In this document: positions 1 through 64,000 of the stretch, piece after piece
Numbering within the stretch: position 1 is the stretch's first letter
How the letters are laid out: every line of letters starts with the position of its first letter
Virus record (IMG/VR): IMGVR_UViG_3300036770_004723
Location: 62,001 to 126,000 of that record
Length of the DNA stretch: 64,000 nucleotides
Direction: 5' to 3' (one strand)
The notes under the pieces: model-generated
The model's database searches: none
The model's input: the letters and a program-made list of their open reading frames with translations, nothing else
Told to the model about the DNA's origin: nothing
Position numbers and translations under genes: made by a program

Positions 1-10
1 GTTTGGCCTT

Positions 11-646
11 TTATTGAGAACAGTCTTTTAAATATCTAGGTATGAGAATATGATTACTTTGTGAAATTTCTTTAAAGAAGCTGTGTTCTTTATTTAAATA
101 CTGTGGAATAAAAACAGTTAGTTCGTGGTCAGCCATGTCCAAACATCTAAGTAAAACACTTTGAATATCAAGCCAAGGCGTAGAATAACTGCTTTCTGCA
201 CCAAAATAAGTTAGACCAAATTTAAAAGAATTTCCATGTATTTTTTCCAAATCTTTTATCAGATCTTTAAATCCACACTCAAATTTATCTAGATCAACAT
301 GTGTTTTCTTATTGTAAGGCAAACGTTTACCAAAAGATGTTTGTACATATAAATGGCTAACGTTCAGTATATGTTCTGAAATACTATTAGATGCCCCAAC
401 AATACTCCGTGTAAAATAATTAGTTTTTAATTCGGTACTTACATAAGTACCGAGTCTATTCGCGTCGGAAACTTTTGGTACTGAAGCCAAGACATTTATA
501 AAGTTTTCTTGTATTACTTTTACTGCACCACGGGCAACTTGTGCAGTATTATGAGGAAGAACTAGTGCGGTATGTTTATTCAGAGTTTGATATACAATTA
601 AATCTAGAACGTTATAGGTACTAGCATAAACTATTTTAGACATCAA
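11..646 (-). CDS. Divergent macro-domain-like protein (Poa1p/T4 Tk.4-like)
   Basis: Pattern LPHN..., SHLYVQTSFG...VDLDKF..., FGAESSYSTPWLDIQSVL resembles the macro-domain ANLYTQ/IGCGLAGGDW layout, but is degenerate. Confidence 0.45.
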   Translation of the reverse strand: MMSKIVYASTYNVLDLIVYQTLNKHTALVLPHNTAQVARGAVKVIQENFINVLASVPKVSDANRLGTYVSTELKTNYFTRSIVGASNSISEHILNVSHLYVQTSFGKRLPYNKKTHVDLDKFECGFKDLIKDLEKIHGNSFKFGLTYFGAESSYSTPWLDIQSVLLRCLDMADHELTVFIPQYLNKEHSFFKEISQSNHILIPRYLKDCSQ

Positions 647-656
647 TGTTAACCTA

Positions 657-1619
657 TTAAATAGTTAATGTTGGCTTGAACTCAAAAGATTTTTCTAGTT
701 TTCTTACTTTCTTTTCTACTTCTTTTAGGTCAGGCACGAGGTAAGAACTTATTTTTTTATCAACTTTTAAATCTGTTTTAATGGTTACAAGTTCTCTACA
801 CATAAGGGCAAGAGACTGATAGAAAGGATCTGATAACTTTTTACCTAAAGCGCCTTTATGTTGAGCAGACAAGATTTCTTCAAGTGTATCGTATTCTTGA
901 ATTAGTTTAATTGCTGTTTTTTCACCTAACCCCGGTATACCTGGAATGTTATCAGACGCATCGCCACAAAGAGCCAGAAAATCAACAAAAGTAGAAGGCA
1001 ATACACCATATTTCATCAAACAGTCTTGATAAGTAACCGTTAATTCTTCACAGTTAGCTTGTTTAGGTAAACGTAGTCTTGTATCAGGTTTTAATAATTG
1101 GGCAAAATCTCCATCACGACTATGTATAAGTTTTCTACATTTCAGTTGAAAGCATAAACTACCTATAACATCATCAGCTTCACCTAAAGGACTTCTAATA
1201 GTTTGAATGCCACGAGCTTTTAAGATTTCAATGGCCATATCAATTTGAGGTCTCAGGATTGAAGATTTTTCGTCGTTCTCTCTATTTCCTTTATAGCCTG
1301 TTAAGAACTTTTCGGCCAATTTATTTGCATTTTCACCAACAGCATAACTTAAAAATGTTTGCATTAAAAGCTTACGGTAGTCGCTTCCTTTTTTATGGTC
1401 AAAGACAACTACAAGATTAATACTATCGTTTGTACGTAATCTTCTTTCCATCAAATGATTTATCATTGCAAGGAAAGTCTTTAAAGCCCCTGTAGGTACT
1501 CCTTTGCTTGTATGCAACTTTTGAGATTCTGCATTAGCATAAAACGCACGATTCATAAAGTTGTGGCCGTCAACTATATCCAAAACTTTTGACGCTTTTC
1601 CTGATTTAGTTTTTTTCAT
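657..1619 (-). CDS. 5'-3' exonuclease / flap endonuclease (Pol I N-terminal type)
   Basis: VDGHN..RAFYA, YKGNR, EADDVIG, SRDGDFAQL, GDASDNIPGIPGLGEKTA motifs. Confidence 0.95.
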   Translation of the reverse strand: MKKTKSGKASKVLDIVDGHNFMNRAFYANAESQKLHTSKGVPTGALKTFLAMINHLMERRLRTNDSINLVVVFDHKKGSDYRKLLMQTFLSYAVGENANKLAEKFLTGYKGNRENDEKSSILRPQIDMAIEILKARGIQTIRSPLGEADDVIGSLCFQLKCRKLIHSRDGDFAQLLKPDTRLRLPKQANCEELTVTYQDCLMKYGVLPSTFVDFLALCGDASDNIPGIPGLGEKTAIKLIQEYDTLEEILSAQHKGALGKKLSDPFYQSLALMCRELVTIKTDLKVDKKISSYLVPDLKEVEKKVRKLEKSFEFKPTLTI

Positions 1620-1662
1620 CGCATCTTTTCCGCTTATATGTTTATACTAAGTATTTACAGTA

Positions 1663-1974
1663 TTAATGCTGCCAACTATTATTATTTTTAATTATTTCTT
1701 GATTTGGATGTTTTTCCAGATACTCACGTAGATTGCCATATAGCTTTCGTGTGTTCAATTTTCTGTCGGACATATAACAATAACAGGTTAGCTTATCATC
1801 AGAATCTAACATAGGTAAACACTGTTTTACTTTTTCCATGAAGTTAAACATAAAATTGTGTGCATCATTTACATCAGATGTTTCGCAGAGAATAACTGTT
1901 TTAACCCCACTTAAAGTATTTTTAGCAAAATGCGGTACGGTAAGAACGCTAGAATGTACAAGTTGAATTTCCAT
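1663..1974 (-). CDS. Hypothetical protein
   Basis: ORF in operon context. Confidence 0.6.
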   Translation of the reverse strand: MEIQLVHSSVLTVPHFAKNTLSGVKTVILCETSDVNDAHNFMFNFMEKVKQCLPMLDSDDKLTCYCYMSDRKLNTRKLYGNLREYLEKHPNQEIIKNNNSWQH

Positions 1975-1995
1975 AGCATAATCCTTGAGTTGTGT

Positions 1996-2023
1996 TTGGT
2001 GGGTATGGATCCATACCCACCAA
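1996..2023. terminator. 28-bp perfect palindrome, probable terminator
   Basis: TTGGTGGGTATGGA-TCCATACCCACCAA, intergenic. Confidence 0.55.
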
Positions 2024-2034
2024 TAGTTTAAAGA

Positions 2035-2436
2035 TTAAACTCCAAAATCATCTTCATCATCTTCAGCTTCAAAATCATCTTCACCATCTTCTGTTTCTTG
2101 TTCAGAAGTTTTAGTAAGCTCTATTAGTAAGGTTGCTTTTGAGCCTATTAAAATTTGAGTTACTGAAGTAATCATAGCAAGTACATTTACTTCATCGTCA
2201 TCATTAGATTCTACCATGCCATTTCTTTCTAAAAAGTCCTCAAAGGCAGGCATTAATTGTTCAGCAGTTTCATAGTTATGGATTTCCATAACATTGACGT
2301 ATTTATGAAAATCCTGCTCGAAGGCACGTAAAGCATTTTCTTCTTGTTCAGTAAATCCTTCCGAGAATACTAAAGAGATTGCAGGAACAGCACTTAGGTC
2401 AATACTATTGAATGTGAAAAGTCTCATATTATACAC
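2035..2436 (-). CDS. Hypothetical acidic protein
   Basis: ORF with acidic tail ending DDFGV. Confidence 0.7.
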   Translation of the reverse strand: MYNMRLFTFNSIDLSAVPAISLVFSEGFTEQEENALRAFEQDFHKYVNVMEIHNYETAEQLMPAFEDFLERNGMVESNDDDEVNVLAMITSVTQILIGSKATLLIELTKTSEQETEDGEDDFEAEDDEDDFGV

Positions 2437-2689
2437 CTTTTATTTTTAAAACAGCTTGCATTATCATTGAATTTTCTACAGTAAGTAACATAAAGTAGAA
2501 AATATAAGGATCTTGTTCGTTTTGAGGTTTCGCGTAAAAATCTTCTGACACAGAGCCTGCGATCTCAGAAGCTACAGCTGCACGGTCGGCATTACTTAGA
2601 AAATTTAAATCTAATTTAAAAGAATCAGATTCCCAGTCCTTGACGTTTTGATTTGTTAGTTGCGCCCATTTATTATTTAATTCGCTCAT
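2429..2689 (-). CDS. Hypothetical protein
   Basis: Overlaps neighbouring ORFs (translational coupling). Confidence 0.65.
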   Translation of the reverse strand: MSELNNKWAQLTNQNVKDWESDSFKLDLNFLSNADRAAVASEIAGSVSEDFYAKPQNEQDPYIFYFMLLTVENSMIMQAVLKIKGV

Positions 2690-3060
2690 TTATGATCCCT
2701 ATACACTAGTATTGTATTGTATTCAGTAGAATTAAGTGGCACAGAGCCTAAGTTTGTTTTGCCTTCTACCCAAGATCTTAATCTGCCGTGAATTAAACCT
2801 GCGGGTAAATAAAGTTCTGCTGGAATGACGTTTACACTGTTAAGTGGTAAAATATTCTCTAATGGTGTATTCTGGTCTAAAGCGGTTCCATCAGAAGTAC
2901 AGAAAAATCCAATACAAGGAATAATACGCTGTACAGTATATTCAAATCTTACTGCAACACAAAAATTCGGCAAATTGGCCAAAGTAACCAGAATTTTTAA
3001 ATTAGATCCAGATTTTTTATGTATGAAATGTTCTTCGAACGTATTCCAATCTAAATCCAT
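2686..3060 (-). CDS. Hypothetical protein
   Basis: GGAG Shine-Dalgarno (SD), coupled ORF. Confidence 0.65.
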   Translation of the reverse strand: MDLDWNTFEEHFIHKKSGSNLKILVTLANLPNFCVAVRFEYTVQRIIPCIGFFCTSDGTALDQNTPLENILPLNSVNVIPAELYLPAGLIHGRLRSWVEGKTNLGSVPLNSTEYNTILVYRDHK

Positions 3061-3855
3061 TTAATTCTCCTTTTTAAATAAATAGATGTCGGAGGGTTTT
3101 CTTTTTTGTTGGAAAAAATACCTGCCTTCCGATATCATTTTTTGCTTCATCTTAGTTGAGACCATTCTATTCGAATAATAGATCGGCAAGGAATTAAGAG
3201 TTTTCTCGTACAGATTAAAACTATATATTCCAACACTGTCATTTAAAACTTCAAACAAATACTCTTCTAAGGCAGTATGGGCTTTTATACTATCTTCCGT
3301 ATCAAGGGAAAGATAATTATGCCGTTCATACACTAGATGGGCTGAAATTGCATGAATATAACTATCTACGAAATTTCTGGCATCTGTTCCCGCGAAGAAT
3401 TTTAAAAGCAATATAGAGATAAGATCATCAAATATCTTTACGTATGTGCTTTCATTAAAGTCCGGTGAATAATCATTACTCTCAACATGAAAGTTTTTTC
3501 TTAATTCGATACAAACTTTTATTATTTCAGGTGAACTATTACTTTTTATTGATTGCTTTGATACCTTATTATACAGCTCACTATATTCATAGTCAGTTAT
3601 ATCAAACAGGTCTTTGGTAATCAAATCCCTTAAAAGGAAAGCTCCGTACTGATTAAACATACCATTAGCAAACAAGGCTGGCAATTTATCAGGTAACGAG
3701 TTTAATACTTTATAAATTCGATCTACTTCACACTGTATCTTTTCCTTTAACGTAGATTCAAAGAAAGACAAAGGCTTTGTTCTAAACCTGTGGTAAACTA
3801 AAAAGTCAGATAAACGGGCACAACTTTTATGGTAAAAATTACGCAACTTTATCAC
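3061..3855 (-). CDS. Hypothetical protein
   Basis: 264-aa ORF with GAGG SD. Confidence 0.7.
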   Translation of the reverse strand: MIKLRNFYHKSCARLSDFLVYHRFRTKPLSFFESTLKEKIQCEVDRIYKVLNSLPDKLPALFANGMFNQYGAFLLRDLITKDLFDITDYEYSELYNKVSKQSIKSNSSPEIIKVCIELRKNFHVESNDYSPDFNESTYVKIFDDLISILLLKFFAGTDARNFVDSYIHAISAHLVYERHNYLSLDTEDSIKAHTALEEYLFEVLNDSVGIYSFNLYEKTLNSLPIYYSNRMVSTKMKQKMISEGRYFFQQKRKPSDIYLFKKEN

Positions 3856-3859
3856 GGTA

Positions 3860-5716
3860 TTACCTCAAAAATCTTTTAGCTTTAGCTGCAATACTAGAAA
3901 GATCTGTGGTTGTGTTTGAAGTTAATAATGGAGCATTACCACTACGTTTCATCGCACGTACAGCCTTAAATATTTTATCATTGATTTTTCTGTTTTCAGC
4001 AGCTTGATTAAATACATGGTGCTTTTTACCACCACCACCTACAGTAAACAATTCAGAGTCTCCGCCAAAATTATGCCGTAGTAAACTTTGCTTACTACCT
4101 TGCAGTATAGTGCTAAAGCCGTGATCTTTATCAGAATTTATTTTTCGTAAAGAATTATCACTACTAAAAGAACCCATACCTCCACCTTCACCGCCTTCTG
4201 GATTTCCTGCTATTTCAGTAAGGCGCTTTTTATAATCAGTTAGCTGTCTTTGTATTGCAAGATCTTCATCTCGATCCATAAGCAACTTGTCTAAATTCAT
4301 ACCTCCAGCGGCGGCCATCATTCTGATAGGAACTGGAATACCTGCCGCTGTCATACGATCAAGAATATCCATAAATGCAGCATCCTGCTCAGGCTTTAAA
4401 CTTTTCGCCCAATGTACTGTAGGTATAAGAAGTTTAGATCCATCTTGCATTAAACGCAATCGTTCTTCGGTATTACCATCCATCAAGCCTTCTTTACGTA
4501 AGATTTTTCCTTTTCTCATTGTAAATCCATGCAACAATGAAACTAAAGGAAACACTTTATCGTAAAAAACATTTCTTGTTTGAGTATCACGATATGCGCG
4601 AAGTGTTTCAGTAAACACTGTCATAGCGCCTTCCATCGTTTGATAACTTGCATCACCACTCAAAAAAGCTTCGCTGATGCCCAATGCCCGCATTTTATGT
4701 GGGTTAGTTTGATCCCAAATATCTGTGACTTTCCAGAAATCACCACCTGGTCTCAATTCGCTGACACTAATGCCTAAACGTGTGGCAACCACAGCACCGA
4801 TTGGATCTGCATCTGCATCCAAAAACAAATCTGTTGCCTGATCGTAATCTTCCGGTGTAGGTTCCCAACCTTCTTCACCTAACATAATGTGCATGATTGC
4901 ACGTTGACGCCGACCACTTTCTATTAAAGTACCACGATATAAATTCTTTTCAATCAACCAAAGAGGCAATACACGTTTGTAGTAACTAACACCTTCACCA
5001 AATGAAAAAGTTTTACGTGGAACATAAATAGTTCCTACAGGATCTAATTCAACTTGGCCTGACATTAGTTTGCTTACAAACTCTTCACCTAAACTTTTCT
5101 TTATCTGGTCTATACGTGGAGAAGCCAAACTGAGTGTTTTTCTAAATTCAGGATCTATATCAAGATACATAATAGGATCTTGACTGTACAAAGGTAAAGT
5201 ATGAATGGTTATATTTTCGTATTTATGGCACATTAGGTCAATAAATGATTTCTTTTTACGATCATATAAAATGCTGGCACAAAAAGCGCCTGTAACTTGA
5301 TGGTCAACACTCATGCGAGGCATAGCAGTTCTTAAATTTAAGATTTCAACCGCTTGCCTGTAGTGATCTAGGTACTTATCTTCAGCACCACCTAAACTAA
5401 ATTCTGAAAAAGGTAAAGTACTATAAAGGTCAACACATGATCCACAAACAGGATCATGCCAGTACATATCTCGATAAACTCGAAATAATTTTTGATCTTT
5501 AAGATCACTATCCATACCTTCTAACAGTAGACTAGTATCCAGATTTACATCTAGTCCTCCTACTCTAGCTCCTGCACCGGAACCCGTACTACTTTCACTT
5601 TTAAATGAGTTTTGAGTTTTCTTGTGTTTCTTATCTTCTATATGTTTTTTTGAGCTAATACCTAAAACGCTAGATTTATCTTCTTTAGGTTTAAATGTTT
5701 TTTTAAAGTCAAACAT
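3860..5716 (-). CDS. Portal protein
   Basis: YRDMYWHDPVCGSCVD and GVSYYKRVLPLW portal-like motifs, size, near TerL; start moved to ATG 5716 (GGAG SD, promoter motif at 5748-5757). Confidence 0.75.
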   Translation of the reverse strand: MFDFKKTFKPKEDKSSVLGISSKKHIEDKKHKKTQNSFKSESSTGSGAGARVGGLDVNLDTSLLLEGMDSDLKDQKLFRVYRDMYWHDPVCGSCVDLYSTLPFSEFSLGGAEDKYLDHYRQAVEILNLRTAMPRMSVDHQVTGAFCASILYDRKKKSFIDLMCHKYENITIHTLPLYSQDPIMYLDIDPEFRKTLSLASPRIDQIKKSLGEEFVSKLMSGQVELDPVGTIYVPRKTFSFGEGVSYYKRVLPLWLIEKNLYRGTLIESGRRQRAIMHIMLGEEGWEPTPEDYDQATDLFLDADADPIGAVVATRLGISVSELRPGGDFWKVTDIWDQTNPHKMRALGISEAFLSGDASYQTMEGAMTVFTETLRAYRDTQTRNVFYDKVFPLVSLLHGFTMRKGKILRKEGLMDGNTEERLRLMQDGSKLLIPTVHWAKSLKPEQDAAFMDILDRMTAAGIPVPIRMMAAAGGMNLDKLLMDRDEDLAIQRQLTDYKKRLTEIAGNPEGGEGGGMGSFSSDNSLRKINSDKDHGFSTILQGSKQSLLRHNFGGDSELFTVGGGGKKHHVFNQAAENRKINDKIFKAVRAMKRSGNAPLLTSNTTTDLSSIAAKAKRFLR

Positions 5717-5760
5717 GCCATACTCCAAATATTTAGTATATACTACGTATTTACAGTATA

Positions 5761-5991
5761 TTATTCTTTTACTGGAGTAGCTACACAACAAGATTCACAA
5801 TAATAGGTATTTAATACTCCGCGTGTGTGAGTATTAGCTTCGACCATTTTCATACTCGATCCGCATTTAGGGCAGATACCTGCAATTTCATTATTAACTG
5901 AACTTTTACTTGTTAGTTCTGAAGACGTAGATTCAGTTTTTTTAACATTACGTACTCTATCGAACAAAGGTGACGCATGTAAAGGTTTCAT
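5761..5991 (-). CDS. Small zinc-ribbon protein
   Basis: CPKC...CESC. Confidence 0.65.
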   Translation of the reverse strand: MKPLHASPLFDRVRNVKKTESTSSELTSKSSVNNEIAGICPKCGSSMKMVEANTHTRGVLNTYYCESCCVATPVKE

Positions 5992-6058
5992 ATTGGTATC
6001 CTTAGGTTTCTTTGCTGAATTTAACTATAAATTATTGACTATAGTGCCTATATTTTTA

Positions 6059-6553
6059 TCATATTGAGAGACTTTTAAACGGACGTACACCACGAAGTTC
6101 TTTATCTTTGGATAATCTTATTAATTCTACCTTAGCAAAATCTATGAATACATGACTATTTTTTAACATAACATACTTATAATGATCCGTATTCTGTTTA
6201 ACAAGTTCAAGTACCTTACGTAAAAATTTGTTAACATACATATCTTCCATTAAAGATCTAAAAATTTGCTCTGAAGACTGCACTGTGAAAATAAATTTTT
6301 GCCTAACACCTAAAGTGGTTATTTGAGTATATAAATCGAATAGAAAAGTAAAACGATTTGTTCTCGAATAATCAATCATTAAACCGTCAGGCATTTTGAC
6401 TAATACACTATAGCCAGCATTGCTATTTTTGTCTATTACTGTGGTATAGGGTGTGTTTTCAAATCCAGCTACAAATTCAGGAAAAGTAACAGGTTGTATA
6501 TTAAACTGCTTTAAAACTTTTTCATGATCTCTTTCAGAATATACATAACTCAT
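6059..6553 (-). CDS. Hypothetical protein
   Basis: ORF directly after TerL, GAGG SD. Confidence 0.7.
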   Translation of the reverse strand: MSYVYSERDHEKVLKQFNIQPVTFPEFVAGFENTPYTTVIDKNSNAGYSVLVKMPDGLMIDYSRTNRFTFLFDLYTQITTLGVRQKFIFTVQSSEQIFRSLMEDMYVNKFLRKVLELVKQNTDHYKYVMLKNSHVFIDFAKVELIRLSKDKELRGVRPFKSLSI

Positions 6554-6556
6554 TAG

Positions 6557-9424
6557 CTACCTCGAAGATTTTTTAACGCCTATATATTTAGTACTACCAC
6601 TAAATACGCGGTTGCCGCTAGAACTAGTCAATTTATCGTAACTGCCAAGTTTACGTACAACAGCTAACGGCGGTTGTTTAATTTTAGATTGCTCTACTTT
6701 CTTAGCCAATATTTCTTGATACTCTGGATGCACTAGTCCCCAATGACATAAAGCGCCTGCCCTCCAAAGATCATCTGTAAAGCCATCACCTTTATCAATA
6801 GTCTTTTTACCTACATCCACAACCGTAGCCATTTGAACAAGTAAATGTTCTACAGGTTTTCCGTCAAAACAATTTGGATATGAATCTATATTTATGTTTT
6901 CCATTATGTCTTTTATAGATGGATTTTCAATGTAAGGTATTTTTATGGCACCCAACTCTACGGCGGTTTTGACATCACACATGTCGTTATATTTTAAACT
7001 GTACTGCGCAGATATTTCTAGCCCAGGATAGCTTGCCTTTGCATCTTGCAGTAGTTTTATACTGTTCCATCTATCAGCTAATAATATTTTTACATTCCTG
7101 TGTTCAATAAGTGGAAGTATAACATCAGAAAATATACGAGTATGGCTAATTGGAATACCAGGTAAAGATATTATTTCTATCAGAATATCTAAATGTGGTG
7201 TTCCGTCATGTATAGATCCACATACAACTGCAAAGCTATTATTTGAATAACCAGCATCAATAGCTAACACACTAACACTATCATTGCGTTTTATATTAAG
7301 TAGCTCTACTGTTCTGTATTTTTCATCTTTAGATACACGATCAATTTTAGATCTGTACTTGACCCAATTCTTTTGCCCTGTCCTAACAGTTTCCTGTATA
7401 AGTCTGTGATTGGACATGAATGGGTTACTGGATAAACTAGGTTGTGCGCCAAAGTCGCGTTCAGCACCTATAGGGTCTTTACGATATTCTTCTTGAATAA
7501 GAGGTCCATCAAATGTAATATGTGGATTCATTTTCCATGTTGGTTTATGTAGACCTAAACTTTTTTTACTGCCTATACTTTGTTTATAAAGTTCCATGAT
7601 TTTATCACGGATGTTATTTGGAGAACTAACGTTTAACATATAACCTGTTAATAAGAATTGATCGTACCCAAGTGCCACCAATCTTTTTTCACTTTGCCTT
7701 GCAGTAGCTAAACTATTAGACATTGCTTTATAAACTTCGTGTGCGTTATCCTTAACTTTTTTAGTATCTCTATTACTATCAAACCAGCCTAATTCATCTA
7801 AAACACCTAAGAACCTGGTACGTCCACGTAAGGTTCTTTTGTCGGGTGTAGCAGGATAAAGCTGAAGATTTCGGTGCCTGTATTCAATAAATGTATCTTT
7901 AAGCTTTAATATTGTTTCACCGTACTTGCGCTCATACTTACGTAACAAAGAATGGTACGATTTAAACCAAGGACTGTTATTAATGTAACCTAAGAATGGT
8001 TGCCATAAGTTTTGTGTTGCTTGACCTAAAGTAAGGGCAAGGAAAGTTCCGTGCAGCACTTCGTTACTACGAATACCGAATAACTCTGTTGGTTTACCGC
8101 ACTTTAAAAACAAGTGCAGAACATAAGCGCTGATCATTGTAGATAACGCAGATTTTCCACTATTATGTGATTGTACTCCGCTTGTTATAAATTCCTGTGT
8201 TTTAGGCATAGTGAAATCATACATACGCTCAATGCGTTCTGTTTTGCCGGAAGAGATAACAGGCAAATAGTATGTTTTTTTACCTATATAAATAAGATTT
8301 GTCAAATAGTCCAGTGCCTTGTTATTAACAAGTTTAAAACTGTCTGAGTCTATTTCTACTATGGAGGGAAGTATACCTATATTCAAACTCAAGGAATACA
8401 ATGCGTAGGCTGCTTGTTTTGATATTATGCGTTGTTCTTTATAGTAACCTAAAAGAAATTCTTTAACGAAAGATAGCTTTAAATCAAAGAATTTTTTTAC
8501 TGTATTTTGATCTGGAGATTTCCCTAATTCTTGTATTTGACTAGCCGAAAGATCAATTGATTTAGTTCCAAAACTATTTAATCCTGTCACAACTTTTACA
8601 TAATCTTTTTCAGTAAGTTGCGTTATTGCTTTATATCCAAAATCTTTGGTCAGTACAGGATGTTCGTGTGTTCCACACAACTCAAATCCGTTTTTAAGTT
8701 TTAAATAGTAAACTTTCTCAGGATCTGTAACATATAGCTCTTTTGATTTTTCTTTGGATTTACCATTATGTACAGATAGTTCAAGCTTGTTATATCCAGT
8801 ATTTAATTCGTTTCCTATGTCACCTATGTATTTTAAGCCTTTATCCGTAAAAACTATTGTATCACCTGTAACACAACGCTGTCCGGCTACTACAGCTAAT
8901 TCATTATAAAAATTTAGTTCTCCATTAGCTATTAACTCAGATTTACGTGCGCCACATTTAGGGCAAATACCGTTACGTAATAAAGAAACTTTTTTTGTTA
9001 GATTGGACATTGGTTCATTTGCTTCATGTCCATCATCGCTAAACCATTTCATGTCTGTACAGGTAGGTCTTGGGCAATATTCGGCCATTAGTTTGATACC
9101 GATTATTGCTTGTTCTAGATAAGGAGGGGAATTAAGAAAGGCTTCGTCCATACAGAAATGGTAAAAATTTTTAGCTGTAGGCATTGAACTATCATCAATA
9201 CGTAGATCTCTAGATACAGGATGAAAAGCATCTAATTCATCCTGTATCATTTTTTGAATATTTAATAATTGCTTGTCATCAAGATCTTGTAGATGTAATT
9301 CTGGAACAACATCATCAAAATCTTTAACTACTTTAACGTCAGTAAGATCAATAAGTTTTGCAAATTCACTTCTAATAGATCTATTGTTGCTTATTTTTAT
9401 TTTCGGTGCCGGTTTCTTTTTCAT
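6557..9424 (-). CDS. Terminase large subunit, intein-containing
   Basis: Walker A AGQR|SGKS interrupted by intein, Walker B GVLDELG, nuclease AIDAG and GFTDDL. Confidence 0.9.
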   Translation of the reverse strand: MKKKPAPKIKISNNRSIRSEFAKLIDLTDVKVVKDFDDVVPELHLQDLDDKQLLNIQKMIQDELDAFHPVSRDLRIDDSSMPTAKNFYHFCMDEAFLNSPPYLEQAIIGIKLMAEYCPRPTCTDMKWFSDDGHEANEPMSNLTKKVSLLRNGICPKCGARKSELIANGELNFYNELAVVAGQRCVTGDTIVFTDKGLKYIGDIGNELNTGYNKLELSVHNGKSKEKSKELYVTDPEKVYYLKLKNGFELCGTHEHPVLTKDFGYKAITQLTEKDYVKVVTGLNSFGTKSIDLSASQIQELGKSPDQNTVKKFFDLKLSFVKEFLLGYYKEQRIISKQAAYALYSLSLNIGILPSIVEIDSDSFKLVNNKALDYLTNLIYIGKKTYYLPVISSGKTERIERMYDFTMPKTQEFITSGVQSHNSGKSALSTMISAYVLHLFLKCGKPTELFGIRSNEVLHGTFLALTLGQATQNLWQPFLGYINNSPWFKSYHSLLRKYERKYGETILKLKDTFIEYRHRNLQLYPATPDKRTLRGRTRFLGVLDELGWFDSNRDTKKVKDNAHEVYKAMSNSLATARQSEKRLVALGYDQFLLTGYMLNVSSPNNIRDKIMELYKQSIGSKKSLGLHKPTWKMNPHITFDGPLIQEEYRKDPIGAERDFGAQPSLSSNPFMSNHRLIQETVRTGQKNWVKYRSKIDRVSKDEKYRTVELLNIKRNDSVSVLAIDAGYSNNSFAVVCGSIHDGTPHLDILIEIISLPGIPISHTRIFSDVILPLIEHRNVKILLADRWNSIKLLQDAKASYPGLEISAQYSLKYNDMCDVKTAVELGAIKIPYIENPSIKDIMENINIDSYPNCFDGKPVEHLLVQMATVVDVGKKTIDKGDGFTDDLWRAGALCHWGLVHPEYQEILAKKVEQSKIKQPPLAVVRKLGSYDKLTSSSGNRVFSGSTKYIGVKKSSR
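8162..8875 (-). mobile_element. Cis intein in TerL Walker A (238 aa, endonuclease degenerate)
   Basis: Starts CVTGDT, block B GTHEHPVLT, ends YDFTM...SHN|S. Confidence 0.92.
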
Positions 9425-10199
9425 TCTTTTTCCTAGATCTTAAGGTCCCTATTGAGGTCTGCTTAATCTGGCCTACAGGATTATCTAGATTTGGGCGGTA
9501 TCTATTCATGTTGTAATCTAGCATAGAGGCTTCTCTTACTTGATTTTTTGAAGTAGCTATCGCATCCTGTACTAATCCGCTTAAATAGGCTTCTTTAACA
9601 CTAACAGGTATGTTAGGTAAATCCATTATTACACTTGCAACGAAATCTACTTTAATGCCGTTTTTAATATAAGGTAATAAGTTGTTATCTATATTAAAGC
9701 CATCTATACCCAAGCCGTCACGGACAAAAGCTTCAGTTCTGGCAGAAGCATGTTCTATACCTAAAAGTTTAGGTATATACTTTGATACAAACATAGAGTC
9801 AAAAGCTTTGGTTTCTTGATCTAAAATTTTGTTAAATTTAGCCAAATCCCTTTTATCTATTTTTATTACGTTCTCAGGTTCTTCTCTTTCATACTTGAAT
9901 CTAGAAGGTTCGAGATAAGGTTTTTCCTCTACATCATCGCGTTTTCTTAGAACGTCAAGATCTACATAACTTGAGTTAAATACAGTATCCTCATTTTTTA
10001 CTTTTTGTTTTTTAATAGGTTTTACTATAAAAAGATTGCCACTGAATATAGGCAAACGTCCTTTGCAGTAAGATATTTCACCGACAACATAATCTGATAT
10101 TAAAGGTTTATCTATTTCATTAAATAAAATACTTACTGAATCTAATAAACCATAAGGGGATTCGTCATGTGACCTGAACATAATTTTTTCCAAAGACAA
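9381..10199 (-). CDS. Hypothetical protein upstream of TerL
   Basis: 272-aa ORF overlapping the TerL start; TerS identity not supported by any motif. Confidence 0.65.
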   Translation of the reverse strand: MSLEKIMFRSHDESPYGLLDSVSILFNEIDKPLISDYVVGEISYCKGRLPIFSGNLFIVKPIKKQKVKNEDTVFNSSYVDLDVLRKRDDVEEKPYLEPSRFKYEREEPENVIKIDKRDLAKFNKILDQETKAFDSMFVSKYIPKLLGIEHASARTEAFVRDGLGIDGFNIDNNLLPYIKNGIKVDFVASVIMDLPNIPVSVKEAYLSGLVQDAIATSKNQVREASMLDYNMNRYRPNLDNPVGQIKQTSIGTLRSRKKNEKETGTENKNKQQ

Positions 10200-10221
10200 A
10201 AGGCCGCAATTGCGGCCTTTT
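10198..10221. terminator. Intrinsic terminator
   Basis: AAAAGGCCGCAATTGCGGCCTTTT after the helicase gene. Confidence 0.75.
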
Positions 10222-10230
10222 TATCAAATT

Positions 10231-11607
10231 TTAAGAAAGTGCGTTTGGACTGTCATCTTCGTCATCTTCGTCGTCATGGGCTGGATTATTATTCCTTGTC
10301 CCGAACTGAGAGTTTTCAACTCCTGGGGGATTTTCAACCCGCATGATTTCGAATTTCTCTTGAAGATCCATTCTAAACAATTCACCGTCCCGTGCTTTAG
10401 CTACATCAACTGGTAATGTTTTAGTTTCACGAACTTCAGGTTTGCTGTAGTTCCATGTCCAAACAATATCAGCATGTTCTTTCATACCGCGAGAATAACG
10501 TAAGTTGTTGCTATCACTGTCTAACTGAGCAAGAACAATAAAAAGAACTTTAAACTCTGAAGCATAAACTTTAGCTTTACGACATATAGCACTTAACATA
10601 CGCCATTGATTATCATCATCAACACCTTCTAACAGACTAATGTAATCTAGAATGACCACTTTATAGTTGTAAGGTTTAACCATGTTAATAACATCATCAA
10701 TGGTCATAGATCCTGTTGGGCTACTATAACTAAATTTCGACTTAAGCTTTTTAAGCTTTTTGTCGTGTTTCATAGCTGCTTTTAGGATTTTTTGTTTTTC
10801 AATTCTTGTAAGCTTTTGTTGCTTTATCTTCCAGAAAGGAATTCCAGTTAACATAGAAAGAATACGGTTTGTTTCTTGTTCCGCAGTCATTTCAAGTGTT
10901 ATCTTGATAGCTGTTAATCCTGGATTTAATACAGACAAATTGTGTTCTAAGTTTGTTGCAAGTACAGACTTACCTCCACTTGTCGTACCTGCAAGTATCA
11001 TCACTCCTGTTGTAGGTAATCCACCGTTTTTGCGATCATACTCAGCAAAACCAGTTCTGTACATTTTCTCTTGGGGTTTAAACAATGTACGCTTTAATAC
11101 TGCTTTAATATTACCGCCAGCACCAAACGTATGTATTTCCTGTTCTTTACCGAACTCTTTACGGTTATTCGCCAACTTATCGGCAACGCTATTAGCTAGT
11201 TCCTCTGGATCTAAACTATCTTGCTGATCAAAGTAAGATACAATATCTTTACCTATGTCAAACAAAGATCTTAGTTTTCGATAACGATCTAGATTTTGAA
11301 TAAGACTAAGAGTTTTCTGTTTTGAAGATAGTGATTCAATTTCGTCACTATCTTCCAAAAATTCTCGGACTTTTGCATCAAAAGTAGGATCGTCTACCAA
11401 ATCATCCCACACAGGTACTCGTTGCTTTATCTCGACAATTTTTCTTAATCGAGTGTAAGCTTTTTTCACGGCCGGAGTGTGGAATAAGCTTGCATCTGTT
11501 TTACCTAACAACATGGATCTCTGTCTGTCGTTAAGTTTAGCGTTGGTCAATGTTTTTAATAAGCGAATTTCCGATTTAGGCGAAAATAGCTTTTTAGACA
11601 TTGACAC
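10231..11607 (-). CDS. dnaB: Replicative helicase, DnaB/SF4
   Basis: AGTTSGGKS, TLEM, VILDYISL, LAQL, KARDG. Confidence 0.93.
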   Translation of the reverse strand: MSMSKKLFSPKSEIRLLKTLTNAKLNDRQRSMLLGKTDASLFHTPAVKKAYTRLRKIVEIKQRVPVWDDLVDDPTFDAKVREFLEDSDEIESLSSKQKTLSLIQNLDRYRKLRSLFDIGKDIVSYFDQQDSLDPEELANSVADKLANNRKEFGKEQEIHTFGAGGNIKAVLKRTLFKPQEKMYRTGFAEYDRKNGGLPTTGVMILAGTTSGGKSVLATNLEHNLSVLNPGLTAIKITLEMTAEQETNRILSMLTGIPFWKIKQQKLTRIEKQKILKAAMKHDKKLKKLKSKFSYSSPTGSMTIDDVINMVKPYNYKVVILDYISLLEGVDDDNQWRMLSAICRKAKVYASEFKVLFIVLAQLDSDSNNLRYSRGMKEHADIVWTWNYSKPEVRETKTLPVDVAKARDGELFRMDLQEKFEIMRVENPPGVENSQFGTRNNNPAHDDEDDEDDSPNALS

Positions 11608-12040
11608 TACCTTTTCTAAATTCTAAATCATTTATCACAGTATTTATTAAGAGCAGAGTACAATTTTCATTTTCTAATTTAGTGGTCCATTCATCTAATA
11701 ACTCTTTATTGTTAATATCATAGAACACCTTACTAGGTTTTCTAGCTTGTGGTCTATTCTGTCTTTGTCTTAAGATTGGTGGATTCCCAGTTACATCTGT
11801 TTGTAGTGCCGAAAGCATTTGATTAATAGATTCCAGACTGTAAGGAAATCTCTTCCCTAAATGAAAAGTGATCATGTTATTTGAGATACCTGGATATCTC
11901 TTTACGGTCTTAAGAACAACATAAAGTAAATTATTTTTCTCAGCAAACATGCCCTGAGAAATCATGCCAAACAGAACAGACCTTTTCACCATTAAGTCGT
12001 GGTCTACTTTACCTGCCAGCAGCAACTCTGTGGTACTCAT
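11594..12040 (-). CDS. Hypothetical protein (possible winged helix)
   Basis: VKRYPGIS...helix pattern. Confidence 0.6.
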   Translation of the reverse strand: MSTTELLLAGKVDHDLMVKRSVLFGMISQGMFAEKNNLLYVVLKTVKRYPGISNNMITFHLGKRFPYSLESINQMLSALQTDVTGNPPILRQRQNRPQARKPSKVFYDINNKELLDEWTTKLENENCTLLLINTVINDLEFRKGSVNV

Positions 12041-12057
12041 TATAGTTTTCCCTTTAG

Positions 12058-13182
12058 CTACACAGATACGCCAAGTTCGATAGCTGCTTCACGTAAACAG
12101 CTCATTATATATTTTTCGTCACGGTCAATGTACTTACCTACTATTTGCATTGCCTCTGACCGCGACTTAGAACAAATGAAATCTTGAGAAGTCTTATCTG
12201 CGGATCTAAGCAATCTTTTTGCCTTTAACCATTCAGTAAACTTTTCTACTTCCCTTCCTATAAAAACAGACAATACAAATCCTTTACGTGTTTCTCCGAA
12301 TTTGTTTAGCCATCTGTCAACGCTGTAGTCGAAATCACTAATAAGTTTAGTTAAGGCAGATTCATCATAATAGTTCTCAACAGGAATTTCTTGCCCTTCA
12401 GAATCATAATTAATGAACATCTGAGATTCAGCTACAACATTTAGTTGATAGGTTCGTTTTTCACCTTCCCCTGAGCCAACTAAATTTTGACGTTTTTCAG
12501 TCGTATAATATTCTATTAAATTCACAACTTTGTTATTTACAGAAGATCTTAAATAGTTGCAAACGTATTCATCACTTTTAGTGCATGGATGTAATAAGTA
12601 GTAAGCACGTAAAGCACAGATTAACAGTTCAGCATGGAAATCTTTTTTATCCATGTTGTTGAACTGGTAGATAAATCTCAATTTTTTCTTTGTTTTAAAT
12701 CGGATAAATCTAGTAATGTTTTCATAATGCTTATCAAAACCCACACGTATCAAATTGAATTGCTTAGGATCAAAACTTTTAAAAGTGTGACCTAGGCTAA
12801 CGTATTTTTTCTTTATGTCTGTTCTAAGTTTTTTAACAGACTGATAAATGCGTACAGCGTCACAGCGACATAAATCGTATTTAGTGTAAGATTCTTCTGC
12901 CACGTTAGCATCAAGGCCACGGTAGCCTGATAAGTAGCAGGCATAAAATCTCATGTTAAAAATAGCTTGTCCCGATTCAGCCAAGCTAATTCTAAATTGG
13001 CTAGGTGAAATATCGAGTTTTTTGAAATCAACTAAGGTTTCCAATTTTTTGTGAAACTTAGATATGGAAGTCTGCATCGTAAAATGTTCAACTACAGCAT
13101 CGAACAGTTCTTTATTGTTTGAGTATTCTACATTTAAAACATTTTGAAAAACATAGGATAATGATCTTGAGTCGAGTATCAT
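12058..13182 (-). CDS. Sigma-factor-like protein (region 2-like)
   Basis: MDKKDFHAELLICALRAYYLLHP...NYLRSSVNNKVVNLIEYYTTEKR resembles sigma70 region 2. Confidence 0.5.
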   Translation of the reverse strand: MILDSRSLSYVFQNVLNVEYSNNKELFDAVVEHFTMQTSISKFHKKLETLVDFKKLDISPSQFRISLAESGQAIFNMRFYACYLSGYRGLDANVAEESYTKYDLCRCDAVRIYQSVKKLRTDIKKKYVSLGHTFKSFDPKQFNLIRVGFDKHYENITRFIRFKTKKKLRFIYQFNNMDKKDFHAELLICALRAYYLLHPCTKSDEYVCNYLRSSVNNKVVNLIEYYTTEKRQNLVGSGEGEKRTYQLNVVAESQMFINYDSEGQEIPVENYYDESALTKLISDFDYSVDRWLNKFGETRKGFVLSVFIGREVEKFTEWLKAKRLLRSADKTSQDFICSKSRSEAMQIVGKYIDRDEKYIMSCLREAAIELGVSV

Positions 13183-13195
13183 TTTAAATATTCCC

Positions 13196-14296
13196 TTACT
13201 TAATCAAACTACCCAATTCAACACGAGAAGACTTTTTAGTCTTTTTGGCTTTAGCTTTAGTTGTTTCCTCTTGTTCTTCCATACGCGCATCTAAAACTTT
13301 TTCCAAGTGCGCTAAATATGAAGTCGCTAGTATTTCACGTATTTCATCAAGATCTTCATTTTTTATCAAATCCTTAGGGATCCGAATTTTATACTTACGT
13401 GCGAAACGTTGCAGCTGACGCAGACCCATATCAACAAGATCTTCGGCGCAGGTAATTTCTTTACCATAATCAACGCCTTCATCTAAGGATACATGACCCT
13501 CTTCGTCTTCATAAGCAGCTTTAGCTATACCTTTATCAATATCACGGGCTATGTCACTAAGGCTGTAGATCTTAGTGCCTGCATCTTCAGCACGTTTTAG
13601 TTGATCACGGTTTCGTTTTGCAACAGAGCCAATGTCATCAATAAAGCCCATCACCCCGTTAGTGTTTAGTTTAAGATCAAAATCTGATTCAAGAGGTTTA
13701 ACTTTCTTATCAAACTTTTCAGGACTAGGATCTAAATAGAGACCTTTAAATTCTAACTTACGGCGCAACACTTCAAATTGAGGCAAAGTAAAAACATTTT
13801 TTTCATTACCCATATTCTGAAAAGACATAACAATCTTTCCATCATCACTACAGACTCTAATAAGGTTACTGTCCACACTCAAAATACGAGCAGTCATGAA
13901 ATTAGATAAATACGTGCGCGAAAGTGTACCACGATATCTAACATAAACTTTCTGCAAAAAAGTATAATTGTGTTTTCTAGTAATATTTTCATTTAATAAA
14001 ACCGCAGCAAAAGTACGTAATTGCTCTAAACTGAAGCCGCGAATTACGTCAGCTAATTCGAAAAGACTGCTGCCATTTTTTTCCACACTTTCAGCAAGCG
14101 CAACACTGTTAGGTGTAAAACTAGAACAAGATACATGGCTGGCTTTTTTGCCTTGTTTGCTACAAGTAACGTTTTCCCCGTTAATTAAACGTTCTCTGGT
14201 TAACCCTATACATTCACCACAGGTTAGTTTTTCTTCGGTTAATACTCTTACCCGAATTTTTTGTCCTGTCTTCTGAATAGTTGAGTTCTTTGCCAT
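13196..14296 (-). CDS. Hypothetical protein with Cys cluster and C-terminal HeH/Rho-N-like module
   Basis: CGEC..C..C; LVDMGLRQLQRFARKYKIRIP; ends SSRVELGSLIK. Confidence 0.7.
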   Translation of the reverse strand: MAKNSTIQKTGQKIRVRVLTEEKLTCGECIGLTRERLINGENVTCSKQGKKASHVSCSSFTPNSVALAESVEKNGSSLFELADVIRGFSLEQLRTFAAVLLNENITRKHNYTFLQKVYVRYRGTLSRTYLSNFMTARILSVDSNLIRVCSDDGKIVMSFQNMGNEKNVFTLPQFEVLRRKLEFKGLYLDPSPEKFDKKVKPLESDFDLKLNTNGVMGFIDDIGSVAKRNRDQLKRAEDAGTKIYSLSDIARDIDKGIAKAAYEDEEGHVSLDEGVDYGKEITCAEDLVDMGLRQLQRFARKYKIRIPKDLIKNEDLDEIREILATSYLAHLEKVLDARMEEQEETTKAKAKKTKKSSRVELGSLIK

Positions 14297-14792
14297 TTTT
14301 CTTATATCCTTTGGAACTTAATGTAAAGTTTATGCAAAACAGAAGAGTTTGTTCCATGTTTGTAATACCAGCCAAATCCTTTTTCAGCAATTCAAGACCT
14401 TGCCTTGTGGCAGGATCTGCATGTACCATAGGAAGCAACGTCATTTTTGCATTCGATGATACTGGAGGTCTTAATAGTGCATCTACTAATATCTTTAACC
14501 AAACTTCGGCACGTCTTTCCGCAGTTTCATCTGACCAGAATTTTTGAAGAGGACCAGACTTCTTTGCTCCTATACGCGCAACCACAGCATCTGCTTTTGC
14601 GTGAAGTGTTGTATGACAAGATCCATCAAGAGGTATTTGCAGACTTTCATGGCCACCGCACGATCTAGGTATAGTATGATGCCAATTAATATTTTTAAAA
14701 AAATTACCGCAAATACAACACTGTTCGAATCCATCTGATCTAGCAACTACAGGTAACTTATTTTCTATTTTTGTTTTTGACATTACGACCAC
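14214..14792 (-). CDS. HNH-family protein
   Basis: CCIC...WHHTIPRSCGG...SCHTTLH. Confidence 0.75.
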   Translation of the reverse strand: MVVMSKTKIENKLPVVARSDGFEQCCICGNFFKNINWHHTIPRSCGGHESLQIPLDGSCHTTLHAKADAVVARIGAKKSGPLQKFWSDETAERRAEVWLKILVDALLRPPVSSNAKMTLLPMVHADPATRQGLELLKKDLAGITNMEQTLLFCINFTLSSKGYKKNGKELNYSEDRTKNSGKSINRRKTNLW

Positions 14793-16071
14793 CTAAAGGC
14801 AGTCCCCAAGATAAAACTTTAACGTTGCCTTTAGTTTGGCTATAAAGGTTTCTATATACAGATGAAGGAACTACCCAAGCTAATGCAATGTCATTGTTTT
14901 TGGGGCTAGTTAAAAATTCAGAAGACATTAAACTATATTCATGCCCTCGCTCACGCAACTGTTCTAAAAATTCTGTTACTCTAGTGTAGTAAACATTAGA
15001 AGATTTTTTCTCAAGCGCTCTTACACGAGATTGATGTAAAGACTTTGATTCACTGACTCTTTTAATTGCTTTACCTATATTAGAATCTTGTCGATCTAAC
15101 TCTGATTGTTTTAAAGAAAGTTGTTCAGTAAGTTCCAGCTTTTTTACTTTAGTAAGTGTACCAATACGCTTATATGAAAGCAAAAGATTCTCAATCTTTT
15201 CTATTTCAGATTTAAGTTTACGCAGTTTAGATCGCTCAGACTTTAAATTAATTTTAGCCAATTTTAACTTGTTGGCAATCGGGTCATTGTCTACAATGTT
15301 ATGCGCGATTTCTTCGGCAGAAGTACGGCTAAATTGAAGAATTGTCTGCTTGGTCAATATCAAAGCTATATCACTGCTATCCGCAGCTGCCAGACCTAAA
15401 GGCTCTACAGTTTTAAAAACATTACGTAAAATTTTAGTGTTACGTAATGCAACGTTTTCGAATGAAACAGTAATAGGTAATTCAACTGGTAATACTGCGT
15501 CACGGGATATATCTAATTTCTCATTTTTAATTTTACTGACTAACGAATTTGATATCAACTTGGTGTAAGCAGAAAGCTTATTATTGACATATTCGTATTG
15601 AGCGTTAGAAAAATCACAATCGTTTTCTGTTACCTCAGAAGAAACTTTTTCTAAAGCTGCTTCAGGGTCTTCGTTGTATTTTTCAATTTGATTGTATGCT
15701 GCTGCTTGTAGATCTTGCAACCTATCGAATACATCTGTGCGAACTTCTTTGCAGAAAGTTGGTACATTTATTTCTCGATTGCTTACAGCATACTTTAAGG
15801 ATCTTATAGTATTAATTAGGTAGATTGTCGGCTTTTTCTGTTTTGAAAACTTACGATTTGATTTCGAAGCCGTCAAAAAATCTTCTAATTGATCTATAGT
15901 TGTTTGAAGGGTTTTTAAAGTTATATCTGCATTTTTAAAGTTTAAAGCATTATCTGCTTTTTTTATCAATTTTTGAGTTGAGCTAATGCTCGACATCAAT
16001 GATTGAAGTGCGTTGACTTCTGACATTGTTGTTATTCCTTTTTCCATTTTTTTAATAATATGGGTTTTCAC
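14758..16071 (-). CDS. Hypothetical coiled-coil protein
   Basis: Long ORF; start may be MSEVN (16025). Confidence 0.7.
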   Translation of the reverse strand: MKTHIIKKMEKGITTMSEVNALQSLMSSISSTQKLIKKADNALNFKNADITLKTLQTTIDQLEDFLTASKSNRKFSKQKKPTIYLINTIRSLKYAVSNREINVPTFCKEVRTDVFDRLQDLQAAAYNQIEKYNEDPEAALEKVSSEVTENDCDFSNAQYEYVNNKLSAYTKLISNSLVSKIKNEKLDISRDAVLPVELPITVSFENVALRNTKILRNVFKTVEPLGLAAADSSDIALILTKQTILQFSRTSAEEIAHNIVDNDPIANKLKLAKINLKSERSKLRKLKSEIEKIENLLLSYKRIGTLTKVKKLELTEQLSLKQSELDRQDSNIGKAIKRVSESKSLHQSRVRALEKKSSNVYYTRVTEFLEQLRERGHEYSLMSSEFLTSPKNNDIALAWVVPSSVYRNLYSQTKGNVKVLSWGLPLGGRNVKNKNRK

Positions 16072-16132
16072 CCGAAAGAGCTAGAGAATAAAAATTAGTG
16101 TTCTCTAGCTCTTTTCCTAAAGGTCTAAATTG

Positions 16133-19100
16133 TCAGTTTTTAGCCTTTTTCTTTTTGGCCGATTTTTTAGTTTCGGCAATAGAAGCGTTCATTAGCTTTA
16201 TATACTTATTTACAGATTCACTCAATGAAGAGGAAATACGCGGATTAGGATTTTTTAAATCTTTCTTCCAACCTTTAATATCAGCCTGCGCAGTCTTTAG
16301 CTTATCTTTAATAGTATTAAGCTCTAGCTTAGCCAAGCTACGCAACTTTCTTTCAATAATATAGGTTGCGCGTTCTCGATCAATCTTTAATGTTTTTGCT
16401 GCGTAGGTATCTGGATCATCTTTGTCCAAAGCCTTTTTCATTACCTCCAATACTTTATCTTTATTTATAACAGCAAACATTTGTGTTTCATATTCCCAAA
16501 TGTCACGCTCACGTTTGCTAATAACGTTTTCGAGATATTTTTGTTCTAAAACTATGCGGTATTTTACCCATTGGGTAATGTAATTACTAAAGTTTACATA
16601 AGCAAACTTTGTTTTCGTTTCATCGACATGGTTAACTACTAAACCTAAATTGTAGAATTGACTACCAGTTAAAATCTTTTTAACTTTTTCAGCTAAATCA
16701 TACAGGCCGTCGTCGTCAACACCGCGTTTAGGTACAACGTAGTAATATGCTCCGAATGCGCCAGCGTTCGGTCGCTTATCACCACAGTCGCTTACCCAAC
16801 GACTTACTCCAGGTAATTCACGAATTTTATCTCGCTTCTTTTCAACCATTTCTTCAGATTGAAAACCAGGTGCATAAGAAACAATTTCAATGATTTTATT
16901 TTTATAGTCAATATTTATCTTAGGGCGATATTTTATTGCCTTAGCTCGACCTGTTTTAATAAAATCTTCTAGTTCTTCTTTGGTAGAAACACATTCAGAT
17001 CCAAACGGCGCATTTATTCTTAAATGCTTGACACATTCTTCATCCGTAACTTTGCCTTTATTCAAAGCAATTTCAACCAACTTTGCAACACCTTCAATTT
17101 CAAAACTTGGATTACAGGCACGAACGCCATAGGCAATACCACCTTCGTTACCAATCAATAACATTGTTGGAAGCAATGAAGGCAAATATAATGGAATATC
17201 TTCACTGTCATCGAAGTTTTTAATTCTGGGAACAACTTCAAGATAACCACTATCAAGTAAAAACATTTTTGCGTAGTCGGCTAATCGCACTTCGGTATTA
17301 TGTACAATCATACCGTTCGCTGTATAAGAATTACTCACAGGAACAGTGAGATCGTAAGTAGGTTCATCTCCTATATACTCGATACGTTTGATAGGCACTA
17401 AGAAATAGTTCTTATCTAAAATATTAGTCAGTTTATCCACAAAAGTAGGGAAATATTTCCCTACAAATTTACCGACCTGTGTTAGCCAAAGTTTTAAAGA
17501 TTCTAAAGTCAATGGCATACTGCGTCCAGATAGTCCATATAGCATAGAGGCTATGTACTTAGGAATTGGATTGCCTTCTTCATCTTCTTGTTTACTCAGA
17601 ATGTCTTCATAATAAGATCGCACAACTTCAGGTAAGAAACTTAGTTTCTGATTATCATACGCCGAATTGAGTACATTACCGCTTTTACGTTCAGATAAAA
17701 ATCCGATTTCAGATTGAAATCTGTCGTGCATTAGTTTACTGCATAGATAAAGAGTGTCTTTAGTTTGTGCAAAAGGTAATCCAAATTTAGATACTAGAAT
17801 CGTCTGAAGTTGATCTAAAAGTTTGGAACTTTTGGATGTATACGTAACGCCGGACGCATGTGCAGATCCATCTCCTTCAAATAGTGAGGAAAGAAATGAA
17901 ACCATCTCGACTTTACTCGACATAAGTACGCATAGCGGAACTTCTTTCTCACGAGCAACACACGGAAAAATTCCATTAGCAGATAAAAAAGAAATTAAAT
18001 GCGTACTATTTATAGTACATTGGGCATACGGACGTTTAGCCCAATTTATACCATCAGGCTCACGCCATGTGACTGATACATGTACGTTTTCAAATAAAGA
18101 TTCAGTCAATTCTACAAATAAATCAACCATATCTTTATCAGAATTCATAAATTGGACTGTGTGTTTAGTAATGCTACCTTCTGAAATAACCAAACCTAAC
18201 CAAGTGGCGAATTCCGAAGACATTTTCTTGGGGAGACCTAATATCTTCATGGAAGAACTTCTACCTTCAATATCAGGCTGGTTTAAAAGTTTTGATCCTT
18301 TAGTCCATTTAATTTTAGGATCTCTTTTATAGCAAACTATGTCTCCTTCAGAAATATCTTCAATAGTTTTCCAACTAAAGTCTAGATTAGAATCTAAAGT
18401 AAGTAAAGGTTCATTACTTGTACCTTTAATTTTACCTAAGCGAGTTTCAACTTCAAAGATCTCACGAACACCACTGTCTAACCAGTGTGTAGCTAATTCA
18501 ACACCATCACGCGATTCAACTTTCAAAGAAATTTCTAGTTTGCGTTTAGGTGTCTTGCCTAAGACTTCAGGTATACGTCCAATAGGAAGTAAGCCTAATT
18601 CAGAACTAACTAAAGTATCAGCGGTAAAACAATAACGCTGGGCGGCAGCATTATCAATCGGTGAACCCCAGTTTCCACGACCTTGCGCAAGTTTTGGAAA
18701 AGTATTTGCAATAGTAACTAACGCGCCATAGCAGGCGCTATTATGCGCAAGCATTACTCTTAAACTGTTATCTTGTGAATTACGTCCAGTAGCAATCAAC
18801 ATGTTTTCATTACCTTTAACAGTAAAATCATACATTGGAATTGCTTTTTTACTTTTAACCAGTTTAATACTACGTACTGCTAAATATCCAGCAGTAGGTA
18901 ATCCTTCAATATAATCTCCATGATGTGAGGCATGTTCAGATCTATCAAGAACTACGATATTGTCCGGTCTATTATTTTCACGATCACCGTCACTATGATG
19001 ATAAATTTCGTCAGTGTCTTTATCATCATACAAGTAAGCTCCAGACAACTCATGAAGATTACAAGATACATGCGTATTCAGCGAAAGTTTATGGTAAGAT

Positions 19101-19747
19101 TCTCTTAAGATCTGCCCACCTACCAATTGCTGACCTACCTCCAAATTTTCTGTACTAATCCATTTACCTTCAACAGACATAAATGGATGGTTGCCAGTTG
19201 CTTTTACTACATCACCATTAGAAAGTTCAATATGATAAATGTCTTTAGTAACTTGCCCTACTCTAAATGAGTGCGCTAAAGCAGGCTCAATTATTTGTTT
19301 TTCTTCATTGTAAGACCAGACCCATATAGGATCTGATCCTAAAAGGTTTTTAATTTTGCGTACAGATCCATCACAACCTAACACACGAGTATTACCAGAT
19401 AGGCAATCGCCATGAGGGTGGTATTTACCTATGGTATCACCAATAACACGGGCAGATTTTTTAAAATCTGATCCATGTAAATTAAGTTTGTGCATTGCAT
19501 AAATCAAATGCCTGTGTACAGGTTTAAGTCCATCACGAAATTCTGGAACAGCTCTATCTTTTACAACATACTCACCATATTCAAATAAATTTTCTTTTGC
19601 AAAAACAGACATCATTGCAATAGAAATTTTGCTCTGTTTAATCGTGTTAGGTAAAACAAAATCGGTTTTAGTTGCCGGAAGTTTTTTAACTTTTTTTGTT
19701 TTAATTTCACCCAGCTCTACTCTGCCAGTCTTTTTTGTTTTTTTCAT
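16133..19747 (-). CDS. gyrA: Type IIA topoisomerase subunit A (GyrA/ParC-like, no beta-pinwheel CTD), two inteins
   Basis: DRAVPEFRDGLKPVHR, KSAR, GKYHPHGD|S, AAQRY|TE; start set at ATG 19747 because the -10 element lies at 19783-19788; about 537 aa after splicing. Confidence 0.93.
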   Translation of the reverse strand: MKKTKKTGRVELGEIKTKKVKKLPATKTDFVLPNTIKQSKISIAMMSVFAKENLFEYGEYVVKDRAVPEFRDGLKPVHRHLIYAMHKLNLHGSDFKKSARVIGDTIGKYHPHGDCLSGNTRVLGCDGSVRKIKNLLGSDPIWVWSYNEEKQIIEPALAHSFRVGQVTKDIYHIELSNGDVVKATGNHPFMSVEGKWISTENLEVGQQLVGGQILRESYHKLSLNTHVSCNLHELSGAYLYDDKDTDEIYHHSDGDRENNRPDNIVVLDRSEHASHHGDYIEGLPTAGYLAVRSIKLVKSKKAIPMYDFTVKGNENMLIATGRNSQDNSLRVMLAHNSACYGALVTIANTFPKLAQGRGNWGSPIDNAAAQRYCFTADTLVSSELGLLPIGRIPEVLGKTPKRKLEISLKVESRDGVELATHWLDSGVREIFEVETRLGKIKGTSNEPLLTLDSNLDFSWKTIEDISEGDIVCYKRDPKIKWTKGSKLLNQPDIEGRSSSMKILGLPKKMSSEFATWLGLVISEGSITKHTVQFMNSDKDMVDLFVELTESLFENVHVSVTWREPDGINWAKRPYAQCTINSTHLISFLSANGIFPCVAREKEVPLCVLMSSKVEMVSFLSSLFEGDGSAHASGVTYTSKSSKLLDQLQTILVSKFGLPFAQTKDTLYLCSKLMHDRFQSEIGFLSERKSGNVLNSAYDNQKLSFLPEVVRSYYEDILSKQEDEEGNPIPKYIASMLYGLSGRSMPLTLESLKLWLTQVGKFVGKYFPTFVDKLTNILDKNYFLVPIKRIEYIGDEPTYDLTVPVSNSYTANGMIVHNTEVRLADYAKMFLLDSGYLEVVPRIKNFDDSEDIPLYLPSLLPTMLLIGNEGGIAYGVRACNPSFEIEGVAKLVEIALNKGKVTDEECVKHLRINAPFGSECVSTKEELEDFIKTGRAKAIKYRPKINIDYKNKIIEIVSYAPGFQSEEMVEKKRDKIRELPGVSRWVSDCGDKRPNAGAFGAYYYVVPKRGVDDDGLYDLAEKVKKILTGSQFYNLGLVVNHVDETKTKFAYVNFSNYITQWVKYRIVLEQKYLENVISKRERDIWEYETQMFAVINKDKVLEVMKKALDKDDPDTYAAKTLKIDRERATYIIERKLRSLAKLELNTIKDKLKTAQADIKGWKKDLKNPNPRISSSLSESVNKYIKLMNASIAETKKSAKKKKAKN
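17297..18631 (-). mobile_element. GyrA intein 2 (445 aa, LAGLIDADG endonuclease) right after the catalytic Tyr
   Basis: RY|CFTADT...WLGLVISEG...FLSSLFEGDG...IVHN|T; same site as mycobacterial GyrA inteins. Confidence 0.95.
18740..19405 (-). mobile_element. GyrA intein 1 (222 aa, HNH motif)
   Basis: HPHGD|CLSGNT...ATGNHPF...HHSDGDRENNRPDN...LAHN|S. Confidence 0.93.
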
Positions 19748-19782
19748 AAACTTTTCCAGTTCCGTAGATAAATACGTCAAGC

Positions 19783-19841
19783 ATTATACGGGATTAAAAT
19801 TTGAAAATCAATACAAGGCTTTTGACACACCTCGATCAGTT
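19783..19841 (-). promoter_or_regulatory. Sigma70 promoter with conserved upstream box (gyrA)
   Basis: AACTGATCGAGGTGTGTC-N12-TTGATT-N17-TATAAT. Confidence 0.8.
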
Positions 19842-20275
19842 CACAGTAAACTTGGTAAACCTTTAGGCAATATTACTTTTAAAAAAGCTGTATACAGTGG
19901 ACGATCAAAAGGAGAATTTGAAGAAATATAAGAAATATACGATTTCATATCAGGTAGCTTCAAACAGCTCAAAGTTTTTTCATTTGAAACTTTTATAGCT
20001 TCTTCAGGAATTAAAACAGAATTAGTGTTCAACCAAGCAAGACCTTCTGTGAAGACACGCGGAACCGAACCAATCAATTCATTTGGAGGATATTTTATAA
20101 AAAATCCTTGACTATCTATAATTGTCAAGGCTGCTTGATGTAGTTTTGTATCAGCTAAACATTCAAGCTTTGAATTGTATTCTACTTTAGATTTTACCCA
20201 TGACACATCGTTCTGTAAAACGCCTTGCGAAAAAAACATGTATACGTATTTTTTACTCATTAAACACCTCAACAA
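19841..20275 (-). CDS. Hypothetical protein
   Basis: ORF between gyrB-C and gyrA. Confidence 0.6.
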   Translation of the reverse strand: MLRCLMSKKYVYMFFSQGVLQNDVSWVKSKVEYNSKLECLADTKLHQAALTIIDSQGFFIKYPPNELIGSVPRVFTEGLAWLNTNSVLIPEEAIKVSNEKTLSCLKLPDMKSYISYISSNSPFDRPLYTAFLKVILPKGLPSLL

Positions 20276-20655
20276 ATATTGTATAAACTATTTTGAGTGA
20301 ATGGAAGAAGTGCCATCTTTTTCTTAAAGATTTCTCTTGATCCGTAATTATTTTTTATGTTAGCTCTAATTGATTTAAGATCAAGCAGTGTTTTCGTATC
20401 CCAATCACTAGCTTCAATACTAATGCGATCAAGTACATTTATTATAATGCTGGATACTCTGTTTACTTTTTTAGGCCATACACATTTTATTATATAACCA
20501 CTGTCATCAAGAATAATAAAAGAAAGTTTTTTAACTCTGTGATCTAAATGATTTACCTTCAACCAAAAAACTGAAAGACTACTATTTTGCATGTAGTCTG
20601 GATTCATTTTAAACGGAGTAAAACTCAGATCCACAAGTAAATAGTAGTTTTTCAT
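20269..20655 (-). CDS. Hypothetical protein
   Basis: IILDDSGYIIK resembles IIDSQGFFIK of the neighbouring ORF; possible paralogs. Confidence 0.6.
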   Translation of the reverse strand: MKNYYLLVDLSFTPFKMNPDYMQNSSLSVFWLKVNHLDHRVKKLSFIILDDSGYIIKCVWPKKVNRVSSIIINVLDRISIEASDWDTKTLLDLKSIRANIKNNYGSREIFKKKMALLPFTQNSLYNIC

Positions 20656-20662
20656 AACTCTT

Positions 20663-21403
20663 TTAATCCGATTCAGTTAGACCTAATAGTTTTCTACGTG
20701 CTGAAGCATCTTCACCAACAACAGATTTAAAGAAATCTAGATCTTGTTTTACACTATCATATTCAATCTGAATAAGATTACGGTTAGTTGGATCGAACGC
20801 AATCGCCTCTAAAAGATCTGCGTTAGTTTCTCCCCAACCTTTAGCACGGAATACACTTCCCTTAGGTGCATTCTTAGGCAGCTGCTTTAAACATTCCTCA
20901 AATGAATCACCGCTGTAGTGTTTGCCATCAACCAAAGCATTGTACAAACTTGCTTGAACAACAAACAAACGTCCTTCCCGAATGAAATCTGGAAGCAACT
21001 TATAAAACAGTGCAATCAATAGTGTATTGATGTGTGAACCATCTGCGTCAGCATCTGCAAGTAACAAGCAAACTGCTGCACGTAGATTCTTGGTGCTGAA
21101 TGTTGGATTATCTGCTTTAACATCCAAACTTTTTATATCAACACCGAGACTTGCCAAAATATCTTGAATACGATCATTAGAAAGCAACTTAGGTAAACTA
21201 ACGTTTAAAGCATTCGGAATTTTACCACCGAGTTTCAATACTTCTTGATTGTAACCACGCGCATTCTTAGCGGAATTATGAACTACCGCTCCATTACCTA
21301 AACAGAAATTATGATTCTGCGTTACAGTTAGATCGTATACAGGTACAGGATTATCCAGCTTAATAGTCCGGATCGACCTTACCTTTATTGTTGATGGTGT
21401 CAC
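20663..21403 (-). CDS. gyrB: GyrB C-terminal gene: 43-aa C-intein plus 203-aa TOPRIM/tail extein
   Basis: AAAGGGGA SD then GTG at 21403; PVYDLTV..NHNF..NGAVVHN|SAKNAR...LGGKIPN...DADADGSHI...RAKGWGE. Confidence 0.92.
   Translation of the reverse strand: MTPSTIKVRSIRTIKLDNPVPVYDLTVTQNHNFCLGNGAVVHNSAKNARGYNQEVLKLGGKIPNALNVSLPKLLSNDRIQDILASLGVDIKSLDVKADNPTFSTKNLRAAVCLLLADADADGSHINTLLIALFYKLLPDFIREGRLFVVQASLYNALVDGKHYSGDSFEECLKQLPKNAPKGSVFRAKGWGETNADLLEAIAFDPTNRNLIQIEYDSVKQDLDFFKSVVGEDASARRKLLGLTESD
21275..21403 (-). mobile_element. Split intein, C-half (IntC)
   Basis: Blocks F and G, terminal HN followed by Ser+1; no N-terminal intein blocks. Confidence 0.92.
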
Positions 21404-21455
21404 ATGAATCCCCTTTAACAATGATAATTTAGACTTTTAATAAATAGGAGTTTAT

Positions 21456-22661
21456 ATGAACCTAATCAAGCTACATGCACAAGTATTAAAATTTCCAAAA
21501 GAGCTTAAAAAGATTCTGACTATGTTTATATCAAACAGAAACAGACGAGGTTGTAATGCTTTGCTTAATAAGCCTAATTCCAATATAGGTAAATTACTAC
21601 GTGATTCGTTTAAGTCCCCTATAAATAAGATTGCTATTTCAGATCTACATACAGCGTTAACAGGTGAAGCTTCTGCCGTATGTTTAAGAAAAGGATGTAC
21701 AAACAAAACAAATTACTGCTATGCCGACCGCAAATTTCGAGCGTGCTGTTCTAAGAAATGTGCAAACATATCAGGTTATACTCAAGCTAAACGTGAAGAA
21801 GTAATGCTTGATCGTCACGGTGTAAAAAACCCATACCAAATGCCTTCTACTAAGAAGAAAATTGAGGAAACTAATCTCAAAAAATATGGCGTAAAAAATC
21901 CTTCTTCGTCTGAAAAAGTAAAGCTTAAACGTAAGAAAACTTTTCAGGATCGTTATGGTATAAATTCACCAATGGAAAGTTCTGAATTTAAAGACAAACA
22001 AAGAGCCGTACTTTTAGAAAATCATGGTGTAGATAATCCAATGAAGTCTTCTAAAATTCGATCTGAAATGTCAGAAAGATTTAGAATGAAGCATGGTGTA
22101 ACTAATCCAATGCAAGTTCAAGAATTCGTAACTAAATCTCAGAAAAACTACGAATTGGCTTGCATTAAAAAGTATGGAGTACGTAATGCAATGCAGTCTC
22201 CAGAAATTCTTAAAATATGGTCCAGTGCGCAATCAAAAAGAACTGAAATTTCACTATGTGGTACAACACTAAATCTACAAGGCTATGAAGAACATGCGTT
22301 AAATTGTCTTTACCGATCAAAACCTTTCAAGTCAATAACTAATGATCCTACAAAGATGCCTCAGGTCAATTACACAATTAACGGTAAGTCGAGGGTGTAT
22401 CTGCCTGATGCTGCAATCAAAATGTTTGATGAATCTATAAGAGTGATCGAAGTAAAAAGCTGGTACACACTATCAAAAAAAGACAACTACTACAAATTTC
22501 GTGCAGCTACTAAATTTTATAACTCAATAGGTGTCGATTTTATTCTTGTAATCGTAGACGACAAAACAGGCGCATTAAAGATCTTATTTAATCCATATAA
22601 AGGGTTAAGATCTTTAATACGCGCAGCGAAAGTTCTTAGCTCAGGCCGTCGAACTTGGTAA
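21456..22661 (+). CDS. Free-standing putative homing endonuclease, antisense inside fractured gyrB
   Basis: GGAG SD; Cys motifs (CCSKKC), six [KR][YH]G[VI]x[NS][PA] repeats, C-terminal YLPD...VIEVK PD-(D/E)xK domain. Confidence 0.85.
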   Translation: MNLIKLHAQVLKFPKELKKILTMFISNRNRRGCNALLNKPNSNIGKLLRDSFKSPINKIAISDLHTALTGEASAVCLRKGCTNKTNYCYADRKFRACCSKKCANISGYTQAKREEVMLDRHGVKNPYQMPSTKKKIEETNLKKYGVKNPSSSEKVKLKRKKTFQDRYGINSPMESSEFKDKQRAVLLENHGVDNPMKSSKIRSEMSERFRMKHGVTNPMQVQEFVTKSQKNYELACIKKYGVRNAMQSPEILKIWSSAQSKRTEISLCGTTLNLQGYEEHALNCLYRSKPFKSITNDPTKMPQVNYTINGKSRVYLPDAAIKMFDESIRVIEVKSWYTLSKKDNYYKFRAATKFYNSIGVDFILVIVDDKTGALKILFNPYKGLRSLIRAAKVLSSGRRTW

Positions 22662-25600
22662 TGTGATCTTCTACTGTAAGATCTTTTGCTTTAGTATATT
22701 CACTTCCAGTCAACCACAGATGATCTGGTGTACACAGCCAAACACTGTTATCTTCCAAAGTAACCTCAATAAGTTCATCCACGTATTTAGTTATACGTGG
22801 ATGTTCTAGTAGTGATATCTCAAAAGCGTCTTTTTCAATCGAATAGCTAACTCCTTCACAAACAAAACCTCTTTCATACATATATACAAGTTCTTCGAAA
22901 GTAATTGTATTCCCGTTCGACAATTTTACAGGTGTACTTGCAATAAAACAACCTCCCGCAGAATCGCCCTCCACCAAGTATAATTCGCGTTCATGAGGTT
23001 TGCAGTTTGGTGCTTCATAGAGTTTGACAGGTAAACTGCCTTGACTCTTTTTGACCTCGCTCATTCCTTTCATGACTTTTGCAAGATCTTCACGCGAAGC
23101 AGCAACTTCAGATGCACGTTTAATAATTGCTTTTGCCAGACTTTTGTTTTTCTTAAAGAATTCCGTTAAAGGCTCTGTTAAAAGATCCGTAACTTCATTG
23201 TCAATTTTACTTACAAGTTTATCCTTTACCTGTCCGCTAAACTGAGCGCTGTTCATTTTCCAGTTTATTAAGGCAACGGCACCAACATACAAATCATCTG
23301 GTTTAAATGCGCCAGATTTTTTAGGCATATAATCTTTTAAGGCTTTCGACATAGCTGCACGGAAACCTGTTACGTGTGTACCATGATCAACTGTTGGGCT
23401 ACTGTTTACGTAGCTACGAAATAAATCTGTGTCGTGGTAATTGGACCACTGAATAGCTACCTTTAATCTGCCTGAATCGAATTCGAAAGGCTTACCTATA
23501 CCTTCAAGCTCACGATCTTGTAGAATGTTTCCAATTATACCTGATAAACCTTTATCATTGTAAAATTCTTTGATTTTATTTGTTTCAAGATCGTGTAAAG
23601 TCAAAAGAAGTTTAGGGTTCATGGTACTCATGAACTTTAAATAATCTTCAACTATAGTCGGCTGTAAAATAGCCTGAGTGTATGTTTTTAATTTTTTTGT
23701 TCGGTTAGCGTCAACGCTGATCACACTTTGGTCAGGAACAAAGCGAACAATAGATCCTAAACGTTTATACTTTTTCTTGATAGTAGCTAGATAACCAAAT
23801 TGTTTTTTCAGAAAAGAATCAGAAACTTTTTTAACTTCAGTTATTGCTTTACCACAACTAAAGCCTTGGTAATACCATTGATTTTCACGGCAAGTCCAAA
23901 CTTCAAATTCTTTACTTATAGCATTCAGCGCAGAAATCCCGACACCATGAGTATTACCAACAAACACACCACTAGCTAATAAGTAGGTATGATCATTTTC
24001 AACACTCAGCCCGTATACAGGAACCTTGTCAACTTTTTTGATTTCAACAGAAACAACTTTATGGTTACGTTCTTGAGCTAATGATGCAAGTTCTGAATTC
24101 GAAGAACACGAATCAAAATATTTAGCCAATTCAACACCAGTTTCCCAGTTCGGACTGCCAGCTGTACGATTGTTTTCATACCAATCTTTATCTATATGTC
24201 CTACTTCTGACAAGCAAGCATTCAATGTAATCAAAAAACGAGAATACGCAGTTTGTTTACGTCTGTCTGTGTAATCAGAAACTTTTTGTTTGGCTTCTAA
24301 TCTACGTTGTTTGGCTTCAAGCTTAATTCTTCTGTTTTCAGCCTCTACACCAGTATATAGAAACACATCTGGATTAAGTCCGTGAGCAACACAGTCAACA
24401 AAACGTCCAATCGTAATATATTTTAAAACGGAAGCAGCATTTAAAGTTTTAGCTGATTTTAAAATGGCATAAATTTTGTTGAAGTCTAAGTCCAATAATT
24501 CTTCCTGAGTTAATTTTTGATCAAAAACAAAATTCAAAGCTTTACCTACAATTCGTTTTGCAGTCATGAACTCTGAGTTATCAAAAATCATTGAATTGGC
24601 AGATAGACCAACTTCGTAATCTAACGAATCAAAAAATCTCTGGCCAATTTCTTGTTTCTTATCAAGTCGATCTTGGAAATAAGCAACAGTATCTTCTACG
24701 TACTTTCTGAAAGTAGCAGGCTTATCAAAATAATATTTTAAAGTTGACCAGCTAGGAGCGCCATGAAACCTGTTAGCTTCGTAAAGCTCTTTATTAATTC
24801 GTCCAAATTTTACGAGACAACGGCTACCAATTTTAATTGCTTTGCCTGTAACTTGCTTGAATATAAAATCTGGATCTGTATTTAGCTCTGTAAGCATTTC
24901 AGATTTTAAATGAGCAGTTTCTTTTACGAAATCCATCCAAGCAAACCATTTATCAGGATGTTCTTCATAATGTTCTTTCTGTGTAATCGCTTTTAAATTT
25001 TCATAACGATTATCAGTCTTATCTTCGTTTTCGTGGTGAACGTGAAGATTATCAATATCTTCACCGTTATACTCCATGACGAATCTGTGAACACGACCTA
25101 ATTCACGGCTAACTAAATAGCCATCTTTATCTTGTTTAAAATCCAATGATCTCAAGCTCATACCAGCTTTTAGTTTTTGAGCCTGAACTTTCTTTAAACC
25201 TGTTGTGTAGAATGGATGGTCAACTGTACATTCAATTGTTTCACCGTTATCAAGTTCAATAACTGCAAGTTGATCGACATACTTAGTTATTTGGACATTG
25301 TAACAGGCGTTGATTCCGACTTCACCTGTTTTAGGATCTAAACTAAACACATCGAAAGGTTTAGCGTCATCTTCAAAACGTGAATACAATTCTTCAAAAG
25401 TTGGAGTAGTTCCATCAAGCAACCTGACACGAGTTGATCCTACAAAACAGCCACCAGATGTTTCATAAGCACTACTGTCAAATTTGCCTCCAGCATGTAG
25501 CTCAGTCAGGATTAATGTCAATGCACTAATCTTTTTACCGTCGATCAACTTATCGCCTACAGGGATACCTTGCGCACAATCTGCAATAACGTATTCACCT

Positions 25601-25812
25601 ACTTTATTATTATAAGCAACGTAAATAGCATTGTTACGGCCAGCTTCGTATTCGTCACGGCTGTTTTCAACAGGCTCTTTGATAGCCCGAAACATCATGG
25701 CGTCACCTAATTCACCTAAATACATCGCGACATTGCCACGAACTTTATCTAGACCTAAAAGGGCTTTGATGTCATCTTCATTATATGTTTTAGTTTTTAA
25801 CTTTGCCATCAA
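22636..25812 (-). CDS. gyrB: GyrB N-terminal gene: GHKL ATPase and transducer, cis intein, C-terminal N-intein
   Basis: EPVENSRDE, GIPV, LHAGGKF, SGG|THGVG, GTHVTGF, FSGQVK, ELYLVEGDSAGG|C. Confidence 0.94.
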   Translation of the reverse strand: MMAKLKTKTYNEDDIKALLGLDKVRGNVAMYLGELGDAMMFRAIKEPVENSRDEYEAGRNNAIYVAYNNKVGEYVIADCAQGIPVGDKLIDGKKISALTLILTELHAGGKFDSSAYETSGGCFVGSTRVRLLDGTTPTFEELYSRFEDDAKPFDVFSLDPKTGEVGINACYNVQITKYVDQLAVIELDNGETIECTVDHPFYTTGLKKVQAQKLKAGMSLRSLDFKQDKDGYLVSRELGRVHRFVMEYNGEDIDNLHVHHENEDKTDNRYENLKAITQKEHYEEHPDKWFAWMDFVKETAHLKSEMLTELNTDPDFIFKQVTGKAIKIGSRCLVKFGRINKELYEANRFHGAPSWSTLKYYFDKPATFRKYVEDTVAYFQDRLDKKQEIGQRFFDSLDYEVGLSANSMIFDNSEFMTAKRIVGKALNFVFDQKLTQEELLDLDFNKIYAILKSAKTLNAASVLKYITIGRFVDCVAHGLNPDVFLYTGVEAENRRIKLEAKQRRLEAKQKVSDYTDRRKQTAYSRFLITLNACLSEVGHIDKDWYENNRTAGSPNWETGVELAKYFDSCSSNSELASLAQERNHKVVSVEIKKVDKVPVYGLSVENDHTYLLASGVFVGNTHGVGISALNAISKEFEVWTCRENQWYYQGFSCGKAITEVKKVSDSFLKKQFGYLATIKKKYKRLGSIVRFVPDQSVISVDANRTKKLKTYTQAILQPTIVEDYLKFMSTMNPKLLLTLHDLETNKIKEFYNDKGLSGIIGNILQDRELEGIGKPFEFDSGRLKVAIQWSNYHDTDLFRSYVNSSPTVDHGTHVTGFRAAMSKALKDYMPKKSGAFKPDDLYVGAVALINWKMNSAQFSGQVKDKLVSKIDNEVTDLLTEPLTEFFKKNKSLAKAIIKRASEVAASREDLAKVMKGMSEVKKSQGSLPVKLYEAPNCKPHERELYLVEGDSAGGCFIASTPVKLSNGNTITFEELVYMYERGFVCEGVSYSIEKDAFEISLLEHPRITKYVDELIEVTLEDNSVWLCTPDHLWLTGSEYTKAKDLTVEDHITKFDGLS
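22639..22950 (-). mobile_element. Split intein, N-half (IntN, 104 aa)
   Basis: DSAGG|CFIASTPV...CTPDHLWLT...AKDLTVEDHI then stop; blocks A and B only. Confidence 0.92.
23953..25449 (-). mobile_element. GyrB cis intein (499 aa, HNH) in the ATP lid
   Basis: SGG|CFVGST...CTVDHPF...HVHHENEDKTDNRYEN...VFVGN|T. Confidence 0.92.
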
Positions 25813-25814
25813 GG

Positions 25815-26174
25815 TTAACCTTCTATAAATCTTTCACTGAGAATTCTAATGCAAGTCTGTGTGACTATTTCATTTTTTTCTGGAAGAATATTTGAATTCA
25901 AATTCAAAACAAGTTCAGCATATTCTTTTAATATATCAGGATCAGTAATATCATTTATGGCTATTTCTGAAAAATTACTATCCATTGCTGTTACTTTAAA
26001 CAGCATTTTAGAATTAAGGCCATCACCATTTAAAGTAATAAGGAAAAAACAAGAATTTCTTTTTACTACACGAAAAATTTCCTTTTTTAATTCTTCGATA
26101 AGTTCTATGTGTTTACTTATAAAACTATGTGCTTCCAGTTCGGCAGCTTTGACCTTTCCTATTAACCAAGACAT
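25815..26174 (-). CDS. Hypothetical protein
   Basis: Coupled ORF. Confidence 0.6.
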   Translation of the reverse strand: MSWLIGKVKAAELEAHSFISKHIELIEELKKEIFRVVKRNSCFFLITLNGDGLNSKMLFKVTAMDSNFSEIAINDITDPDILKEYAELVLNLNSNILPEKNEIVTQTCIRILSERFIEG

Positions 26175-26584
26175 ATATTTTTGCCTATACGAGAAATAAG
26201 GTTTTTAGTTTTTTGTGTTACGTCGTTAATTATTTTTTCAGCGTTGTATCCACCGTCCTCAAGTCTTTTTACTAAAGGATTAAGAATATCTATAGCCGCT
26301 AAGAATCCGTTTTGTTTTTGTTCTAAAAGGGATAACTCAAGAGCGTAGGTAGATACAACAAATTCATGGTAGCATTTATCTTCTGGATCTAAATTAGATC
26401 CATTTATTAATCTAATAGATTTTAGATTATCTTGATTTAGACGAAAGATTGCTTTCTCTGTTTCTAGCAGATTAAGTTTATTTAAAAGTAAATGGTTTGA
26501 TAGAGTGGAGTAAATAGAGGAAATTTCCATAGAAGAGTTCAATATACAGTCTATATCATTAGAAAGCCCTAACAAATTTTCCAT
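26162..26584 (-). CDS. Hypothetical protein
   Basis: GGGAG SD. Confidence 0.65.
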   Translation of the reverse strand: MENLLGLSNDIDCILNSSMEISSIYSTLSNHLLLNKLNLLETEKAIFRLNQDNLKSIRLINGSNLDPEDKCYHEFVVSTYALELSLLEQKQNGFLAAIDILNPLVKRLEDGGYNAEKIINDVTQKTKNLISRIGKNICLG

Positions 26585-26616
26585 AATTTTTCTCCCGAAA
26601 AAAGATTAGTACAAGC

Positions 26617-26654
26617 ACAAATAGCCAGTAAATTCGAATTTACTGGCTATTTGT
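26617..26654. terminator. 38-bp perfect palindrome after the H1-like gene
   Basis: ACAAATAGCCAGTAAATTC-GAATTTACTGGCTATTTGT. Confidence 0.6.
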
Positions 26655-26662
26655 TTTATAGA

Positions 26663-27097
26663 TTAATTATCAAAAGCGAATTCGTTTGATTTCTTTTTTG
26701 ATTTTTTATCGGCCTTTGGATCGGCTTTTTTGTCGGCTTTTTTGTCGGCTTTTTTGTCAGCTTTAGCTGGAGCTTTCTTGTCAGCTACTTTTTTATCAGC
26801 AGCTTTCTTGTCAGCTTTAGCTGGAGCTTTTTTGTCAGCTTTAGCTGGAGCTTTTTTGTCAGCTTTAGCTGGAGCTTTTTTGTCGGCTACTTTTTTATCA
26901 GCAGCTTTTTTATCGCCTTTTGCTGGAGCAGCAACAACGCCAGCTAAAGAATCGGCTTGCAGTTTTGTAGCAGCAGCCAAAGCGTCAGCTTGATCAGCTT
27001 GTTTAGCCAATGCTTCGGCTTGTTTACGTAAAGCAGCTGCTTGTTTAGAAGAAGCGTTCGCAGATTTATTTAAGGCAGAAATGGCTTGTTTACTCAT
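26663..27097 (-). CDS. Histone H1-like Lys/Ala-rich protein
   Basis: N-terminal Ala-rich coiled coil, tandem KKAPAKAD repeats. Confidence 0.8.
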   Translation of the reverse strand: MSKQAISALNKSANASSKQAAALRKQAEALAKQADQADALAAATKLQADSLAGVVAAPAKGDKKAADKKVADKKAPAKADKKAPAKADKKAPAKADKKAADKKVADKKAPAKADKKADKKADKKADPKADKKSKKKSNEFAFDN

Positions 27098-27183
27098 GAT
27101 GTTTTTCTCAATTTTAATTTTAAATAAAAGGTAGGCTAACTTTAGCCTACCACAAAAAGATTAATTACGGATTGAATGGTAGA

Positions 27184-27930
27184 TTATTCTTCTTCTGACC
27201 ATTCTTCCTCTTCTTCATCTTCATCTTCATCTTCGTCAGATGAATAATTTTCTTCTAACCACCCACGAAGTTTATCTTCTGTCTTCAAGTATTTCGCCGG
27301 TACTTCAAGATCATTGTCTTTTACAAACTTTTTCAGTTCTTTTAAATCCATTTCGTCGAAGTCAGGAGCGTCATCTTCCTCTTCCTCTTCTTCGTCTTCA
27401 TCTTCGTCAGATGAATAATTTTCTTGCAAGAATTCACGAAGATCATCTTCGCTTTTTACTTTCTTAGGAACTTCAATATCATTATCTTTCGCAAACTTTT
27501 TCAGTTCCTTGAGGTTCATTTCGTCGAAGTCAGGAGCGTCATCTTCCTCTTCCTCTTCTTCGTCTTCGTCTTCATCCGAAGCAAATTCTTCTTGTAAGAA
27601 TTCACGTAAGGCGTCTTCGGTTTTTGCTTTCTTTGGAATTTCGATTTCGTTATCTTTACAGAATTTCTTCATTTCCTTGAGGTTCATTTCGTCGAAGTCA
27701 GGAACTTCCTCTTCCTCTTCTTCGTCTTCATCTGAATCTTCCTCTTCTTCCTCTTCCTCTTCTTCCTCTTCGTCTTTCTTTTTCTTTGACTTAGAAGGTG
27801 TACCTGAAGATCCAATTACAGCAGAAACTTCAGCAGAAGTAACAGCACCTTCTTCAATTGCTACGCCTAAAAGTTCCAATAAAGCCGATGCAACTGTTTT
27901 GCCTGAAGATGCTTTTGATTTTTTAGCCAT
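27184..27930 (-). CDS. Hyper-acidic protein with three HeH/Rho-N/SAP-like repeats
   Basis: 3x PDFDEM[ND]LKE[ML]KKFxKDNxxE[IV]P...EDxLR separated by poly-E/D. Confidence 0.85.
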   Translation of the reverse strand: MAKKSKASSGKTVASALLELLGVAIEEGAVTSAEVSAVIGSSGTPSKSKKKKDEEEEEEEEEEEDSDEDEEEEEEVPDFDEMNLKEMKKFCKDNEIEIPKKAKTEDALREFLQEEFASDEDEDEEEEEEDDAPDFDEMNLKELKKFAKDNDIEVPKKVKSEDDLREFLQENYSSDEDEDEEEEEEDDAPDFDEMDLKELKKFVKDNDLEVPAKYLKTEDKLRGWLEENYSSDEDEDEDEEEEEWSEEE

Positions 27931-28037
27931 TTTTAGTTTTCCCTTATTACTTTGAATTTGAGAGATTAATCGAGAGTTTTTAAAGAGTAGGTTTTGTTCC
28001 CTACTCTATTAGATTTACAGTTTTGAAATTGTAGAAC

Positions 28038-28535
28038 TTAATCTGCTAAAGACGTTTCTAAAACGAAACCTTGCTTGTTATTGTTGTTGAATACTGTGGT
28101 ATCGCCAGTAGCTGAATTTGTAATTACAACTGAATCGCCTTTGATTGTAATACGTGCGCGTTTACATTCAAACATAACATCACGTTGAATTACAGTCATT
28201 TTCACATTTTCACCTACAGCGCCAGTAAAGAACATAACATCATCTGCTTTAATTAAGCTGACGGTGTTTTTTGATGATCTAGGCTTTAAGTGGGCAACTT
28301 GGAAAATATTCCCATCAGCAGACAATAAACGACCTAATAATTCAACAGGTGCGTGTGCTACAATACGAACAGCAAATTCCGTTTTAGGATCTGCTTTTTT
28401 GGTTGTGATCTTAGAAAGCTTACCTTCGTACTTTTCAAGCATACCGCCTGAAACGTTTTTCTTTGCAACTACTTTTTTACCGGCCGCTTTAACAGCTACA
28501 TTAGGTTTAACACTTGGGCGTTTATTATTAGACAT
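28038..28535 (-). CDS. Hypothetical beta-rich protein with basic N-tail
   Basis: ORF with its own promoter motif and terminator. Confidence 0.75.
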   Translation of the reverse strand: MSNNKRPSVKPNVAVKAAGKKVVAKKNVSGGMLEKYEGKLSKITTKKADPKTEFAVRIVAHAPVELLGRLLSADGNIFQVAHLKPRSSKNTVSLIKADDVMFFTGAVGENVKMTVIQRDVMFECKRARITIKGDSVVITNSATGDTTVFNNNNKQGFVLETSLAD

Positions 28536-28657
28536 ACACTTACCTTCTTTGTTTGTTTATTAACAGTGTTATTAGATTATCAAGTTCAGGCCGGAAAATA
28601 AAAAATCGACCTGAACTTTAATCTTAACCATTATTTACAGTTTTGTACCACGCACGA

Positions 28658-30439
28658 TTAAGCTGAGATAAGATCAACTACAACGGCGTTGTCCCATAAA
28701 GTCAGACTATCGACGCCTTGGTGTGACTGGGCGAAGTCTACTAACAGAGGCTGATATGGTTGCTCTTCAGTCTCAGCTTCAGAATTTTCCAGATAACTTT
28801 CGTCAGTTTCGTCAGTTTCTTCAAAGTCTTCTTCAGATTCTTCTTCAGATTCTTGCTCTGCGATTGAAATCAATTCGGTTAGTTTATAGTTCGGCTGTGA
28901 CGAAACATAGTCACGAATAGCGTCATTATTCAAAATGCTCGACACGGAAGCCGCAAAAACAAATCCATGTTCAACATTTGAGTCTGTATCTTCTAAAACA
29001 GAATCAGTAATCTTTGACAAGATTTTAGTCAAAGACACTAACATCTGTTCAAACTTTTGTTCAGACCGGACAGAATTCAAAAAAGGCACATTTAAATGTA
29101 CTACTACGTCAAAGAACGATGTAGTATCAATTTTGTCTGAGTTTAAGCAAACTTTAATACCTAAGAAATTGTTGATACTGAAATCTTCAGGTAGATTAAG
29201 TCCGCAATTTTCAGACAACATTGTTACACTGTCCAGTGCTTCTGTTAAGTTATTTAACAGCGTGTGCATGGTGATCTGAATATAATTCAGAGGACCTACA
29301 TAAGTACGGTTTGCTGCATTAAATTCTGCAAGTAAACGCACTACGCCTTCAATGGCGGTAGTGGCAAACCCGACATTATGGTCGTTATTTCTGGCAGCGG
29401 AAAGAGATCTTAATGGATGCTGTAAATCGTAAACTTCACCATCAATACCAGAAACGTTCTCTAATTCTGAAATTTCTACAGAAGTCAGATCTTGATTACT
29501 TTCAGCATAAAGCTGAATGATTAAACGTGCTTGAGTTTGGATCTCAATATGAGGCACGTTAGTATCACGCAAGTAGTTTACTGATTCTACACGATTCATT
29601 ACATAATCTTGAGTCGTTTCGTTTTCTTCGTTTTCTTCGAATTCGGTTTCTTCGAATTCGGTTTCTTCGAATTCGTTTTCTTCGTTTTCTTCGAATTCGT
29701 TTTCTTCGTTTTCTTCGAATTCGTTTTCTTCGAATTCGTTTTCTTCTTCGGTTTCTTGATCAGGATCAAAATCAGAATTTAGACTATCAATATCCAGATC
29801 CAGTTCTTCATCTGTAGAGTCTGAAGATTCTGCTTGAATACCTTCAAATTCTGATTCGTCATCAACGGCGTTTAAGCCGGTTTGAATCTCATAGTAGTAT
29901 TCTAACAGCATACCGCGTAAATCTGTTGTTGAAAAATCACGCCAACCTTCATACGTATTTTGAGCCGGTAAATATTTTTCAACATGATCCACACAAGCTT
30001 GACGATCCATTTTGTCAACTGTAGAAGTTACAAGATCCATAGGATCTTCCACACCAGCGGATTCCAAATCATCTAAAAGAATACCGTTTAGCGGATCTTC
30101 TTCTGTAGTCCCATCTACAGAACCAATGTCATCAAGTGAATCTTCCTCAGATTCACTTGCATTAGATTCAGACGCAGATTCAGACGCAGATTCACTTACA
30201 TTGGTTTCAGATTCATCAAATGAAAAATCACGATCAGCTTTTAAAATCAGCTGCAATTCATCCAGAAGAATCTGACGAAGACCGCGCGTATTATTAGCGT
30301 ATTCTCTTTGAATTTCGTTATACTTATTCGAGCCTAAGCTAGAGAGTAAGTCACCTAAACCACGTACAGATAAGTTGTCCAGATTTTCTTGCACAGAATA
30401 ATCTGTTTTAGAATCATACGGAAGTTTGATTGTTTGCAT
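28658..30439 (-). CDS. Large acidic protein with FEENE repeats
   Basis: 593 aa, strongly D/E-rich. Confidence 0.8.
   Translation of the reverse strand: MQTIKLPYDSKTDYSVQENLDNLSVRGLGDLLSSLGSNKYNEIQREYANNTRGLRQILLDELQLILKADRDFSFDESETNVSESASESASESNASESEEDSLDDIGSVDGTTEEDPLNGILLDDLESAGVEDPMDLVTSTVDKMDRQACVDHVEKYLPAQNTYEGWRDFSTTDLRGMLLEYYYEIQTGLNAVDDESEFEGIQAESSDSTDEELDLDIDSLNSDFDPDQETEEENEFEENEFEENEENEFEENEENEFEETEFEETEFEENEENETTQDYVMNRVESVNYLRDTNVPHIEIQTQARLIIQLYAESNQDLTSVEISELENVSGIDGEVYDLQHPLRSLSAARNNDHNVGFATTAIEGVVRLLAEFNAANRTYVGPLNYIQITMHTLLNNLTEALDSVTMLSENCGLNLPEDFSINNFLGIKVCLNSDKIDTTSFFDVVVHLNVPFLNSVRSEQKFEQMLVSLTKILSKITDSVLEDTDSNVEHGFVFAASVSSILNNDAIRDYVSSQPNYKLTELISIAEQESEEESEEDFEETDETDESYLENSEAETEEQPYQPLLVDFAQSHQGVDSLTLWDNAVVVDLISA
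29613..29757. repeat. Coding tandem repeat (9/15-bp units encoding EEN/FEENE/FEETE)
   Basis: Repeated ttcgttttcttcgaa. Confidence 0.85.
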
Positions 30440-30476
30440 TTTAAATCCTTAGCGCTTTAGCGCAATTTGCCATTTA

Positions 30477-31574
30477 TTAAAAACCTAAACTTTTGAGTTT
30501 CTTCATTACTCGCGTTTTGTCTACATTAGGGTAAATTATTTCAGTACCATCTTTTGCAGCACAAAACATTTGATCAATTTTCACAAAAAACTTAGTTGAA
30601 GGATCGTTTGCTTTAGCTTCAGCTCTAGCATTACGACGCAACTCTCTATGAGCTAAACGCTTACGCTCAAAGGCTTCAACTAATTGACGCGCAGATTCTG
30701 CTTTTTCCAAAGCTTTTGCATTAGGTTTAGCTAGCTTACTAAATTCTGCCAAATAAAGCTGAGCAAGACCATTCTTTTCACGATATTTTTTCATCCAATG
30801 TAAATAAGGTGAATTTATATCAGTCTTTTCTCTAGCAATTTCATCCAATCGATCAAGGTCTAGATTAATCCATTGATCAATTAGATTTTTTTGATCACCT
30901 ACAGCATCCTTTAGTTTCAACTTACCTTTTAAAACATAAAGTTTATCGCTAGAACCAAAACAGTGCTGAGGTAAAACTTTAGGGAATAGACTATTTCCTT
31001 GAAACGTAAAATCCACGCACTTGGAAAATGTACGCTCTTTTCCCTTTTTTAAATAAGCCAAAAAAACTGAAACTAATTGAGTATCGTGCTGGCAGTTTTT
31101 ATAGACAGCATAAATATCATAAGATTTTTCGTTAATGTCTTTGGCTATGTTGACCATAAATCTAAGATAGTCAGTGCTAGGTATATACATACCGCTGACC
31201 TCACAAGATTTGTTTATATGTTCTTTCAAAGCACTAAGTAAAGTTTTTTTAGTTATTCGTTGATCTCTAAACTCTAAAGCGTCATAGCCTGCAATGTTAA
31301 ACCACAACATTGCATTAAGAGAATCTTTCGGCAAGCCAAGACCTACATAATAAAGTTTAGAAATATTTTCACAGGCAACAGAACTCCCACGCTTAGCCTG
31401 ATCGTAAAGACTACGCAAAAGATTTTTGGAAATTCTGTGCATAAAGTTGTTGCCTGTTTTTTGGTACTTATCTCCAGCAACAGGAACAGATTTAACTATC
31501 AAGGATTGTGTAGAAATAGTCGAAGGAGCTGTTTCAAACAAAATTCCTGAATACACTAAGTTCGAATAGTGCAT
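30477..31574 (-). CDS. Protein with a Sel1-like repeat
   Basis: AKRGSSVACENISKLYYVGLGLPKDSLNAMLWFNIA. Confidence 0.65.
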   Translation of the reverse strand: MHYSNLVYSGILFETAPSTISTQSLIVKSVPVAGDKYQKTGNNFMHRISKNLLRSLYDQAKRGSSVACENISKLYYVGLGLPKDSLNAMLWFNIAGYDALEFRDQRITKKTLLSALKEHINKSCEVSGMYIPSTDYLRFMVNIAKDINEKSYDIYAVYKNCQHDTQLVSVFLAYLKKGKERTFSKCVDFTFQGNSLFPKVLPQHCFGSSDKLYVLKGKLKLKDAVGDQKNLIDQWINLDLDRLDEIAREKTDINSPYLHWMKKYREKNGLAQLYLAEFSKLAKPNAKALEKAESARQLVEAFERKRLAHRELRRNARAEAKANDPSTKFFVKIDQMFCAAKDGTEIIYPNVDKTRVMKKLKSLGF

Positions 31575-31620
31575 AAGTACCTCTAAAGCTAGGGCAGAAT
31601 TTCTGCCCTAGCTTGATTTT

Positions 31621-33153
31621 TTAAGCGATAATACCGGCGTCTTTTAAACGATTGACTGCCCAAGCTTTCAATTTTTTGAAAGTAACTGGTTCACGGGTTA
31701 AAGTCTTAACTGTGTAGTTTGACTTGATTTTGATATCATTATCAGAACACAGTTGCAGAATCTGTGAAGGATCCATAGAAAGAACTGCGTCTTCAGTTAA
31801 AAGATCAGACTCTTCTTCCTCTTCTTCCTCTTCAGTGTAAGAAAATTCATCAGAGTCTACAGCAGACTCTTCTTCCTCTTCTTCCTCTTCCTCTTCTTCC
31901 TCTAAGGAATCTGATTCGTCAGGAAAGAAAGCATCCAGAATAAATTCAATTAACTGGTCGGAATCTGCTTCATCGACAAAACTTTCGTTCTGTTCCAGGT
32001 CTTCAGATTCTTCTTCACCTAAATTAATATAGGTGTAAATAAAGTTGCGTAGCTGTTTCTCTGTCTGTTCCTCTAAAACAGCCTGAGCTTCGTCACGATC
32101 TTCACAACCTGACAGAATGTGATCTTCATCTTCATCCATATCAGCTTCTTCGCGGTTATCATCCGCTTCTTCTTCAATGAAGTCTTCATCTTCTTCAATG
32201 AAGTCTTCATCTTCTTCGATGATATCTTCAGATTCAGTTAATGCCTGAAGATCCAACTTTTCAAAGTCTTTAGATCCAAGATCTAAAGTTTCACCGTCTT
32301 CAGTTTCAACAATTAAACGTGCAACAGGCTCACGTTGCAGGCCAGCAAAATACATTGCATTACCGTCTTCGTCAACCAAACGGGATCCGACAACAAAACT
32401 GTTCTGTTCTTCTTCTGTTTCCAAAGCTAAAGCCGCGAAAACTTTTTGGGCAATTCCTGCATTTTTTGCCACTTGTGTTTCCCACAAACCTGCAACAACT
32501 CGACTTAAGGTTGTTTCTGAGAAATTGAATTCGATATCATCTTCTTCAATTTCTTCAGGTAAATCAAAGCCGATGTCACAGATAATAACAACTCGATCCG
32601 TTAAAGCACCATCCAATTCAGGATCTTCAACTTGACCAGAACAAACAACACCAGAAACATTGGTAAAGCGTGATTCTAAATATTCACGCACTAAAGATTC
32701 AATACCTGGACGCACAACAGCAGCAACTTGCCGAACGTCAGTTACCAGTTCTTTTTCAATTTCAGGCTCTGATTTTTTCTCGGCTACTTTTGTCTTTGCC
32801 TTTGCCTTAGGTTGATCATCTTCAAAACTTTCAGCTACTTTAGCTTTTTGTTTTGTTTTTGTTTTTGTCTCAGGTTTCTTTTCGACCTCAGGAATGATCA
32901 GATAACCTTCACGCACTTTAATTTTGTCGGTGATATCAGCATAAGCTTCAGGATCTACTTCAAAAAAGTTTTGTCCTTTACGTGCCAAACAAGTTGCAGG
33001 CAACGCTTTGCGCCGATCTCGCATTTTGTACGATCTTGCACTAGCTTCAACAATCTTATCACGAGAACCGTCAAGCATCGTTACCATTTTACCCACTAAA
33101 GATTCGTTCGGTACTACATTAATTTTCTTAGCCATCTTATTCACCTTTTGCAA
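31621..33153 (-). CDS. Large protein with basic N-part, acidic C-part and HeH-like modules
   Basis: Probable start MAKKIN (33135); C-terminal VLSMDPSQILQLCSDNDIKI. Confidence 0.8.
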   Translation of the reverse strand: MQKVNKMAKKINVVPNESLVGKMVTMLDGSRDKIVEASARSYKMRDRRKALPATCLARKGQNFFEVDPEAYADITDKIKVREGYLIIPEVEKKPETKTKTKQKAKVAESFEDDQPKAKAKTKVAEKKSEPEIEKELVTDVRQVAAVVRPGIESLVREYLESRFTNVSGVVCSGQVEDPELDGALTDRVVIICDIGFDLPEEIEEDDIEFNFSETTLSRVVAGLWETQVAKNAGIAQKVFAALALETEEEQNSFVVGSRLVDEDGNAMYFAGLQREPVARLIVETEDGETLDLGSKDFEKLDLQALTESEDIIEEDEDFIEEDEDFIEEEADDNREEADMDEDEDHILSGCEDRDEAQAVLEEQTEKQLRNFIYTYINLGEEESEDLEQNESFVDEADSDQLIEFILDAFFPDESDSLEEEEEEEEEEEESAVDSDEFSYTEEEEEEEESDLLTEDAVLSMDPSQILQLCSDNDIKIKSNYTVKTLTREPVTFKKLKAWAVNRLKDAGIIA

Positions 33154-33224
33154 AAGATATTTTTGAATTTGATAATGAATTTACAGTATTGGCGCTGTTA
33201 AGTGCCAGCGCCAAGCACAAACTT

Positions 33225-33815
33225 TTAAAAGGAAATGAATTCGCTGGCGTCAACTGACACTTCACGGCCTTTTGAAGTAACACACTTAAACTTGCATACA
33301 CCAGCACGAATACTTACACCATAAATGGCCATATCGCCAAACTTTTCATTGGTAATTGTTTTGCCGAACATGGCTAAGGCTACACCATGTTCTTTAGCCT
33401 TAGCCAAAGAAACTTTAAAGTCGTCTTTGTATTCAGCGGCGTAATCGCCTTCACGCCAAACTTTTCCTAACGCACCAACAGTACGAACAAACTGTTCGGT
33501 TGTTTGTTCGTTTGGTGGTGTTTTAGTATTTACAGTTTTCGGTTTTGCAGATCCTGAATTTTGTTGAATCTGCGCTTTAGTAACCAGTAACAAACTTTCA
33601 ATTGATTTTAAAATGCGCTCAATTGATTTTGCATCAAGAGCATCCACTTTTAAACCGGCACCTGCTAAAACTTTTTTATCTTTAGCCGGTAATTCTTCAA
33701 AAGAAAAATTCTCTTCTTTTTGTTTGACAATACGTGGCTTGACCTGACCTTTTTGGTCACGATTTACAACTTTTTGATCACGTACTGGGAAACGATTGCT
33801 TTTGTTGATAGCCAT
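33225..33815 (-). CDS. Hypothetical early protein
   Basis: GAGGA SD, downstream of boxed promoter. Confidence 0.75.
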   Translation of the reverse strand: MAINKSNRFPVRDQKVVNRDQKGQVKPRIVKQKEENFSFEELPAKDKKVLAGAGLKVDALDAKSIERILKSIESLLLVTKAQIQQNSGSAKPKTVNTKTPPNEQTTEQFVRTVGALGKVWREGDYAAEYKDDFKVSLAKAKEHGVALAMFGKTITNEKFGDMAIYGVSIRAGVCKFKCVTSKGREVSVDASEFISF

Positions 33816-33880
33816 TTTAAGATCCTCACAATTAAAGTTTGATTTTGGAAAGTAGCACTATTGCCCTAACCAATGCCGCT

Positions 33881-33938
33881 ATTATACCAAGATCGATTAG
33901 TTTATGCAAAGTATTTTTTTGACACACTTCGATCAGTT
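33881..33938 (-). promoter_or_regulatory. Sigma70 promoter with upstream box
   Basis: AACTGATCGAAGTGTGTC-N11-TTGCAT-N17-TATAAT. Confidence 0.85.
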
Positions 33939-33947
33939 AACTTACTG

Positions 33948-34043
33948 TTGATTGCGCAAGTTCTAAAGTTTGTACTTAAGTAGACTTGCTTCAGATTATC
34001 CACTTAGATACAAACTTTTTTGTATCTAGTTCTCTGCAACCAA
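33948..34043 (-). ncRNA. Candidate ~96-nt three-way-junction small RNA
   Basis: Closing stem TTGGTTGC/GCAATCAA, two internal hairpins, begins just after a -10 element, no ORF. Confidence 0.5.
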
Positions 34044-34050
34044 TGACGAT

Positions 34051-34108
34051 ATTATAACAAAATACATAGTAAGGTACAACATGTATTTTTGACACACCAA
34101 GATCAGTT
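34051..34108 (-). promoter_or_regulatory. Sigma70 promoter with upstream box
   Basis: AACTGATCTTGGTGTGTC-N11-TTGTAC-N17-TATAAT. Confidence 0.85.
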
Positions 34109-34471
34109 GGCGTTATACCTATCCAACATCAGACGTAGTTGACTTTCTTTTGTAGGAAAACCAATAACAGTAAAATCCGTAAACAATTTCAGGGCATTAT
34201 GCAATGACAGTTTAAATAGATCTTCAGACTTATTTGTACGTACCGTAACATTGAAAATATCTTGCGTTGATTTTGATAAGGTAACTACACGGTAAGTCAT
34301 GCCAGACTGAGTGAATACCAACTTCGTATCCACATATTTAAATTGAGATAAAAAGATTGGACGTTCTTTACCGTATCCAATCAATAATTCCAGTTTCCTC
34401 CAGTGACTATAATTAATGTCAGTCACATGTTCAGCAATAAATTGCTGTATTGCTTGTTTACCTTCAAACAT
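34103..34471 (-). CDS. Hypothetical protein
   Basis: ORF with SD. Confidence 0.65.
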   Translation of the reverse strand: MFEGKQAIQQFIAEHVTDINYSHWRKLELLIGYGKERPIFLSQFKYVDTKLVFTQSGMTYRVVTLSKSTQDIFNVTVRTNKSEDLFKLSLHNALKLFTDFTVIGFPTKESQLRLMLDRYNAN

Positions 34472-34482
34472 AACTGGTTTCC

Positions 34483-34734
34483 TTAAGTAAGTTCAAGATT
34501 GGGTTTAACCAGTTTAATTATATTTAGCTGGTCACTACGGAAACAATTTCCGTCCTGTGTTATACCTGTAAAGTATCTCTGGCCTTTATGAGATTGAGCA
34601 ACTTTTTCAACAATCAAAACTAAGGCGTTTTGTTGTTTACCGTCTAAAAATACGGAAATGACGGTTAAAGGTTTTAAGTCTTCAGGCTTCATATTAGCCG
34701 GAAAACCTTTATTAACATTTAGTACGTTAATCAT
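34483..34734 (-). CDS. Hypothetical protein
   Basis: ORF downstream of boxed promoter. Confidence 0.65.
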   Translation of the reverse strand: MINVLNVNKGFPANMKPEDLKPLTVISVFLDGKQQNALVLIVEKVAQSHKGQRYFTGITQDGNCFRSDQLNIIKLVKPNLELT

Positions 34735-34763
34735 GCTGTTTCCTTTTGCTTTAACTTGAGTAC

Positions 34764-34821
34764 ATTATAACAAAAGGCGGCATTTATGTATACCGCCTTT
34801 TTTGACACACCAAGATTAGTT
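34764..34821 (-). promoter_or_regulatory. Sigma70 promoter with upstream box, overlapping a terminator-like hairpin
   Basis: AACTAATCTTGGTGTGTC-N11-TATACA-N17-TATAAT; AAAAGGCGG/CCGCCTTTT inverted repeat inside. Confidence 0.75.
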
Positions 34822-36822
34822 GGCGGTTGAGTTCAATTTTAAAATAGTTGTCAACTGCGAAAGTAATGAACCTACTTTATTTGGTGCCATATTAATGCGC
34901 TGTTTAGATAGTGTTTCGGTATATGAATCAAAGATTTGAAATACAGCATCAAACACTTTAATGGTAGAATCTCCAATTTCATTTTCTTGATCAGCGAACA
35001 GATTCAACGATACACCAAACTGTTTGATTATACTCATTAAAGGCTTTTCAGGCATTGTGGTCGATCCTAATGCCTGAACATTAAGGAGTTCCGAAGATAT
35101 TACACTAACACCTCGAATAATAGCTGCCATATCGACAAGCGAACTTAATTCATCAAGATTATTAATCAAGCGAATTAAGTTTTTTGCCCGCATTCCGGTA
35201 GTAATAGTAGTAGGTAATCCATAAGGAACATCCTGATAGATGTTTTTGATGTCACTGCTTTCTTTAACTCCCACAGTGTATTGGAAAATATCTTCTAAGC
35301 CTAAAGCAACGAATAAGGCTCTTAGAGTATTTCCGCCGTAAGTAAGTAATTCACCTGCAAGATTTTCGTCAAACTGTCCATCTCGGCTATACAAGCTTTT
35401 CATAGTAACTAAGGCCGTATATGCACTGTTACTATCATAATCTACTTTTTTATCCAAGAAACCTTGGAAGAAGTTCATAAGGAAAAAAGAAATAGGGGCT
35501 TTACTTCTCTTCAACCAGTTTCTGTAATTGGTTAATTCAGGATTATGTAAAGCACTTAAAATATTTATTACAGGCTCCAGAACCACATTACCTAAGTGGT
35601 GTGTCAGAGTTAAAAACTTTTCTATTGTAGTGTAATCAATAATCGGTTCTTTTTGAGTCAGACAACGCAAAAGACTCATTAAATCAATCAGAACACCTAG
35701 ATTAGTTGTACGACTATTTCTTGCAACTCGTACATGTGCCTGTGTATTTAAAAACATGGCGGTTACTTGAGTCAAAAGTAATCTTAAAGATGTATCAAGT
35801 ACCGCAATATTCTTTTCATTCGACCTAATAAGAGTATTTACATCGTAAGGTTCAAATAAAAGGCTAATGTAGATCTTGGCTAAGTTTACCGCTTGTTTTT
35901 CACTTACTTCAGTGAATTTACCTACGCAAGTTAAACTCAAAGGATTAGGTTGAAGATTAACATAATCAGGTAATACCGAAATTAATTTATCAGGATCCAT
36001 TAAAAGTTGTTCAGCTGGTTCCTTATTACCTAAAGCTTTCAATGTCTGTTTAAATTCAGAAAGCAATTGTTTTGAATGCTTTTCCGTAAACCAACTTAAA
36101 TCAGGCAAAGCTTCGATAGCATTTTCTGACAGATCCACTTCAGGTCCTAGAACATCAACTGATTTGTTACCTGCCTGACTTTCTTCTGTTTCTACTGGCT
36201 CGGGTTTAGTTTGAACTTTTACAAAACTACTTAATTCAACACGTCCCGATTTTGTAGATGATTGTGTTGATAAGTCCGTGTCTGTTTTTACGGGTGTAAT
36301 TTCATCAAGCATTTTATTTCGGATTTCCTTTGAATCCAAAAGTGCATATAATTGATGGAACATAAACGATGATACGAGGATCATCCAATTGTTTTCATTA
36401 CACTTTCTTAACCATTGTACGATCTCAGGGTACACGGAACCTAAACTTGTAGATTTTTCATTTAAGATAGCGTGTTTGTAATTAAGTGCAGCCCCAAGCG
36501 GAAGTAAATTGCACTTAGAGATATCCTCAAGTTTTATACCTTTAACTTTAGGTCGCTGAACATTTTCAATTTTCTCCATAATAGGTTCGGAGAATTCGAT
36601 TTGAAAAAACACAAAAGACTCTGGAACATTACATACATTACGCAAAGAAGAAAGCCTTTCTTCTGAAAGTAACTGGAAATGCTCACTAACGTTCAACATG
36701 TTGACACCATTCACAAGAATGAGTCCATTTCCACGAATAGATTTCATAACGAATAATTCGGAAATACCTACTATTACTGAATTAACGCTAACGAAACTTA
36801 ATGGTGTATTTGCAGCTATCAT
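34816..36822 (-). CDS. Hypothetical protein (668 aa)
   Basis: Long ORF, GAGGA SD; KSGRVELSSF in the linker. Confidence 0.8.
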   Translation of the reverse strand: MIAANTPLSFVSVNSVIVGISELFVMKSIRGNGLILVNGVNMLNVSEHFQLLSEERLSSLRNVCNVPESFVFFQIEFSEPIMEKIENVQRPKVKGIKLEDISKCNLLPLGAALNYKHAILNEKSTSLGSVYPEIVQWLRKCNENNWMILVSSFMFHQLYALLDSKEIRNKMLDEITPVKTDTDLSTQSSTKSGRVELSSFVKVQTKPEPVETEESQAGNKSVDVLGPEVDLSENAIEALPDLSWFTEKHSKQLLSEFKQTLKALGNKEPAEQLLMDPDKLISVLPDYVNLQPNPLSLTCVGKFTEVSEKQAVNLAKIYISLLFEPYDVNTLIRSNEKNIAVLDTSLRLLLTQVTAMFLNTQAHVRVARNSRTTNLGVLIDLMSLLRCLTQKEPIIDYTTIEKFLTLTHHLGNVVLEPVINILSALHNPELTNYRNWLKRSKAPISFFLMNFFQGFLDKKVDYDSNSAYTALVTMKSLYSRDGQFDENLAGELLTYGGNTLRALFVALGLEDIFQYTVGVKESSDIKNIYQDVPYGLPTTITTGMRAKNLIRLINNLDELSSLVDMAAIIRGVSVISSELLNVQALGSTTMPEKPLMSIIKQFGVSLNLFADQENEIGDSTIKVFDAVFQIFDSYTETLSKQRINMAPNKVGSLLSQLTTILKLNSTAN

Positions 36823-36831
36823 AAAATCCTC

Positions 36832-37095
36832 TCAATGATTTAAACTTAGTTCAATGGTAAATAAATAATCTTCGATCATGAATTCGTAGGATGTTTCCGA
36901 AATTTTCGTTACTTCGACTTCATTACAAAAATCTTTTAATTCGGCTTCATCAAGTTCTTCACAAAAGCCTTCTAGGCTAAGGTGAACGTAGGCATTTTGA
37001 ATGGCCTCTAAAATAAGATGTTCAATATTATTGTCAGTTGAGATAAATGAGCCTACTATCTCAACCTCGTCACTTTCAGTATTTAAATATTCCAT
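36832..37095 (-). CDS. Small acidic protein (DNA-mimic candidate)
   Basis: 87 aa, very E/D-rich. Confidence 0.6.
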   Translation of the reverse strand: MEYLNTESDEVEIVGSFISTDNNIEHLILEAIQNAYVHLSLEGFCEELDEAELKDFCNEVEVTKISETSYEFMIEDYLFTIELSLNH

Positions 37096-37138
37096 TTTAA
37101 GATTCTCACAAAAATTTGTTGTTATATTGGTTAGGGTT

Positions 37139-37906
37139 TTACTGTTTATCCTTTATGCTTTTCTTTTTCATTACTGATTTAAAGATTCTACTTTTTTGGT
37201 CATCATCAAGAATAACTTCTTCAGCTTTTTCTATAAGCTGAAAACAATTAGATACATCGACGACCTTATCAAACTTTTTATACTTTGATAAGTGATTTAG
37301 TTTTTTAGGTGAAACGAAAACTAAATCACGCCAATCAAGCCTGTCAATAGGTCGGAAACTTTGGCTTATACCTACCTTGCCCGACTGGTCAAGTACCACC
37401 GTAAATTCTGTTGCTTTCAACGATTGCTGACAGCGAATACATTTACCGTGCTTACTTGTAGATAATCGACTATGACCTATTGATTTACATACCATCGGAG
37501 CAATATCTTCCAATGGAAGATTTAATCTTTCCAAATTTTTGATATCTACGAAAGTGGTAGATCTATCTTTCAATTGAAAGATAAACTCTTCATCATTGTA
37601 GCCAATCGCGTCTTCAAAAGCTGAATGATTGTCACGAAACAGATAATAATGCTTTTTGGGTTTTTGTTCATCACTTGCTTTTTGTATAGTAGGCAAGCTA
37701 ATAAGGCTAATACCTACCAGCATCAGATTTTCCTGCAAACGAACAATTGCAGTAGTATCTTCTTTAAGTTCTTGACCAGAAATATCAAGAACAGATGCAA
37801 GCTGCTCAAAAGTAAGCTTTATGATGGTGTCCCCATTTAAAATTCTTGATACGAATTGCTGCACTGATAATACCATCTGATCCATTTTTGCATCAGTCAA
37901 TTTCAT
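37139..37906 (-). CDS. Hypothetical protein
   Basis: C..GH...CIRC possible zinc site. Confidence 0.7.
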   Translation of the reverse strand: MKLTDAKMDQMVLSVQQFVSRILNGDTIIKLTFEQLASVLDISGQELKEDTTAIVRLQENLMLVGISLISLPTIQKASDEQKPKKHYYLFRDNHSAFEDAIGYNDEEFIFQLKDRSTTFVDIKNLERLNLPLEDIAPMVCKSIGHSRLSTSKHGKCIRCQQSLKATEFTVVLDQSGKVGISQSFRPIDRLDWRDLVFVSPKKLNHLSKYKKFDKVVDVSNCFQLIEKAEEVILDDDQKSRIFKSVMKKKSIKDKQ

Positions 37907-38523
37907 AAGAACGCTCCAACGTAAATTTTAACAACTCTATTTTCTTCCATTTCACGCAACCACTCACGAACTTGCATGGTTAGTTTTCCAGACTTGTTTT
38001 CACCGTTACCACTATCATCGGTTCCCCAAAACAATTCTTTGTCCCAAGGCGACAGTTCGATCAATTCTGCTTTATCTGTAGCAATTAACCACTTGCGGAG
38101 ATAGTAGTTCTGCATGTACTTTGCTTTTAGTACAGCCAACATTACAGGCTCTCGAATATCAAACCAATCTTTACGCATTACACATCCGGCTTTTTCGCTG
38201 CCTTGATAACGGGCATCACTGGCTTTCACGCAGTTGTAGATTTTTTGTCTTTGTTCTGGACTGCGCGTTTTGAAATACTGAAAAGCGGCTTCAGCATTAG
38301 CAAACGTTAGTGTTTCGTCGCTGCCTTTTTCAAGGTAAAGGACGATCATACAATTTTGAAAATTACTTAACCAACTATGTTGGGTGATACTGGCATTATA
38401 CCGAATGTAGTTTGCTTCTGATTTTTTTGAAGAAACAGATTTTAACGGCTTTACTTTAACTACATTTTTCACTTTGTCACTTTTTTTCACAATCTTTTCA
38501 TTGCCTACTTTTAATTTTTTCAT
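37903..38523 (-). CDS. NADAR (YbiA-like) protein
   Basis: WLSNF, AEAAFQYFK, DWFDIREPVM..VLKAK, LIELSPWD.FWG, GENKSGKLTMQVR. Confidence 0.92.
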   Translation of the reverse strand: MKKLKVGNEKIVKKSDKVKNVVKVKPLKSVSSKKSEANYIRYNASITQHSWLSNFQNCMIVLYLEKGSDETLTFANAEAAFQYFKTRSPEQRQKIYNCVKASDARYQGSEKAGCVMRKDWFDIREPVMLAVLKAKYMQNYYLRKWLIATDKAELIELSPWDKELFWGTDDSGNGENKSGKLTMQVREWLREMEENRVVKIYVGAFL

Positions 38524-38637
38524 CAGATTCTCGCTTATTTAATAGTTTAACAACGTCAACACCCAAGGATTTGAGTGCATCAGATAGAATTTTCTTTTGT
38601 TGTCGTAAAAGCACAACTTTCTTCTTAAGTCTCCTAT

Positions 38638-39159
38638 TTAAACTTGCTGTTCCTTCCATAAGGATTTACACTCCAGTAAATGCTGGTCGGCCAATACAGG
38701 AAAGTGATTCTGCAAACGACGCACAGCGTTTTTATTGTAAGTCAAAAACACGAAACAATTATCAAACTCGGTTGCCCAAATAGTATTCCGTAAATCGTTA
38801 GTATCACGGTCATGGATAGATTTTAAGTCGTGGCAGCTATCTAAATCCATAAGGGAAATGCTTAGTTTTCTCTGTAGATCAAGAAAACTTAGATTATGAT
38901 CTACAGGCTTTACAATCAAAGCTCGCATATTCCAAGTGGACATAGATTCCTGTTTTATTTCAAAAACCTCTATGAATTGAGGTAAAGAATAGCTAGCTAC
39001 TTCATGAGATTTACTTATTACAGAATAAATATTTTTGTTTAAAAATTCCAAATCCGTAACAGAATTTGCTACAACCACGTCACGGAAACTAACTGGATTT
39101 TCAGGCCAACTTTTTAGGCGTGAAAATCGGTTGATGAATATTAAGGGTACTACTTTCAT
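38638..39159 (-). CDS. Hypothetical protein
   Basis: Coupled ORF. Confidence 0.6.
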   Translation of the reverse strand: MKVVPLIFINRFSRLKSWPENPVSFRDVVVANSVTDLEFLNKNIYSVISKSHEVASYSLPQFIEVFEIKQESMSTWNMRALIVKPVDHNLSFLDLQRKLSISLMDLDSCHDLKSIHDRDTNDLRNTIWATEFDNCFVFLTYNKNAVRRLQNHFPVLADQHLLECKSLWKEQQV

Positions 39160-39668
39160 TTTTTCACCTGTAGAAAAACACTGCTTTTACCTGTGTAATA
39201 ATAAAAAAGAACTAGATCTGTATAAGTGAGATTTTTTACTGCAAGATCATACCATTCATTGCTGTCGAGATACGATCTTTTACGTTCTTCGAAAATATTA
39301 TATGGAATTATGTATTTTGTCTTTCCGTAACCTTGCACAAAATTGTAATGAAGTAAACTATTAACAAAATCGTTAGATAATGTTCTAACTTCAGGCTTTT
39401 CAATTTCAAAAACTGTAGCAGGATCCGCAAGAGAAAAGGCGCTGTCCACGACATGATAGAAATTTACTTCAGCGTTTCTTATTCTTGTCAACATTGATCT
39501 AGATAAAAAGTCTTCACTTACATCAATCAAGTTTAAGTTGTTAGCATTAAGTGCCAAACTTTTTAGTAATCGCTTTTTATCTCGGCTTTTAAAATAAGCA
39601 AGCAGTGGAATAGATCGGCTAATTAACTCAAGTACAAAAAACAAAGGTATACCAAAAATTTTATACAT
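39156..39668 (-). CDS. Hypothetical protein
   Basis: AGGAG SD, hydrophobic N-terminus. Confidence 0.65.
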   Translation of the reverse strand: MYKIFGIPLFFVLELISRSIPLLAYFKSRDKKRLLKSLALNANNLNLIDVSEDFLSRSMLTRIRNAEVNFYHVVDSAFSLADPATVFEIEKPEVRTLSNDFVNSLLHYNFVQGYGKTKYIIPYNIFEERKRSYLDSNEWYDLAVKNLTYTDLVLFYYYTGKSSVFLQVKK

Positions 39669-39680
39669 CGTTATAATCTC

Positions 39681-39854
39681 CTAAAAATAGGGCGGACGCG
39701 GCCGCCAGAAAATAAAATAAATTAAGTAGATAACACAAATCAACATTAAAAGAGGGGACATATAAGAATATTCTATTTTATACGTAAACAAACAGCCGAA
39801 AAATAATAATACTGCTAGTAGTGCTAACACACGTAAAAAATATTCAAATACCAT
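39681..39854 (-). CDS. 57-aa two-helix membrane protein (absent from the ORF track)
   Basis: MVFEYFLRVLALLAVLLFFGCLF...LLMLICVIYLIYFIFWRPRPPYF; fills the gap after uvsE. Confidence 0.6.
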   Translation of the reverse strand: MVFEYFLRVLALLAVLLFFGCLFTYKIEYSYMSPLLMLICVIYLIYFIFWRPRPPYF

Positions 39855-39855
39855 T

Positions 39856-40863
39856 CTACAATCCTTTTAAATATTGATCCACTAATTGGTCTCGGGCGAG
39901 ATTTTTTAATTTGGCCTCGCACATGATATCAAAATCAGGTAAAAAACTTAAGGCCCAGCGATTAGAGTGTTCATTAGGATAATCATCACTATGCTGCCGC
40001 AACAAACTGTCGTTGACGTCCAAGGTAAAATAGTTTGGTTTTTTATCACCAGAATGTTTTATCAAAGCTTCGGGTTTAGAGTAAGAGTAATGTATAACCG
40101 GCCGCACACCTCTCCAACTGTCAATTACTTTTTTGGCTTTAGAGCTTTTAGGATTTATGTAACCGCCCGTATTTACCCAGTTATGGTGGATGTCTAAAAC
40201 TATAGGTACAATATCAGAAACCTGTAGTACGTAATCCAAACCTGCTTGAAATTCATCGTTTTCAATTGTAAGTATGTTTTTAGCTACATCACTTAATTTT
40301 GAAAAGGATTTTCTAAATACATTAATGCCGCCTTTGCCACTTAAATGCACATTACATTTAAAATCTTGAAACTCCTTACCTAAGCCCATACAACTTACAA
40401 GATACGCATGGTACTCTATTTCACGTATAGAGTTTTCTACTATTTGCGGATTCTCGCTGGATAGAACACAAAATTGATCTGGATGAAAACTCAAACGAAC
40501 GCCGTGTGTTTTTACCAAACGCCCTATGTTAGGCAAAGAGGTTTCGACTAGATTCTTTACATCTGTACGTTCATAAAATTTGCCGTATTTTGGGTGAGTA
40601 TACATAGGTAAAAAGTCTGAAGATAACCTGACCATTCTTTTTATAGGTTCTTTGTCGGTTGCAACTTTTAATACCAATTTATGGATAGCCAACAAATTAT
40701 GTTTTACAATCTGCCACAATTTGTCTTCGTAGTCTTTGTTTTGATCACAAAACTTGACAGTGGTGGTTGTACATCTAAAAGGTGCTTCTAGTTCTTTTAT
40801 TTCTTTATCTGTTTTACCTGAACGTTCAGATGTTAACCACTGACAAGCAAAGCCAATTTTCAT
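39856..40863 (-). CDS. uvsE: UV damage endonuclease
   Basis: KIGFAC, RLSSD, RLSFHPDQF, TIENDE, LDIHH, HYS, HSD, DIMCEAK. Confidence 0.95.
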   Translation of the reverse strand: MKIGFACQWLTSERSGKTDKEIKELEAPFRCTTTTVKFCDQNKDYEDKLWQIVKHNLLAIHKLVLKVATDKEPIKRMVRLSSDFLPMYTHPKYGKFYERTDVKNLVETSLPNIGRLVKTHGVRLSFHPDQFCVLSSENPQIVENSIREIEYHAYLVSCMGLGKEFQDFKCNVHLSGKGGINVFRKSFSKLSDVAKNILTIENDEFQAGLDYVLQVSDIVPIVLDIHHNWVNTGGYINPKSSKAKKVIDSWRGVRPVIHYSYSKPEALIKHSGDKKPNYFTLDVNDSLLRQHSDDYPNEHSNRWALSFLPDFDIMCEAKLKNLARDQLVDQYLKGL

Positions 40864-40871
40864 ATTTACTC

Positions 40872-41270
40872 CTAAGTAACCATAATCTTATTATGTTTGA
40901 GGCTGATAACTAAAATAATCCAGCCTTTTTTCCAGCAAAACAAATCAATTGGATATAGTGACTTATTTACAGTATAGCGATCTTTAATAGGTTGACTTAG
41001 GTTAAGACACAGTTTAAAAGACTTTAGTAGATAAGTATAATAAAATAAAACAGATTCTTCATCTTTTACGAAAAATGCAGTTGGATTGTAACCGCATTCA
41101 AGCCTAATTACATAACTGGCCTTGTTTGTATAGTAGGTTGTAAGTGTCGGACAGAATTTTTCCGGTATATTTGGAAATATTACTTTGTCCTTATATCCGT
41201 TAGATAATTGAGTGCTTTTAATCAAACAACCAAAATCCTTCAACTTTTTAAGAAGGGTAAGTCTATCCAT
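40872..41270 (-). CDS. Hypothetical protein
   Basis: GAGG SD. Confidence 0.6.
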   Translation of the reverse strand: MDRLTLLKKLKDFGCLIKSTQLSNGYKDKVIFPNIPEKFCPTLTTYYTNKASYVIRLECGYNPTAFFVKDEESVLFYYTYLLKSFKLCLNLSQPIKDRYTVNKSLYPIDLFCWKKGWIILVISLKHNKIMVT

Positions 41271-41311
41271 ATCAGCCTCAAAATAAATTGGGGAGCCATG
41301 CTCCCCAAAAG

Positions 41312-42664
41312 TTAAATGTACATAGCTACTTCAACAATTTGTTTTCTAAGTAAATTGTTGTCGCACAGAACACTCATTAAATTCCACATGTCTCCGCTGT
41401 CATGTGTTTTAATTTTTAAATGCAATAACTGGTCACGTACAACCCTAAGGAAAGCATGAAATAAATCTCTGCCTTCTAAATTTTTGATTGCACAAATTTT
41501 ATATCCTTCAATTTCAGGACGTTTTACCACAAGCCCCGCAGCTGAAATTTCAGTACTTAAGGACATGAAGTGTTCAACTTTACCTTCATGGATTCCAGCA
41601 AAAAGATTTAAATACACAGATTCACCATTTAAATTTAATGTGAATCTTAGTAGATGCAGTCCGTCACGAGTTTTAACAGGAATAAGAGAAATTAAACTGT
41701 TGCTTCCTAGTAAATTCGTCTTAAACAGTTTGCTAACTAATTCGGCGGTTTGTTCTGTCAGGCTTGACGTCAATTCAAAATCTGAAAGTTCATGACTGGT
41801 GCAATAATTGTCATATAAAATACCATGAACTTCTCTAGACAATTCTGACGCCGATTTAGATTTTTCCTTATCATTTAAATGATCATCATGTAGATCGATA
41901 GAAAGAGAAAGAAGTTGTTCCATCTTAGGATGATCTTCACCTAAAAGATCTACAGCTAAGGCGATAAGACCGTCGGCGCTAAGATCTTTGAAATTTTCAT
42001 CATCAAGATAATTGAGTGAACGATCAAACTTCAGACTGCCTTGAATATGCTTCAGTTTAGGGTTAGCAGGATTAGATTTTCTGCTATACTTTCTTTTTAC
42101 CGAAAGCTTTTTAGCTGCAATTTTAGGCTTAGCTACTTTAGGTTCGATTGTCGCCAGCGCCTTAGTGTCTTCAGAAGTTTGATCAGTGCTTGAAACGTTT
42201 TCCTCCAAAACTACTTCAAATTTCGCCAAAACTATTTCAAACATAAATTCAATCTTTGTATACGGATGATCAGGATTATAATCCTTGTGATCTTTTCCTA
42301 CAGGTAAAATGCCTTTTAGTTTTTGGTTAAGATTATACACACGCTGTCTTAGTAGTTTTCGTTCATACTTGATGTGCATATAAAATTGATTCAAGAACTT
42401 TAAAGTTTCAGTTTTGGACTGAATAATCAGCAATCCGGCGGCGTCGGCATTTTTGTCTGTGATAAAATAAATAATCTCGTTACAAACACTGATTATACTA
42501 CTGACTAATGTGTCAGACTTTTGTTCAGGCAAAGCTTTCTTGTCAACAAATGTTTTTAATTCGTCCCGAAATAATTGGCTTGCCCTAAAGTTTGTGTAAT
42601 AATCGTTTGACAAGAAAGCACATAAAGCGTAAAAGTTCAGATCGAATTTCTTAGTATTTTTCAT
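41312..42664 (-). CDS. Hypothetical protein
   Basis: 450-aa ORF. Confidence 0.75.
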   Translation of the reverse strand: MKNTKKFDLNFYALCAFLSNDYYTNFRASQLFRDELKTFVDKKALPEQKSDTLVSSIISVCNEIIYFITDKNADAAGLLIIQSKTETLKFLNQFYMHIKYERKLLRQRVYNLNQKLKGILPVGKDHKDYNPDHPYTKIEFMFEIVLAKFEVVLEENVSSTDQTSEDTKALATIEPKVAKPKIAAKKLSVKRKYSRKSNPANPKLKHIQGSLKFDRSLNYLDDENFKDLSADGLIALAVDLLGEDHPKMEQLLSLSIDLHDDHLNDKEKSKSASELSREVHGILYDNYCTSHELSDFELTSSLTEQTAELVSKLFKTNLLGSNSLISLIPVKTRDGLHLLRFTLNLNGESVYLNLFAGIHEGKVEHFMSLSTEISAAGLVVKRPEIEGYKICAIKNLEGRDLFHAFLRVVRDQLLHLKIKTHDSGDMWNLMSVLCDNNLLRKQIVEVAMYI

Positions 42665-42701
42665 GATGTTTTTCCTTAGATTCTCATTGATGGTAAATGT
42701 T

Positions 42702-43100
42702 TTAGATCATTGTGCGTAAAGCATGTTTTATAATAAGTGCATCTACGCTGTTTTCACAAATATTGTAATAAAGGCAAAGGCGCAAACATAAATAAGAAAT
42801 ATCTGCTTCTTTAGTTTCGTGCCGAATTTTTAAAGTTTTTGATTTAGTGCCTAGCTTTAGTTTAAAGCTGTTGTTTACGATTACCACGTTACGTAATCGG
42901 CCGTTAGGTTTGAATACTTTATTCAAAGAATAAGAATCCAAACTTTTTTGTTCCAACAGCTTTTCTTCTGCTCCTCGGATTCTATTTTTTAAGATTGAGG
43001 TGAATCCTTTAGCTAAATCACCTAAATAAACACAATAGGACTCAGACTTAGCGTATAGACGCACAGGAAAGTCTGAAGTTTCAATCAAGGTTATTTCCAT
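42702..43100 (-). CDS. Hypothetical protein
   Basis: ORF in operon context. Confidence 0.6.
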   Translation of the reverse strand: MEITLIETSDFPVRLYAKSESYCVYLGDLAKGFTSILKNRIRGAEEKLLEQKSLDSYSLNKVFKPNGRLRNVVIVNNSFKLKLGTKSKTLKIRHETKEADISYLCLRLCLYYNICENSVDALIIKHALRTMI

Positions 43101-43104
43101 GAGA

Positions 43105-43338
43105 TTAATCTCTTTTTAATAAACTTTTTCGTCCTAGCTTAAAATTTTTGGCAGCATACCAAAAGCCGGAAATAAAAAGACAAATTGAAGACAAGGCGAA
43201 AACAAAAACCAACGCACCATAAATAAAATACGAGGCCATTTTAGTATTATAGGTATCAAATAACATAATACTAAGTACTGTCAATGCCGTGGAAATAAAA
43301 GCGCCTAATAGACGTCTTTGCCAGCGATAAGTGTACAA
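43105..43338 (-). CDS. Small two-TM membrane protein
   Basis: Two hydrophobic segments, AGGAG SD. Confidence 0.65.
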   Translation of the reverse strand: MYTYRWQRRLLGAFISTALTVLSIMLFDTYNTKMASYFIYGALVFVFALSSICLFISGFWYAAKNFKLGRKSLLKRD

Positions 43339-43373
43339 ACTTTTTCTCCTATATTTGTTTAACTTATGGACTT

Positions 43374-43431
43374 ATTATACCAAAAATCAATAACTAGGTA
43401 AATCACTATTTTTGACACAGCTCGATCAGTT
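43374..43431 (-). promoter_or_regulatory. Sigma70 promoter with upstream box
   Basis: AACTGATCGAGCTGTGTC-N11-TTTACC-N17-TATAAT. Confidence 0.85.
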
Positions 43432-43824
43432 AGAAGAATCTATTTCTTTAATGTCTTCTAACTCTTCTCTTACGATCTCAGCAATGCGTTTATCAAGACG
43501 AGAACGTTTTTTCTTTTTCTCTGCCTTAAGTTTGTTGCGCATTAAACGATTATGAATGATCATACCGCTAACGTAACCAAGACCTATACCTAATCCACTA
43601 AAGCACCCCATAATTAGTGCTTTATCCAGTCCAGAATCTGAAACGGATTTAGCGATCAACGCAAATACAATAGCGTCACATAGTCCCATAAACAAGCCAG
43701 TTAACCCTGCTGCAAATTTCAGGTCAGCATTTACGTTTTTGTTTTGAGTACTACGTAAAAAAGCACTTAACCAACCAACTAGAAGAATGGACACATAAGG
43801 CAAATAGATAGCAAACTTTTCCAT
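43426..43824 (-). CDS. Three-TM membrane protein with basic tail
   Basis: Three hydrophobic segments. Confidence 0.7.
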   Translation of the reverse strand: MEKFAIYLPYVSILLVGWLSAFLRSTQNKNVNADLKFAAGLTGLFMGLCDAIVFALIAKSVSDSGLDKALIMGCFSGLGIGLGYVSGMIIHNRLMRNKLKAEKKKKRSRLDKRIAEIVREELEDIKEIDSSN

Positions 43825-43825
43825 A

Positions 43826-44116
43826 CTAACCTCTTTTTAACTCATAGACTATTAATATAGGGAGTGGATCTTCTGGATCGTAAGAACCGTAAACTCTAAT
43901 GTACTTACGTCCTTGTTTTTCCACGTATTCGTAATCGTGAATTAAATCAAGTAAAAAGATTGTATCGTGATGAAACATCAATCCTTTATACTTAAAAAAC
44001 TTTTCACGATCTAATAGAAGACAAACTTTTTCAGGTTTCTGTTTTACCTCAATAAGTGTTTTGTGTGGATCCGTCTTTAGATCGTAGCAATAGACTTTAC
44101 CGGACTTAGCTTCCAT
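43826..44116 (-). CDS. Hypothetical protein
   Basis: Coupled ORF. Confidence 0.6.
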   Translation of the reverse strand: MEAKSGKVYCYDLKTDPHKTLIEVKQKPEKVCLLLDREKFFKYKGLMFHHDTIFLLDLIHDYEYVEKQGRKYIRVYGSYDPEDPLPILIVYELKRG

Positions 44117-44288
44117 GTGAAATTCTCTTTTTCACAGGATCTAATTTCTTCAGTTCTTCGATTATATCCTGTAACATTGCCAACTTTTTAGCCCTAGTAG
44201 GTGAAGGCTTAACGCTTATCCGTCGCATTTCAGACTCTAAATAATTAATTTGGTCTGTGCGGGTGAAACACTCAACTTTATCTAACAT
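44106..44288 (-). CDS. Hypothetical protein
   Basis: Coupled ORF. Confidence 0.55.
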   Translation of the reverse strand: MLDKVECFTRTDQINYLESEMRRISVKPSPTRAKKLAMLQDIIEELKKLDPVKKRISHGS

Positions 44289-44746
44289 TGGTAATATACC
44301 CCTGAATAATCATCAACCATATTATATTCGACACCGTTACCATCTTCAGCTTTCTGCTCTGCCCATAGTTGATCCCAAGAAATAGATGCAACAGCTTTAT
44401 AATTAAAGATAGAAATCAAATAGTGTAAATCCACTAAAAATTCCTTTGAATCACTTATTCTGTTTTTACCTAAAACATAAAGTGTATGAGTAAACAAAGA
44501 ACTACGTGCTGGATTAGTGACCCCCAATCCCAATAAAGCATAAAGTAAGGCTTCAGTAGTTAGACGTATATTCAAACTTTTTGTTCTGGCTTGAATTATC
44601 TTTATCATAAAGTTTACAGTAGAATCTTCTTTCAGTGAGTTAAAAAATTCTTCTACTTTTGAAGCATCAGCCGTAGAAATACTAAGAACAAAATTTAATG
44701 TTTGAGTATCTAGATCAACCAAAAGACACTGATCTAATGTTTTCAT
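44282..44746 (-). CDS. Hypothetical protein
   Basis: AAGGA SD. Confidence 0.65.
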   Translation of the reverse strand: MKTLDQCLLVDLDTQTLNFVLSISTADASKVEEFFNSLKEDSTVNFMIKIIQARTKSLNIRLTTEALLYALLGLGVTNPARSSLFTHTLYVLGKNRISDSKEFLVDLHYLISIFNYKAVASISWDQLWAEQKAEDGNGVEYNMVDDYSGVYYQC

Positions 44747-44755
44747 TGTTTTTCC

Positions 44756-44953
44756 TTAAATTTTAAGAACATTTTTAAGTTTGAGATCTCTGACCTCTAG
44801 AATTTTGTCGTATCTTAATTTTTTGGTTTCACCTGTAGTAACGCACATACAGTTAAAAGTATATTTATCTACTGCGCCAACTACTGCAACACGATTCTGA
44901 TCTTTGATCCACCAGACATCTACTATATCAAAAGGTTTAACTTCCGTTTTCAT
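44756..44953 (-). CDS. Hypothetical small protein
   Basis: AAGGA SD. Confidence 0.6.
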   Translation of the reverse strand: MKTEVKPFDIVDVWWIKDQNRVAVVGAVDKYTFNCMCVTTGETKKLRYDKILEVRDLKLKNVLKI

Positions 44954-44991
44954 AAAGATCCTTACATGAGTTAAGTTAAAAAAGTTCTAAC

Positions 44992-45330
44992 TTAACTCAG
45001 CTGAATTAGTTTAGTTTCTGCGCAAGTTGTTCGACTGTTGGTAATACGTGCTTCACATACTAAAGCGTAAAGATCGTTATCTGCGTCAGCATCAATATCA
45101 GATAAATGTTCGACAAGAATATCAATAGGAATTTTAGGTTCTCGTATATCCATATCAACAATCTTTTCGATCAAAGCAATTTCAATTGCTTCAGATTTAT
45201 GTGAATCTTCATTTAGCACATACGCATGTAAAGGACTTGCAGTGTAATAAAGGAAAACAAAAGTTTCTTTACGTCCAGCGACAGTAACGCGCATCATAGC
45301 TTTAAGCTCTGTATTCAATTTAATTCTCAC
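44992..45330 (-). CDS. Hypothetical protein
   Basis: Downstream of boxed promoter. Confidence 0.6.
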   Translation of the reverse strand: MRIKLNTELKAMMRVTVAGRKETFVFLYYTASPLHAYVLNEDSHKSEAIEIALIEKIVDMDIREPKIPIDILVEHLSDIDADADNDLYALVCEARITNSRTTCAETKLIQLS

Positions 45331-45376
45331 TTATATTAGCAGATTTGAATAGGTTCTGCCTTTAACCTATTAACAC

Positions 45377-45434
45377 ATTATATCAAAAATCTGTAGGTCA
45401 GTAAATCACTGTTTTTGACACAGCTCGATCAGTT
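45377..45434 (-). promoter_or_regulatory. Sigma70 promoter with upstream box
   Basis: AACTGATCGAGCTGTGTC-N11-TTTACT-N17-TATAAT. Confidence 0.85.
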
Positions 45435-45474
45435 GACTAATTTAAGTAAGGTCAAACAGAAAGAGGTATGTTAC

Positions 45475-45705
45475 ATGAGTGAAGTAGGTAATAAAATTTT
45501 ATCCGTCATTGAAGGAAGCTCTAACTTAGCGGAACTGGAAAATGTTTTAAGTAATAACAGTAAAGACCAGTATAGCGATGATCGTGCTGTCCGAGGAATT
45601 TATCGTTTAGGTACTTTGCTTATGCAATCACCAGATAAAGTAAAAGACTATCAATTTACTAATAGATTAAATGAATTAATCAAAGAAGTAGATACGGAAC
45701 AATAA
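45475..45705 (+). CDS. Hypothetical protein (76 aa)
   Basis: GAGGT SD before ATG 45475; bidirectional terminator follows. Confidence 0.7.
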   Translation: MSEVGNKILSVIEGSSNLAELENVLSNNSKDQYSDDRAVRGIYRLGTLLMQSPDKVKDYQFTNRLNELIKEVDTEQ

Positions 45706-45707
45706 AC

Positions 45708-45739
45708 TAGAAAAGGCCGCAAAATTGCGGCCTTTTCTA
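45708..45739. terminator. Bidirectional terminator
   Basis: TAGAAAAGGCCGC-AAAATT-GCGGCCTTTTCTA between convergent genes. Confidence 0.85.
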
Positions 45740-46369
45740 TTAAATGACGTAACCTAAGGTCATAATACTATTAAAAATACTTTCAGAAGTTTCGGAGATC
45801 GTTTGCCCAGCAATATCAACAGTAACATGGTTTTTAGGCATAAGAGTGTGATCAAAACTACCGTTAATTATTCTTTCGTATGCCAAAGAGACTTGTTTTT
45901 TCTTAGTAGAATATTCTTCTTCTATCCTATCATCGAAGACTTCTAGATCTTTTCCACGACTGTTTGACATATAAAATAAAATGTCAGGACGCATACTACG
46001 CAAATCACACATATCAATACAGTTAGCAAAGTGTTTTTCTTCTACGCCTTTACCACCACATTGGTAAGCATAAGTTGAATAAAACCATCTATCACAAACA
46101 ACTATAGCTTCAGTTTTCAATAATTCACGTATTTGCGTTGAAAGTTGCTTACGAGAAGCAAACATCAAAAGCAATTCAGTAACAGGACTTACTGATTCTT
46201 CATAATTGTCTTTAACAGTATCTCGAATTTTTTCCGCCATAGGTGTACCACCGGGTTCACGAAAAATAAAGATTCTCTTATTTGGATACTTGGCCGAAAG
46301 ATTCTTAATTAATTGAAAAGATTGCACAGATTTACCGCAATTATCAAGACCTTCGAAAACAATGAACAT
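45740..46369 (-). CDS. tmk: Thymidylate kinase
   Basis: FIVFEGLDNCGKS, REPGGT, ELLLMFASR, CDRW..STYAYQ; start at ATG 46369 with GAGG SD. Confidence 0.95.
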   Translation of the reverse strand: MFIVFEGLDNCGKSVQSFQLIKNLSAKYPNKRIFIFREPGGTPMAEKIRDTVKDNYEESVSPVTELLLMFASRKQLSTQIRELLKTEAIVVCDRWFYSTYAYQCGGKGVEEKHFANCIDMCDLRSMRPDILFYMSNSRGKDLEVFDDRIEEEYSTKKKQVSLAYERIINGSFDHTLMPKNHVTVDIAGQTISETSESIFNSIMTLGYVI

Positions 46370-46380
46370 AATTACCTCGC

Positions 46381-46408
46381 AAAAAAGGCGGCTCAAGTGG
46401 CCGCCTTT
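46381..46408 (-). terminator. Terminator closing the tRNA/ncRNA transcript
   Basis: AAAGGCGGC-CACTTGA-GCCGCCTTTTTT. Confidence 0.75.
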
Positions 46409-46416
46409 ACGTTTAA

Positions 46417-47668
46417 CTAACTTGGATCTGAGTATCTGGCAGTTTTGTAATATGCACCAGAAACTTTTCTAACGTGGCCGAACCTTTTCTGATAGCCAGA
46501 TACTCAGATCAAAATTAGCTAGAGGCTGTTGTCTTATTTTCCATGCAACACAAACTTCGTTACTTTATAAGGCAACAGCTTTTTCTATTGGTTTATTTTA
46601 TAGACTAATGTTTAGCACATTAAAATAATCGCGATCATCAATTCAGTTAATGCTATTCGAGGCTAAACATTCAATAGATCTTTACCTCAGTGAGTTTTTA
46701 TAATGCGCAGGCTTGTGCGCAATTTGTACGGCCTTTTCCAGTTTACTATCATATAGTGATTGATAGTAAAAAAGTGGCCGGAGTTTTAATTGCCTACTAC
46801 ACATCAAAGACGTATATGATCGATAGTATTTAATGTGTACCAAAATTTTTAAAAGAAAAACAAATATCAAGTGCATAATAAACTTACTCTGTTGAGGTGA
46901 CTGTATAATGTGATAGGTACACGATCTTGGTAGTTACATAAAAATACCGAACGCAATAATTGAAAATGGCGTAACAATTAAAGGTTTAAGATTAGTATCA
47001 GCAATTTGCAGGTCGTACAAATTGAGAATTCGTGTCACATTTTCTTTGACTAGAGCTTTAATGGAGAAAAACCCTATTCAAGGTTTTAACAATGAACGGT
47101 CGAGAGGACGCAATCTGACACCCCAGTTTAATCAGATAAAACAATTCATTGTTTAATAAACTAATACAGTCGAAATCTTTAAGGGATGGCTTACCTTGCA
47201 AGCTGGAACCCCTTCCATTTTAAGGTAAGCCATTTAAAAAAATGTTTTGATCACACTGCTAGACAATCGCAGGCTGGCGACCCACGCAAGAGATCCTACT
47301 GCCTTTAGTCTTCGGCGATCATTGGAATCCTTATCTGTCAAAGCGAACAAATTTAAAATTCTACGCAAAATGTTTTCTTGCCATACAGCAGAGAATACAA
47401 AATGGTGAACCCGAAATTTTTCGTAGATAATACACGCTAGATAAGATGACTAGTCTTACCAACACAAGCACAGTAAGTAATATAAGATGCCATGTTGCTG
47501 CCGTGTTAGAGTCTAGCAGTGTGATCAAAACATTTTCATTAAATTGATTTTAAAGTAAACACTAATGGCTTAGTACGTGTCAGCAATGCGTTTGAACTGC
47601 CCGATGTCACCTAAAAGACTTCAACGCACCTACATCTTTTATTTTAGAAGTGCTTACATTAAAATTAA
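46417..47668 (-). ncRNA. Array of eight abutting stem-closed structured RNA domains
   Basis: Closing inverted repeats at 46417-46518, 46525-46579, 46584-46678, 46684-46898, 46899-47171, 47186-47233, 47239-47536, 47544-47668; no credible ORF. Confidence 0.65.
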
Positions 47669-47682
47669 CTTTTATAATAAAT

Positions 47683-47759
47683 TGGAGCGTGATATGGGAA
47701 TCGAACCCATGATGACGGAGTGGAAGTCCGACGGTTTACCTAGCTAACTCTAATCACGC
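47683..47759 (-). tRNA. tRNA-Gly(TCC)
   Basis: GCGTGAT/ATCACGC-T-CCA, loop CTTCCAC, GGTTCGATTCC; weak D-stem. Confidence 0.85.
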
Positions 47760-47770
47760 GCGTTATTAGA

Positions 47771-47899
47771 TTAGGTAACTGCAAAGTAAATTAAAGCTTA
47801 GTTTCGCACTTACAAATGTTGGCGATTTACCTCTAATCTATTCTTTACACAAAGCGTAAAGCCCGAAATTTAATTCTGCTACGATACACAATTACCTAA
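47771..47899 (-). ncRNA. Structured RNA between the two tRNAs
   Basis: TTAGGTAATTG/CAGTTACCTAA closing stem, internal CTTTACGC/GTGTAAAG; G-U pairs on the minus strand. Confidence 0.55.
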
Positions 47900-47914
47900 A
47901 AAACTTTTATAAAA

Positions 47915-47991
47915 TGGTGGCCCCAACTGGACTTGAACCAGTGACCCATCGCTTATGAGGCAATCGCTCTAACCAACTGAGCTATGGGGCC
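47915..47991 (-). tRNA. tRNA with CAT anticodon, Ile2 (lysidine) type
   Basis: GGCCCCATAGCTCAGTTGGTTAGAGC...CTCATAA...GGTTCAAGTCCAG..GGGGCCACCA, closely resembles ileX. Confidence 0.9.
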
Positions 47992-48001
47992 ATACGAAAA
48001 C

Positions 48002-48331
48002 TTAAATCATTGTGATACAGCTTAAATGACTAACAATATTGTCATCTACATCAAGCTCTAAAAGAGGAATTTTCTTACCATTTAGTCTATTTACAGCTGA
48101 GGCATTTATTATTGTTTTACGTGCAGTTTCTGAAAGTTCTTTAAAAGACATACCTTTTAAAATAACCGATCCTATGTTTCTACCACGTACAGGATATAAA
48201 ACAGAATTTTTATTACAATCAACTACAATTAATTCAGCTGAATTGAATTTAGAGTCAACTGAATCTTCTGAAGATTCAGAATGAATCAACATCAAAGTTG
48301 TAGTTTTCATACAAATCCTTATAATGCTCAA
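48002..48331 (-). CDS. Hypothetical protein
   Basis: Likely start MKTTT (48310) with AAGGA SD. Confidence 0.6.
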   Translation of the reverse strand: MSIIRICMKTTTLMLIHSESSEDSVDSKFNSAELIVVDCNKNSVLYPVRGRNIGSVILKGMSFKELSETARKTIINASAVNRLNGKKIPLLELDVDDNIVSHLSCITMI

Positions 48332-48468
48332 CCTATAGCACTATAATCTTATTTAAGACTTAGGTGCCAGCTAGGTGCCATGATTAAATAAGATCTTAAT
48401 ACGTTTCAGTTTCATATCTTTATATTTACAGTTTTCGAAAAACAGCATTTTCAGAATTTAAGGCAATT

Positions 48469-48834
48469 TTAACCTTGACCGTCTTTAATAAGCGCTGTGA
48501 ATTTAGCCCTACCTGTAGAGTAAATTACAACTGCTGTTAAGGCGTGTTCTATAAACTCAATTTTATTGTCGTCGATTTCACCGTGATCCCATTTAACTGT
48601 ATTAAATTTAATATCGACTTTATTATCTTTGACTTCCAATTTTTCAATTTTTTCAGCAGTATATTCAAGATGTGCCTTGCCTTCATAAGTAGAAAGCTGA
48701 AAGGTTATAAATGAAAAGTTTTTTGGTAGAATGAAAACAACAGGTGTTGTTTCTACAATACATTCTACACTAGTATTCTGAACATTAGAGTCAATTACAC
48801 CGTTAGTTAAGTTGCCTAATAATAAAGCTTGCAT
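48469..48834 (-). CDS. Hypothetical beta-rich protein
   Basis: AGGA SD. Confidence 0.65.
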   Translation of the reverse strand: MQALLLGNLTNGVIDSNVQNTSVECIVETTPVVFILPKNFSFITFQLSTYEGKAHLEYTAEKIEKLEVKDNKVDIKFNTVKWDHGEIDDNKIEFIEHALTAVVIYSTGRAKFTALIKDGQG

Positions 48835-48899
48835 AAAGTTTTCCTACAGTAGGCTGTGTGTTATTAAATTACAACACACAGCTTATTTACCGAAAGTTT

Positions 48900-49334
48900 T
48901 TAACTAGATTTTTTACGTTGCTTTGATACAGCAGTTTCTTCTTTAGTAGCAGTTGTTTCTTCTTTCTCAGTATTTACAGTTTCGCCTTTTGTAGAATCTA
49001 CCTCACGGCTACGGCTTACATGAATATAAGCGTTAACGCTCTTATTAATTTTTGCGAGTCTAGCATTAAGCTGTACCATGTAACTTTGGATACTTTGAGA
49101 AAGAGCATCACGCATATTAATCAAAGTATCCAAATGATCGATTAAACTATCAACGAACAAATCTGATAGTTCTGTACGTAGTAACGTTTCGGCTTCTACA
49201 TACAGACAGTCAGTTGGTGCCACAGAGAACTTAGACTTAGCGTATAAAATTAAGTCTTCAATTTGAACTTTAACACATTTAATTGAATCTAAAATTTCGT
49301 CGTCGGTAAAAGGTTGTTCTATTTTTTGTAACAT
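48900..49334 (-). CDS. Hypothetical protein
   Basis: GGAG SD before MLQKIEQ. Confidence 0.65.
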   Translation of the reverse strand: MLQKIEQPFTDDEILDSIKCVKVQIEDLILYAKSKFSVAPTDCLYVEAETLLRTELSDLFVDSLIDHLDTLINMRDALSQSIQSYMVQLNARLAKINKSVNAYIHVSRSREVDSTKGETVNTEKEETTATKEETAVSKQRKKSS

Positions 49335-49359
49335 GTGAGATTCTCCATTGTAAAGAAAA

Positions 49360-50172
49360 CTAGAATAAAGAAGGAATTTTCTGAATATCAGGCAATGCGA
49401 TAATTGCTTTAGACCACATTTCAAGATCTTCAAAATACTTGTCTTTGATCTCTTGCTGGGTAAACCAACCAATCAAATTTAACTGATCTTCAATAACAAG
49501 TTCTTCTACGTTTTTTACTTCTACACGGTAGACTAATGCCAGATGTCGCTTATCAACTTCATTGGCATTACTTACAATAATTGCGTGGTCACGCAAACCA
49601 TATTGTCTGACTACTTCTTGATCATAGTCGAGATCTTCAAATGAAGTTTCAGTAACAATATTGCTGTCTCTTAATTTAAATTCTTCAGCTAATTCACGAA
49701 GCGCACTTGAAATTAAAGTAGAAACTAAATCAATAGAGTCTTTTTCATAAAGACTTCCTTGAACACTTAGTTCCTCACCAAAATAAGCACATTCACTTAA
49801 TTCAATATGACCACCAAAACCAATACTTAGTTTTCCATGCAGCTCAGCCTCAGTTCCTTTCGGTGTTCTTGAATATAAAGCAATTTTACCCTTTGACGTA
49901 ACTGGCATGTATGGAATGAAATGCCGATGTTGAATCTTTTGAAAACGATTTTTAGAGTCATCCAACAACTCTCTACTTGCACCAAACATATAAATTGGAT
50001 TAAATAGGTCTCTAAAGCTTTCATTAGAAAAAAAGATATTTGTAGGAATAAAGGCACCGTCTTTATCACTAAGTAAAGGTGAAACTTTACATTTGGTAAC
50101 AGATTCAATATAATAATTAAGTCCACGATCAAAAGATTGATCCAAAGTACCTAAGATTAATTCGGTTCTCAT
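49360..50172 (-). CDS. NUDIX-family hydrolase/phosphoesterase
   Basis: LHGKLSIGFGGHI, SALRELAEE, HLALVY, LEMWS. Confidence 0.85.
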   Translation of the reverse strand: MRTELILGTLDQSFDRGLNYYIESVTKCKVSPLLSDKDGAFIPTNIFFSNESFRDLFNPIYMFGASRELLDDSKNRFQKIQHRHFIPYMPVTSKGKIALYSRTPKGTEAELHGKLSIGFGGHIELSECAYFGEELSVQGSLYEKDSIDLVSTLISSALRELAEEFKLRDSNIVTETSFEDLDYDQEVVRQYGLRDHAIIVSNANEVDKRHLALVYRVEVKNVEELVIEDQLNLIGWFTQQEIKDKYFEDLEMWSKAIIALPDIQKIPSLF

Positions 50173-50174
50173 GG

Positions 50175-50516
50175 CTATGCCTTAATTGCGTATGTTTCAT
50201 CTGAAGCAGATTCTTCATCTACATCTGAATTTACAGTTTGATCAGCAGCAGAAAGATCTGTTGTAGGAATATCTGCATTGTTATTTACAGCACCGTAAGC
50301 ATAAACAGGATCTTGTGGTGACATAGAATCTAACGAAGCTTTAATAGCATGAACAGTTGAAATAACTGCGAGTGCAGAGTTTTCCCAAGCTTGAATAACT
50401 TCAGGTCTTTGTTGATCATACTGAGGTAAGGCAGCACCCGTATAAACTGATTTCCACTCTGTAGATTCACAATATGCGTTATATGCAATGTTACCTAAAG
50501 ATAAAGTTGTGTTCAT
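50175..50516 (-). CDS. Hypothetical protein
   Basis: Coupled ORF. Confidence 0.65.
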   Translation of the reverse strand: MNTTLSLGNIAYNAYCESTEWKSVYTGAALPQYDQQRPEVIQAWENSALAVISTVHAIKASLDSMSPQDPVYAYGAVNNNADIPTTDLSAADQTVNSDVDEESASDETYAIKA

Positions 50517-50812
50517 TATTTTTCCTTAACAGATTTAAGTTGCTGACTGTAAAGTTCGTCGGATTTAATATCAAAAGCTTTTATGATTGATTTTACGACC
50601 AAAATCCATAACGAACGTCTATTAAGAAATTGCTCGTTAGGATATTCTAGTTGTGCCTGCATTACAATTTTATTTGATTGCTGGGATTCACAATTACTAA
50701 ATGTGACTGTGTTTATAAATTTAGGTGAATTTTTTATTGTTGGGTCTACATGTACAGAAAATTTAATCTCAAACTTAGATCCACAAAAAGAATCAGACAT
50801 AAATTTCTCCAA
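50516..50812 (-). CDS. Hypothetical protein
   Basis: Coupled ORF; likely start MSDSF. Confidence 0.6.
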   Translation of the reverse strand: MEKFMSDSFCGSKFEIKFSVHVDPTIKNSPKFINTVTFSNCESQQSNKIVMQAQLEYPNEQFLNRRSLWILVVKSIIKAFDIKSDELYSQQLKSVKEK

Positions 50813-50841
50813 ACTAAAACATCCATGTTCAGTATAATTAT

Positions 50842-52335
50842 TTAATCATCGTCGCCTACGATCTTGTCTTTACTGCGTTTAACAATTTGATCTTTGAATC
50901 GTTGGGTGCCTTTACCACTTTCACAATGTTTAGCGCACCATGCACGAATATTACCAGCCTTCTTAAGACCTGCACGTTCACAAACTTCAGTGATCTGTTT
51001 TTTGTTACCTAAAACCAAGACCTTAAAGTCATCGTAGCTTAGTTTTTTAGCTCCATGTAAAGGTACATCAGGATGAAACTTAAGATTGTTTCTAGTGCCG
51101 TCAATGTAACCTAGCTGTTTAAGATATTCGAACGTATCAAAAACAGGATCAAAACCACGGGCTTGGCCATTACCATCACTTACCCAAACACGCGCCCATA
51201 CTTCTCTGTTAGGAATACCACCTAGTTTATTTTTGGTAGTACGTAAACAAATAAAACGATAAATATCTTTGCCGTCAGGCACTGTAACAGAACTTTCTTC
51301 CATTATGCCTTTATCAAGAACGAATCCGTAAGGCGCAGATCCACGAGAAGTAGATTTTATCCTCACGTCGCTGAAAAATTTTAAACTTTCTCCGCAACTT
51401 TCATACTCAGGATTTCCGTGCATAACAGCAGGACGTAAACGTAATTGGTTTACACCAAAAACAGTCATACGTTTTTTACGCATACCCGATCTGATTTTCT
51501 TAATACCTGTACTAAACATACGTGCTTGTTCGGCCATAGCATCATTGCGATCATCGTCATCTAGACCTTCAGGAAGCATTGCAGGATAACTATCAACGAT
51601 TGATACTGCTTGCATAAAACCGTCAGGGGCAGGAATGCGAATTTTATTTGTTTTAGTCAAATATTTAGTATCGTATAAGCCTGCAAGTTTTTTCTTATTT
51701 TCTTGTGTATGTTCGTAGATATACCAATACTGATCGCCAATTTTTTGTACATCAGGAAGGGCACGACGAAGTTTTGCTTGATATCTAAAAAAGTCTTCTC
51801 CGACATCAGGCATGTAATACCTGATTTTAGGTTTTACCAGCCAAGATCCTGTATCATCGTCTTTGATACCAAAGATTGTACTAGCATCAGATTTTAATCC
51901 AAGTGCTTCCATCATATTACTGATATACTCAATATCAGTAGATCCTTCGTAGTCGAAAATACTTGCTGCCATTTTTCTGTTTAATTCATCAATTGCGTTC
52001 TGAATCATACAAAGCAACGTCATAGTCAAAGTCGATTTACAACTTTGTTCACCACCATAAATGGTATACCAACCACCACCAACAATGCCGCCGTTAAGAA
52101 GTAAATCAAGAGCCAAAAGCCCTGTGGATAATCTTTTTTCATCTCGATCTACCAAACTACTGGATAAGCCATATTTCTTTTCAATTGAATCCAAAAGATC
52201 ATCAATATCTTCCGAAGGTGAATAAGTTTTGGCTCTTACAATAGCTTCATCTACGATTTCTTTAGATGATTTTTTTGTTTTCTTTTCAACTACAACAATT
52301 TCATCATCAACATTAAGTTTTTTCTTTTTGGCCAT
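50842..52335 (-). CDS. recA: RecA/UvsX-like recombinase
   Basis: STGLLALDLLL.GG, GGEQSCKST, IVDS, QARMFS, VNQLR, GESLKFFSDVRI, KNKL. Confidence 0.92.
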   Translation of the reverse strand: MAKKKKLNVDDEIVVVEKKTKKSSKEIVDEAIVRAKTYSPSEDIDDLLDSIEKKYGLSSSLVDRDEKRLSTGLLALDLLLNGGIVGGGWYTIYGGEQSCKSTLTMTLLCMIQNAIDELNRKMAASIFDYEGSTDIEYISNMMEALGLKSDASTIFGIKDDDTGSWLVKPKIRYYMPDVGEDFFRYQAKLRRALPDVQKIGDQYWYIYEHTQENKKKLAGLYDTKYLTKTNKIRIPAPDGFMQAVSIVDSYPAMLPEGLDDDDRNDAMAEQARMFSTGIKKIRSGMRKKRMTVFGVNQLRLRPAVMHGNPEYESCGESLKFFSDVRIKSTSRGSAPYGFVLDKGIMEESSVTVPDGKDIYRFICLRTTKNKLGGIPNREVWARVWVSDGNGQARGFDPVFDTFEYLKQLGYIDGTRNNLKFHPDVPLHGAKKLSYDDFKVLVLGNKKQITEVCERAGLKKAGNIRAWCAKHCESGKGTQRFKDQIVKRSKDKIVGDDD

Positions 52336-52454
52336 GAATCAAATGCTCAAAGTTATTGTGGCCTATCGAATAGGCCACATTTAAAACAAACTATCATTAC
52401 CTAAATAGGTATCATAGTCGTAATCTTGATACGTAGTTATTACACCACTACATT

Positions 52455-53519
52455 TTACTTCTTTGCTTTTTTCTTTAATGGCTTTTTCAGATCAGATTTC
52501 TTCTTAAGAGGTTTTTTAGGTTTTTTCTTACCTAAAGAGTCGTCGTCATCGTTGTCGATTTTAGATTTCTTCTTAAGAGGTTTTTTAGATTTTTTCTTAC
52601 CTAAAGAGTCGTCATCGTCGTCATCGTCATCGTCGTCATCGTCGTCGTCATCGTCGTTGTCGATTTTAGATTTCTTCTTAAGAGGTTTTTTAGATTTTTT
52701 CTTACCTAAAGAATCATCATCGTCTTCATCGTCTTCAATATCGGTCCCACCAATAATGTCCATCTTTTTAAAATCTTCATCGGCTTCTTTTTGAGATTTA
52801 ACTCCCAATTTCTCTATTAAGCTAGAGCTTAGATCCCATACCAGATATTGTTTTTCTTCTTCTGTCAGTGGACTATGTTCTCCACGATCTATACTATACT
52901 TGTCGCCGCCACTTTTGGAATTATCAAAAGAGATAGCAATATCAATACCGAACTTATCGTGAGTGACAGGGAAAGGTTTCTTTTCACCTGATTTTTTATC
53001 TTTATGTACGTTACGTTTTTCTAATTTCTGGATTTTCTCAGCTAAACTTCCAGGAAGTGAAACTACTTTAACAGGCGACCATGTTTTGCTTCCCATCTGA
53101 ATAAAGCCAGTTTTCTTTTCTTCAGAACTGAGTTTTTGCTTTAAAGCAGCTCGTGGCATGTCAGCTTGTAGATCACGTACAATGGCATTTGCATAATATT
53201 TTACACTGGTCTGGCAGGCACCATCTTCACCTTGAGATAATTCACAGTAAGGGCATTTTACACCTTTTAAAGGAACTTTTTCATTAGTTGGATCAAAGGC
53301 CACACACCAACGACTTACCTTGATCTCACGCTTGTCTTTTCCTCCACGGATTTTAATCCAATGTTGCTTTAGAGGTAAGATAGGTAGATTTAAAAAACGA
53401 AAATCACTGAAATCCCCGTTATCAGGAAACTTATGGATACCTAAAATTTCATCTAGGCGTCCTTCATCTTTGTATTTATTGTTACCTGATTTTGGATCGA
53501 TAGAGCCGAATCCCGACAT
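52455..53519 (-). CDS. Single-stranded DNA-binding protein (gp32-like) with block-charged tail
   Basis: FRFL, HW, CPYC, YYANAIVR, GIDIAI; located next to recA. Confidence 0.75.
   Translation of the reverse strand: MSGFGSIDPKSGNNKYKDEGRLDEILGIHKFPDNGDFSDFRFLNLPILPLKQHWIKIRGGKDKREIKVSRWCVAFDPTNEKVPLKGVKCPYCELSQGEDGACQTSVKYYANAIVRDLQADMPRAALKQKLSSEEKKTGFIQMGSKTWSPVKVVSLPGSLAEKIQKLEKRNVHKDKKSGEKKPFPVTHDKFGIDIAISFDNSKSGGDKYSIDRGEHSPLTEEEKQYLVWDLSSSLIEKLGVKSQKEADEDFKKMDIIGGTDIEDDEDDDDSLGKKKSKKPLKKKSKIDNDDDDDDDDDDDDDDDDSLGKKKSKKPLKKKSKIDNDDDDSLGKKKPKKPLKKKSDLKKPLKKKAKK
52490..52737. repeat. Coding repeat (Dn-SLGKKKSKKPLKKKSKID) x3
   Basis: Repeated gatttcttcttaagaggttttttag. Confidence 0.85.
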
Positions 53520-53550
53520 TGTTATTCTCCGAAAGGTTTATGAAGCTTCA

Positions 53551-54579
53551 TTATTTATTTACAGATTTCGTAGATTTAAGATTTTCCATTATCTTAAGTT
53601 CTTCGTTTGTAAATACTTCTGGTAAGTCTAAATACAATCGTGCCAATCCATGAGGATCTGCACGTTTTGCAAATAGATACAACATTCTTAGTTCGCTGTT
53701 CACAGCATATTCTTCATCTAGATCTTCAGTTTCAGCACTTAAAATTTCATGTAGTGTGCTATCACCATCTTCTTCACCTGAAGCTAAAAGATAATCCATT
53801 GATGTAGAAAAATTAACAGACGTTTTATTGTCTGACATTATCTTTTTCTGATTTTGTGGAATAGTATAAGCTATTCCGTACTCATGTTCGCTGCTGTTAC
53901 AAGTTAAACTATTTAACATCCAATATTTTATATAACTTGTTAGTGCGCCTTTACTGCTATCATATTTATTCAAGGCCACTACAACATTACGCATAAAATT
54001 TTGAACTACATCCCGATAATCGTATGTATTACCTGTGTTAGTATCACGTAAATGTTTTGCTTGCGTATGGGAAAGTTTTATGTATTGGTCTACAATACTT
54101 GAGAAGTAGTCATAAAATTGCTTTAATGGAACACTAGGTAAAGTAACTGAAACAAACATGTCTTGTATGGAATTAGATCCTACTTCTTTAACATAGGGAT
54201 CCATCCTTTCTTTGTAGGAAATTCTTTTGCTTGAATCCGACAAATAACAATAATAAAGATCTAAAAAAGGTTTTCTATACTCTTCTAAAAATTTTTTAAC
54301 AAAAACATGTATAAAGCTTCTTTCGATCTTTAATTTTTTTATTAACTCAAGTTTTTTAACTCTATCTGTTGTTATGATGGCTTGACTTAAGTGATCGATG
54401 GTTTCATTTCTATCTAGTGCGCAGAATCTTCGTTTTTTATTCTTTATTACAGCGGTTAAAAGGTAACAAAGCTGACTATCAAATACATCTGTGTGTAGCA
54501 CTATAGGTTCCAATGCTTTGTATAAGAAACTATCCATGATTTCTTGTATTTGACCGCCGGTAAGATTTTCTTTGGTCAT
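53551..54579 (-). CDS. Phage RNA polymerase sigma factor
   Basis: YRDVVQNFMRNVVVALNKYDSSKGALTSYIKYWM matches region 2; STSMD...STLHEIL matches region 3; region 4 not evident. Confidence 0.8.
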   Translation of the reverse strand: MTKENLTGGQIQEIMDSFLYKALEPIVLHTDVFDSQLCYLLTAVIKNKKRRFCALDRNETIDHLSQAIITTDRVKKLELIKKLKIERSFIHVFVKKFLEEYRKPFLDLYYCYLSDSSKRISYKERMDPYVKEVGSNSIQDMFVSVTLPSVPLKQFYDYFSSIVDQYIKLSHTQAKHLRDTNTGNTYDYRDVVQNFMRNVVVALNKYDSSKGALTSYIKYWMLNSLTCNSSEHEYGIAYTIPQNQKKIMSDNKTSVNFSTSMDYLLASGEEDGDSTLHEILSAETEDLDEEYAVNSELRMLYLFAKRADPHGLARLYLDLPEVFTNEELKIMENLKSTKSVNK

Positions 54580-54673
54580 AAGAAATTCCTTATAGCAAGT
54601 ATTAACCTATATTTACAGTTTTGTCATTTATACGAAAAAAGGCAGCCATAATAGGCCGCCTATTTAAACAATA

Positions 54674-55435
54674 CTAAATTTGTTTAAGGTGCGATATAAC
54701 TTTAGAAAGTAGCCATAAGGACTGATACATATTTGTCACACGGTCTGCATCTACTGAATTTGAGTCCAGTTTATCAAACTTTTCTACATGATTACGTAAA
54801 GCTTGGCATTCAGCATCCTCGTACTTTAAGTCTAAACCTGTATTCAAAATGAATAATTCAACAAGATCCTTTAAGGTAAAGGTCCCGCCAACAAATTCTT
54901 TAATCTTCTTAGATGTCTTGTTTTCACTCAACATAGAGAACATAACGTTAAATATGTTACGTGCTAAAGTTTCAGTATATGCAATAGTCTGCGTCTTTTT
55001 AAGAATTTGACCTACGTTTATAACTGCCTGTTCTTTAAGCTTATTTATTTCTTTAGATTGTACAGAAATTTGGTCGTTCAAACAATTACGTTCAGATTCC
55101 GAAGATTTATTTAAGATACTAATAACGTCTTCTAAATTAAAAACTCGTACTTGCTCTTGCAAGTACTGTTCTTTAAGCTGTTCCATTAGATTCCGTAAAG
55201 ACCTAGATATATTTTCTAGATTTTTATTTTCACCTAATAAGGTTCCTTTTTCGGCTTCTAATTTTTGTATAGTTTGTTTGGCTAATTGAAGTTCTTGAAC
55301 TAATCGATCGTTTTCAAGAGAAAGTTTTGTTATCAGATCATCTTCAGTCATATTTTTCTCAACAATTACATTTAGGTTTTTCTTTGTGAGGTACAGGTTT
55401 AGCAACGCTTTCAGCTTGACATATACTGCAAACAT
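54674..55435 (-). CDS. Coiled-coil protein
   Basis: Heptad pattern; likely start MTEDD (55351). Confidence 0.7.
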   Translation of the reverse strand: MFAVYVKLKALLNLYLTKKNLNVIVEKNMTEDDLITKLSLENDRLVQELQLAKQTIQKLEAEKGTLLGENKNLENISRSLRNLMEQLKEQYLQEQVRVFNLEDVISILNKSSESERNCLNDQISVQSKEINKLKEQAVINVGQILKKTQTIAYTETLARNIFNVMFSMLSENKTSKKIKEFVGGTFTLKDLVELFILNTGLDLKYEDAECQALRNHVEKFDKLDSNSVDADRVTNMYQSLWLLSKVISHLKQI

Positions 55436-55607
55436 TTACCCAACCATTTACCGTAACTTTAGTGGTACAATTTCTACAGGCGGTTTGAACATTATTAGTT
55501 TCTTGTACTTTACTATTCACATGTGATGCAGGTACAATAGATTTTAATATATTTACCGCAAATCGCTTAGCGCTTTCTCTTCGTTTTTCACAAGCAGAAC
55601 AAGACAT
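55359..55607 (-). CDS. Small Cys-rich zinc protein
   Basis: CSAC, CRNC, CSIC, CNC. Confidence 0.65.
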   Translation of the reverse strand: MSCSACEKRRESAKRFAVNILKSIVPASHVNSKVQETNNVQTACRNCTTKVTVNGWVNVCSICQAESVAKPVPHKEKPKCNC

Positions 55608-55608
55608 A

Positions 55609-56292
55609 TTACCATCCTTTGTCTGTTATTTCTTTGGTTATGGCGACCAAATGTTTGCACATGCCAGGTAAGTTATCAGGGTTAGTAAATGTTGCAGGAT
55701 CTCCATTACCATAAACTAGTTTACTTGCTCCATGAAGTGCGTTAGCATACTCCCAAGTAAATATGTAATTTTCACACGAACATGAAATCATTACTCTACG
55801 CTGTTTTGTTATAGGTTGATCTTGGCTATCAATACCTATAATATAAGCTTTATGGTCTCTTCTAGATTTATTAGGTCTGTAAGGATCTGCTGTGTATGTA
55901 ACTGCTTCTACGGCAGGTAATCCGCTTTTAGTTTTTTTACGGACAAGTTTTGAAACCACTACATCCATTGAATTATTTTTCATGAGTTTAGGTGTGGTTC
56001 TAAGCAATTGCTTTAAACTTAACCCTTTACGCATTAAAGAAGTTTCAGGTAACTGCTTTACCACGCTAGCTTGCCTGATTGGAACAACACGCATAACCCG
56101 TTGAGATGAATCCAGTTTATTCTGACGGGCTTTATCCTGTGAAGTTTTAACTGCACTGACTGAAGTTTTATTTTTACTGTAGGAAGCAAAAACTCTAATC
56201 TTTTTTTGGCGTTCCTCAAACATTTTTTTCGCCATAGATTTTAAATGACGCACACTAGATTTAATAGGTTTGTACATACTATACATCCTCAA
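55609..56292 (-). CDS. SWIM zinc-finger protein
   Basis: ISCSCENY...NP...GMCKHL. Confidence 0.8.
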   Translation of the reverse strand: MRMYSMYKPIKSSVRHLKSMAKKMFEERQKKIRVFASYSKNKTSVSAVKTSQDKARQNKLDSSQRVMRVVPIRQASVVKQLPETSLMRKGLSLKQLLRTTPKLMKNNSMDVVVSKLVRKKTKSGLPAVEAVTYTADPYRPNKSRRDHKAYIIGIDSQDQPITKQRRVMISCSCENYIFTWEYANALHGASKLVYGNGDPATFTNPDNLPGMCKHLVAITKEITDKGW

Positions 56293-56746
56293 ATTCAGTA
56301 GAGTCAGATTTCTCTTCAGAAGATTCTTCAGTAGATAATAAAGAATCTAAATCGTCACTTTCAGATTCTTCACCTGATTCTTCTGGTTTTTCAGAAATTT
56401 CTTCAGAAACTGCTTCATCTACTTCATTCTTATTTTTCTTTTTAACTAGGGGCTTGTCAATATCATCAAACGCCCACTCAGCAATAGTTGCTTTTTCTTT
56501 ATCTAGTTTCTTCTTTGTTTTAGTGTTTTCTTTTATATCTGAAATCAGCTTAAGTTCTAAATCTAGATTTTGTTTTTGGAGCCTTTGCTTTGTTCTCTTA
56601 CGTTCTAAACTAATTAGATCCTTTCTACCTTCAGGTACTTGCTGTGCAAAAGATTCATCACTTAATCTATGTGAATATTGAGAACTTTTGTTTGCTGATT
56701 CTGATACTATACTTTTTCTGCTCAAACATAAAAGCTTCTTTATCAT
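56279..56746 (-). CDS. Hypothetical protein, acidic tail
   Basis: Coupled ORF, GGAG SD. Confidence 0.65.
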   Translation of the reverse strand: MIKKLLCLSRKSIVSESANKSSQYSHRLSDESFAQQVPEGRKDLISLERKRTKQRLQKQNLDLELKLISDIKENTKTKKKLDKEKATIAEWAFDDIDKPLVKKKNKNEVDEAVSEEISEKPEESGEESESDDLDSLLSTEESSEEKSDSTEFEDV

Positions 56747-57087
56747 GTTAGTAGCTCCGTTAAAATTTTAAGCAATCGAGATACAACAATTTGTTTATTG
56801 TTTATATCTATACGTAGTTGATTTATCTGTTCACGACAGTTTGCCAACACTGGATGATCTATGTCATGCACTTTTTTTAATTTAGTGTAATGCTTTCTTA
56901 AAGAAGTTAGGTTAATTTTAAATTCGGACAAATACTCAAGGTTTACACGTAACAGATACGTATGTACGGCTAAACCTTGAGTATCGTATCTAGCTGTACG
57001 CAGTTTAATTAAAAATTCTGTAGGTATGTCATGCTTAGCCAATAATCTAAGATTGTCTTCATGTTTCTCTATTTTACTTTTATTCAT
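56743..57087 (-). CDS. Hypothetical protein
   Basis: Coupled ORF. Confidence 0.6.
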   Translation of the reverse strand: MNKSKIEKHEDNLRLLAKHDIPTEFLIKLRTARYDTQGLAVHTYLLRVNLEYLSEFKINLTSLRKHYTKLKKVHDIDHPVLANCREQINQLRIDINNKQIVVSRLLKILTELLT

Positions 57088-57096
57088 TTTTAAGTC

Positions 57097-58221
57097 TCAA
57101 AGCTTAATCTTTGTTTCTGTTTCCATTTTAAGTTTTTGAAAATCAGAATTACTAACGATGGATATTGCTTGATTAAAAGTTATCAATCGTTTAGGTGAGT
57201 CATCGTGGTAATCAGTCCATGATTGTAAAAAATTTCTGAGCTTCTTACGGGCAAAGCAAATATTTAATAAAGGACATTCTTCAAAAACGTGCATTAAAGA
57301 TCTATAATCAGATTCGCACTTACATGGCTTTGTCCTAACAACTTCATCAAAGGTTTCGTTTTCAACGTCGTGATTGATTGCTTCCCATTTTTCGTATTCC
57401 TCTTCAAAACGATTTCTACATTTGATACGCCAAGCTTGTGTCCATTTTTCTTTATATTCAACAAAAGCTCTAGGGTTATCTCTTGGTATGTAGATAAGAG
57501 AGAAACCTGTTATTTTCATGCCATATTTTTTAGCGTATTTTTTCTCTAGTGCATATACATAAAAGGGTAATTGATGTAAGTGTTTCTTTTCTGGAAAAAC
57601 AGCATTATTAACTTTTTTCATGCTAGTGGTTTTATAGTCCATTACAATCCACGAACCGTTATCAAGTTTTATAATCGCATCTATGTGGCCATCAATACCA
57701 CGATACTTAATAGCGAACTCAATGTAATCCATCGGTTCACCGCAGCAAGGACATTTGTTATTTGTACTATGTTTGCGCGTAGGTTTACCTTCACGTACCA
57801 TATTACCTAAATGATCGTAAAGATTACGTGCTTTTTTACTTTCCTTGCATACTGGATTAATACATTTCCAGTTTCCCCAAAATTTACCAGTGAAACCTGC
57901 GAAGTATTGTATTTTAGCATGTACCGTAGTTCCTACACTAGTATAGTACTCCATACCGAAATATTTATGTTCTTCATTGTTTCCAAGTTTTTTAAAACGA
58001 TACAATTTCATCCAATTTAAAATAGAGCAGCAAGGAAAACTACTAGGGCGAAATTGAGGTGAGCGGCCACGAGGTAATACTACTTCGGCCTCCATAGCTT
58101 CAGCCACTAACTTACTAACAGGACTCAAACGATTCGGATTCATTTTTTGAAAGTCAAATGAAAAAGGTTCGCTGTTAGAAAATTTTCTGTGTGAAGAAGG
58201 AGCGAGATTAGAAAAACTCAT
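57097..58221 (-). CDS. Cas4-like PD-(D/E)xK exonuclease
   Basis: RPSSFPCC, GTTVH, GHIDA, MDYKT, QLPFY, C-terminal cysteines. Confidence 0.85.
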   Translation of the reverse strand: MSFSNLAPSSHRKFSNSEPFSFDFQKMNPNRLSPVSKLVAEAMEAEVVLPRGRSPQFRPSSFPCCSILNWMKLYRFKKLGNNEEHKYFGMEYYTSVGTTVHAKIQYFAGFTGKFWGNWKCINPVCKESKKARNLYDHLGNMVREGKPTRKHSTNNKCPCCGEPMDYIEFAIKYRGIDGHIDAIIKLDNGSWIVMDYKTTSMKKVNNAVFPEKKHLHQLPFYVYALEKKYAKKYGMKITGFSLIYIPRDNPRAFVEYKEKWTQAWRIKCRNRFEEEYEKWEAINHDVENETFDEVVRTKPCKCESDYRSLMHVFEECPLLNICFARKKLRNFLQSWTDYHDDSPKRLITFNQAISIVSNSDFQKLKMETETKIKL

Positions 58222-58520
58222 AAATTCCCTATCAAAATAAACTTATCTGACAATGTTATTAAATAACTATCGCCAGATTTTAAATAAAGATGTGATATGC
58301 CATCCAAATCTGTTTTTACTACTCTGTGCCCTTGTAAACTGATTTTCTTGGCAAACAATTCAAATTTAGATGGATCAATATTAATATAATAGGAATTTAC
58401 ACTATTGCCATTCATAACAGGTTTAACTCGATCCTGATCAAAAAAAGCGTAAAGCATTTGACGCAATTCATACATTTTAGGTGAATGACAAATGGCTTGA
58501 TGGTTAGTTACTTGAATCAT
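58218..58520 (-). CDS. Hypothetical protein
   Basis: AAGGA SD. Confidence 0.6.
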   Translation of the reverse strand: MIQVTNHQAICHSPKMYELRQMLYAFFDQDRVKPVMNGNSVNSYYINIDPSKFELFAKKISLQGHRVVKTDLDGISHLYLKSGDSYLITLSDKFILIGNL

Positions 58521-58592
58521 GGCTATTTTCCTTCTAACAGGTTAAACTGTAAATACTGTAGTATAAATTATGATTAAACCTGAGTATGTAAC

Positions 58593-59663
58593 GTGACAAA
58601 CCAAAAGAAGAAAAGTTTGAACATATCGGATATGCAATCTATAATAGTGTCAGAACTTGAACATGTAGATGGAGATAAAAAAAGTACACAAGATCGTATA
58701 ATGGTATGTTGCCCATTTCACAGTGATAATACGCCTAGCTGCGGTGTTGTTGTAAGTGAAGGCAGTAGATATCCATTAGGTACATTTAATTGCTTAGGTT
58801 GTGGTGCAAGTGGTGATTGGAATAAATTTGCAAAGCAATTGGGCTTACGTCAGATAAGTGATCTTATCCCAAAAGTAGGTTCGGTTGATACCCACGGTCT
58901 TAATAAGAAATTACGTGAAATGTCAGGTTCTCTGCTAACTGACAAAAATGATGATATGGAAGCTATGTTGGAATCTTTAGGTAATCCGAGTTATATCTCA
59001 TGGCCTAAATATAGTGAATGGCGTGGGTATCCAGGTTGGTTGATCAAAAATTTGAATGGCTTGGCATCTGTTAATAGACGTAATGAATTTAAGTGTATAT
59101 TACCTGTAAAAGTAGGTAAAGAAATTAAAGGTGTTATTGAAGCACTTGAAGAAAAGCAAGAAGGTAAATTAAGTTACTTAAGTAGTCCAGGAGATTGGGT
59201 AAAAGAGAGCGGTTTGTTTCCTTTTAATTTTGTCAAGAAAATGCTTTCGAAATTAAAATTCAAATATGTGATTTTAGTTGAAGGTCCTCGTGATGCACTA
59301 CGTTTAATAATGGAAGGTATACCGGCTTTGGCTGTTTTAGGCTCACAGAATATAAGTGGTAAAAAATTAAAGTTGCTTGAAAGATTAGATATTGATTTAG
59401 TTTGCTGGCTTCCAGATAATGACAACGCAGGAAGAGAGATGGGTAAGAAACTAACTTGGTTTTTTACTGAAAGCAATATGAAGTTCGAAATAGAGCAACA
59501 TAGAGGATTTAAATTACCTAGAGATAAAGATAAGAAAGGGGATTTAATAAAGTTGGATCCAGATTCAATGAGTAAAAAATTAATGAAGGCATTGAAGTCT
59601 GAATTAAAGGAATATGGGGCAAGGTTTATAAAAGAAGAAAACTTAAAAGAAATAGTACAATGA
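58593..59663 (+). CDS. DNA primase (CHC2 zinc finger plus TOPRIM)
   Basis: CCPFHSDNTPS...FNCLGCG; LVEGPRDAL; PDNDNAG. Confidence 0.92.
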   Translation: MTNQKKKSLNISDMQSIIVSELEHVDGDKKSTQDRIMVCCPFHSDNTPSCGVVVSEGSRYPLGTFNCLGCGASGDWNKFAKQLGLRQISDLIPKVGSVDTHGLNKKLREMSGSLLTDKNDDMEAMLESLGNPSYISWPKYSEWRGYPGWLIKNLNGLASVNRRNEFKCILPVKVGKEIKGVIEALEEKQEGKLSYLSSPGDWVKESGLFPFNFVKKMLSKLKFKYVILVEGPRDALRLIMEGIPALAVLGSQNISGKKLKLLERLDIDLVCWLPDNDNAGREMGKKLTWFFTESNMKFEIEQHRGFKLPRDKDKKGDLIKLDPDSMSKKLMKALKSELKEYGARFIKEENLKEIVQ

Positions 59664-59665
59664 AT

Positions 59666-59693
59666 AAAGGGGAGGCCATTGGCCTCCCCTTTT
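59666..59693. terminator. Bidirectional terminator
   Basis: AAAGGGGAGGCC-ATT-GGCCTCCCCTTTT between convergent genes. Confidence 0.85.
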
Positions 59694-59696
59694 CTT

Positions 59697-60317
59697 TTAC
59701 ATGATCTCAGCTAATAAATTTAATAAGATGTCATTTTTAGTTTTACTTAAAAGTTCATCCTTATCTTCTTCTGTAAGTTCATCCCTTACAGATAAAAATA
59801 AACTTTCTAGTTTATCTGCACTCACTGAATCATCTTTAGCTAACTCCAAAAGTTTTTCTACGTTAGTAGGTTCACCATCTTCATCTTCAACCGATTCACC
59901 TACTTCTTTTTTTGTAAGATCAACAGCTGTTTTAATATCAACTGATGTACCTACGCTGTTGGTAGCAATTTCAGATCCATTAGATGACACAGCTGCCATC
60001 TGACGGGCTAAAATAGGGTCTTTAGCTTTAAGCTGCTCGACTTCTTCATTATCAACAATTAAAAGGATTTGATTGTTGATCAAACGTCTGAAATCAGGAG
60101 TATCCATCAAATTGTTGATTGTAGCGTAAACAGTCAGATCAACTGGAACAGCAGAGTAAGGAACCATAACAGCACTAGCAGCACCGTTAACGTCTTTAAT
60201 ATTAAAAACAATATCCATAGGGTTTTTTGAGTTGTTTACAACGTAAAGACCATTAGCGCGGTCTTTACCATAAGTTGTGTTCCATGCTGATAGTGTAAGT
60301 GTGGTTAGTTTGGCCAT
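59697..60317 (-). CDS. Hypothetical protein
   Basis: GGAG SD. Confidence 0.7.
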   Translation of the reverse strand: MAKLTTLTLSAWNTTYGKDRANGLYVVNNSKNPMDIVFNIKDVNGAASAVMVPYSAVPVDLTVYATINNLMDTPDFRRLINNQILLIVDNEEVEQLKAKDPILARQMAAVSSNGSEIATNSVGTSVDIKTAVDLTKKEVGESVEDEDGEPTNVEKLLELAKDDSVSADKLESLFLSVRDELTEEDKDELLSKTKNDILLNLLAEIM

Positions 60318-60318
60318 T

Positions 60319-60924
60319 CTATTTTCTCCGTTTTGCCTTGCGGCGGTTTTTGTTTTTTGTCATGTTAATAATAGATTCTATAACTTGTTTATGTTTACCA
60401 GGCGTTAAGCCAAGAACATTCACAAGTGGTGTAGAGTCATCTTTTCTATTCTGCTGTTCAATAAAAGCTTTATAAGCTTTTGGGTTAGCGGCGTAATAAA
60501 TCATCCAAGGTTCGAATTTTAATTCTTCTTGGTTAAGTGGAAAACTATTTAACATGTTATCTATTAGACTGTTGGATTGATAAACAAAGTCTAAACTAGG
60601 TTCAAGAGTTTGTTTTATCCAAGAACAGTATAGATAAAGCGTCATGTTTGCTTTTGCAGCTGTAACAGCTTTTTTTCTAGCGTACTCTGCAAACTTTTCG
60701 TTGTATTTCTTGGCTTCAAAATTTTGTTGATTCGGTAATATTTTAAAATTCAATAAAAACAAATCTGTTACAGCACCATCTGCTTTGGACCCTGTGTTGG
60801 GTAATAAGTCAAGGGCTAAGCAAGCCCTTTTAGTTTTGTTGTTATTGAATTGACAAGTTTTTATACAACACTTACCACTAAATTCAAATGTTTTTAGGTT
60901 TGGGCAAACTGAAATCTCTGACAT
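60319..60924 (-). CDS. Hypothetical Cys-containing protein with basic tail
   Basis: CP...CC..C...C; tail KNRRKAKRRK. Confidence 0.7.
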   Translation of the reverse strand: MSEISVCPNLKTFEFSGKCCIKTCQFNNNKTKRACLALDLLPNTGSKADGAVTDLFLLNFKILPNQQNFEAKKYNEKFAEYARKKAVTAAKANMTLYLYCSWIKQTLEPSLDFVYQSNSLIDNMLNSFPLNQEELKFEPWMIYYAANPKAYKAFIEQQNRKDDSTPLVNVLGLTPGKHKQVIESIINMTKNKNRRKAKRRK

Positions 60925-60955
60925 AGGTATATCCGTTAGTGATATTAACTAGTAT

Positions 60956-61513
60956 TTACAGTTTGGCCGTACTCAAAAAGTATTTTATAAATTTTTCCCA
61001 ATTTGTTTCACTAAAGTTTGCGAAGTCTGACATACCAAAATATCTGGTAGCAACATAAAATCCTATAAGTGTTGCATCAAGTTCGTGAGGTGTTTTTGGA
61101 CTAGCTTTTAATTGCAGTCCGTATTTAGTATAAGAAGACTTCAAATCTATTTTTTTATTGATTCTGTTTTTCCATGTAGAAGCCAAGAAAATATAAGGCT
61201 TTTGTTTTCTAAAAATATCTAACATGAATCCTATCATAATACAGATACATTCAATTGTAGTGCCTCTAAGGCCACGACTTTGAAAACGCTCTATGCTTAC
61301 TAAATCTGGCTTATATGTATCTCGCAGTTTTATCATAGCACTTTTAAATCTTTTAATCTGATGGTGCATGTGCCTGCCGTGCAACTGAGTAATGCACCTA
61401 TTAAACATGCCGGTGCCTACTATATTGGTTCTAAGTTTAGTGTTTTCATAAAAATGATCTTGCACACTAAATGCAAAATTTGAAGTACCTGGGTCAAAAG
61501 ACAGTACGCGCAT
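60956..61513 (-). CDS. RuvC-like Holliday junction resolvase
   Basis: MRVLSFDPGTSNFA, PDLVSIER, STWK, HELDA; start at ATG 61513. Confidence 0.85.
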   Translation of the reverse strand: MRVLSFDPGTSNFAFSVQDHFYENTKLRTNIVGTGMFNRCITQLHGRHMHHQIKRFKSAMIKLRDTYKPDLVSIERFQSRGLRGTTIECICIMIGFMLDIFRKQKPYIFLASTWKNRINKKIDLKSSYTKYGLQLKASPKTPHELDATLIGFYVATRYFGMSDFANFSETNWEKFIKYFLSTAKL

Positions 61514-61595
61514 AAACTTATTCCTTAAGTCAAGTGTATCTAAATTAATATCCGATAATTTATATCCGAATATCCTGAAAAGAAGGTACAATGTA

Positions 61596-62750
61596 ATGAG
61601 TTGGTTAGATACCGCTAAAAAACGTGGTAGACGTAATGCCAAGAATTTCACGTATGAACGTGCGCAAAAACGTCTTAACGAAGCACTGCCTATATTCCAA
61701 CAGCAAATTGAAAATGCGTTACAGGTAGATAAAGTACATGCAGTTATTGCAAAACGTTTAAGAACAGGACGTTATTGTACATGCTGTAAAAGACTAGAAT
61801 CAATTAATAACATAGATACAACTTTGATCGACCTAGATCCAGAAAACGAACAAACAGTTTCAACGTCTGTTAGTGTCACACCTGACGCACCAAGAAAAAC
61901 AATCAACGTTGATCTAGGGCCAAGTTCTTTGTTTGGTTCAGATCTAACTCAAAGAGATAATACTGAACCTCTTAAATCTAATAGAGTTGAATTAGGGGAT
62001 TTCGAAACAGAAGAAAGAAATAAGGTAAAGGAAACAGCAACCACAATACCTCTAGATTTTGAGGACTTGGTAACAGAAGGTACTGGAGTAGATTGTGGAA
62101 TTTGTTTTCGTGAAGGACGTGAACCACCTTTTGAATTCACTAACTACCGCCAAAGTTTAATGACAAGTTTGGATATAGGTGAATGTTATGGATATTATTT
62201 AGATGATGGCGCACCTTGCAATATAGTACAGCAAGACAAAGAAGGCTACGTGTGTTTTGATATTCTTGTACCAAAGTATTTTATCAGCGTAGAATACAGT
62301 ATAAGAAATAACACTTCGGTACTACCTTCTTCTGCACGTTTTTATCTTGATAACACTAACGAGTTGCTTACAAAACAACATTTGGAAAATAGTAGAGGTA
62401 AAGCTATTCGTATATGTGTCCGTAACGTAGCTACGTTCACTCATTGTATAGTCATGTTTAAGCTAAGTAACGATAGTATTCAGGCCAATATCAGTCAAGA
62501 AAACGAAATGATCAACTACGAAAACGAAGTTACTATAGGTGACATTACTGTAGTTCTTCCGGCTAGAGTAGGTCTATTTCGGTCAGAAGATTTTATCATT
62601 ATACCAGAACGTAATTTGGTACTAAAGGTAAATGACAACCCACGTAAAAGCACCGCTGATAGGCAAGTATGGGAATGGATGGCAACAACACGCGCTGTTC
62701 AAAGATCAGAAGCAACCAACAGCATTTTTAAACACTATAAACTATATTGA
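61596..62750 (+). CDS. Probable virion neck/head-closure protein
   Basis: YCTC...CGICF..G pattern seen in myovirus neck proteins (inference). Confidence 0.5.
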   Translation: MSWLDTAKKRGRRNAKNFTYERAQKRLNEALPIFQQQIENALQVDKVHAVIAKRLRTGRYCTCCKRLESINNIDTTLIDLDPENEQTVSTSVSVTPDAPRKTINVDLGPSSLFGSDLTQRDNTEPLKSNRVELGDFETEERNKVKETATTIPLDFEDLVTEGTGVDCGICFREGREPPFEFTNYRQSLMTSLDIGECYGYYLDDGAPCNIVQQDKEGYVCFDILVPKYFISVEYSIRNNTSVLPSSARFYLDNTNELLTKQHLENSRGKAIRICVRNVATFTHCIVMFKLSNDSIQANISQENEMINYENEVTIGDITVVLPARVGLFRSEDFIIIPERNLVLKVNDNPRKSTADRQVWEWMATTRAVQRSEATNSIFKHYKLY

Positions 62751-62757
62751 GGTAATT

Positions 62758-62979
62758 ATGAAAGTACTAGTATCTTTAAGTAAAGGTAAGAAAGGCGGCG
62801 GTAAAAAGAAAACAGGTCGAAGTCTGATGTTAAGTACGGTAATGCCACACTTAAGCGGCGAGAATGGAGATCAGCTTGTTGCTGCCGTTGAAAAACTAGA
62901 AGGTGATAAAGTTGAGGCCATAATGGTACGAATTGGCAAGAAGTTACGTGAAGAACTTGAGTTAAAGCGTAAGAAGTAA
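62758..62979 (+). CDS. Small basic protein
   Basis: GAGGT SD before MKVLVSLSKGKKGG. Confidence 0.7.
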   Translation: MKVLVSLSKGKKGGGKKKTGRSLMLSTVMPHLSGENGDQLVAAVEKLEGDKVEAIMVRIGKKLREELELKRKK

Positions 62980-62995
62980 TTTTAAATTCAAGTGT

Positions 62996-63023
62996 AAAAG
63001 GTGGCAAATTTGCCACCTTTTTT
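62996..63023 (+). terminator. Intrinsic terminator
   Basis: AAAAGGTGGCAAATTTGCCACCTTTTTT. Confidence 0.85.
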
Positions 63024-63614
63024 ACGTCTAAATTTTGCCAATTTCAGCCTAAAATAAAAAACTTTTTAGCTTAAAAGCTCTTGACTGTGTTCCTATTATA
63101 GGTCAAAAAAGTCATTTTGAGCATTGAAGCGTGCAAAATGACTGGTTAAAAAATGAACAGCAATCGGCACATTAGTTTGACATAGCACAGAGCTGTCTCG
63201 TTGTATCAAAACGAAGTCCCGTTTTGTACCTTAAAAAGGGTCATAAATAATGGGTACTGTAAATCACTCACTATAGGACCTAATGTATCAATGGCTAAAT
63301 GTCTCCGACTATAAAAACCGTAGGTTTTAGGATGGACGTAACGAAGTGAAGTCCAGCCTGAATCAATGATTCTTACTTTTAAAAATTTCTCCAGACCCCG
63401 GCAGACAACAGACAAATAGTAAAAATTAAGGATCATTTATAATAAATTTAAACGGATACGGGTCTTAGTAAATTTATTTAATGCCATAGATCTGCCTGCG
63501 TTTTCTCTTGCAGGATCTTTTGATAGAAGTCTTTTCTCTGCGCTAGATAGCTCTAAAGAGCAAACAAGCAAAACCGATGATCTGTATAAAGATCTTTAGT
63601 AAAATAGATTTTAC

Positions 63615-63897
63615 TAGTTGTTTGCCGGGTGTTGGGGTTCCGGGGAAATATTCTATAATGTATTAAAGCTATTCGCTTCGCTCATAGCTACTAATGTGTT
63701 GCAAGCTAACGCTTGCACTTTTTCTTTTCTTTTCTTTTCTTTTCTTTTCTTTTCTTTTCTTTTCTTTTCTTTTCTTTTCTTTTGATCTTTAGTTGTTTGC
63801 CGGGTGTTGGGTCCTGGAGTAATTGTTTATTAATGTGTTTTAGGTTGTTTCGCTTCGCTACACAACCAAAACGGATTGCAAGCGTTAGCTTGCATCC
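63615..63897. repeat. Two ~105-bp imperfect direct repeats with conserved hairpins flanking the microsatellite (origin-like)
   Basis: TAGTTGTTTGCCGGGTGTTGGG x2, TTCGCTTCGCT loops x2, TGCAAGC-N4-GCTTGCA x2. Confidence 0.75.
63718..63783. repeat. (CTTTT) x ~13 microsatellite
   Basis: Directly visible. Confidence 0.95.
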
Positions 63898-64000
63898 TTT
63901 ATTATCTAATAGATCCCTTTACAAATATTTGGGTTAATAGATCTTGATCAGATCCGGGGGCTGTGGCTCGACCCGCGCCCACAAAACCCGCGCCCGCGAC

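What the first reader, a model, noticed from the sequence alone, without database searches (positions are those of the whole stretch)
13205..62003. Shared short linear motif K[ST]xRVEL[GS]x[ILF] in four unrelated proteins
Seen: KSSRVELGSL (C-terminus of the 13196 ORF; 13205-13234), KTGRVELGEI (N-tail of GyrA; 19703-19732), KSGRVELSSF (linker of the 34816 ORF; 36223-36252) and KSNRVELGDF (insert in the 61596 ORF; 61974-62003). All lie in low-complexity tails or linkers, and the codons differ (AGA/CGT, GAG/GAA, CTG/TTG/TTA), so selection is on the peptide and not the DNA. Inference: a docking code for a common hub, analogous to clamp-binding or SSB-tail motifs, or a protease, packaging or localisation signal, linking a topoisomerase to a putative virion protein.
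Basis: partly seen in the sequence, partly recalled or inferred. Interest (0 to 1): 0.72.

Follow-up and report, generated by a model that had tools for sequence, protein, structure and literature searches.

The report
Shared docking peptide in jumbo phage
Eight otherwise unrelated proteins of an uncultured 287-kb jumbo phage, including a topoisomerase II subunit and a neck-like virion protein, carry the same 7-10-residue peptide in floppy tails; relatives keep it at the same places, so it is almost certainly a docking tag for one common, still unidentified partner.

Summary
All four peptides sit at the stated coordinates (three on the minus strand). The strict regex occurs 4 times against 0.0005 expected. 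A whole-genome scan of the 286,584-bp phage adds four more instances, giving R[VI]EL[GSN][DES][ILFV] 8 observed against 0.03 expected. Codons differ, so selection acts on the peptide.

Orthologs in eight related jumbo-phage genomes (PaBG/Lu11/Y3 group) keep a motif at the same positions. Its spelling varies by lineage: xELGDΦ, I[SE]L[SD]DΦ, or ΦxV[SR]G. In a 319-kb relative, all six hits fall in orthologs of the same proteins. 43 of 44 distinct C-termini of the 13196-ORF family end in such a strand-like motif; the 44th is cut short.

It is therefore a genuine short linear motif shared by six conserved families plus two lineage-specific ones. The partner is not identified. My best guess (about 0.4) is a virion-incorporation or cargo-loading tag, like encapsulin targeting peptides. 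One client folds like a phage neck protein, and two lie in a gene module whose PaBG counterpart holds two proteins found in PaBG virions. Binding to the phage's own beta sliding clamp is the main rival (about 0.2). One complex prediction gave no answer.

The parts
13205..13234 (-). Motif instance 1, KSSRVELGSL, two residues before the C-terminus of the 366-aa protein P0001
   Evidence: the C-terminal tail has pLDDT below 50 after a long helix. Orthologs from 63 loci give 44 distinct C-termini, and 43 of them end in a related motif; the 44th is cut short.
13196..14296 (-). Client gene P0001 (phrog_17701). It has a Zn-ribbon-like CxxC...C...C and a small beta-barrel core. The 'DNA topoisomerase' label is not supported.
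19703..19732 (-). Motif instance 2, KTGRVELGEI, in the Lys-rich N-terminal tail of the topoisomerase II medium (GyrA/T4 gp52-like) subunit
   Evidence: orthologous N-tails carry KTELGDI, VAVDDL, GIEVADI, VIALSDM and VQIEVSN.
16133..19747 (-). Client gene: topo II medium subunit interrupted by two inteins (HNH type and LAGLIDADG type)
   Evidence: PF00521, PF14890, PF14528, PF13392; the G001 ortholog has no inteins and is 547 aa.
36223..36252 (-). Motif instance 3, KSGRVELSSF, in an acidic/Ser-Thr-rich linker of the 668-aa protein P0003
   Evidence: P0003 matches no family, and only a weak relative exists in G001, so conservation of this instance is not shown.
34816..36822 (-). Client gene P0003, function unknown, lineage-specific
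61974..62003 (+). Motif instance 4, KSNRVELGDF, in a roughly 100-residue disordered loop of P0004
   Evidence: In 12 homologs down to 38% identity it is the best-kept of two small conserved islands in an otherwise variable loop (E132, G134, D135 kept in 90% or more). pLDDT is below 50 for residues 66-165.
61596..62750 (+). Client gene P0004 (phrog_21298): four conserved Cys plus a beta-barrel resembling phage neck/stopper proteins, with an inserted CBM-like jelly-roll
   Evidence: PBSX XkdH Z 8.8, phage 812 neck Z 8.2, and more than 15 further neck or connector chains.

Best explanation
The peptide is a genuine short linear motif. In this phage it reads R-[V/I]-E-L-[G/S/N]-[D/E/S]-Φ. Across the clade it is a strand-like Φ-x-Φ-[G/S/D/A]-[D/S/E]-Φ. 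It sits in disordered, usually Lys-rich tails or linkers of six conserved protein families: P0001; the topo II medium subunit; the neck-like P0004; an HExxH zincin; a Lys-repeat/helical protein; and a 461-aa protein. Two lineage-specific proteins also carry it.

Shown: enrichment, peptide-level selection, and retention at orthologous positions in relatives. Inferred: the motif docks all these proteins onto one common partner, probably by adding a beta-strand followed by a Gly/Asp turn. The neighbouring Lys-rich segments probably hold DNA.

My preferred partner is a structural component of the procapsid or portal-neck region. The motif would then be a virion-incorporation (cargo-loading) tag that places the topoisomerase subunit, the zincin and DNA-binding proteins in or at the head together with the neck protein. 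It would work like encapsulin targeting peptides or the T4 capsid-targeting sequence. I put about 0.85 on 'common docking motif' and about 0.4 on the virion-loading version.
For: Enrichment: strict regex 4 observed against 0.0005 expected; relaxed 8 against 0.03; 0 of 2000 shuffles reach the observed counts.

Synonymous codon variety.

Conservation at the same positions:
- P0004 family alignment.
- Erwinia phage Y3 orthologs: gp331, gp329, gp184, gp180 and gp221.
- PaBG, Lu11, NCTB, fHe-Yen9-02 and JA29.
- The complete 319.5-kb relative G001: six hits against 0.32 expected, all in orthologs of clients.
- P0001-family C-termini: 43 of 44 distinct ones from 63 IMG/VR loci end in a related motif; the 44th is cut short.

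Within-genome similarity of the P0001 C-terminus and the topo II N-tail exceeds cross-genome pairings (permutation p = 0.02). Examples are KTELGDM/KTELGDI in G001 and RVELGS/RVELGE here.

Disorder around the motif.

For the virion version:
- The P0004 C-domain matches many phage neck, stopper and connector chains (weaker support).
- Clients #6 and #7 flank the head-to-tail joining gene (phrog_17327). In PaBG the syntenic module holds virion proteins gp191 (histone-like) and gp202 (giant helicase-like) (PMC7412058 Table 1; gene map).
- The motif resembles the encapsulin Family 1 targeting consensus SDGSLGIGSLKRS and the N-terminal TVGSL, which likewise occur at C- or N-termini behind flexible linkers (PMC8346489). 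Compare VELGSLIK here.
Against: - No partner was identified.
- The only complex prediction tried used the clamp, not a capsid protein, and gave no answer.
- None of the clients is among the 12 virion proteins visible in my excerpt of PaBG Table 1 (the paper reports 14, from Coomassie bands only).
- Packaging of a type II topoisomerase subunit or a zincin into phage heads has no precedent that I know of.
- The topo II gene has a sigma70-like TTGATT-N17-TATAAT upstream, which suggests early expression.
- The neck-like match of P0004 has Z 7-9, which the tool notes is near the background for best hits.
- The folds of P0001, #6 and #7 are uninformative.
- Within-genome co-variation is only modest (p = 0.02) and is confounded by the Lys-rich flanks.
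Confidence: 0.4

Rival explanations
1. Clamp-binding motif. The peptide tethers its carriers to the phage-encoded beta sliding clamp (genome 156032-157150, next to PolA), in the way bacterial QL[SD]LF-type motifs and PIP boxes do. The Lys-rich flanks would contact the DNA that the clamp encircles.
For: - The phage encodes a divergent but clear beta clamp: a profile of 122 homologs hits T. maritima beta (1vpk) at E = 1e-23 over the full length.
- It also encodes a clamp loader.
- The published consensus is QL(S/D)LF and is described as tolerant of variation (PMC9690074).
- From my own knowledge, the E. coli variants QVELEF and QLVLGL resemble RVELGxΦ, and the spacing 1-4-7 resembles a PIP box.
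- The motifs lie at extreme termini with basic flanks.
- One client is a topoisomerase. The zincin gives a sub-threshold SprT-like hint (E = 0.06).
Against: - PolA, the expected prime client, lacks the motif. It has a different N-terminal hexapeptide ([HY]-Φ-x-Φ-[DP]-[FY]) that does not shift between lineages, whereas the studied motif does.
- P0004 looks like a neck protein.
- Clients #6 and #7 lie in a virion-associated module.
- The Arg standing where the clamp motif has Gln is not conserved in relatives.
- All complete relatives checked have the clamp, so there is no phyletic discrimination.
Confidence: 0.2
2. Docking onto some other common partner. Candidates are the 2022-aa helicase-like protein, the phage SSB or UvsX, a chaperone, or a host protein. 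The purpose could be localisation, assembly of a DNA-processing complex, or regulated turnover.
For: The same evidence as for a docking motif in general. Nothing so far singles out one partner. The N-terminus of the giant helicase-like protein has a related AP[IV]EL[ND] element here and in G001.
Against: No positive evidence for any particular candidate. The client list (one neck-like protein plus two in a virion-associated gene module) leans towards the virion.
Confidence: 0.25
3. Recognition or cleavage site of the head-maturation protease (or another phage protease).
For: - PaBG virion proteins are proteolytically processed (PMC7412058).
- Distant P0001-family C-termini end in ΦxRGG followed by 1-6 residues, which looks like a ΦxGG-type site.
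- Two HExxH proteins and a head protease are encoded.
Against: - The major capsid protein, the main substrate, has no motif at its N-terminal region in this phage, G001 or Y3.
- No scissile-site residue is conserved across the lineage variants.
- Instances 3-9 residues from a terminus would release only a stub.
Confidence: 0.07
4. Chance, compositional bias of Lys-rich low-complexity regions, or a DNA-level element (repeat, promoter, packaging site) that happens to be translated.
For: Instances lie in low-complexity regions of an AT-rich genome (34.6% GC).
Against: - 0 of 2000 shuffles reach the observed counts.
- Codons differ, including two-family Arg and Leu codons.
- The motif is kept at orthologous positions at 30-60% protein identity.
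- Instances are on both strands.
Confidence: 0.01

Closest known systems
Encapsulin Family 1 targeting peptides / cargo-loading peptides (consensus SDGSLGIGSLKRS; N-terminal TVGSL variant)
   Same: - A short Φ-x-Φ-G-S-L-K-like peptide (compare VELGSLIK, VELGDIKK).
- Found at C-termini, N-termini or between domains, behind flexible linkers.
- Shared by unrelated cargo proteins.
- Binds the inside of an HK97-fold shell that is related to phage capsids (PMC8346489).
   Different: - Here the carriers are phage proteins, including a topoisomerase subunit and a neck-like protein.
- No encapsulin is involved.
- Binding to the capsid protein is untested.
- The encapsulin pocket uses an N-terminal helix specific to Family 1 shells.
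- The spelling of the motif varies by phage lineage.
Bacterial beta-clamp-binding motif QL[SD]LF and eukaryotic/archaeal PIP box
   Same: - A short hydrophobic/acidic peptide in disordered termini of many unrelated DNA-handling proteins.
- All such peptides bind one cleft of a ring-shaped hub.
- Basic flanks are common.
- The phage has its own clamp.
   Different: - Arg or a variable residue replaces the hallmark Gln.
- The spacing is seven residues.
- The motif is absent from PolA.
- Clients include a neck-like protein.
- Binding is untested.
Phage T4 capsid-targeting sequence of internal proteins (own knowledge: about 10 N-terminal residues, removed by the gp21 protease after LxE)
   Same: A short shared peptide that directs several unrelated proteins, including an enzyme (Alt), into the prohead for injection with the DNA.
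   Different: - The T4 signal is strictly N-terminal and is followed by a cleavage site.
- Here the positions are N-terminal, C-terminal and internal.
- No cleavage motif is evident.
- There is no sequence similarity.
Phage P1 Dar system (own knowledge: the roughly 250-kDa helicase/methylase DarB and partners are packaged into heads in a fixed order)
   Same: A giant helicase-like protein is found in virions (PaBG gp202; homolog here at genome 145669-151737). It is encoded with small partner proteins, two of which carry the motif.
   Different: No homology to Dar proteins was shown, and as far as I know no short shared peptide is described for Dar.

Membership tests
Beta-clamp-binding motif (QL[SD]LF / QLxLxL) | Consensus with leading Gln and hydrophobic residues at positions 2, 4 and 5 or 6 | tested here: not met
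   All 8 instances have Arg, not Gln, with hydrophobic residues at positions 2, 4 and 7. The Arg is not kept in relatives. This is a resemblance only.
Beta-clamp-binding motif (QL[SD]LF / QLxLxL) | A cognate sliding clamp is present | tested here: met
   P0017, genome 156032-157150: the family profile hits PDB beta clamps (1vpk E = 1.2e-23).
Beta-clamp-binding motif (QL[SD]LF / QLxLxL) | The replicative polymerase carries the same motif | tested here: not met
   PolA has no R[VI]EL-type motif. Its N-tail carries a different conserved hexapeptide.
Beta-clamp-binding motif (QL[SD]LF / QLxLxL) | The peptide binds the hydrophobic cleft between clamp domains II and III | tested here: inconclusive
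   Complex prediction with the clamp dimer plus P0004:119-146 returned 'no answer' (score 0.00, peptide under 30 residues), which is neither for nor against.
Encapsulin-type targeting peptide / cargo-loading peptide | Consensus around LGIGSLK / TVGSL | tested here: inconclusive
   The pattern Φ-x-Φ-G-[SDE]-Φ-(K) is shared. The P0001 instance VELGSLIK is the closest. There is no statistical test of similarity.
Encapsulin-type targeting peptide / cargo-loading peptide | Terminal position behind a flexible linker on otherwise unrelated cargo proteins | tested here: met
   Four of 8 instances are within 20 residues of a terminus and the rest are in linkers or N-terminal extensions. AF2 gives pLDDT below 50 for the two instances modelled (P0004, P0001).
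Encapsulin-type targeting peptide / cargo-loading peptide | Binds the luminal face of an HK97-fold shell protein, and the cargo is found inside the shell | not testable with these tools
The PaBG virion proteome in the literature is shallow: the paper reports 14 proteins, of which my excerpt of Table 1 shows 12.
T4-type capsid-targeting sequence | N-terminal location followed by a prohead-protease cleavage site | tested here: not met
   Positions are N-terminal, C-terminal and internal, and no conserved cleavage residue follows.
Head-maturation protease cleavage site | Present in the major capsid protein propeptide and other processed head proteins | tested here: not met
   The MCP N-terminal regions of this phage, G001 and Y3 lack the motif.
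PIP box (Qxx[LIVM]xx[FY][FY]) | Gln at position 1 and an aromatic pair at positions 7-8 | tested here: not met
   No Gln. Position 7 is I/L/F/V and position 8 is variable. The clamp is of the beta type, not PCNA.

The most novel reading that the evidence does not exclude
A clade of jumbo myophages loads a defined set of proteins into or onto the head-neck region by means of an encapsulin-like cargo-loading peptide. The set would include a type II topoisomerase subunit, a zinc protease and Lys-rich DNA-binding proteins. These enzymes would then travel with the genome and be delivered into the next host. It would be a direct functional bridge between phage capsids and encapsulin nanocompartments, and the first packaged phage topoisomerase that I know of.
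Probability: 0.25. Interest if true: 0.85.

Novelty: new variant of a known kind. Interest (0 to 1): 0.62.

Why it matters
Short linear motifs that wire many proteins to one hub are well known in cells (clamp, PCNA, SSB tails). In phages they are known for only a few systems.

This is a clean, statistically unambiguous case in a poorly studied group of jumbo phages (PaBG/Lu11/Y3 relatives, mostly hypothetical proteins). It groups six protein families of unknown or disparate function into one functional set. It also gives a handle for finding their common partner: a 10-residue peptide.

If the partner is a capsid or neck protein, the motif is a portable packaging tag. It could be used to load foreign proteins into jumbo-phage heads, and it would imply that a topoisomerase is carried in the virion. 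If the partner is the clamp, it defines the binding code of a very divergent phage clamp.

Cultured relatives exist in laboratory hosts, so either outcome is directly testable.

Tried and rejected
- Complex prediction of the clamp dimer (alignment A3) with P0004:119-146 returned 'no answer', score 0.00. It is not evidence either way.
- Megablast of the topo II gene against phage records found no match.
- Pfam beta-clamp N- and C-domain models and the T4 gp45 model found nothing in the genome. Only the central-domain model gave a weak lead (E = 0.005), later confirmed with a family profile.
- A protein-atlas look-up of the 376-aa neighbour of client #7 was uninformative.
- An IMG/VR scan for P0003 relatives found none.
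- PDB sequence searches with P0001, the P0004 family and the zincin found nothing.
- A fold search of the P0001 model found no match above Z 6, so the PHROG label 'DNA topoisomerase' is not supported.
- Lenient Pfam scans of #5, #6, #7, P0003 and the connector gave only sub-threshold hits.
- The literature (PaBG paper, Dickeya jumbo-phage paper, jumbo-phage comparative genomics) does not mention the motif, and no deep virion proteome of a relative was found.
- Phyletic test: all three complete relatives searched have the clamp, so this does not discriminate.
- Promoter analysis found a GTAAATA-type box before both replication and structural genes, so expression class does not separate the hypotheses.
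- Candidate weak instances were considered and not counted: the FEN, clamp-loader and UvsX N-termini, and the SSB DDDDSLGKKK repeats. They are either part of folded domains or do not follow the pattern.
- A ubiquitin-like C-terminal RGG reading of distant P0001 tails was rejected, because other clients carry the motif N-terminally or internally.


Full report
**Setting.** The window is bases 62,001-126,000 of a single 286,584-bp contig with 34.6% GC. IMG/VR classes it as a complete virus record. By tblastn its nearest named relatives, at about 35% protein identity, are jumbo myophages: Erwinia phages Y3, Alexandra and Yoloswag; Dickeya phages JA and AD1; Pseudomonas phages PaBG and Lu11; phage NCTB; and Yersinia phage fHe-Yen9-02. 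Gene order is largely syntenic with Y3.

**The observation.**
Three are on the minus strand.
- They lie at the C-terminus of a 366-aa protein (P0001); in the N-terminal Lys-rich tail of the GyrA/T4 gp52-like topoisomerase II subunit, which also carries two inteins; in a linker of a 668-aa orphan (P0003); and in a long loop of a 384-aa protein (P0004).
- Over my 387 ORF calls (91,958 residues) the strict regex is expected 0.0005 times and never arose in 2000 within-protein shuffles.
- A six-frame scan of the whole genome found RVEL only seven times, six of them followed by G or S, plus one RIELG. The four new instances lie outside the window:

| Client | Genome position | Context |
|---|---|---|
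| #5, HExxH 'peptidase', 390 aa | 127053 | KKNRVELGEVK |
| #7, 461 aa | 139073 | SNRIELGDLP |
| #6, 243-aa Lys-repeat/helical protein | 143448 | MSRVELGDIKK, at the very N-terminus |
| #8, 115 aa | 212574 | MTRVELNDF |

- The relaxed pattern R[VI]EL[GSN][DES][ILFV] is 8 observed against 0.03 expected. I wrote this pattern after seeing the hits, so the a-priori regex is the fair test.
- Arg is encoded by CGT, AGA and CGC, and Leu by TTG, CTG, TTA and CTA. Selection is therefore on the peptide.

**Conservation in relatives.**
- In twelve P0004 homologs down to 38% identity, the motif is the best-kept of two small conserved islands in an otherwise variable loop. The variants are xRVELGDF, RLELGDF, HMELGDF, RVEIGDM, PIELGDM, EIEVGDI and DVELGDL. 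E132, G134 and D135 are kept in at least 90%.
- I fetched the whole Y3 genome and the orthologs from five further phages. The orthologs carry a related peptide at the same place:

| Family | Position | Variants in relatives |
|---|---|---|
| P0001 | C-terminus | IVELGDLDD*, DDIELGDL*, AIELSDLAD*, PIELSDY*, VIISVSGD*, RVLTVRGDEGEDE* |
| Topo II medium subunit | N-tail | VVAVDDLP, GIEVADIK, VIALSDMQ, VQIEVSN |
| #6 | N-terminus | MPAISLDDIG, MATSISLDDL, MSEEFELGDLP, RRIDVSGVD, KPISVRGGD |
| #7 | N-terminal region | TIELADI, AIELSDL, DDIELGDIKK |
| #5 | N-terminal extension | VKIDVTVEKK, QSIDVSGS |

- In Y3, JA29 and fHe-Yen9-02 the #5 ortholog lacks the whole N-terminal extension, and the motif goes with it.
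- The spelling therefore comes in lineage variants: xELGDΦ; I[SE]L[SDA]DΦ; and Φ-x-V-[ST/R]-G. The common denominator is Φ-x-Φ-small/acidic-acidic-Φ, a strand-like pattern followed by a turn.
- An IMG/VR scan with the P0001 family returned 63 loci. These give 44 distinct C-termini, and 43 of them end in such a motif, including VKVRNVRGGAE and DVIVRVRGGGAK in distant contigs of about 310 kb. The 44th (L105) is cut short.
- The complete 319.5-kb relative G001 has 57-65% identity in most client proteins (46-73% overall). There, [KR][TVI]E[LIV][GSN][DES]Φ occurs six times against 0.32 expected, and all six are in orthologs of P0001, topo II, P0004, #5, #6 and #7.
- P0003 and #8 are not supported in the same way. 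I treat them as lineage-specific or doubtful.
- The P0001 C-terminus resembles the topo II N-tail of its own genome more than those of other genomes (permutation p = 0.02). The Lys-rich flanks blur this test, and in the Erwinia phages the two proteins use somewhat different spellings.

**What the carriers are.**
- The topo II subunit is clear.
- P0001 has a conserved CxxC...C...C and a small barrel. No fold match reaches Z 6, so its PHROG label 'DNA topoisomerase' is unsupported.
- The AlphaFold model of P0004 has a confident beta-rich C-domain (pLDDT 80-93) and a disordered stretch at residues 66-165 that holds the motif. An exhaustive structural comparison puts PBSX XkdH (Z 8.8), the phage 812 neck (Z 8.2) and more than fifteen other neck, stopper or connector chains at the top. 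These include Chi, Milano, GTA, Pam3, XM1, phiKZ, Bxb1 and SaPI1. A carbohydrate-binding-module-like jelly-roll is inserted in the domain (weaker Foldseek support). The Z values are near the tool's stated background for best hits, but the repetition of one protein class is persuasive. P0004 is probably a neck protein.
- Clients #7 and #6 flank a 'head-to-tail joining' gene (phrog_17327). The module begins with a histone-H1-like Lys/Ala-rich protein and ends with a 2022-aa helicase-like protein. In PaBG the syntenic module is gp191-gp202. Both gp191 (same Lys/Ala-rich composition) and gp202 (the homolog of the helicase-like protein) were identified in purified virions (PMC7412058; gene map; sequences).
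- PaBG gp193 in that module also carries the local variant, DVQISVDG.

**What the partner could be.** I considered two concrete partners.
- *The phage's own beta sliding clamp.* A weak Pfam lead led to a 371-aa protein next to PolA. Its family profile (122 homologs) matches PDB beta clamps over the full length (1vpk, E = 1.2e-23). The motif resembles clamp-binding motifs: QL(S/D)LF (PMC9690074) and, from my own knowledge, E. coli QVELEF and QLVLGL. It also shares the PIP-box habit of terminal position with basic flanks. Against this, PolA lacks the motif. Its N-tail has a different hexapeptide (HIAIDF, HVELDY, HLTLDY, here IVSVKLPY) that does not change between lineages while the studied motif does. 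In addition, at least one client looks structural.
- *The virion.* A complex prediction for the clamp gave no answer and is not evidence, which leaves the virion reading untested but better supported by context. A procapsid, portal or neck component would make the motif a cargo-loading tag. The pattern Φ-x-Φ-G-[SDE]-Φ-K is strikingly like the encapsulin Family 1 targeting consensus SDGSLGIGSLKRS and the N-terminal TVGSL. Those peptides also sit at either terminus behind flexible linkers and bind the inside of an HK97-fold shell (PMC8346489). From my own knowledge, T4's capsid-targeting sequence and P1's Dar proteins are functional precedents for packaging enzymes.
- *A general maturation-protease site* is unlikely. 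The major capsid protein lacks the motif in three genomes, and no scissile residue is conserved.

**Verdict.**
- A real, conserved short linear motif that defines a set of six protein families: confidence about 0.85.
- Virion incorporation: about 0.4. Clamp binding: about 0.2. Another hub: about 0.25. Protease site: about 0.07. Artefact: about 0.01.
- I found no description of the motif in the papers searched. It is a new variant of a known kind of system (a hub-docking or cargo-loading peptide).
- The decisive experiments are virion proteomics and peptide pull-down in the cultured relatives.

Noticed in passing
window 20663-21421 (-), 21456-22661 (+), 22636-25812 (-): The topo II large (GyrB-like) subunit is encoded in two minus-strand ORFs (1058 aa and 252 aa, both matching the Y3 'topo II large subunit'). 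A 401-aa plus-strand ORF separates them. The downstream piece begins with an intein-like ...NGAVVHNS junction. This may be a split or trans-splicing intein, or an intein disrupted by an inserted gene.
   Followed up: no
window 16133-19747 (-): The topo II medium subunit carries two inteins, one with an HNH domain and one with a LAGLIDADG domain. The ortholog in the 319.5-kb relative G001 has no inteins and is 547 aa.
   Followed up: partly
e.g. window 53556-53563 (before SSB), 54610-54617 (before the sigma factor), 58548-58555 (before primase), 5748-5755 (before portal); genome-wide: A box AAACTGTAAATA lies about 35-45 nt upstream of many start codons, including SSB, sigma factor, primase, clamp loader, PolA, FEN and portal. 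The 8-mer CTGTAAAT is seen upstream of 14 genes against 0.7 expected. It is probably a phage promoter class. The topo II medium subunit instead has a sigma70-like TTGATT-N17-TATAAT.
   Followed up: partly
genome 156032-157150 (+) = L009:1018-2136: A highly divergent beta sliding clamp sits next to PolA. Pfam misses it in the single sequence; it is recognised only through a profile of 122 homologs (1vpk E = 1e-23). A large family of such proteins, about 370-400 aa long, exists in metagenomes: 138 representatives at the 50% identity level.
   Followed up: yes
genome 152354-155641 (+) = L039:354-3641; relatives L040-L044, P0163-P0179: The N-terminal tail of PolA carries a conserved hexapeptide [HY]-Φ-x-Φ-[DP]-[FY] (HIAIDF, HVELDY, HLTLDY; here IVSVKLPY). 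It is a candidate clamp-binding motif, and unlike the studied motif it does not vary by lineage.
   Followed up: partly
genome 138088-138759 (+) = L001:12088-12759: A histone-H1-like Lys/Ala-rich protein with AGKAPKAP repeats. It matches PaBG gp191, an abundant virion protein, in composition and in gene position.
   Followed up: partly
window 52455-53519 (-): The gp32-like SSB ends in a poly-Asp run and three repeats of DDDDSLGKKKSKKPLKKKSK. Many replication proteins in this clade (PolA, UvsX, and in Y3 also DnaB and the clamp loader) have Lys-rich tails.
   Followed up: no
window 61596-62750 (+), residues 104-114 of P0004: A second conserved island lies in the disordered loop, [IV]DLGxxxxFG (G108, F113 and G114 invariant in 12 homologs), about 20 residues upstream of the motif. 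It may be a second docking element.
   Followed up: no
genome 145669-151737 (+); G001 21489-27557: The N-terminus of the 2022-aa helicase-like protein (homolog of PaBG virion protein gp202) has AP[IV]EL[ND] here and in G001. This may be a degenerate copy of the motif.
   Followed up: no
genome 184855-185802 (+), just after the head protease gene: A second HExxH protein (THEYAHYIFDH) is encoded directly downstream of the head-maturation protease. Its relation to the motif-bearing zincin #5 is unclear.
   Followed up: no
L089, L092-L107 (IMG/VR contigs of about 300-315 kb): Distant members of the P0001 family end in V[KR]V[RS][NT]VRGG followed by 1-3 residues. This superficially resembles the ubiquitin LRLRGG tail with a short propeptide.
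   Followed up: no

What the first reader, a model, noticed from the sequence alone, without database searches (positions are those of the whole stretch)
19783..45434. Six sigma70 promoters share a fixed-position upstream box AACTGATCnnGnTGTGTC
Seen at 19783-19841, 33881-33938, 34051-34108, 34764-34821, 43374-43431 and 45377-45434: box, 11 nt (12 once) starting with an A-tract, variable -35, exactly 17 nt, then TATAAT. The box is better conserved than the -35 element. It contains GATC in 5 of 6 copies, reads TTGACA on the opposite strand, and supplies the Asn-stop of three upstream genes. Inference: a site about -47 to -65 for an activator or repressor (phage-injected or host), possibly Dam-sensitive, defining an early regulon that includes gyrA.
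Basis: partly seen in the sequence, partly recalled or inferred. Interest (0 to 1): 0.6.

Follow-up and report, generated by a model that had tools for sequence, protein, structure and literature searches.

The report
Conserved upstream box on phage early promoters
Every strong host-type promoter of this uncultured 287-kb jumbo phage carries the same 18-base box just upstream; evolution has kept it as strictly as the -10 element, so it is most likely a docking site for an unknown protein that controls all early genes together.

Summary
The six window copies lie on the minus strand. The whole 286.6-kb genome, a jumbo phage from a subsurface metagenome, has 12 solid copies, all on that strand.

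Each copy is one unit:
- box at -64 to -47
- AAAAA at -46 to -42
- a weak -35
- 17 nt, then TTTTGnTATAAT
- CA at the predicted start

A core-promoter matrix that ignores the box finds only box-bearing sites. So the box marks the phage's entire sigma70-type promoter class, not a sub-regulon.

Three related metagenomic phage contigs (large terminase 65% identical) carry the same box at orthologous genes, including gyrA. Between lineages the flanks are about 33% identical, the box 82% and the -10 region 86%.

Natural, orthologously conserved variants lack GATC, so Dam dependence is not essential, although the phage encodes a Dam-class methylase.

Many copies hold a terminator hairpin in the spacer, and one 4.2-kb box-flanked segment appears to be absent from most genomes in the source sample. 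The units therefore resemble the PeSL promoter-terminator cassettes of T4-type phages, with an added non-AT box.

The binding factor, and whether it activates or represses, remain unknown.

The parts
19776..19841 (-). Box-promoter unit in front of gyrA. Box 19824-19841, -35 TTGATT 19806-19811, -10 TATAAT 19783-19788. Box-to-TATAAT distance is 35 nt. No TG extension and no CA start.
   Evidence: The orthologous copy in G001/G003 also has the 35-nt distance and also precedes gyrA.
33874..33938 (-). Box-promoter unit. Box 33921-33938, -35 33904-33909, TGG+TATAAT with the -10 at 33881-33886, predicted start A at 33874. It is the downstream member of a tandem pair.
34044..34108 (-). Box-promoter unit. 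Box 34091-34108, -35 34074-34079, -10 34051-34056, predicted start 34044. The spacer forms an A/T-closed hairpin (-7 kcal/mol). Box positions 4-6 are the stop codon of ORF 34103-34471.
34757..34821 (-). Box-promoter unit with the variant box AACTAATC (no GATC). Box 34804-34821, -35 34787-34792, -10 34764-34769, predicted start 34757. The spacer is a GC hairpin plus T-run (-17.5 kcal/mol, terminator-like). Box positions 4-6 are the stop codon of ORF 34816-36822.
   Evidence: The ortholog in G001/G003 has AACTTTTC, also without GATC.
43367..43431 (-). Box-promoter unit. Box 43414-43431, -35 TTTACC 43397-43402, -10 43374-43379, predicted start 43367. Box positions 4-6 are the stop codon of ORF 43426-43824. 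A 77-aa ORFan lies downstream.
45370..45434 (-). Box-promoter unit. Box 45417-45434, -35 TTTACT 45400-45405, -10 45377-45382, predicted start 45370. From box to -10 it is 95% identical over 58 nt to a non-orthologous copy at genome position 272217-272274.
16133..19780 (-). gyrA homologue interrupted by two inteins. It is the first gene behind the 19783-19841 unit.
   Evidence: Pfam DNA_topoisoIV, Intein_splicing (2 stretches), LAGLIDADG_3 and HNH_3. The relatives' gyrA aligns contiguously across both insertions.
53551..54579 (-). Phage-encoded sigma-like protein in which only region 2 is detectable. It is the probable reader of the second promoter class (AAACTGTAAATA), not of the box promoters.
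   Evidence: PF04542 at 24.1 bits in the six-frame search and 21.6 bits on the ORF. The AAACTGTAAATA motif lies 40 nt upstream of its start.

Best explanation
Each site is the upstream module of a roughly 75-nt composite early-promoter cassette read by the host sigma70-type RNA polymerase.

The cassette consists of:
- the box at -64 to -47
- an AAAAA run at -46 to -42, matching the proximal UP-element subsite
- a weak -35
- a 17-nt spacer
- TTTTGnTATAAT (an extended -10)
- a CA start

This is the phage's only sigma70-type promoter class: about 12 copies, all on one strand, mostly in front of small ORFans, and also in front of gyrA.

The box is a sequence-specific recognition element for a DNA-binding protein that is still unidentified. 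Its two conserved blocks, AACTGATC and TGTGTC, are about 11 bp apart, so they lie on one face of the helix. They sit where the distal alpha-CTD/UP contact would normally be. From there the factor would touch or compete with the polymerase alpha subunit and so control all early promoters together.

The core promoter is already near consensus. I therefore lean towards a timing switch, meaning coordinate shut-off or over-stabilisation by a phage protein. Recruitment by a host or co-injected activator remains nearly as likely.

As a side effect of their similarity, the cassettes recombine with each other and mediate gain and loss of gene blocks. Some cassettes also carry the terminator of the upstream unit inside the promoter spacer.

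Shown: the anatomy, the exclusivity, the selection, and one recombination junction. Inferred: that a protein binds, which protein, and the direction of control.
For: Exclusivity:
- Twelve of the 18 minus-strand TGnTATAAT sites carry the box, and none of the 9 plus-strand sites does. The gyrA copy has the box but no TG extension, so it is not among those 18.
- A matrix built from -36 to +2, without the box, scores only the box-bearing sites above 12 bits, plus one weak site inside a gene.

Logo of 31 distinct copies:
- Box positions are invariant or nearly so, except position 9; position 11 is a purine.
- A5, T-18 to T-15, G-14, TATAAT and C-1/A+1 are conserved.
- Within the -35, only T-35 and G/T-33 are informative.

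Conservation between lineages:
- The box is kept in G001-G003, whose large terminase is 65% identical to that of this phage.
- Copies sit at orthologous positions whose flanking proteins are 41-74% identical.
- Segment identities across six orthologous pairs: upstream 30 nt 33%, box 82%, A5 97%, -41 to -19 43%, -18 to -7 86%, +3 to +26 36%.
- The atypical 35-nt spacing of the gyrA copy is kept in both lineages.

Restriction to this clade:
- The box is absent from Erwinia phage Y3.
- It occurs at chance level in representative genomes of 185,579 bacterial and archaeal species.

Early character: the downstream genes are mostly small ORFans.

Cassette behaviour:
- Terminator-like spacer hairpins occur in 2-3 of 12 copies here and about 9 of 21 in the relatives.
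- Upstream ORFs stop at or within 6 nt of the box edge in 8 of 12 copies here, and often in the relatives.
- The contig start is a recombinant junction between two copies.
- The 4.2-kb segment between those two copies has contig depth 7-7.7, against 22-28 for other contigs of the same phage.
Against: - No protein has been identified. Pfam finds no helix-turn-helix regulator in the two minus-strand gene blocks, though most ORFs there are unassignable.
- The host is unknown, so a host factor cannot be sought.
- There are no RNA data, so neither the start sites nor early timing are shown.
- The box has no clear dyad or direct-repeat symmetry, and I could match it to no known regulator site by eye.
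- A near-consensus core promoter needs no activator.
- Operators usually overlap the core promoter rather than lie at -55.
Confidence: 0.55

Rival explanations
1. The box is contacted directly by the host RNA polymerase, through an alpha C-terminal domain or a sigma domain, with no extra factor. It would be a host-lineage-specific substitute for the distal UP subsite.
For: - It occupies the distal UP position, -64 to -47, directly next to a near-consensus proximal subsite (AAAAA then tAg).
- It is present on every promoter of the class.
- No phage regulator was found.
Against: - From published work, known UP elements are A/T-rich. This box is half G/C and shows about 29 bits of specific information.
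- It is not enriched in any of the representative bacterial genomes scanned, whereas a polymerase-read element should also occur on host promoters.
Confidence: 0.12
2. The box is kept as the boundary or crossover site of mobile promoter cassettes. It would serve as homology for, or the target of, recombination that shuffles gene blocks, not for transcription.
For: - The recombinant junction at the contig start has its crossover inside the 14-nt stretch agccAACTGATCGA, at the left edge of the box.
- The 4.2-kb segment between the two copies is under-covered.
- Non-orthologous copies share 58-59 nt at 88-95% identity, which suggests gene conversion.
- The phage has its own RecA.
- PeSLs behave this way (PMC2839356, PMC4122927).
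Against: - Homology alone would let the sequence drift between lineages. Instead the same positions are fixed in both lineages while the spacer varies freely within each genome.
- The fixed 34-nt distance to the -10 points to promoter geometry.
- The crossover lies in the longest identical stretch of the two copies, as plain homologous recombination predicts.
- G001 and G003 are collinear across eight copies.
Confidence: 0.12
3. The box is a methylation switch. The GATC inside it is methylated by the phage or host Dam-type enzyme, and its methylation state gates factor binding.
For: - GATC is present in 26 of 33 distinct copies.
- The phage encodes a D12-class adenine methylase and three N6/N4 methylases.
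- GATC is the most over-represented 4-base palindrome, observed/expected 1.34.
Against: - The variants AACTAAAC, AACTAATC and AACTTTTC lack GATC yet keep everything else. One orthologous promoter lacks GATC in both lineages.
- The methylase specificity is unknown.
- The second half of the box, TGTGTC, is at least as conserved and has no methylation motif.
Confidence: 0.1
4. The box acts in RNA, as the 3' end of the upstream transcript: part of a terminator, a processing site or a stop-codon context.
For: - It is transcribed with the upstream gene.
- It supplies that gene's stop codon in 5 of 12 copies.
- It directly precedes terminator-like hairpins in some copies.
Against: - Most copies in this genome have no stable hairpin, yet the box is unchanged.
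- Its distance is fixed to the -10, not to a hairpin.
- Several copies lie 150-300 nt after the upstream stop codon.
Confidence: 0.05
5. The TTGACA on the opposite strand is the -35 of a divergent, antisense promoter.
For: A perfect TTGACA preceded by a T-run is present on the plus strand of every copy.
Against: Seventeen nt further on the plus strand there is no conserved -10. Logo positions upstream of the box carry under 0.5 bit, apart from a pyrimidine preference (0.84 bit) at the base just before the box. Any such transcript would be antisense to the upstream gene.
Confidence: 0.02

Closest known systems
PeSLs (promoter-early stem-loops) of T4-type phages RB49/phi1, T4/PST and KVP40/nt-1 (PMC2839356, PMC4122927)
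   Same: - Repeated, conserved sigma70-type early promoters in intergenic gaps.
- They begin at the upstream gene's stop codon and end at the downstream ribosome-binding site.
- A stem-loop terminator often lies between or over the -35 and -10.
- They are associated with small ORFans.
- Copies recombine and create insertions and deletions.
   Different: - In PeSLs the region upstream of the -35 is simply AT-rich. Here it is an 18-nt, half-G/C box at a fixed distance, conserved as strongly as the -10.
- This phage is not T4-type. The nearest named large terminases, at 42% identity, are those of Erwinia phage Y3 and Dickeya phages JA11 to JA33.
- The hairpin is optional here.
T4 early promoters (own knowledge)
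   Same: - A -35 of the TTTAC type.
- An A-run near -42.
- TG-extended TATAAT and a CA start.
- Used by unmodified host polymerase immediately after infection.
   Different: T4 has a second A/T tract near -52 where this phage has the box. No sequence-specific upstream box is described for T4.
UP element of rrnB P1 and the alpha-CTD contact (own knowledge)
   Same: The position, -40 to -60. The AAAAA at -46 to -42 fits the proximal subsite consensus.
   Different: The distal half is not A/T-rich. It carries far more sequence information than an alpha-CTD site.
Phage regulators that act from upstream on host polymerase: phi29 p4 (activates A3, represses the strong A2c promoter by holding the polymerase) and P2 Ogr / P4 Delta sites centred near -55 (own knowledge)
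   Same: - The site lies upstream of the -35, at about -55.
- The same site sits on every promoter of one temporal class.
- p4 shows that an upstream contact can repress a strong promoter.
   Different: - Those sites are dyad-symmetric, and their proteins are known.
- They control late promoters or the early-to-late switch.
- Here the box is asymmetric and sits on the early class.
MarA/SoxS/Rob marbox (own knowledge)
   Same: An asymmetric site of about 20 bp with two conserved blocks one helical turn apart, able to work from class I positions upstream of the -35.
   Different: The sequence does not fit the marbox consensus when aligned by eye. No AraC-type protein was detected in the phage.

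Membership tests
PeSL promoter-terminator cassette | Repeated sigma70-like early promoter in intergenic gaps | tested here: met
   There are 12 copies with TGnTATAAT or TATAAT, a -35-like hexamer at 17 nt and a CA start.
PeSL promoter-terminator cassette | Stem-loop with terminator character inside or next to the promoter | tested here: inconclusive
   Strong hairpins (-7 to -19 kcal/mol, z below -2) occur in 2-3 of 12 copies here and about 9 of 21 in the relatives. The other copies have none.
PeSL promoter-terminator cassette | Recombination between copies creates insertions, deletions or mini-circles | tested here: met
   One case. Contig positions 1-168 join the flanks of copies 282345 and 286522. 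The 4.2-kb segment between them has depth 7-7.7 against 22-28 for other contigs of the phage. Contig depths are coarse, and raw reads were not available.
PeSL promoter-terminator cassette | Host phage is a T4-type myovirus, and the region upstream of the -35 is merely AT-rich | tested here: not met
   The nearest named large terminases are those of Erwinia phage Y3 and Dickeya JA phages, at 42% identity. The upstream region is a specific box that is half G/C.
UP element (alpha-CTD site) | A/T-rich tracts at -46 to -38 (proximal) and -57 to -47 (distal) | tested here: inconclusive
   The proximal part is met: AAAAA at -46 to -42, then T/C, A, G. The distal part is not met, because the box sequence lies there.
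Class I transcription-factor site | A sequence-specific protein binds upstream of the -35 and contacts the alpha-CTD | not testable with these tools
   Only the position (-64 to -47), the same-face block spacing and the purifying selection are shown.
Dam-regulated promoter | GATC is indispensable in the control site, and a Dam-type methylase is present | tested here: not met
   A methylase is present, but 7 of 33 copies lack GATC, including an orthologous pair that lacks it in both lineages.

The most novel reading that the evidence does not exclude
The box is a private third promoter element. A factor brought in with the virion, or a host protein peculiar to this phage clade's host, reads it. 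That would give these jumbo phages an early-promoter class no host gene shares, and one handle to switch the whole class. Because the same unit carries terminator, stop codon and promoter, it would also act as a self-contained, recombining gene-cassette adaptor outside the T4-type phages.
Probability: 0.25. Interest if true: 0.7.

Novelty: new variant of a known kind. Interest (0 to 1): 0.5.

Why it matters
Early promoters of phages that depend on host polymerase are thought to need only sigma70 elements plus A/T-rich UP tracts. Here a specific 18-bp element, conserved as strongly as the -10 across lineages whose large terminase proteins are only 65% identical, points to an unrecognised player in host take-over by a jumbo-phage clade.

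It also extends PeSL-like promoter-terminator cassettes, and their role in gene-block gain and loss, beyond T4-type phages, with a polymorphism visible in a natural population.

The unit is short and easy to synthesise. It can be tested in reporters even before the host is known, and it could become a compact insulated promoter part.

Tried and rejected
- Sub-regulon marker: rejected. No box-less promoter of this type exists in the genome.
- Divergent promoter from the opposite-strand TTGACA: rejected. There is no conserved -10 partner.
- Pure terminator: rejected. Most copies in this genome have no hairpin.
- Known regulator sites compared by eye (CRP/FNR, IHF, Fis, LexA, PhoB, DnaA box, marbox, sigmaE-type -35/-10, Type I restriction sites): none fits. 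These comparisons rest on consensus sequences recalled from memory, so they are leads, not tests.
- Host site: the scan of one genome per bacterial and archaeal species for the box plus AAAA gave 7 scattered hits, which is chance level.
- More relatives: the IMG/VR and metagenome scans found only the same small clade, plus one 1.1-kb contig with a partial box.
- Named phages: megablast and tblastn with a 668-aa ORF gave nothing. blastn with a whole unit gave only chance hits in Staphylococcus phages. Erwinia phage Y3 lacks the box.
- Expression data: no RNA run holds the locus, so start sites could not be checked.
- Literature: no paper contains the motif.
- AAGTTTGT, seen downstream of several units, is not enriched genome-wide.
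- The 5' leaders show no consistent structure.
- Phage regulator candidates: Pfam on 214 minus-strand ORFs found no helix-turn-helix protein.
- Rfam found only two tRNAs in the window.


Full report
**1. What the sequence is**

The window is positions 62,001-126,000 of a single 286,584-bp contig. The contig has 34.6% G+C and is held by one subsurface-metagenome run. It is a jumbo phage.
- The large terminase matches PHROG 17415. Its nearest named relatives, at about 42% identity, are Erwinia phage Y3 and Dickeya phages JA11 to JA33.
- Genes lie in four large strand blocks. The finding lies in a minus-strand block that holds gyrA, gyrB, DnaB, RecA and many small ORFs.

**2. The observation**

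All six sites are present on the minus strand with 0 or 1 mismatch to the box. At up to 3 mismatches there are 7 hits against 1.5 expected, and no shuffle reached 7. Reading the sites confirms the described order: box, 11 or 12 nt starting with an A-run, -35, 17 nt, TATAAT.

Genome-wide there are 12 solid copies, all on the minus strand:
- six in the window's block
- six in the block at 252-287 kb
- one further chimeric copy at the contig start

**3. One unit, not a box added to some promoters**

- Twelve of the 18 minus-strand TGnTATAAT sites carry the box. None of the nine plus-strand sites does. The gyrA copy has the box but no TG extension, so it is not among those 18.
- A weight matrix built from -36 to +2 only, without the box, recovers the box-bearing sites at 19-33 bits. 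Otherwise it finds one site inside a gene at 12 bits.
- The generic hexamer scan is not enriched over shuffles (51 hits against 60 expected), but its top TG-extended hits are these sites.

The logo of 31 distinct copies shows:
- the box at -64 to -47, with only position 9 free and position 11 a purine
- AAAAA at -46 to -42
- T at -35 and G/T at -33
- TTTT at -18 to -15 and G at -14
- TATAAT
- C at -1 and A at +1, seven nt after the -10

The conserved CA at the canonical distance is extra support for a real sigma70-type promoter. The box and core promoter therefore form the phage's single host-type promoter class.

**4. Selection**

Three IMG/VR contigs carry the same unit: G001 (319.5 kb, with terminal repeats), G002 and G003. 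All their copies lie on one strand. Their large terminase is 65% identical to that of this phage.

At least five promoter positions are orthologous. They lie in front of gyrA, an 83-aa ORF, a 77-aa ORF and a 196-aa ORF, and after a 218-aa ORF. The flanking proteins are 41-74% identical.

Nucleotide identity across six orthologous pairs:

| Segment | Identity |
|---|---|
| upstream 30 nt | 33% |
| box | 82% |
| A5 | 97% |
| -41 to -19 | 43% |
| -18 to -7 | 86% |
| +3 to +26 | 36% |

So the box is held as tightly as the -10 while its surroundings are randomised. The odd 35-nt spacing of the gyrA copy is retained in both lineages. Concerted evolution alone would not fix the same positions in two lineages while the spacer varies freely within each genome.

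**5. Restriction to this clade**

- The box is absent from Erwinia phage Y3.
- It is at chance level in representative genomes of 185,579 bacterial and archaeal species.
- In 241 million metagenome records it was found only in the same phage group.
- No paper contains it.

**6. Cassette features**

- In 5 of 12 copies the upstream ORF ends with the TGA or TAA at box positions 4-6. In three more it ends within 6 nt upstream. The relatives show the same pattern.
- The 34-nt spacer is a strong hairpin followed by the T-run in 2-3 of 12 copies here and in about 9 of 21 copies in the relatives. One of these has a GC stem with a TTCG loop. The other copies have no hairpin.
- Downstream genes are mostly small ORFans.

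This matches the published description of PeSLs in T4-type phages: composite early promoter plus terminator, stop codon at the 5' edge, stem-loop between or over the hexamers, and association with ORFans.

**7. Recombination between copies**

- Contig positions 1-127 are identical to 282,240-282,366, and positions 101-168 match 286,517-286,584. The contig start therefore joins the downstream flank of copy 282345 to the upstream flank of copy 286522.
- The switch falls inside agccAACTGATCGA, the longest stretch the two copies share.
- In the Logan contigs of the source run, the two contigs that cover the 4.2 kb between these copies have mean depth 7.0 and 7.7. The contig continuing past the end has depth 22, and contigs from other parts of the phage have 27-28. 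All contigs break at the promoter repeats.

The simplest reading is that most genomes in the sample lack this box-flanked segment. Contig depths are coarse, and the run is probably the source of the assembly, so this is supportive evidence rather than proof.

Two further points bear on recombination:
- Non-orthologous copies share 58-59 nt at 88-95% identity, which suggests conversion or duplication.
- Two units in the window lie 170 nt apart with no ORF between them, where the relatives have 1.2 kb.

**8. Dam**

- The phage encodes a D12-class methylase and three N6/N4 methylases.
- GATC is the most over-represented 4-base palindrome, observed/expected 1.34.
- However, 7 of 33 distinct copies lack GATC (AACTAAAC, AACTAATC, AACTTTTC). 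The promoter of the 83-aa ORF lacks it in both lineages.

Methylation may modulate the site but cannot be its essence.

**9. Mechanism**

The position, the same-face spacing of the two conserved blocks (about 11 bp apart), the fixed distance to the -10 and the selection all argue for a sequence-specific protein acting on the polymerase from upstream.

The core promoter is near consensus: extended -10, perfect -10, proximal UP-like A-run and CA start. It should be strong on its own. This tilts me towards a coordinate timing or shut-off function, for which phi29 p4 at the A2c promoter is a precedent (own knowledge). A host or co-injected activator is nearly as plausible, because early promoters must fire before any phage protein is made.

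No candidate protein emerged. Pfam finds no helix-turn-helix regulator among 214 minus-strand ORFs. There are no RNA data, so the start sites and the timing are inferred.

**10. Context: a second promoter class**

The motif AAACTGTAAATA lies 25-70 nt upstream of start codons on both strands. It has no -35 partner. It also occurs in G001, G003 and Erwinia phage Y3, with zero hits for the control pattern.

The phage encodes a sigma-like protein in which only region 2 is detectable, and that gene is itself preceded by the motif. This looks like a late or middle class read by the phage sigma. It makes the box promoters the host-dependent early class.

**11. Verdict**

The closest known kind is the PeSL cassette, but a defining feature (a merely AT-rich upstream region, in a T4-type phage) is not met. 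I therefore file it as a new variant of a known kind, with moderate interest.

Noticed in passing
window 16133-19780 (-) and 22636-25812 (-): gyrA carries two inteins (one with HNH, one with LAGLIDADG), and gyrB carries one intein with HNH. In G001/G003 the gyrA homologue aligns contiguously across both insertion points, so those phages appear to lack the inteins.
   Followed up: partly
genome-wide; in the window e.g. 54612-54619 (-), 33180-33187 (-), 28634-28641 (-): A second promoter-like motif, AAACTGTAAATA, lies 25-70 nt upstream of start codons on both strands and has no -35 partner. There are 43 ACTGTAAA sites, about 20 of them close to gene starts. Exact copies also occur in G001, G003 and Erwinia phage Y3, with zero hits for the control pattern. 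It is probably the late or middle class.
   Followed up: partly
window 53551-54579 (-): A phage-encoded sigma-like protein in which only region 2 is detectable (PF04542, near its cut-off). The AAACTGTAAATA motif lies 40 nt upstream of its start.
   Followed up: partly
genome 282,240-286,584 and 1-168 (outside the window; L058:15656-20000, L044:1-168): The contig start is a recombinant junction between two box promoters. The 4.2-kb segment between them has about one third of the contig depth of the rest of the phage in the source run. This looks like an insertion/deletion polymorphism in the natural population.
   Followed up: partly
window 33881-34108 (-): Two complete box promoters lie 170 nt apart with no ORF between them. 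The interval contains a hairpin (AGATACAAAAAAGTTTGTATCT). In G001/G003 the corresponding promoters are 1,214 nt apart. This may be a lost cassette or a short non-coding transcript.
   Followed up: no
genome 235250-235996 (-), L115: A D12/Dam-class adenine methylase, plus three N6_N4 methylases in the same minus-strand block. GATC is the most over-represented 4-base palindrome, observed/expected 1.34.
   Followed up: partly
window 21456-22661 (+): This is the only sizeable plus-strand ORF inside the minus-strand block, and it lies between gyrA and gyrB. It has DUF7487 and a TnsA-like endonuclease N-terminal domain. It may be a mobile or homing element.
   Followed up: no
window 26700-27760 and 29600-29760: Internal tandem or direct repeats, with units of about 50-170 nt at 80-90% identity, lie inside minus-strand ORFs (genome 88,702-89,733 and 91,618-91,757).
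   Followed up: no
window 47687-47758 and 47918-47991 (-): Two tRNA genes.
   Followed up: no
transcribed leaders of several units, e.g. window 33860-33875 (-), and L033, L035, L004: A subset of units share the leader start CATTGGTTAAGGCAA or a close variant directly at the predicted +1, often within a 5' hairpin. Other leaders differ, and there is no overall structural signal.
   Followed up: partly

Follow-up and report, generated by a model that had tools for sequence, protein, structure and literature searches.

How can a single GyrB protein arise from a gyrB coding sequence that is divided between two separate genes on one strand, with a nuclease gene on the other strand in between? The question is raised by an uncultured jumbo phage (IMG/VR contig IMGVR_UViG_3300036770_004723, 286.6 kb), of which we analyzed a window of 64,000 nt (positions 62,001 to 126,000 of the contig). 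A sequence-only reading had proposed a fractured gyrB with a naturally split intein. Invariant splicing motifs, profile matches to solved inteins and a contiguous homolog support this core proposal: the locus very probably represents a gyrB fractured by a naturally split intein at EGDSAGG/SAK, together with a homing endonuclease gene that is free-standing and in antisense orientation.

Organization of the gyrB locus

The two gyrB genes lie on the minus strand and flank the plus-strand nuclease gene (Table 1). The distance from the IntN stop codon to GTG 21403 is 1232 nt, in agreement with the roughly 1.2 kb first estimated, and the 3' ends of the nuclease and IntN genes overlap by 26 nt. A mobile cassette, which would comprise the IntN coding sequence, the PD-(D/E)xK/DUF7487 nuclease gene on the opposite strand and the IntC coding sequence, is inserted into the part of gyrB that encodes Toprim, after the codons for EGDSAGG and before those for S/TAK.

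Table 1. Features of the gyrB locus in window coordinates; a slash in a sequence marks a splice junction
Feature	Position	Strand	Description
Upstream gyrB gene	22636-25812	-	ORF, 1058 aa, ends VEGDSAGG/CFIASTPV...CTPDH...FDGLS-stop
gyrB N-extein segment 1	25450..25812	-	aa 1-121, start of ATPase region, ends ETSGG
Cis intein with HNH endonuclease domain	23953..25449	-	aa 122-620, 499 aa, CFVGSTRV...VFVGN/THGVG
gyrB N-extein segment 2	22951..23952	-	aa 621-954, transducer domain and first Toprim motif, ends EGDSAGG
N-intein (IntN)	22639..22950	-	104 aa, Cys1...TPDH (block B)...FDGLS
IntN stop codon	22636-22638	-	sequence
Antisense free-standing putative homing endonuclease gene	21456..22661	+	intact ORF, 401 aa
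Divergent intergenic region	21404..21455	.	52 nt, both ribosome-binding sites and ATGATAATTT motif
Downstream gyrB gene	GTG 21403 to 20663	-	opens with 43-aa C-intein
C-intein (IntC)	21275..21403	-	43 aa from GTG 21403, ends GAVVHN
gyrB C-extein	20663..21274	-	203 aa, rest of Toprim and GyrB C-terminal domain, starts SAKNAR

The exteins form an uninterrupted GyrB. In BLASTP alignments with the intein-free GyrB of phage NCTB, N-extein segment 1 pairs with residues 12-131 (55% identity), segment 2 with residues 132-470 and the C-extein with residues 471-673 (50% identity). Residue 954 of the upstream product pairs with NCTB residue 470, and 471 is the partner of the first C-extein residue, with no extein residue missing or duplicated at the split. 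The exteins also align without gaps to the intein-free GyrB of phage PaBG, and a syntenic relative (L004, 73% identical), against which the empty-site DNA comparison was made, encodes an uninterrupted GyrB of 660 aa that reads EGDSAGG-TAKNAR. These alignments confirm the earlier observation that joining the exteins would restore EGDSAGG-SAK, and they show good conservation on both sides of the split. Segment 2 matches Pfam DNA_gyraseB (E=5e-27), the C-extein matches Toprim and DNA_gyraseB_C, and the acidic cluster DADADG lies in the C-extein part of Toprim. The 658-aa length first given for GyrB is correct as a sum (121 + 334 + 203), but it requires the removal of the 499-aa cis intein as well, which the sequence-only reading did not mention. 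This second intein matches Pfam Intein_splicing, HNH_3 and PT-HINT, and has no counterpart in the GyrB proteins of NCTB, PaBG or L004.

The two intein halves

The halves proved to be as first described: IntN follows EGDSAGG directly and carries 19 D/E versus 8 K/R in its 104 aa, while the 43-aa IntC carries 4 K/R versus 2 D and ends in VVHN before SAKNAR. The suggested pairing of an acidic IntN with a basic IntC is weaker than first implied: IntN is strongly acidic, but IntC has a net charge of merely +2 here and of 0 to +2 in relatives; charge complementarity is thus mainly carried by IntN. Pfam Intein_splicing matches both gyrB pieces, and the two halves together hold all residues of a class-1 intein. 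Cys1 and TxxH of IntN are invariant in 11 relatives, and the HN of IntC and the +1 Ser/Thr in 7. These splicing residues are maintained even though the exteins of relatives are merely 32-60% identical, and in most pairs of relatives conservation is higher in IntC than in the extein.

Solved inteins are found by both halves. The IntN family profile matches the NrdJ-1 intein 8ubs with E=3.6e-15 (E=0.003 for the single IntN sequence), and the IntC profile matches C-terminal intein halves, namely Npu DnaE IntC and that of Pho RadA. P0221, a 772-aa GyrB that is contiguous and carries its mini-intein in cis, can be aligned to both halves; its mini-intein is 49% identical to IntN, and the split point falls in the loop between the regions matching IntN and IntC. 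At this site, closely related mini-inteins occur in cis in P0221, P0224 and P0226.

The antisense nuclease gene

The free-standing antisense endonuclease gene of the sequence-only reading is borne out by its intact plus-strand ORF, its domains and its orthologs. The product has a helical N-terminus, a 4-Cys element, tandem DUF7487 repeats and a C-terminal PD-(D/E)xK nuclease domain. It matches Pfam DUF7487 (E=3e-35) and TnsA-like_N (E=2e-5), as well as PHROG 3339 and 12131, both annotated as homing endonuclease. Across the family Q275, E278, D318, E332 and K334 are invariant and the four Cys near-invariant (>=90%). The AlphaFold model has a pLDDT of 92, and the best Foldseek neighbors of the nuclease domain are all PD-(D/E)xK nucleases, although weak ones, with every E-value above 1e-3.

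Start sites and transcription

The downstream gene was correctly recognized as a separate gene with its own Shine-Dalgarno sequence: GTG 21403 follows AAAGGGGA at a spacing of 5 nt, and homologs start at the matching position. The mechanical ORF start, TTG 21421, would give an IntC of 49 aa and has no Shine-Dalgarno sequence upstream. The ribosome-binding site of the IntC gene is AAGGGGA and that of the nuclease gene AGGAG; the positions of the IntN stop, the IntC Shine-Dalgarno sequence and the IntC start are kept across relatives. Of 8 loci, 6 have a ATGATAATTT-like motif at a similar distance 5' of the nuclease ATG. In the promoter scan, GATAAT in the divergent gap is a possible, tentative -10 box, and the nuclease gene would probably be transcribed from its own promoter in this short gap. 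For the IntC gene the same scan gave no promoter, and promoter-like sites showed no excess relative to shuffled sequences; the expression of the second gyrB half is therefore an assumption. The simplest route would be read-through from the upstream half, and no predicted terminator was found between the halves.

Recurrence of the cassette

At least 10 metagenomic contigs that are independent of one another contain the cassette, with the nuclease gene antisense in all; the assemblies differ in sample and source (Logan, ENA, JGI, NCBI, IMG/VR). The complete layout of IntN, antisense DUF7487 nuclease gene and IntC is found in L007, L008, L015, L019, L020, L038/L039 and L041, and is interrupted by the contig end in L013 and L040. 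Two further loci, L021 and L014, keep the split and lack the nuclease gene. Of the best 150 representatives of clusters at 50% identity, 37 are GyrB N-parts with this IntN at their end, which amounts to at least 37 protein clusters. The arrangement is shared by many divergent phages and is met again in dozens of further uncultured ones. The cassette is neither a one-off nor an assembly error: recurrence of the arrangement in many independent assemblies excludes chance, and it counts against the misassembly that the sequence-only reading had named as a possible refutation.

Alternative explanations

The two GyrB pieces might never be ligated and instead form a non-covalent complex, as T4 gp39/gp60 do after MobA insertion, with the intein halves serving as association tags. 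T4 and its relatives demonstrate that Toprim-split topoisomerase large subunits work without splicing (10.1101/2022.08.31.505936), and the split persists without the nuclease gene in L021 and L014. We nevertheless consider this unlikely: invariance of Cys1, TxxH, HN and the +1 Ser/Thr over such divergent exteins is unexpected for dimerization tags, IntC is conserved above the extein in most pairs, and the nearest solved relative, NrdJ-1, is an active split intein. It is still less probable that gyrB is a decaying pseudogene inactivated by a selfish nuclease insertion, or an assembly artefact, in a phage relying on host gyrase. The gyrB and gyrA genes of the phage carry four or five selfish insertions, which makes the locus a hot spot for parasitic DNA, and the window stems from a metagenome assembly; yet neither ORF is disrupted, each piece has a ribosome-binding site and well-conserved extein sequence, and the architecture recurs across samples and sources.

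An equally improbable view takes the antisense ORF for a defense or transposition nuclease that landed by accident, with the split intein spreading otherwise. The best Pfam nuclease match, although weak, is to the TnsA-like family of transposon Tn7. By contrast, no transposase partner genes were found near the nuclease gene, its orthologs (38-48% identical, 402 aa) occupy exactly the same place in the same orientation in all full loci examined, and the wider family consists of multi-copy free-standing genes of large phages, such as F-LimIII, annotated as homing endonucleases. We give the least credence to removal of the 1.2-kb insert from RNA, intron-like, or its bypass in translation, either of which would leave a contiguous mini-intein of ~147 aa to splice in cis. 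Related cis mini-inteins do occupy the same site (P0221, P0224, P0226), and translational bypass is classically at home in phage topoisomerase genes. However, the region matches no Rfam intron family even at E up to 1, the insert holds a conserved protein-coding gene, intact and on the opposite strand, and the IntN stop and the IntC Shine-Dalgarno sequence and start are proper and position-conserved. The gap far exceeds known bypasses; to our knowledge, none approaches 1.2 kb.

Proposed mechanism

Under the fractured-gene reading, GyrB is probably joined after translation, which the division of gyrB into two genes by the cassette would probably make necessary. The acidic 104-aa IntN and the 43-aa IntC would associate into a HINT fold; a thioester formed at Cys1 would be attacked by the +1 Ser, and cyclization of IntC Asn43 would release the exteins as one GyrB. 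Ligation would place the Toprim glutamate of the N piece and the DxD cluster of the C piece in one chain, and splicing of the upstream cis HNH intein would complete the 658-aa protein. When related phages co-infect, the antisense nuclease may cut their intein-free gyrB close to the conserved EGDSAGG/TAK codons, and recombinational repair would then copy the whole cassette. Trans-splicing and homing, like the activity and target site of the nuclease, are predicted from sequence.

Comparison with known systems

The suspected novelty holds to the extent that we saw no report of a natural split intein in GyrB in the literature searched; the element itself is common in public metagenomes. The suggested identity of the insertion point with that of the contiguous Ssp GyrB intein of the cellular Synechocystis PCC6803 gyrase is apparent from the termini given in the S11 paper (N-extein end GG, C-extein start SA, C-intein end GVFVHN versus GAVVHN here), which support it indirectly. 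Split forms of Ssp GyrB (S11) are engineered at a non-canonical cut site. The closest solved structure by sequence, NrdJ-1 (PDB 8ubs/9omb), is likewise a natural split intein of a fractured phage-like gene and shares Cys1 and the CTPDH block B; in the alignment, identity covers only about one in four IntN residues, and the extein context differs (GG/C...N/SAK here). A 2022 preprint mentions in passing that a T4-like Topo2L gene carries an intein with a VSR endonuclease (10.1101/2022.08.31.505936).

In T4 gene 39/gene 60, as here, a topoisomerase large subunit homologous to GyrB is split in Toprim by a mobile homing endonuclease cassette, the metal-binding residues end up on two polypeptides, and there are cases where the endonuclease is lost and the split retained (10.1101/2022.08.31.505936). 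The T4 system differs in having no intein, non-covalent pieces with cassette-encoded tails, a 50-nt translational bypass, and in MobA an HNH enzyme encoded on the same strand and inserted at Topo2L aa 466-473 rather than at EGDSAGG (10.1101/2022.08.31.505936). The split PolB intein and HNH gene of the cultured jumbo phage vB_PaeM_MIJ3 show the fractured layout with an endonuclease unlike the PD-(D/E)xK enzyme here (PMC6892783). Both this intein and the split DnaE intein of cyanobacteria are, like that of gyrB, natural and located in replication proteins, although the host proteins differ; the DnaE halves lie at distant loci without an endonuclease.

The gyrB locus matches the fractured-gene concept of Dassa, London, Stoddard, Schueler-Furman and Pietrokovski (2009), who described gp41-1, gp41-8, NrdJ-1, IMPDH-1, NrdA-2, DnaE, ligase and TerL loci (PMC2677866). 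In these mostly phage loci, as here, a conserved gene of DNA metabolism has been divided where it stands into two genes of the same orientation, the break lying at the canonical endonuclease-insertion loop, and NrdJ-1, IMPDH-1 and NrdA-2 share the negative N-intein and positive C-intein (PMC2677866). A gyrase or topoisomerase B subunit, with 0 mentions, falls outside their eight enzyme types; their endonuclease genes are GIY-YIG or Vsr-like and are discussed as co-transcribed with the downstream half, with the 3' end overlapping the IntC start in 15 loci (PMC2677866). The gyrB-cassette nuclease is a canonical PD-(D/E)xK with DUF7487 repeats; its gene runs on the opposite strand, so that its 3' end and that of IntN overlap, while its start diverges from the IntC start. 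Host protein, nuclease family (PD-(D/E)xK with DUF7487 repeats), conserved antisense orientation and convergent overlap are thus new with respect to the fractured genes of Dassa et al.

Organization of the split gyrB locus

Reading of both strands bears out the observation of the sequence-only reading that gyrB is divided in this stretch of phage DNA. All of its parts lie on the minus strand, and an intact nuclease ORF on the opposite strand separates the gene for the N-terminal part with an N-intein (IntN) from the gene for the C-terminal part with a C-intein (IntC) (Table). The stop codon of IntN and the GTG start codon of the downstream gene at 21403 are 1232 nt apart. The motif AAAGGGGA precedes this GTG at a spacing of 5 nt, and homologues of the gene start at the equivalent position; the TTG at 21421, which is the mechanical start of the ORF, is without a ribosome-binding site. 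The nuclease ORF and the IntN gene overlap by the last 26 nt of each. Charge counts reported earlier for the two intein pieces are exact: 19 D/E versus 8 K/R in IntN, and 4 K/R versus 2 D/E in IntC. The total of 658 residues, previously obtained by joining the exteins across the split, is also right, but it is reached only if the HNH-containing cis intein is taken out of the first gene as well. This cis intein ends in Gly-Asn, where His-Asn is usual. A first-site HNH intein and a split intein also occur together in the related locus L015, which has an architecture similar to that of the window.

Features of the gyrase region (window coordinates; aa positions refer to the gene that contains the feature)
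Feature	Position	Strand	Description
gyrB-N + IntN gene	22636-25812	-	1058 aa; GyrB start at N-terminus
Cis intein with HNH domain, inside first gyrB gene	aa 122-620, nt 23953-25449	-	499 aa
GyrB N-extein after cis intein	aa 621-954	-	runs to Toprim motif EGDSAGG
IntN	nt 22639-22950	-	104 aa; Cys955 ... TPDH ... FDGLS, then stop
Nuclease ORF	21456-22661	+	401 aa, intact, AGGAG site
ATGATAATTT-like motif	21404-21455		conserved; also in the equivalent gaps of L007, L013, L015, L038 and L040
IntC + gyrB-C gene	GTG 21403 to 20663	-	43 residues to GAVVHN, then SAKNAR
C-extein	to 20663	-	203 residues; Toprim + GyrB C-terminal domain
GyrA gene	16133-19780	-	1215 aa; two contiguous inteins
GyrA intein 1, HNH domain	aa 126-347, nt 18740-19405	-	HPHGD/C...AHN/SA
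GyrA intein 2, LAGLIDADG domain	aa 384-828, nt 17297-18631	-	AAQRY/C...VHN/TE

The host protein matches the Pfam families DNA_gyraseB, Toprim and DNA_gyraseB_C and belongs to PHROG 543. Its transducer, Toprim and C-terminal tail domains follow in order, and the alignment with the intein-free GyrB of phages NCTB and PaBG covers 658 extein residues. In BLASTP the three extein segments align end to end with these uninterrupted proteins: at the split junction, window residue 954 pairs with NCTB residue 470, and NCTB residue 471 with the first residue of the C-extein. The source contig (IMGVR_UViG_3300036770_004723) measures 286.6 kb. A megablast search of window positions 16-28 kb against phage records returned no match, and relatives were reached at the protein level. 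Two IMG/VR contigs, L004 and L005, are 73% identical to the window in the C-terminal part of GyrB, and the cassette is absent from both. L004 has the gene order of the window, an uninterrupted GyrB of 660 aa that reads EGDSAGG-TAKNAR, and an uninterrupted, intein-free GyrA of 547 aa. When the window flanks are joined by script and compared with the empty site of L004, 52 of the 72 nt are identical. Two low-complexity proteins encoded upstream of gyrB (26663-27097 and 27184-27930, both on the minus strand) are conserved in L004 as well; one is Lys/Ala-rich with KADKKAPA-type repeats, and in the other, a unit made of an acidic Glu/Asp run and then a conserved module of ~40 aa occurs three times.

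The two intein pieces

The pieces carry the motifs of a class 1 intein. Block A begins with Cys955 directly after EGDSAGG, and this Cys1 is invariant in 11 relatives. Block B reads TPDH in the window, with Thr and His invariant among relatives, and block G reads VVHN followed by Ser, with the His, the Asn and the +1 Ser/Thr invariant in seven relatives. IntN and IntC were searched apart. Pfam PF14890 (intein splicing) matches both pieces, the C piece alone falling under the gathering score. The single IntN sequence matches the structure of the split intein NrdJ-1 (8ubs) with E=0.003; a profile of 11 family members reaches NrdJ-1 at 3.6e-15 and, next in rank, the inteins of Pab PolC and DnaE. 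With the IntC profile, matches fall at the C-terminal ends of the intein of Pho RadA and of the C-intein from Npu DnaE. The sizes of 104 aa for IntN and 43 aa for IntC are typical. A related single-chain GyrB of 772 aa (P0221), whose mini-intein is contiguous, shares 49% identity with the window N-extein tail and IntN up to P0221 residue 532, and from residue 557 aligns to IntC and the C-extein, which places the natural break in the canonical loop between motifs N4 and C2. The earlier interpretation as a naturally split intein in a fractured gyrB is thus supported by motifs, profile matches, contiguous exteins and recurrence, and the feature is real, recurrent and, on these sequence grounds, almost certainly functional.

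Other explanations for a divided topoisomerase gene fare less well. The gene 39/60 MobA cassette of phage T4 splits a homologous topoisomerase subunit inside Toprim with no intein (10.1101/2022.08.31.505936); a split of that type, with non-intein tails and bypass, is rejected for the window, where the tails are intein halves. A bypass element is likewise rejected, as the C piece has no in-frame gap relative to NCTB. Removal of the insert as a group I or group II intron is also rejected: an Rfam scan of positions 20000-26500 with E up to 1 gives no match to an intron covariance model and just two chance-level eukaryotic matches. Assembly of GyrB from a split intein is the reading that we retain.

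The antisense nuclease gene

The 401-aa ORF matches DUF7487 in Pfam (E=3e-35), with a weak match to TnsA-like_N, and falls in PHROG families annotated as homing endonucleases. Distant relatives found by tblastn are free-standing and often multi-copy in large phages, and some, such as F-LimIII, carry the annotation homing endonuclease. Across 73 aligned homologues there are five invariant residues, Q275, E278, D318, E332 and K334, and four near-invariant Cys residues (>=90%). The D...ExK pattern is, by sequence, the canonical PD-(D/E)xK signature. In the confident AlphaFold model (pLDDT 92), a helical region at the N-terminus is followed by a small element with Cys residues, helical repeats in tandem and an alpha/beta domain at the C-terminus; a beta-sheet core lies at residues 263-378 (pLDDT ~90). 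The top Foldseek matches, which are weak (best E 1.3e-3), are without exception PD-(D/E)xK enzymes (Cas4 SSO0001, Hjc, TnsA, RecE and lambda exonuclease); their TM-scores are low because the query is multi-domain. A PDB sequence search with the nuclease retrieves TnsA alone, at E ~0.4. The ORF has no Pfam match to Vsr or GIY-YIG at E<=0.01, and no Vsr structure is among the 50 best Foldseek matches. Since the structural matches are consistent yet statistically weak, we claim neither a specific subfamily nor a relationship to Vsr.

Recurrence across phages

A protein search with the C piece finds six other proteins of 232-248 aa in which an IntC of 38-46 aa precedes GyrB, and further loci were reached through the nuclease and through IMG/VR. 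The order of gyrB-N with IntN, an antisense DUF7487/TnsA-like gene of 383-402 aa and IntC with gyrB-C is found in L007, L008, L013, L015, L019, L020, L038/L039 (a GenBank MAG assembly), L040 and L041; L010/L011 are partial loci. In the relatives, as in the window, the N- and C-intein are encoded by two ORFs with their own stop and start, which remain at the site of the parent gene and in its orientation. The nuclease gene lies on the opposite strand in the window and in all relatives possessing it, and its position is fixed across divergent hosts. By called gene coordinates, its overlap with the IntN gene is the same in L007 and L041 as in the window, and elsewhere ranges from 9 nt in L008 through 24 nt in L038 to 65 nt in L015. 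Seven loci have 52-102 nt from the nuclease ATG to the start of IntC; in L041 this distance is 238 nt and includes a small ORF. Highly charged ORFs of 50-53 aa, which may be spurious, are found beside the nuclease gene at L040:1475-1627 and L041:587-748. Identity between loci is 32-60% for the C-exteins, 47-69% for IntC, 35-50% for IntN and 28-48% for the nuclease.

The split persists in two variants that have no nuclease gene. In L021 (3136-6272) the halves are separated by 176 bp with no endonuclease gene, and in L014 (1-1698) two small ORFs of 72 and 115 aa on the same strand take the place of the nuclease gene. The C piece of L021 contains a further mini-intein in the Toprim DxD region (DPDPDG/PFIGNT...VVSSN/CHIN), the first residue of which is apparently an unusual Pro.

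A profile run exhaustively against 1.84 billion representatives gave 6638 matches. Classed by hmmsearch domain coordinates, the best 150 of these comprise 37 GyrB N-parts with this IntN at the C-terminus, 30 GyrB proteins with IntN internal, and 83 related inteins in other exteins. The internal class includes true cis mini-inteins, larger cis inteins, and proteins that end after IntN and ~220 further in-frame residues. P0191, P0262, P0240, P0261 and P0141 are GyrB N-parts of the last kind, with no IntC or Toprim, and an HNH motif is present in the extension of P0261 and P0141. From their sequences, these five proteins may represent split inteins in which IntN and the endonuclease are fused. 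The IntN tree is poorly resolved (124 columns, bootstrap not settled), and its label 'cis' covered both true cis inteins and IntN-HNH fusions lacking a C-extein. A scan with a four-sequence IntC alignment over one genome per prokaryotic species located a split GyrB intein on one contig, the MAG-binned and probably phage-derived L042; that scan revealed no cellular split GyrB, and its remaining matches were cis inteins of different proteins, DnaB for example.

According to the sequence-only reading, a type II topoisomerase B subunit is not known to have a natural split intein. The split GyrB intein is less singular than supposed, given the dozens of divergent examples in public metagenomes. This abundance is useful for the study of intein splitting and for the mining of orthogonal split inteins. 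The family is large and diverse, comprising cis mini-inteins, cis inteins with an in-frame domain, split inteins with the antisense nuclease gene and split inteins without it. These forms coexist at one insertion site, so the transition of contiguous inteins to split ones, long under discussion, can be compared directly there. To judge by sequence, the type II topoisomerase B subunit would be added to the few enzymes known to be put together by natural trans-splicing of proteins.

Expression and proposed mechanism

No terminator is predicted between the gyrB halves, which allows read-through. In a promoter scan, promoter-like sites did not exceed the shuffle expectation. Six of eight loci have a motif resembling ATGATAATTT at 25-35 nt before the nuclease ATG, and this motif may tentatively be read as a -10 promoter element carried by the cassette.

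Our proposal for the locus builds on the two ORFs, the full set of catalytic residues, the exact contiguity of the exteins, conservation, presence or absence in close relatives and the intact nuclease motif. IntN and IntC would associate and trans-splice by the class 1 pathway, which would unite the Toprim glutamate of the N piece and the DxD cluster of the C piece on a single chain. A working enzyme would require four splicing events: the split and cis events in GyrB and two cis events in GyrA. The nuclease would cut the cassette-free gyrB of co-infecting relatives, and repair of the cut would copy the cassette.

A broader reading, which together with its parts we regard as possible but rather doubtful, is that IntN, the antisense PD-(D/E)xK-DUF7487 gene and IntC form a distinct class of self-contained mobile element in which the reversed orientation is functional. 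The nuclease gene may have its own promoter in the divergent gap of 52-60 nt, it may be checked by antisense read-through from the essential gyrB message, and the convergent overlap may supply the stop codon of IntN. The same reading holds that the family may have switched repeatedly between a cis mini-intein, an in-frame endonuclease, an IntN-HNH fusion and a split with or without the antisense nuclease; if true, the splitting of inteins could be followed there as a natural series. This reading also holds that the family may be a source of fast Cys1/Ser+1 split inteins orthogonal to gp41-1, NrdJ-1 and DnaE.

Comparison with known systems

The intein surveys and toolkits that could be searched give GyrB inteins as contiguous only or do not mention GyrB. 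Split forms of the Ssp GyrB intein are engineered, and its published junction residues fit the insertion point of the split intein in the window. A split PolB intein has been published in a jumbo phage (PMC6892783), and one metagenomic Topo2L whose intein includes a VSR endonuclease receives a brief mention in the T4 preprint (10.1101/2022.08.31.505936). The closest solved split intein, NrdJ-1, is fast and related to the window halves, yet just ~25% identical to them; given this combination of relatedness and divergence, the dozens of natural variants constitute a pool of candidate orthogonal split inteins.

The split gyrB belongs to the 'fractured genes' described by Dassa et al. 2009 (PMC2677866). 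These were found in eight types of host enzyme, including the helicase gp41, IMPDH, DnaE, NrdA, NrdJ, a ligase and a terminase; gyrase or topoisomerase is not among them. Their GIY-YIG or Vsr-like endonuclease genes overlap the start of the downstream IntC with their 3' ends and may be co-transcribed with the downstream IntC gene, and in the published model the invading endonuclease gene gives the downstream start codon. A related split intein in terL (L022:1936-5264 and L023) follows this classic layout with a same-strand endonuclease gene: the gene for the terminase large subunit is fractured, and an HNH/AP2-like endonuclease gene overlaps the start of IntC. The gyrB family resembles the fractured genes in its separate co-located ORFs, in the break at the endonuclease-insertion loop and in the free-standing endonuclease gene between the halves. 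By contrast, its endonuclease gene is always reversed rather than co-oriented with the 3' end at the IntC start, and the window nuclease is not GIY-YIG or Vsr-like. Set against the published model, the conserved antisense orientation raises the question of how the second gyrB half and the nuclease get expressed. New relative to the published systems are the host enzyme, the nuclease family and a conserved antisense architecture that lies outside the published model.
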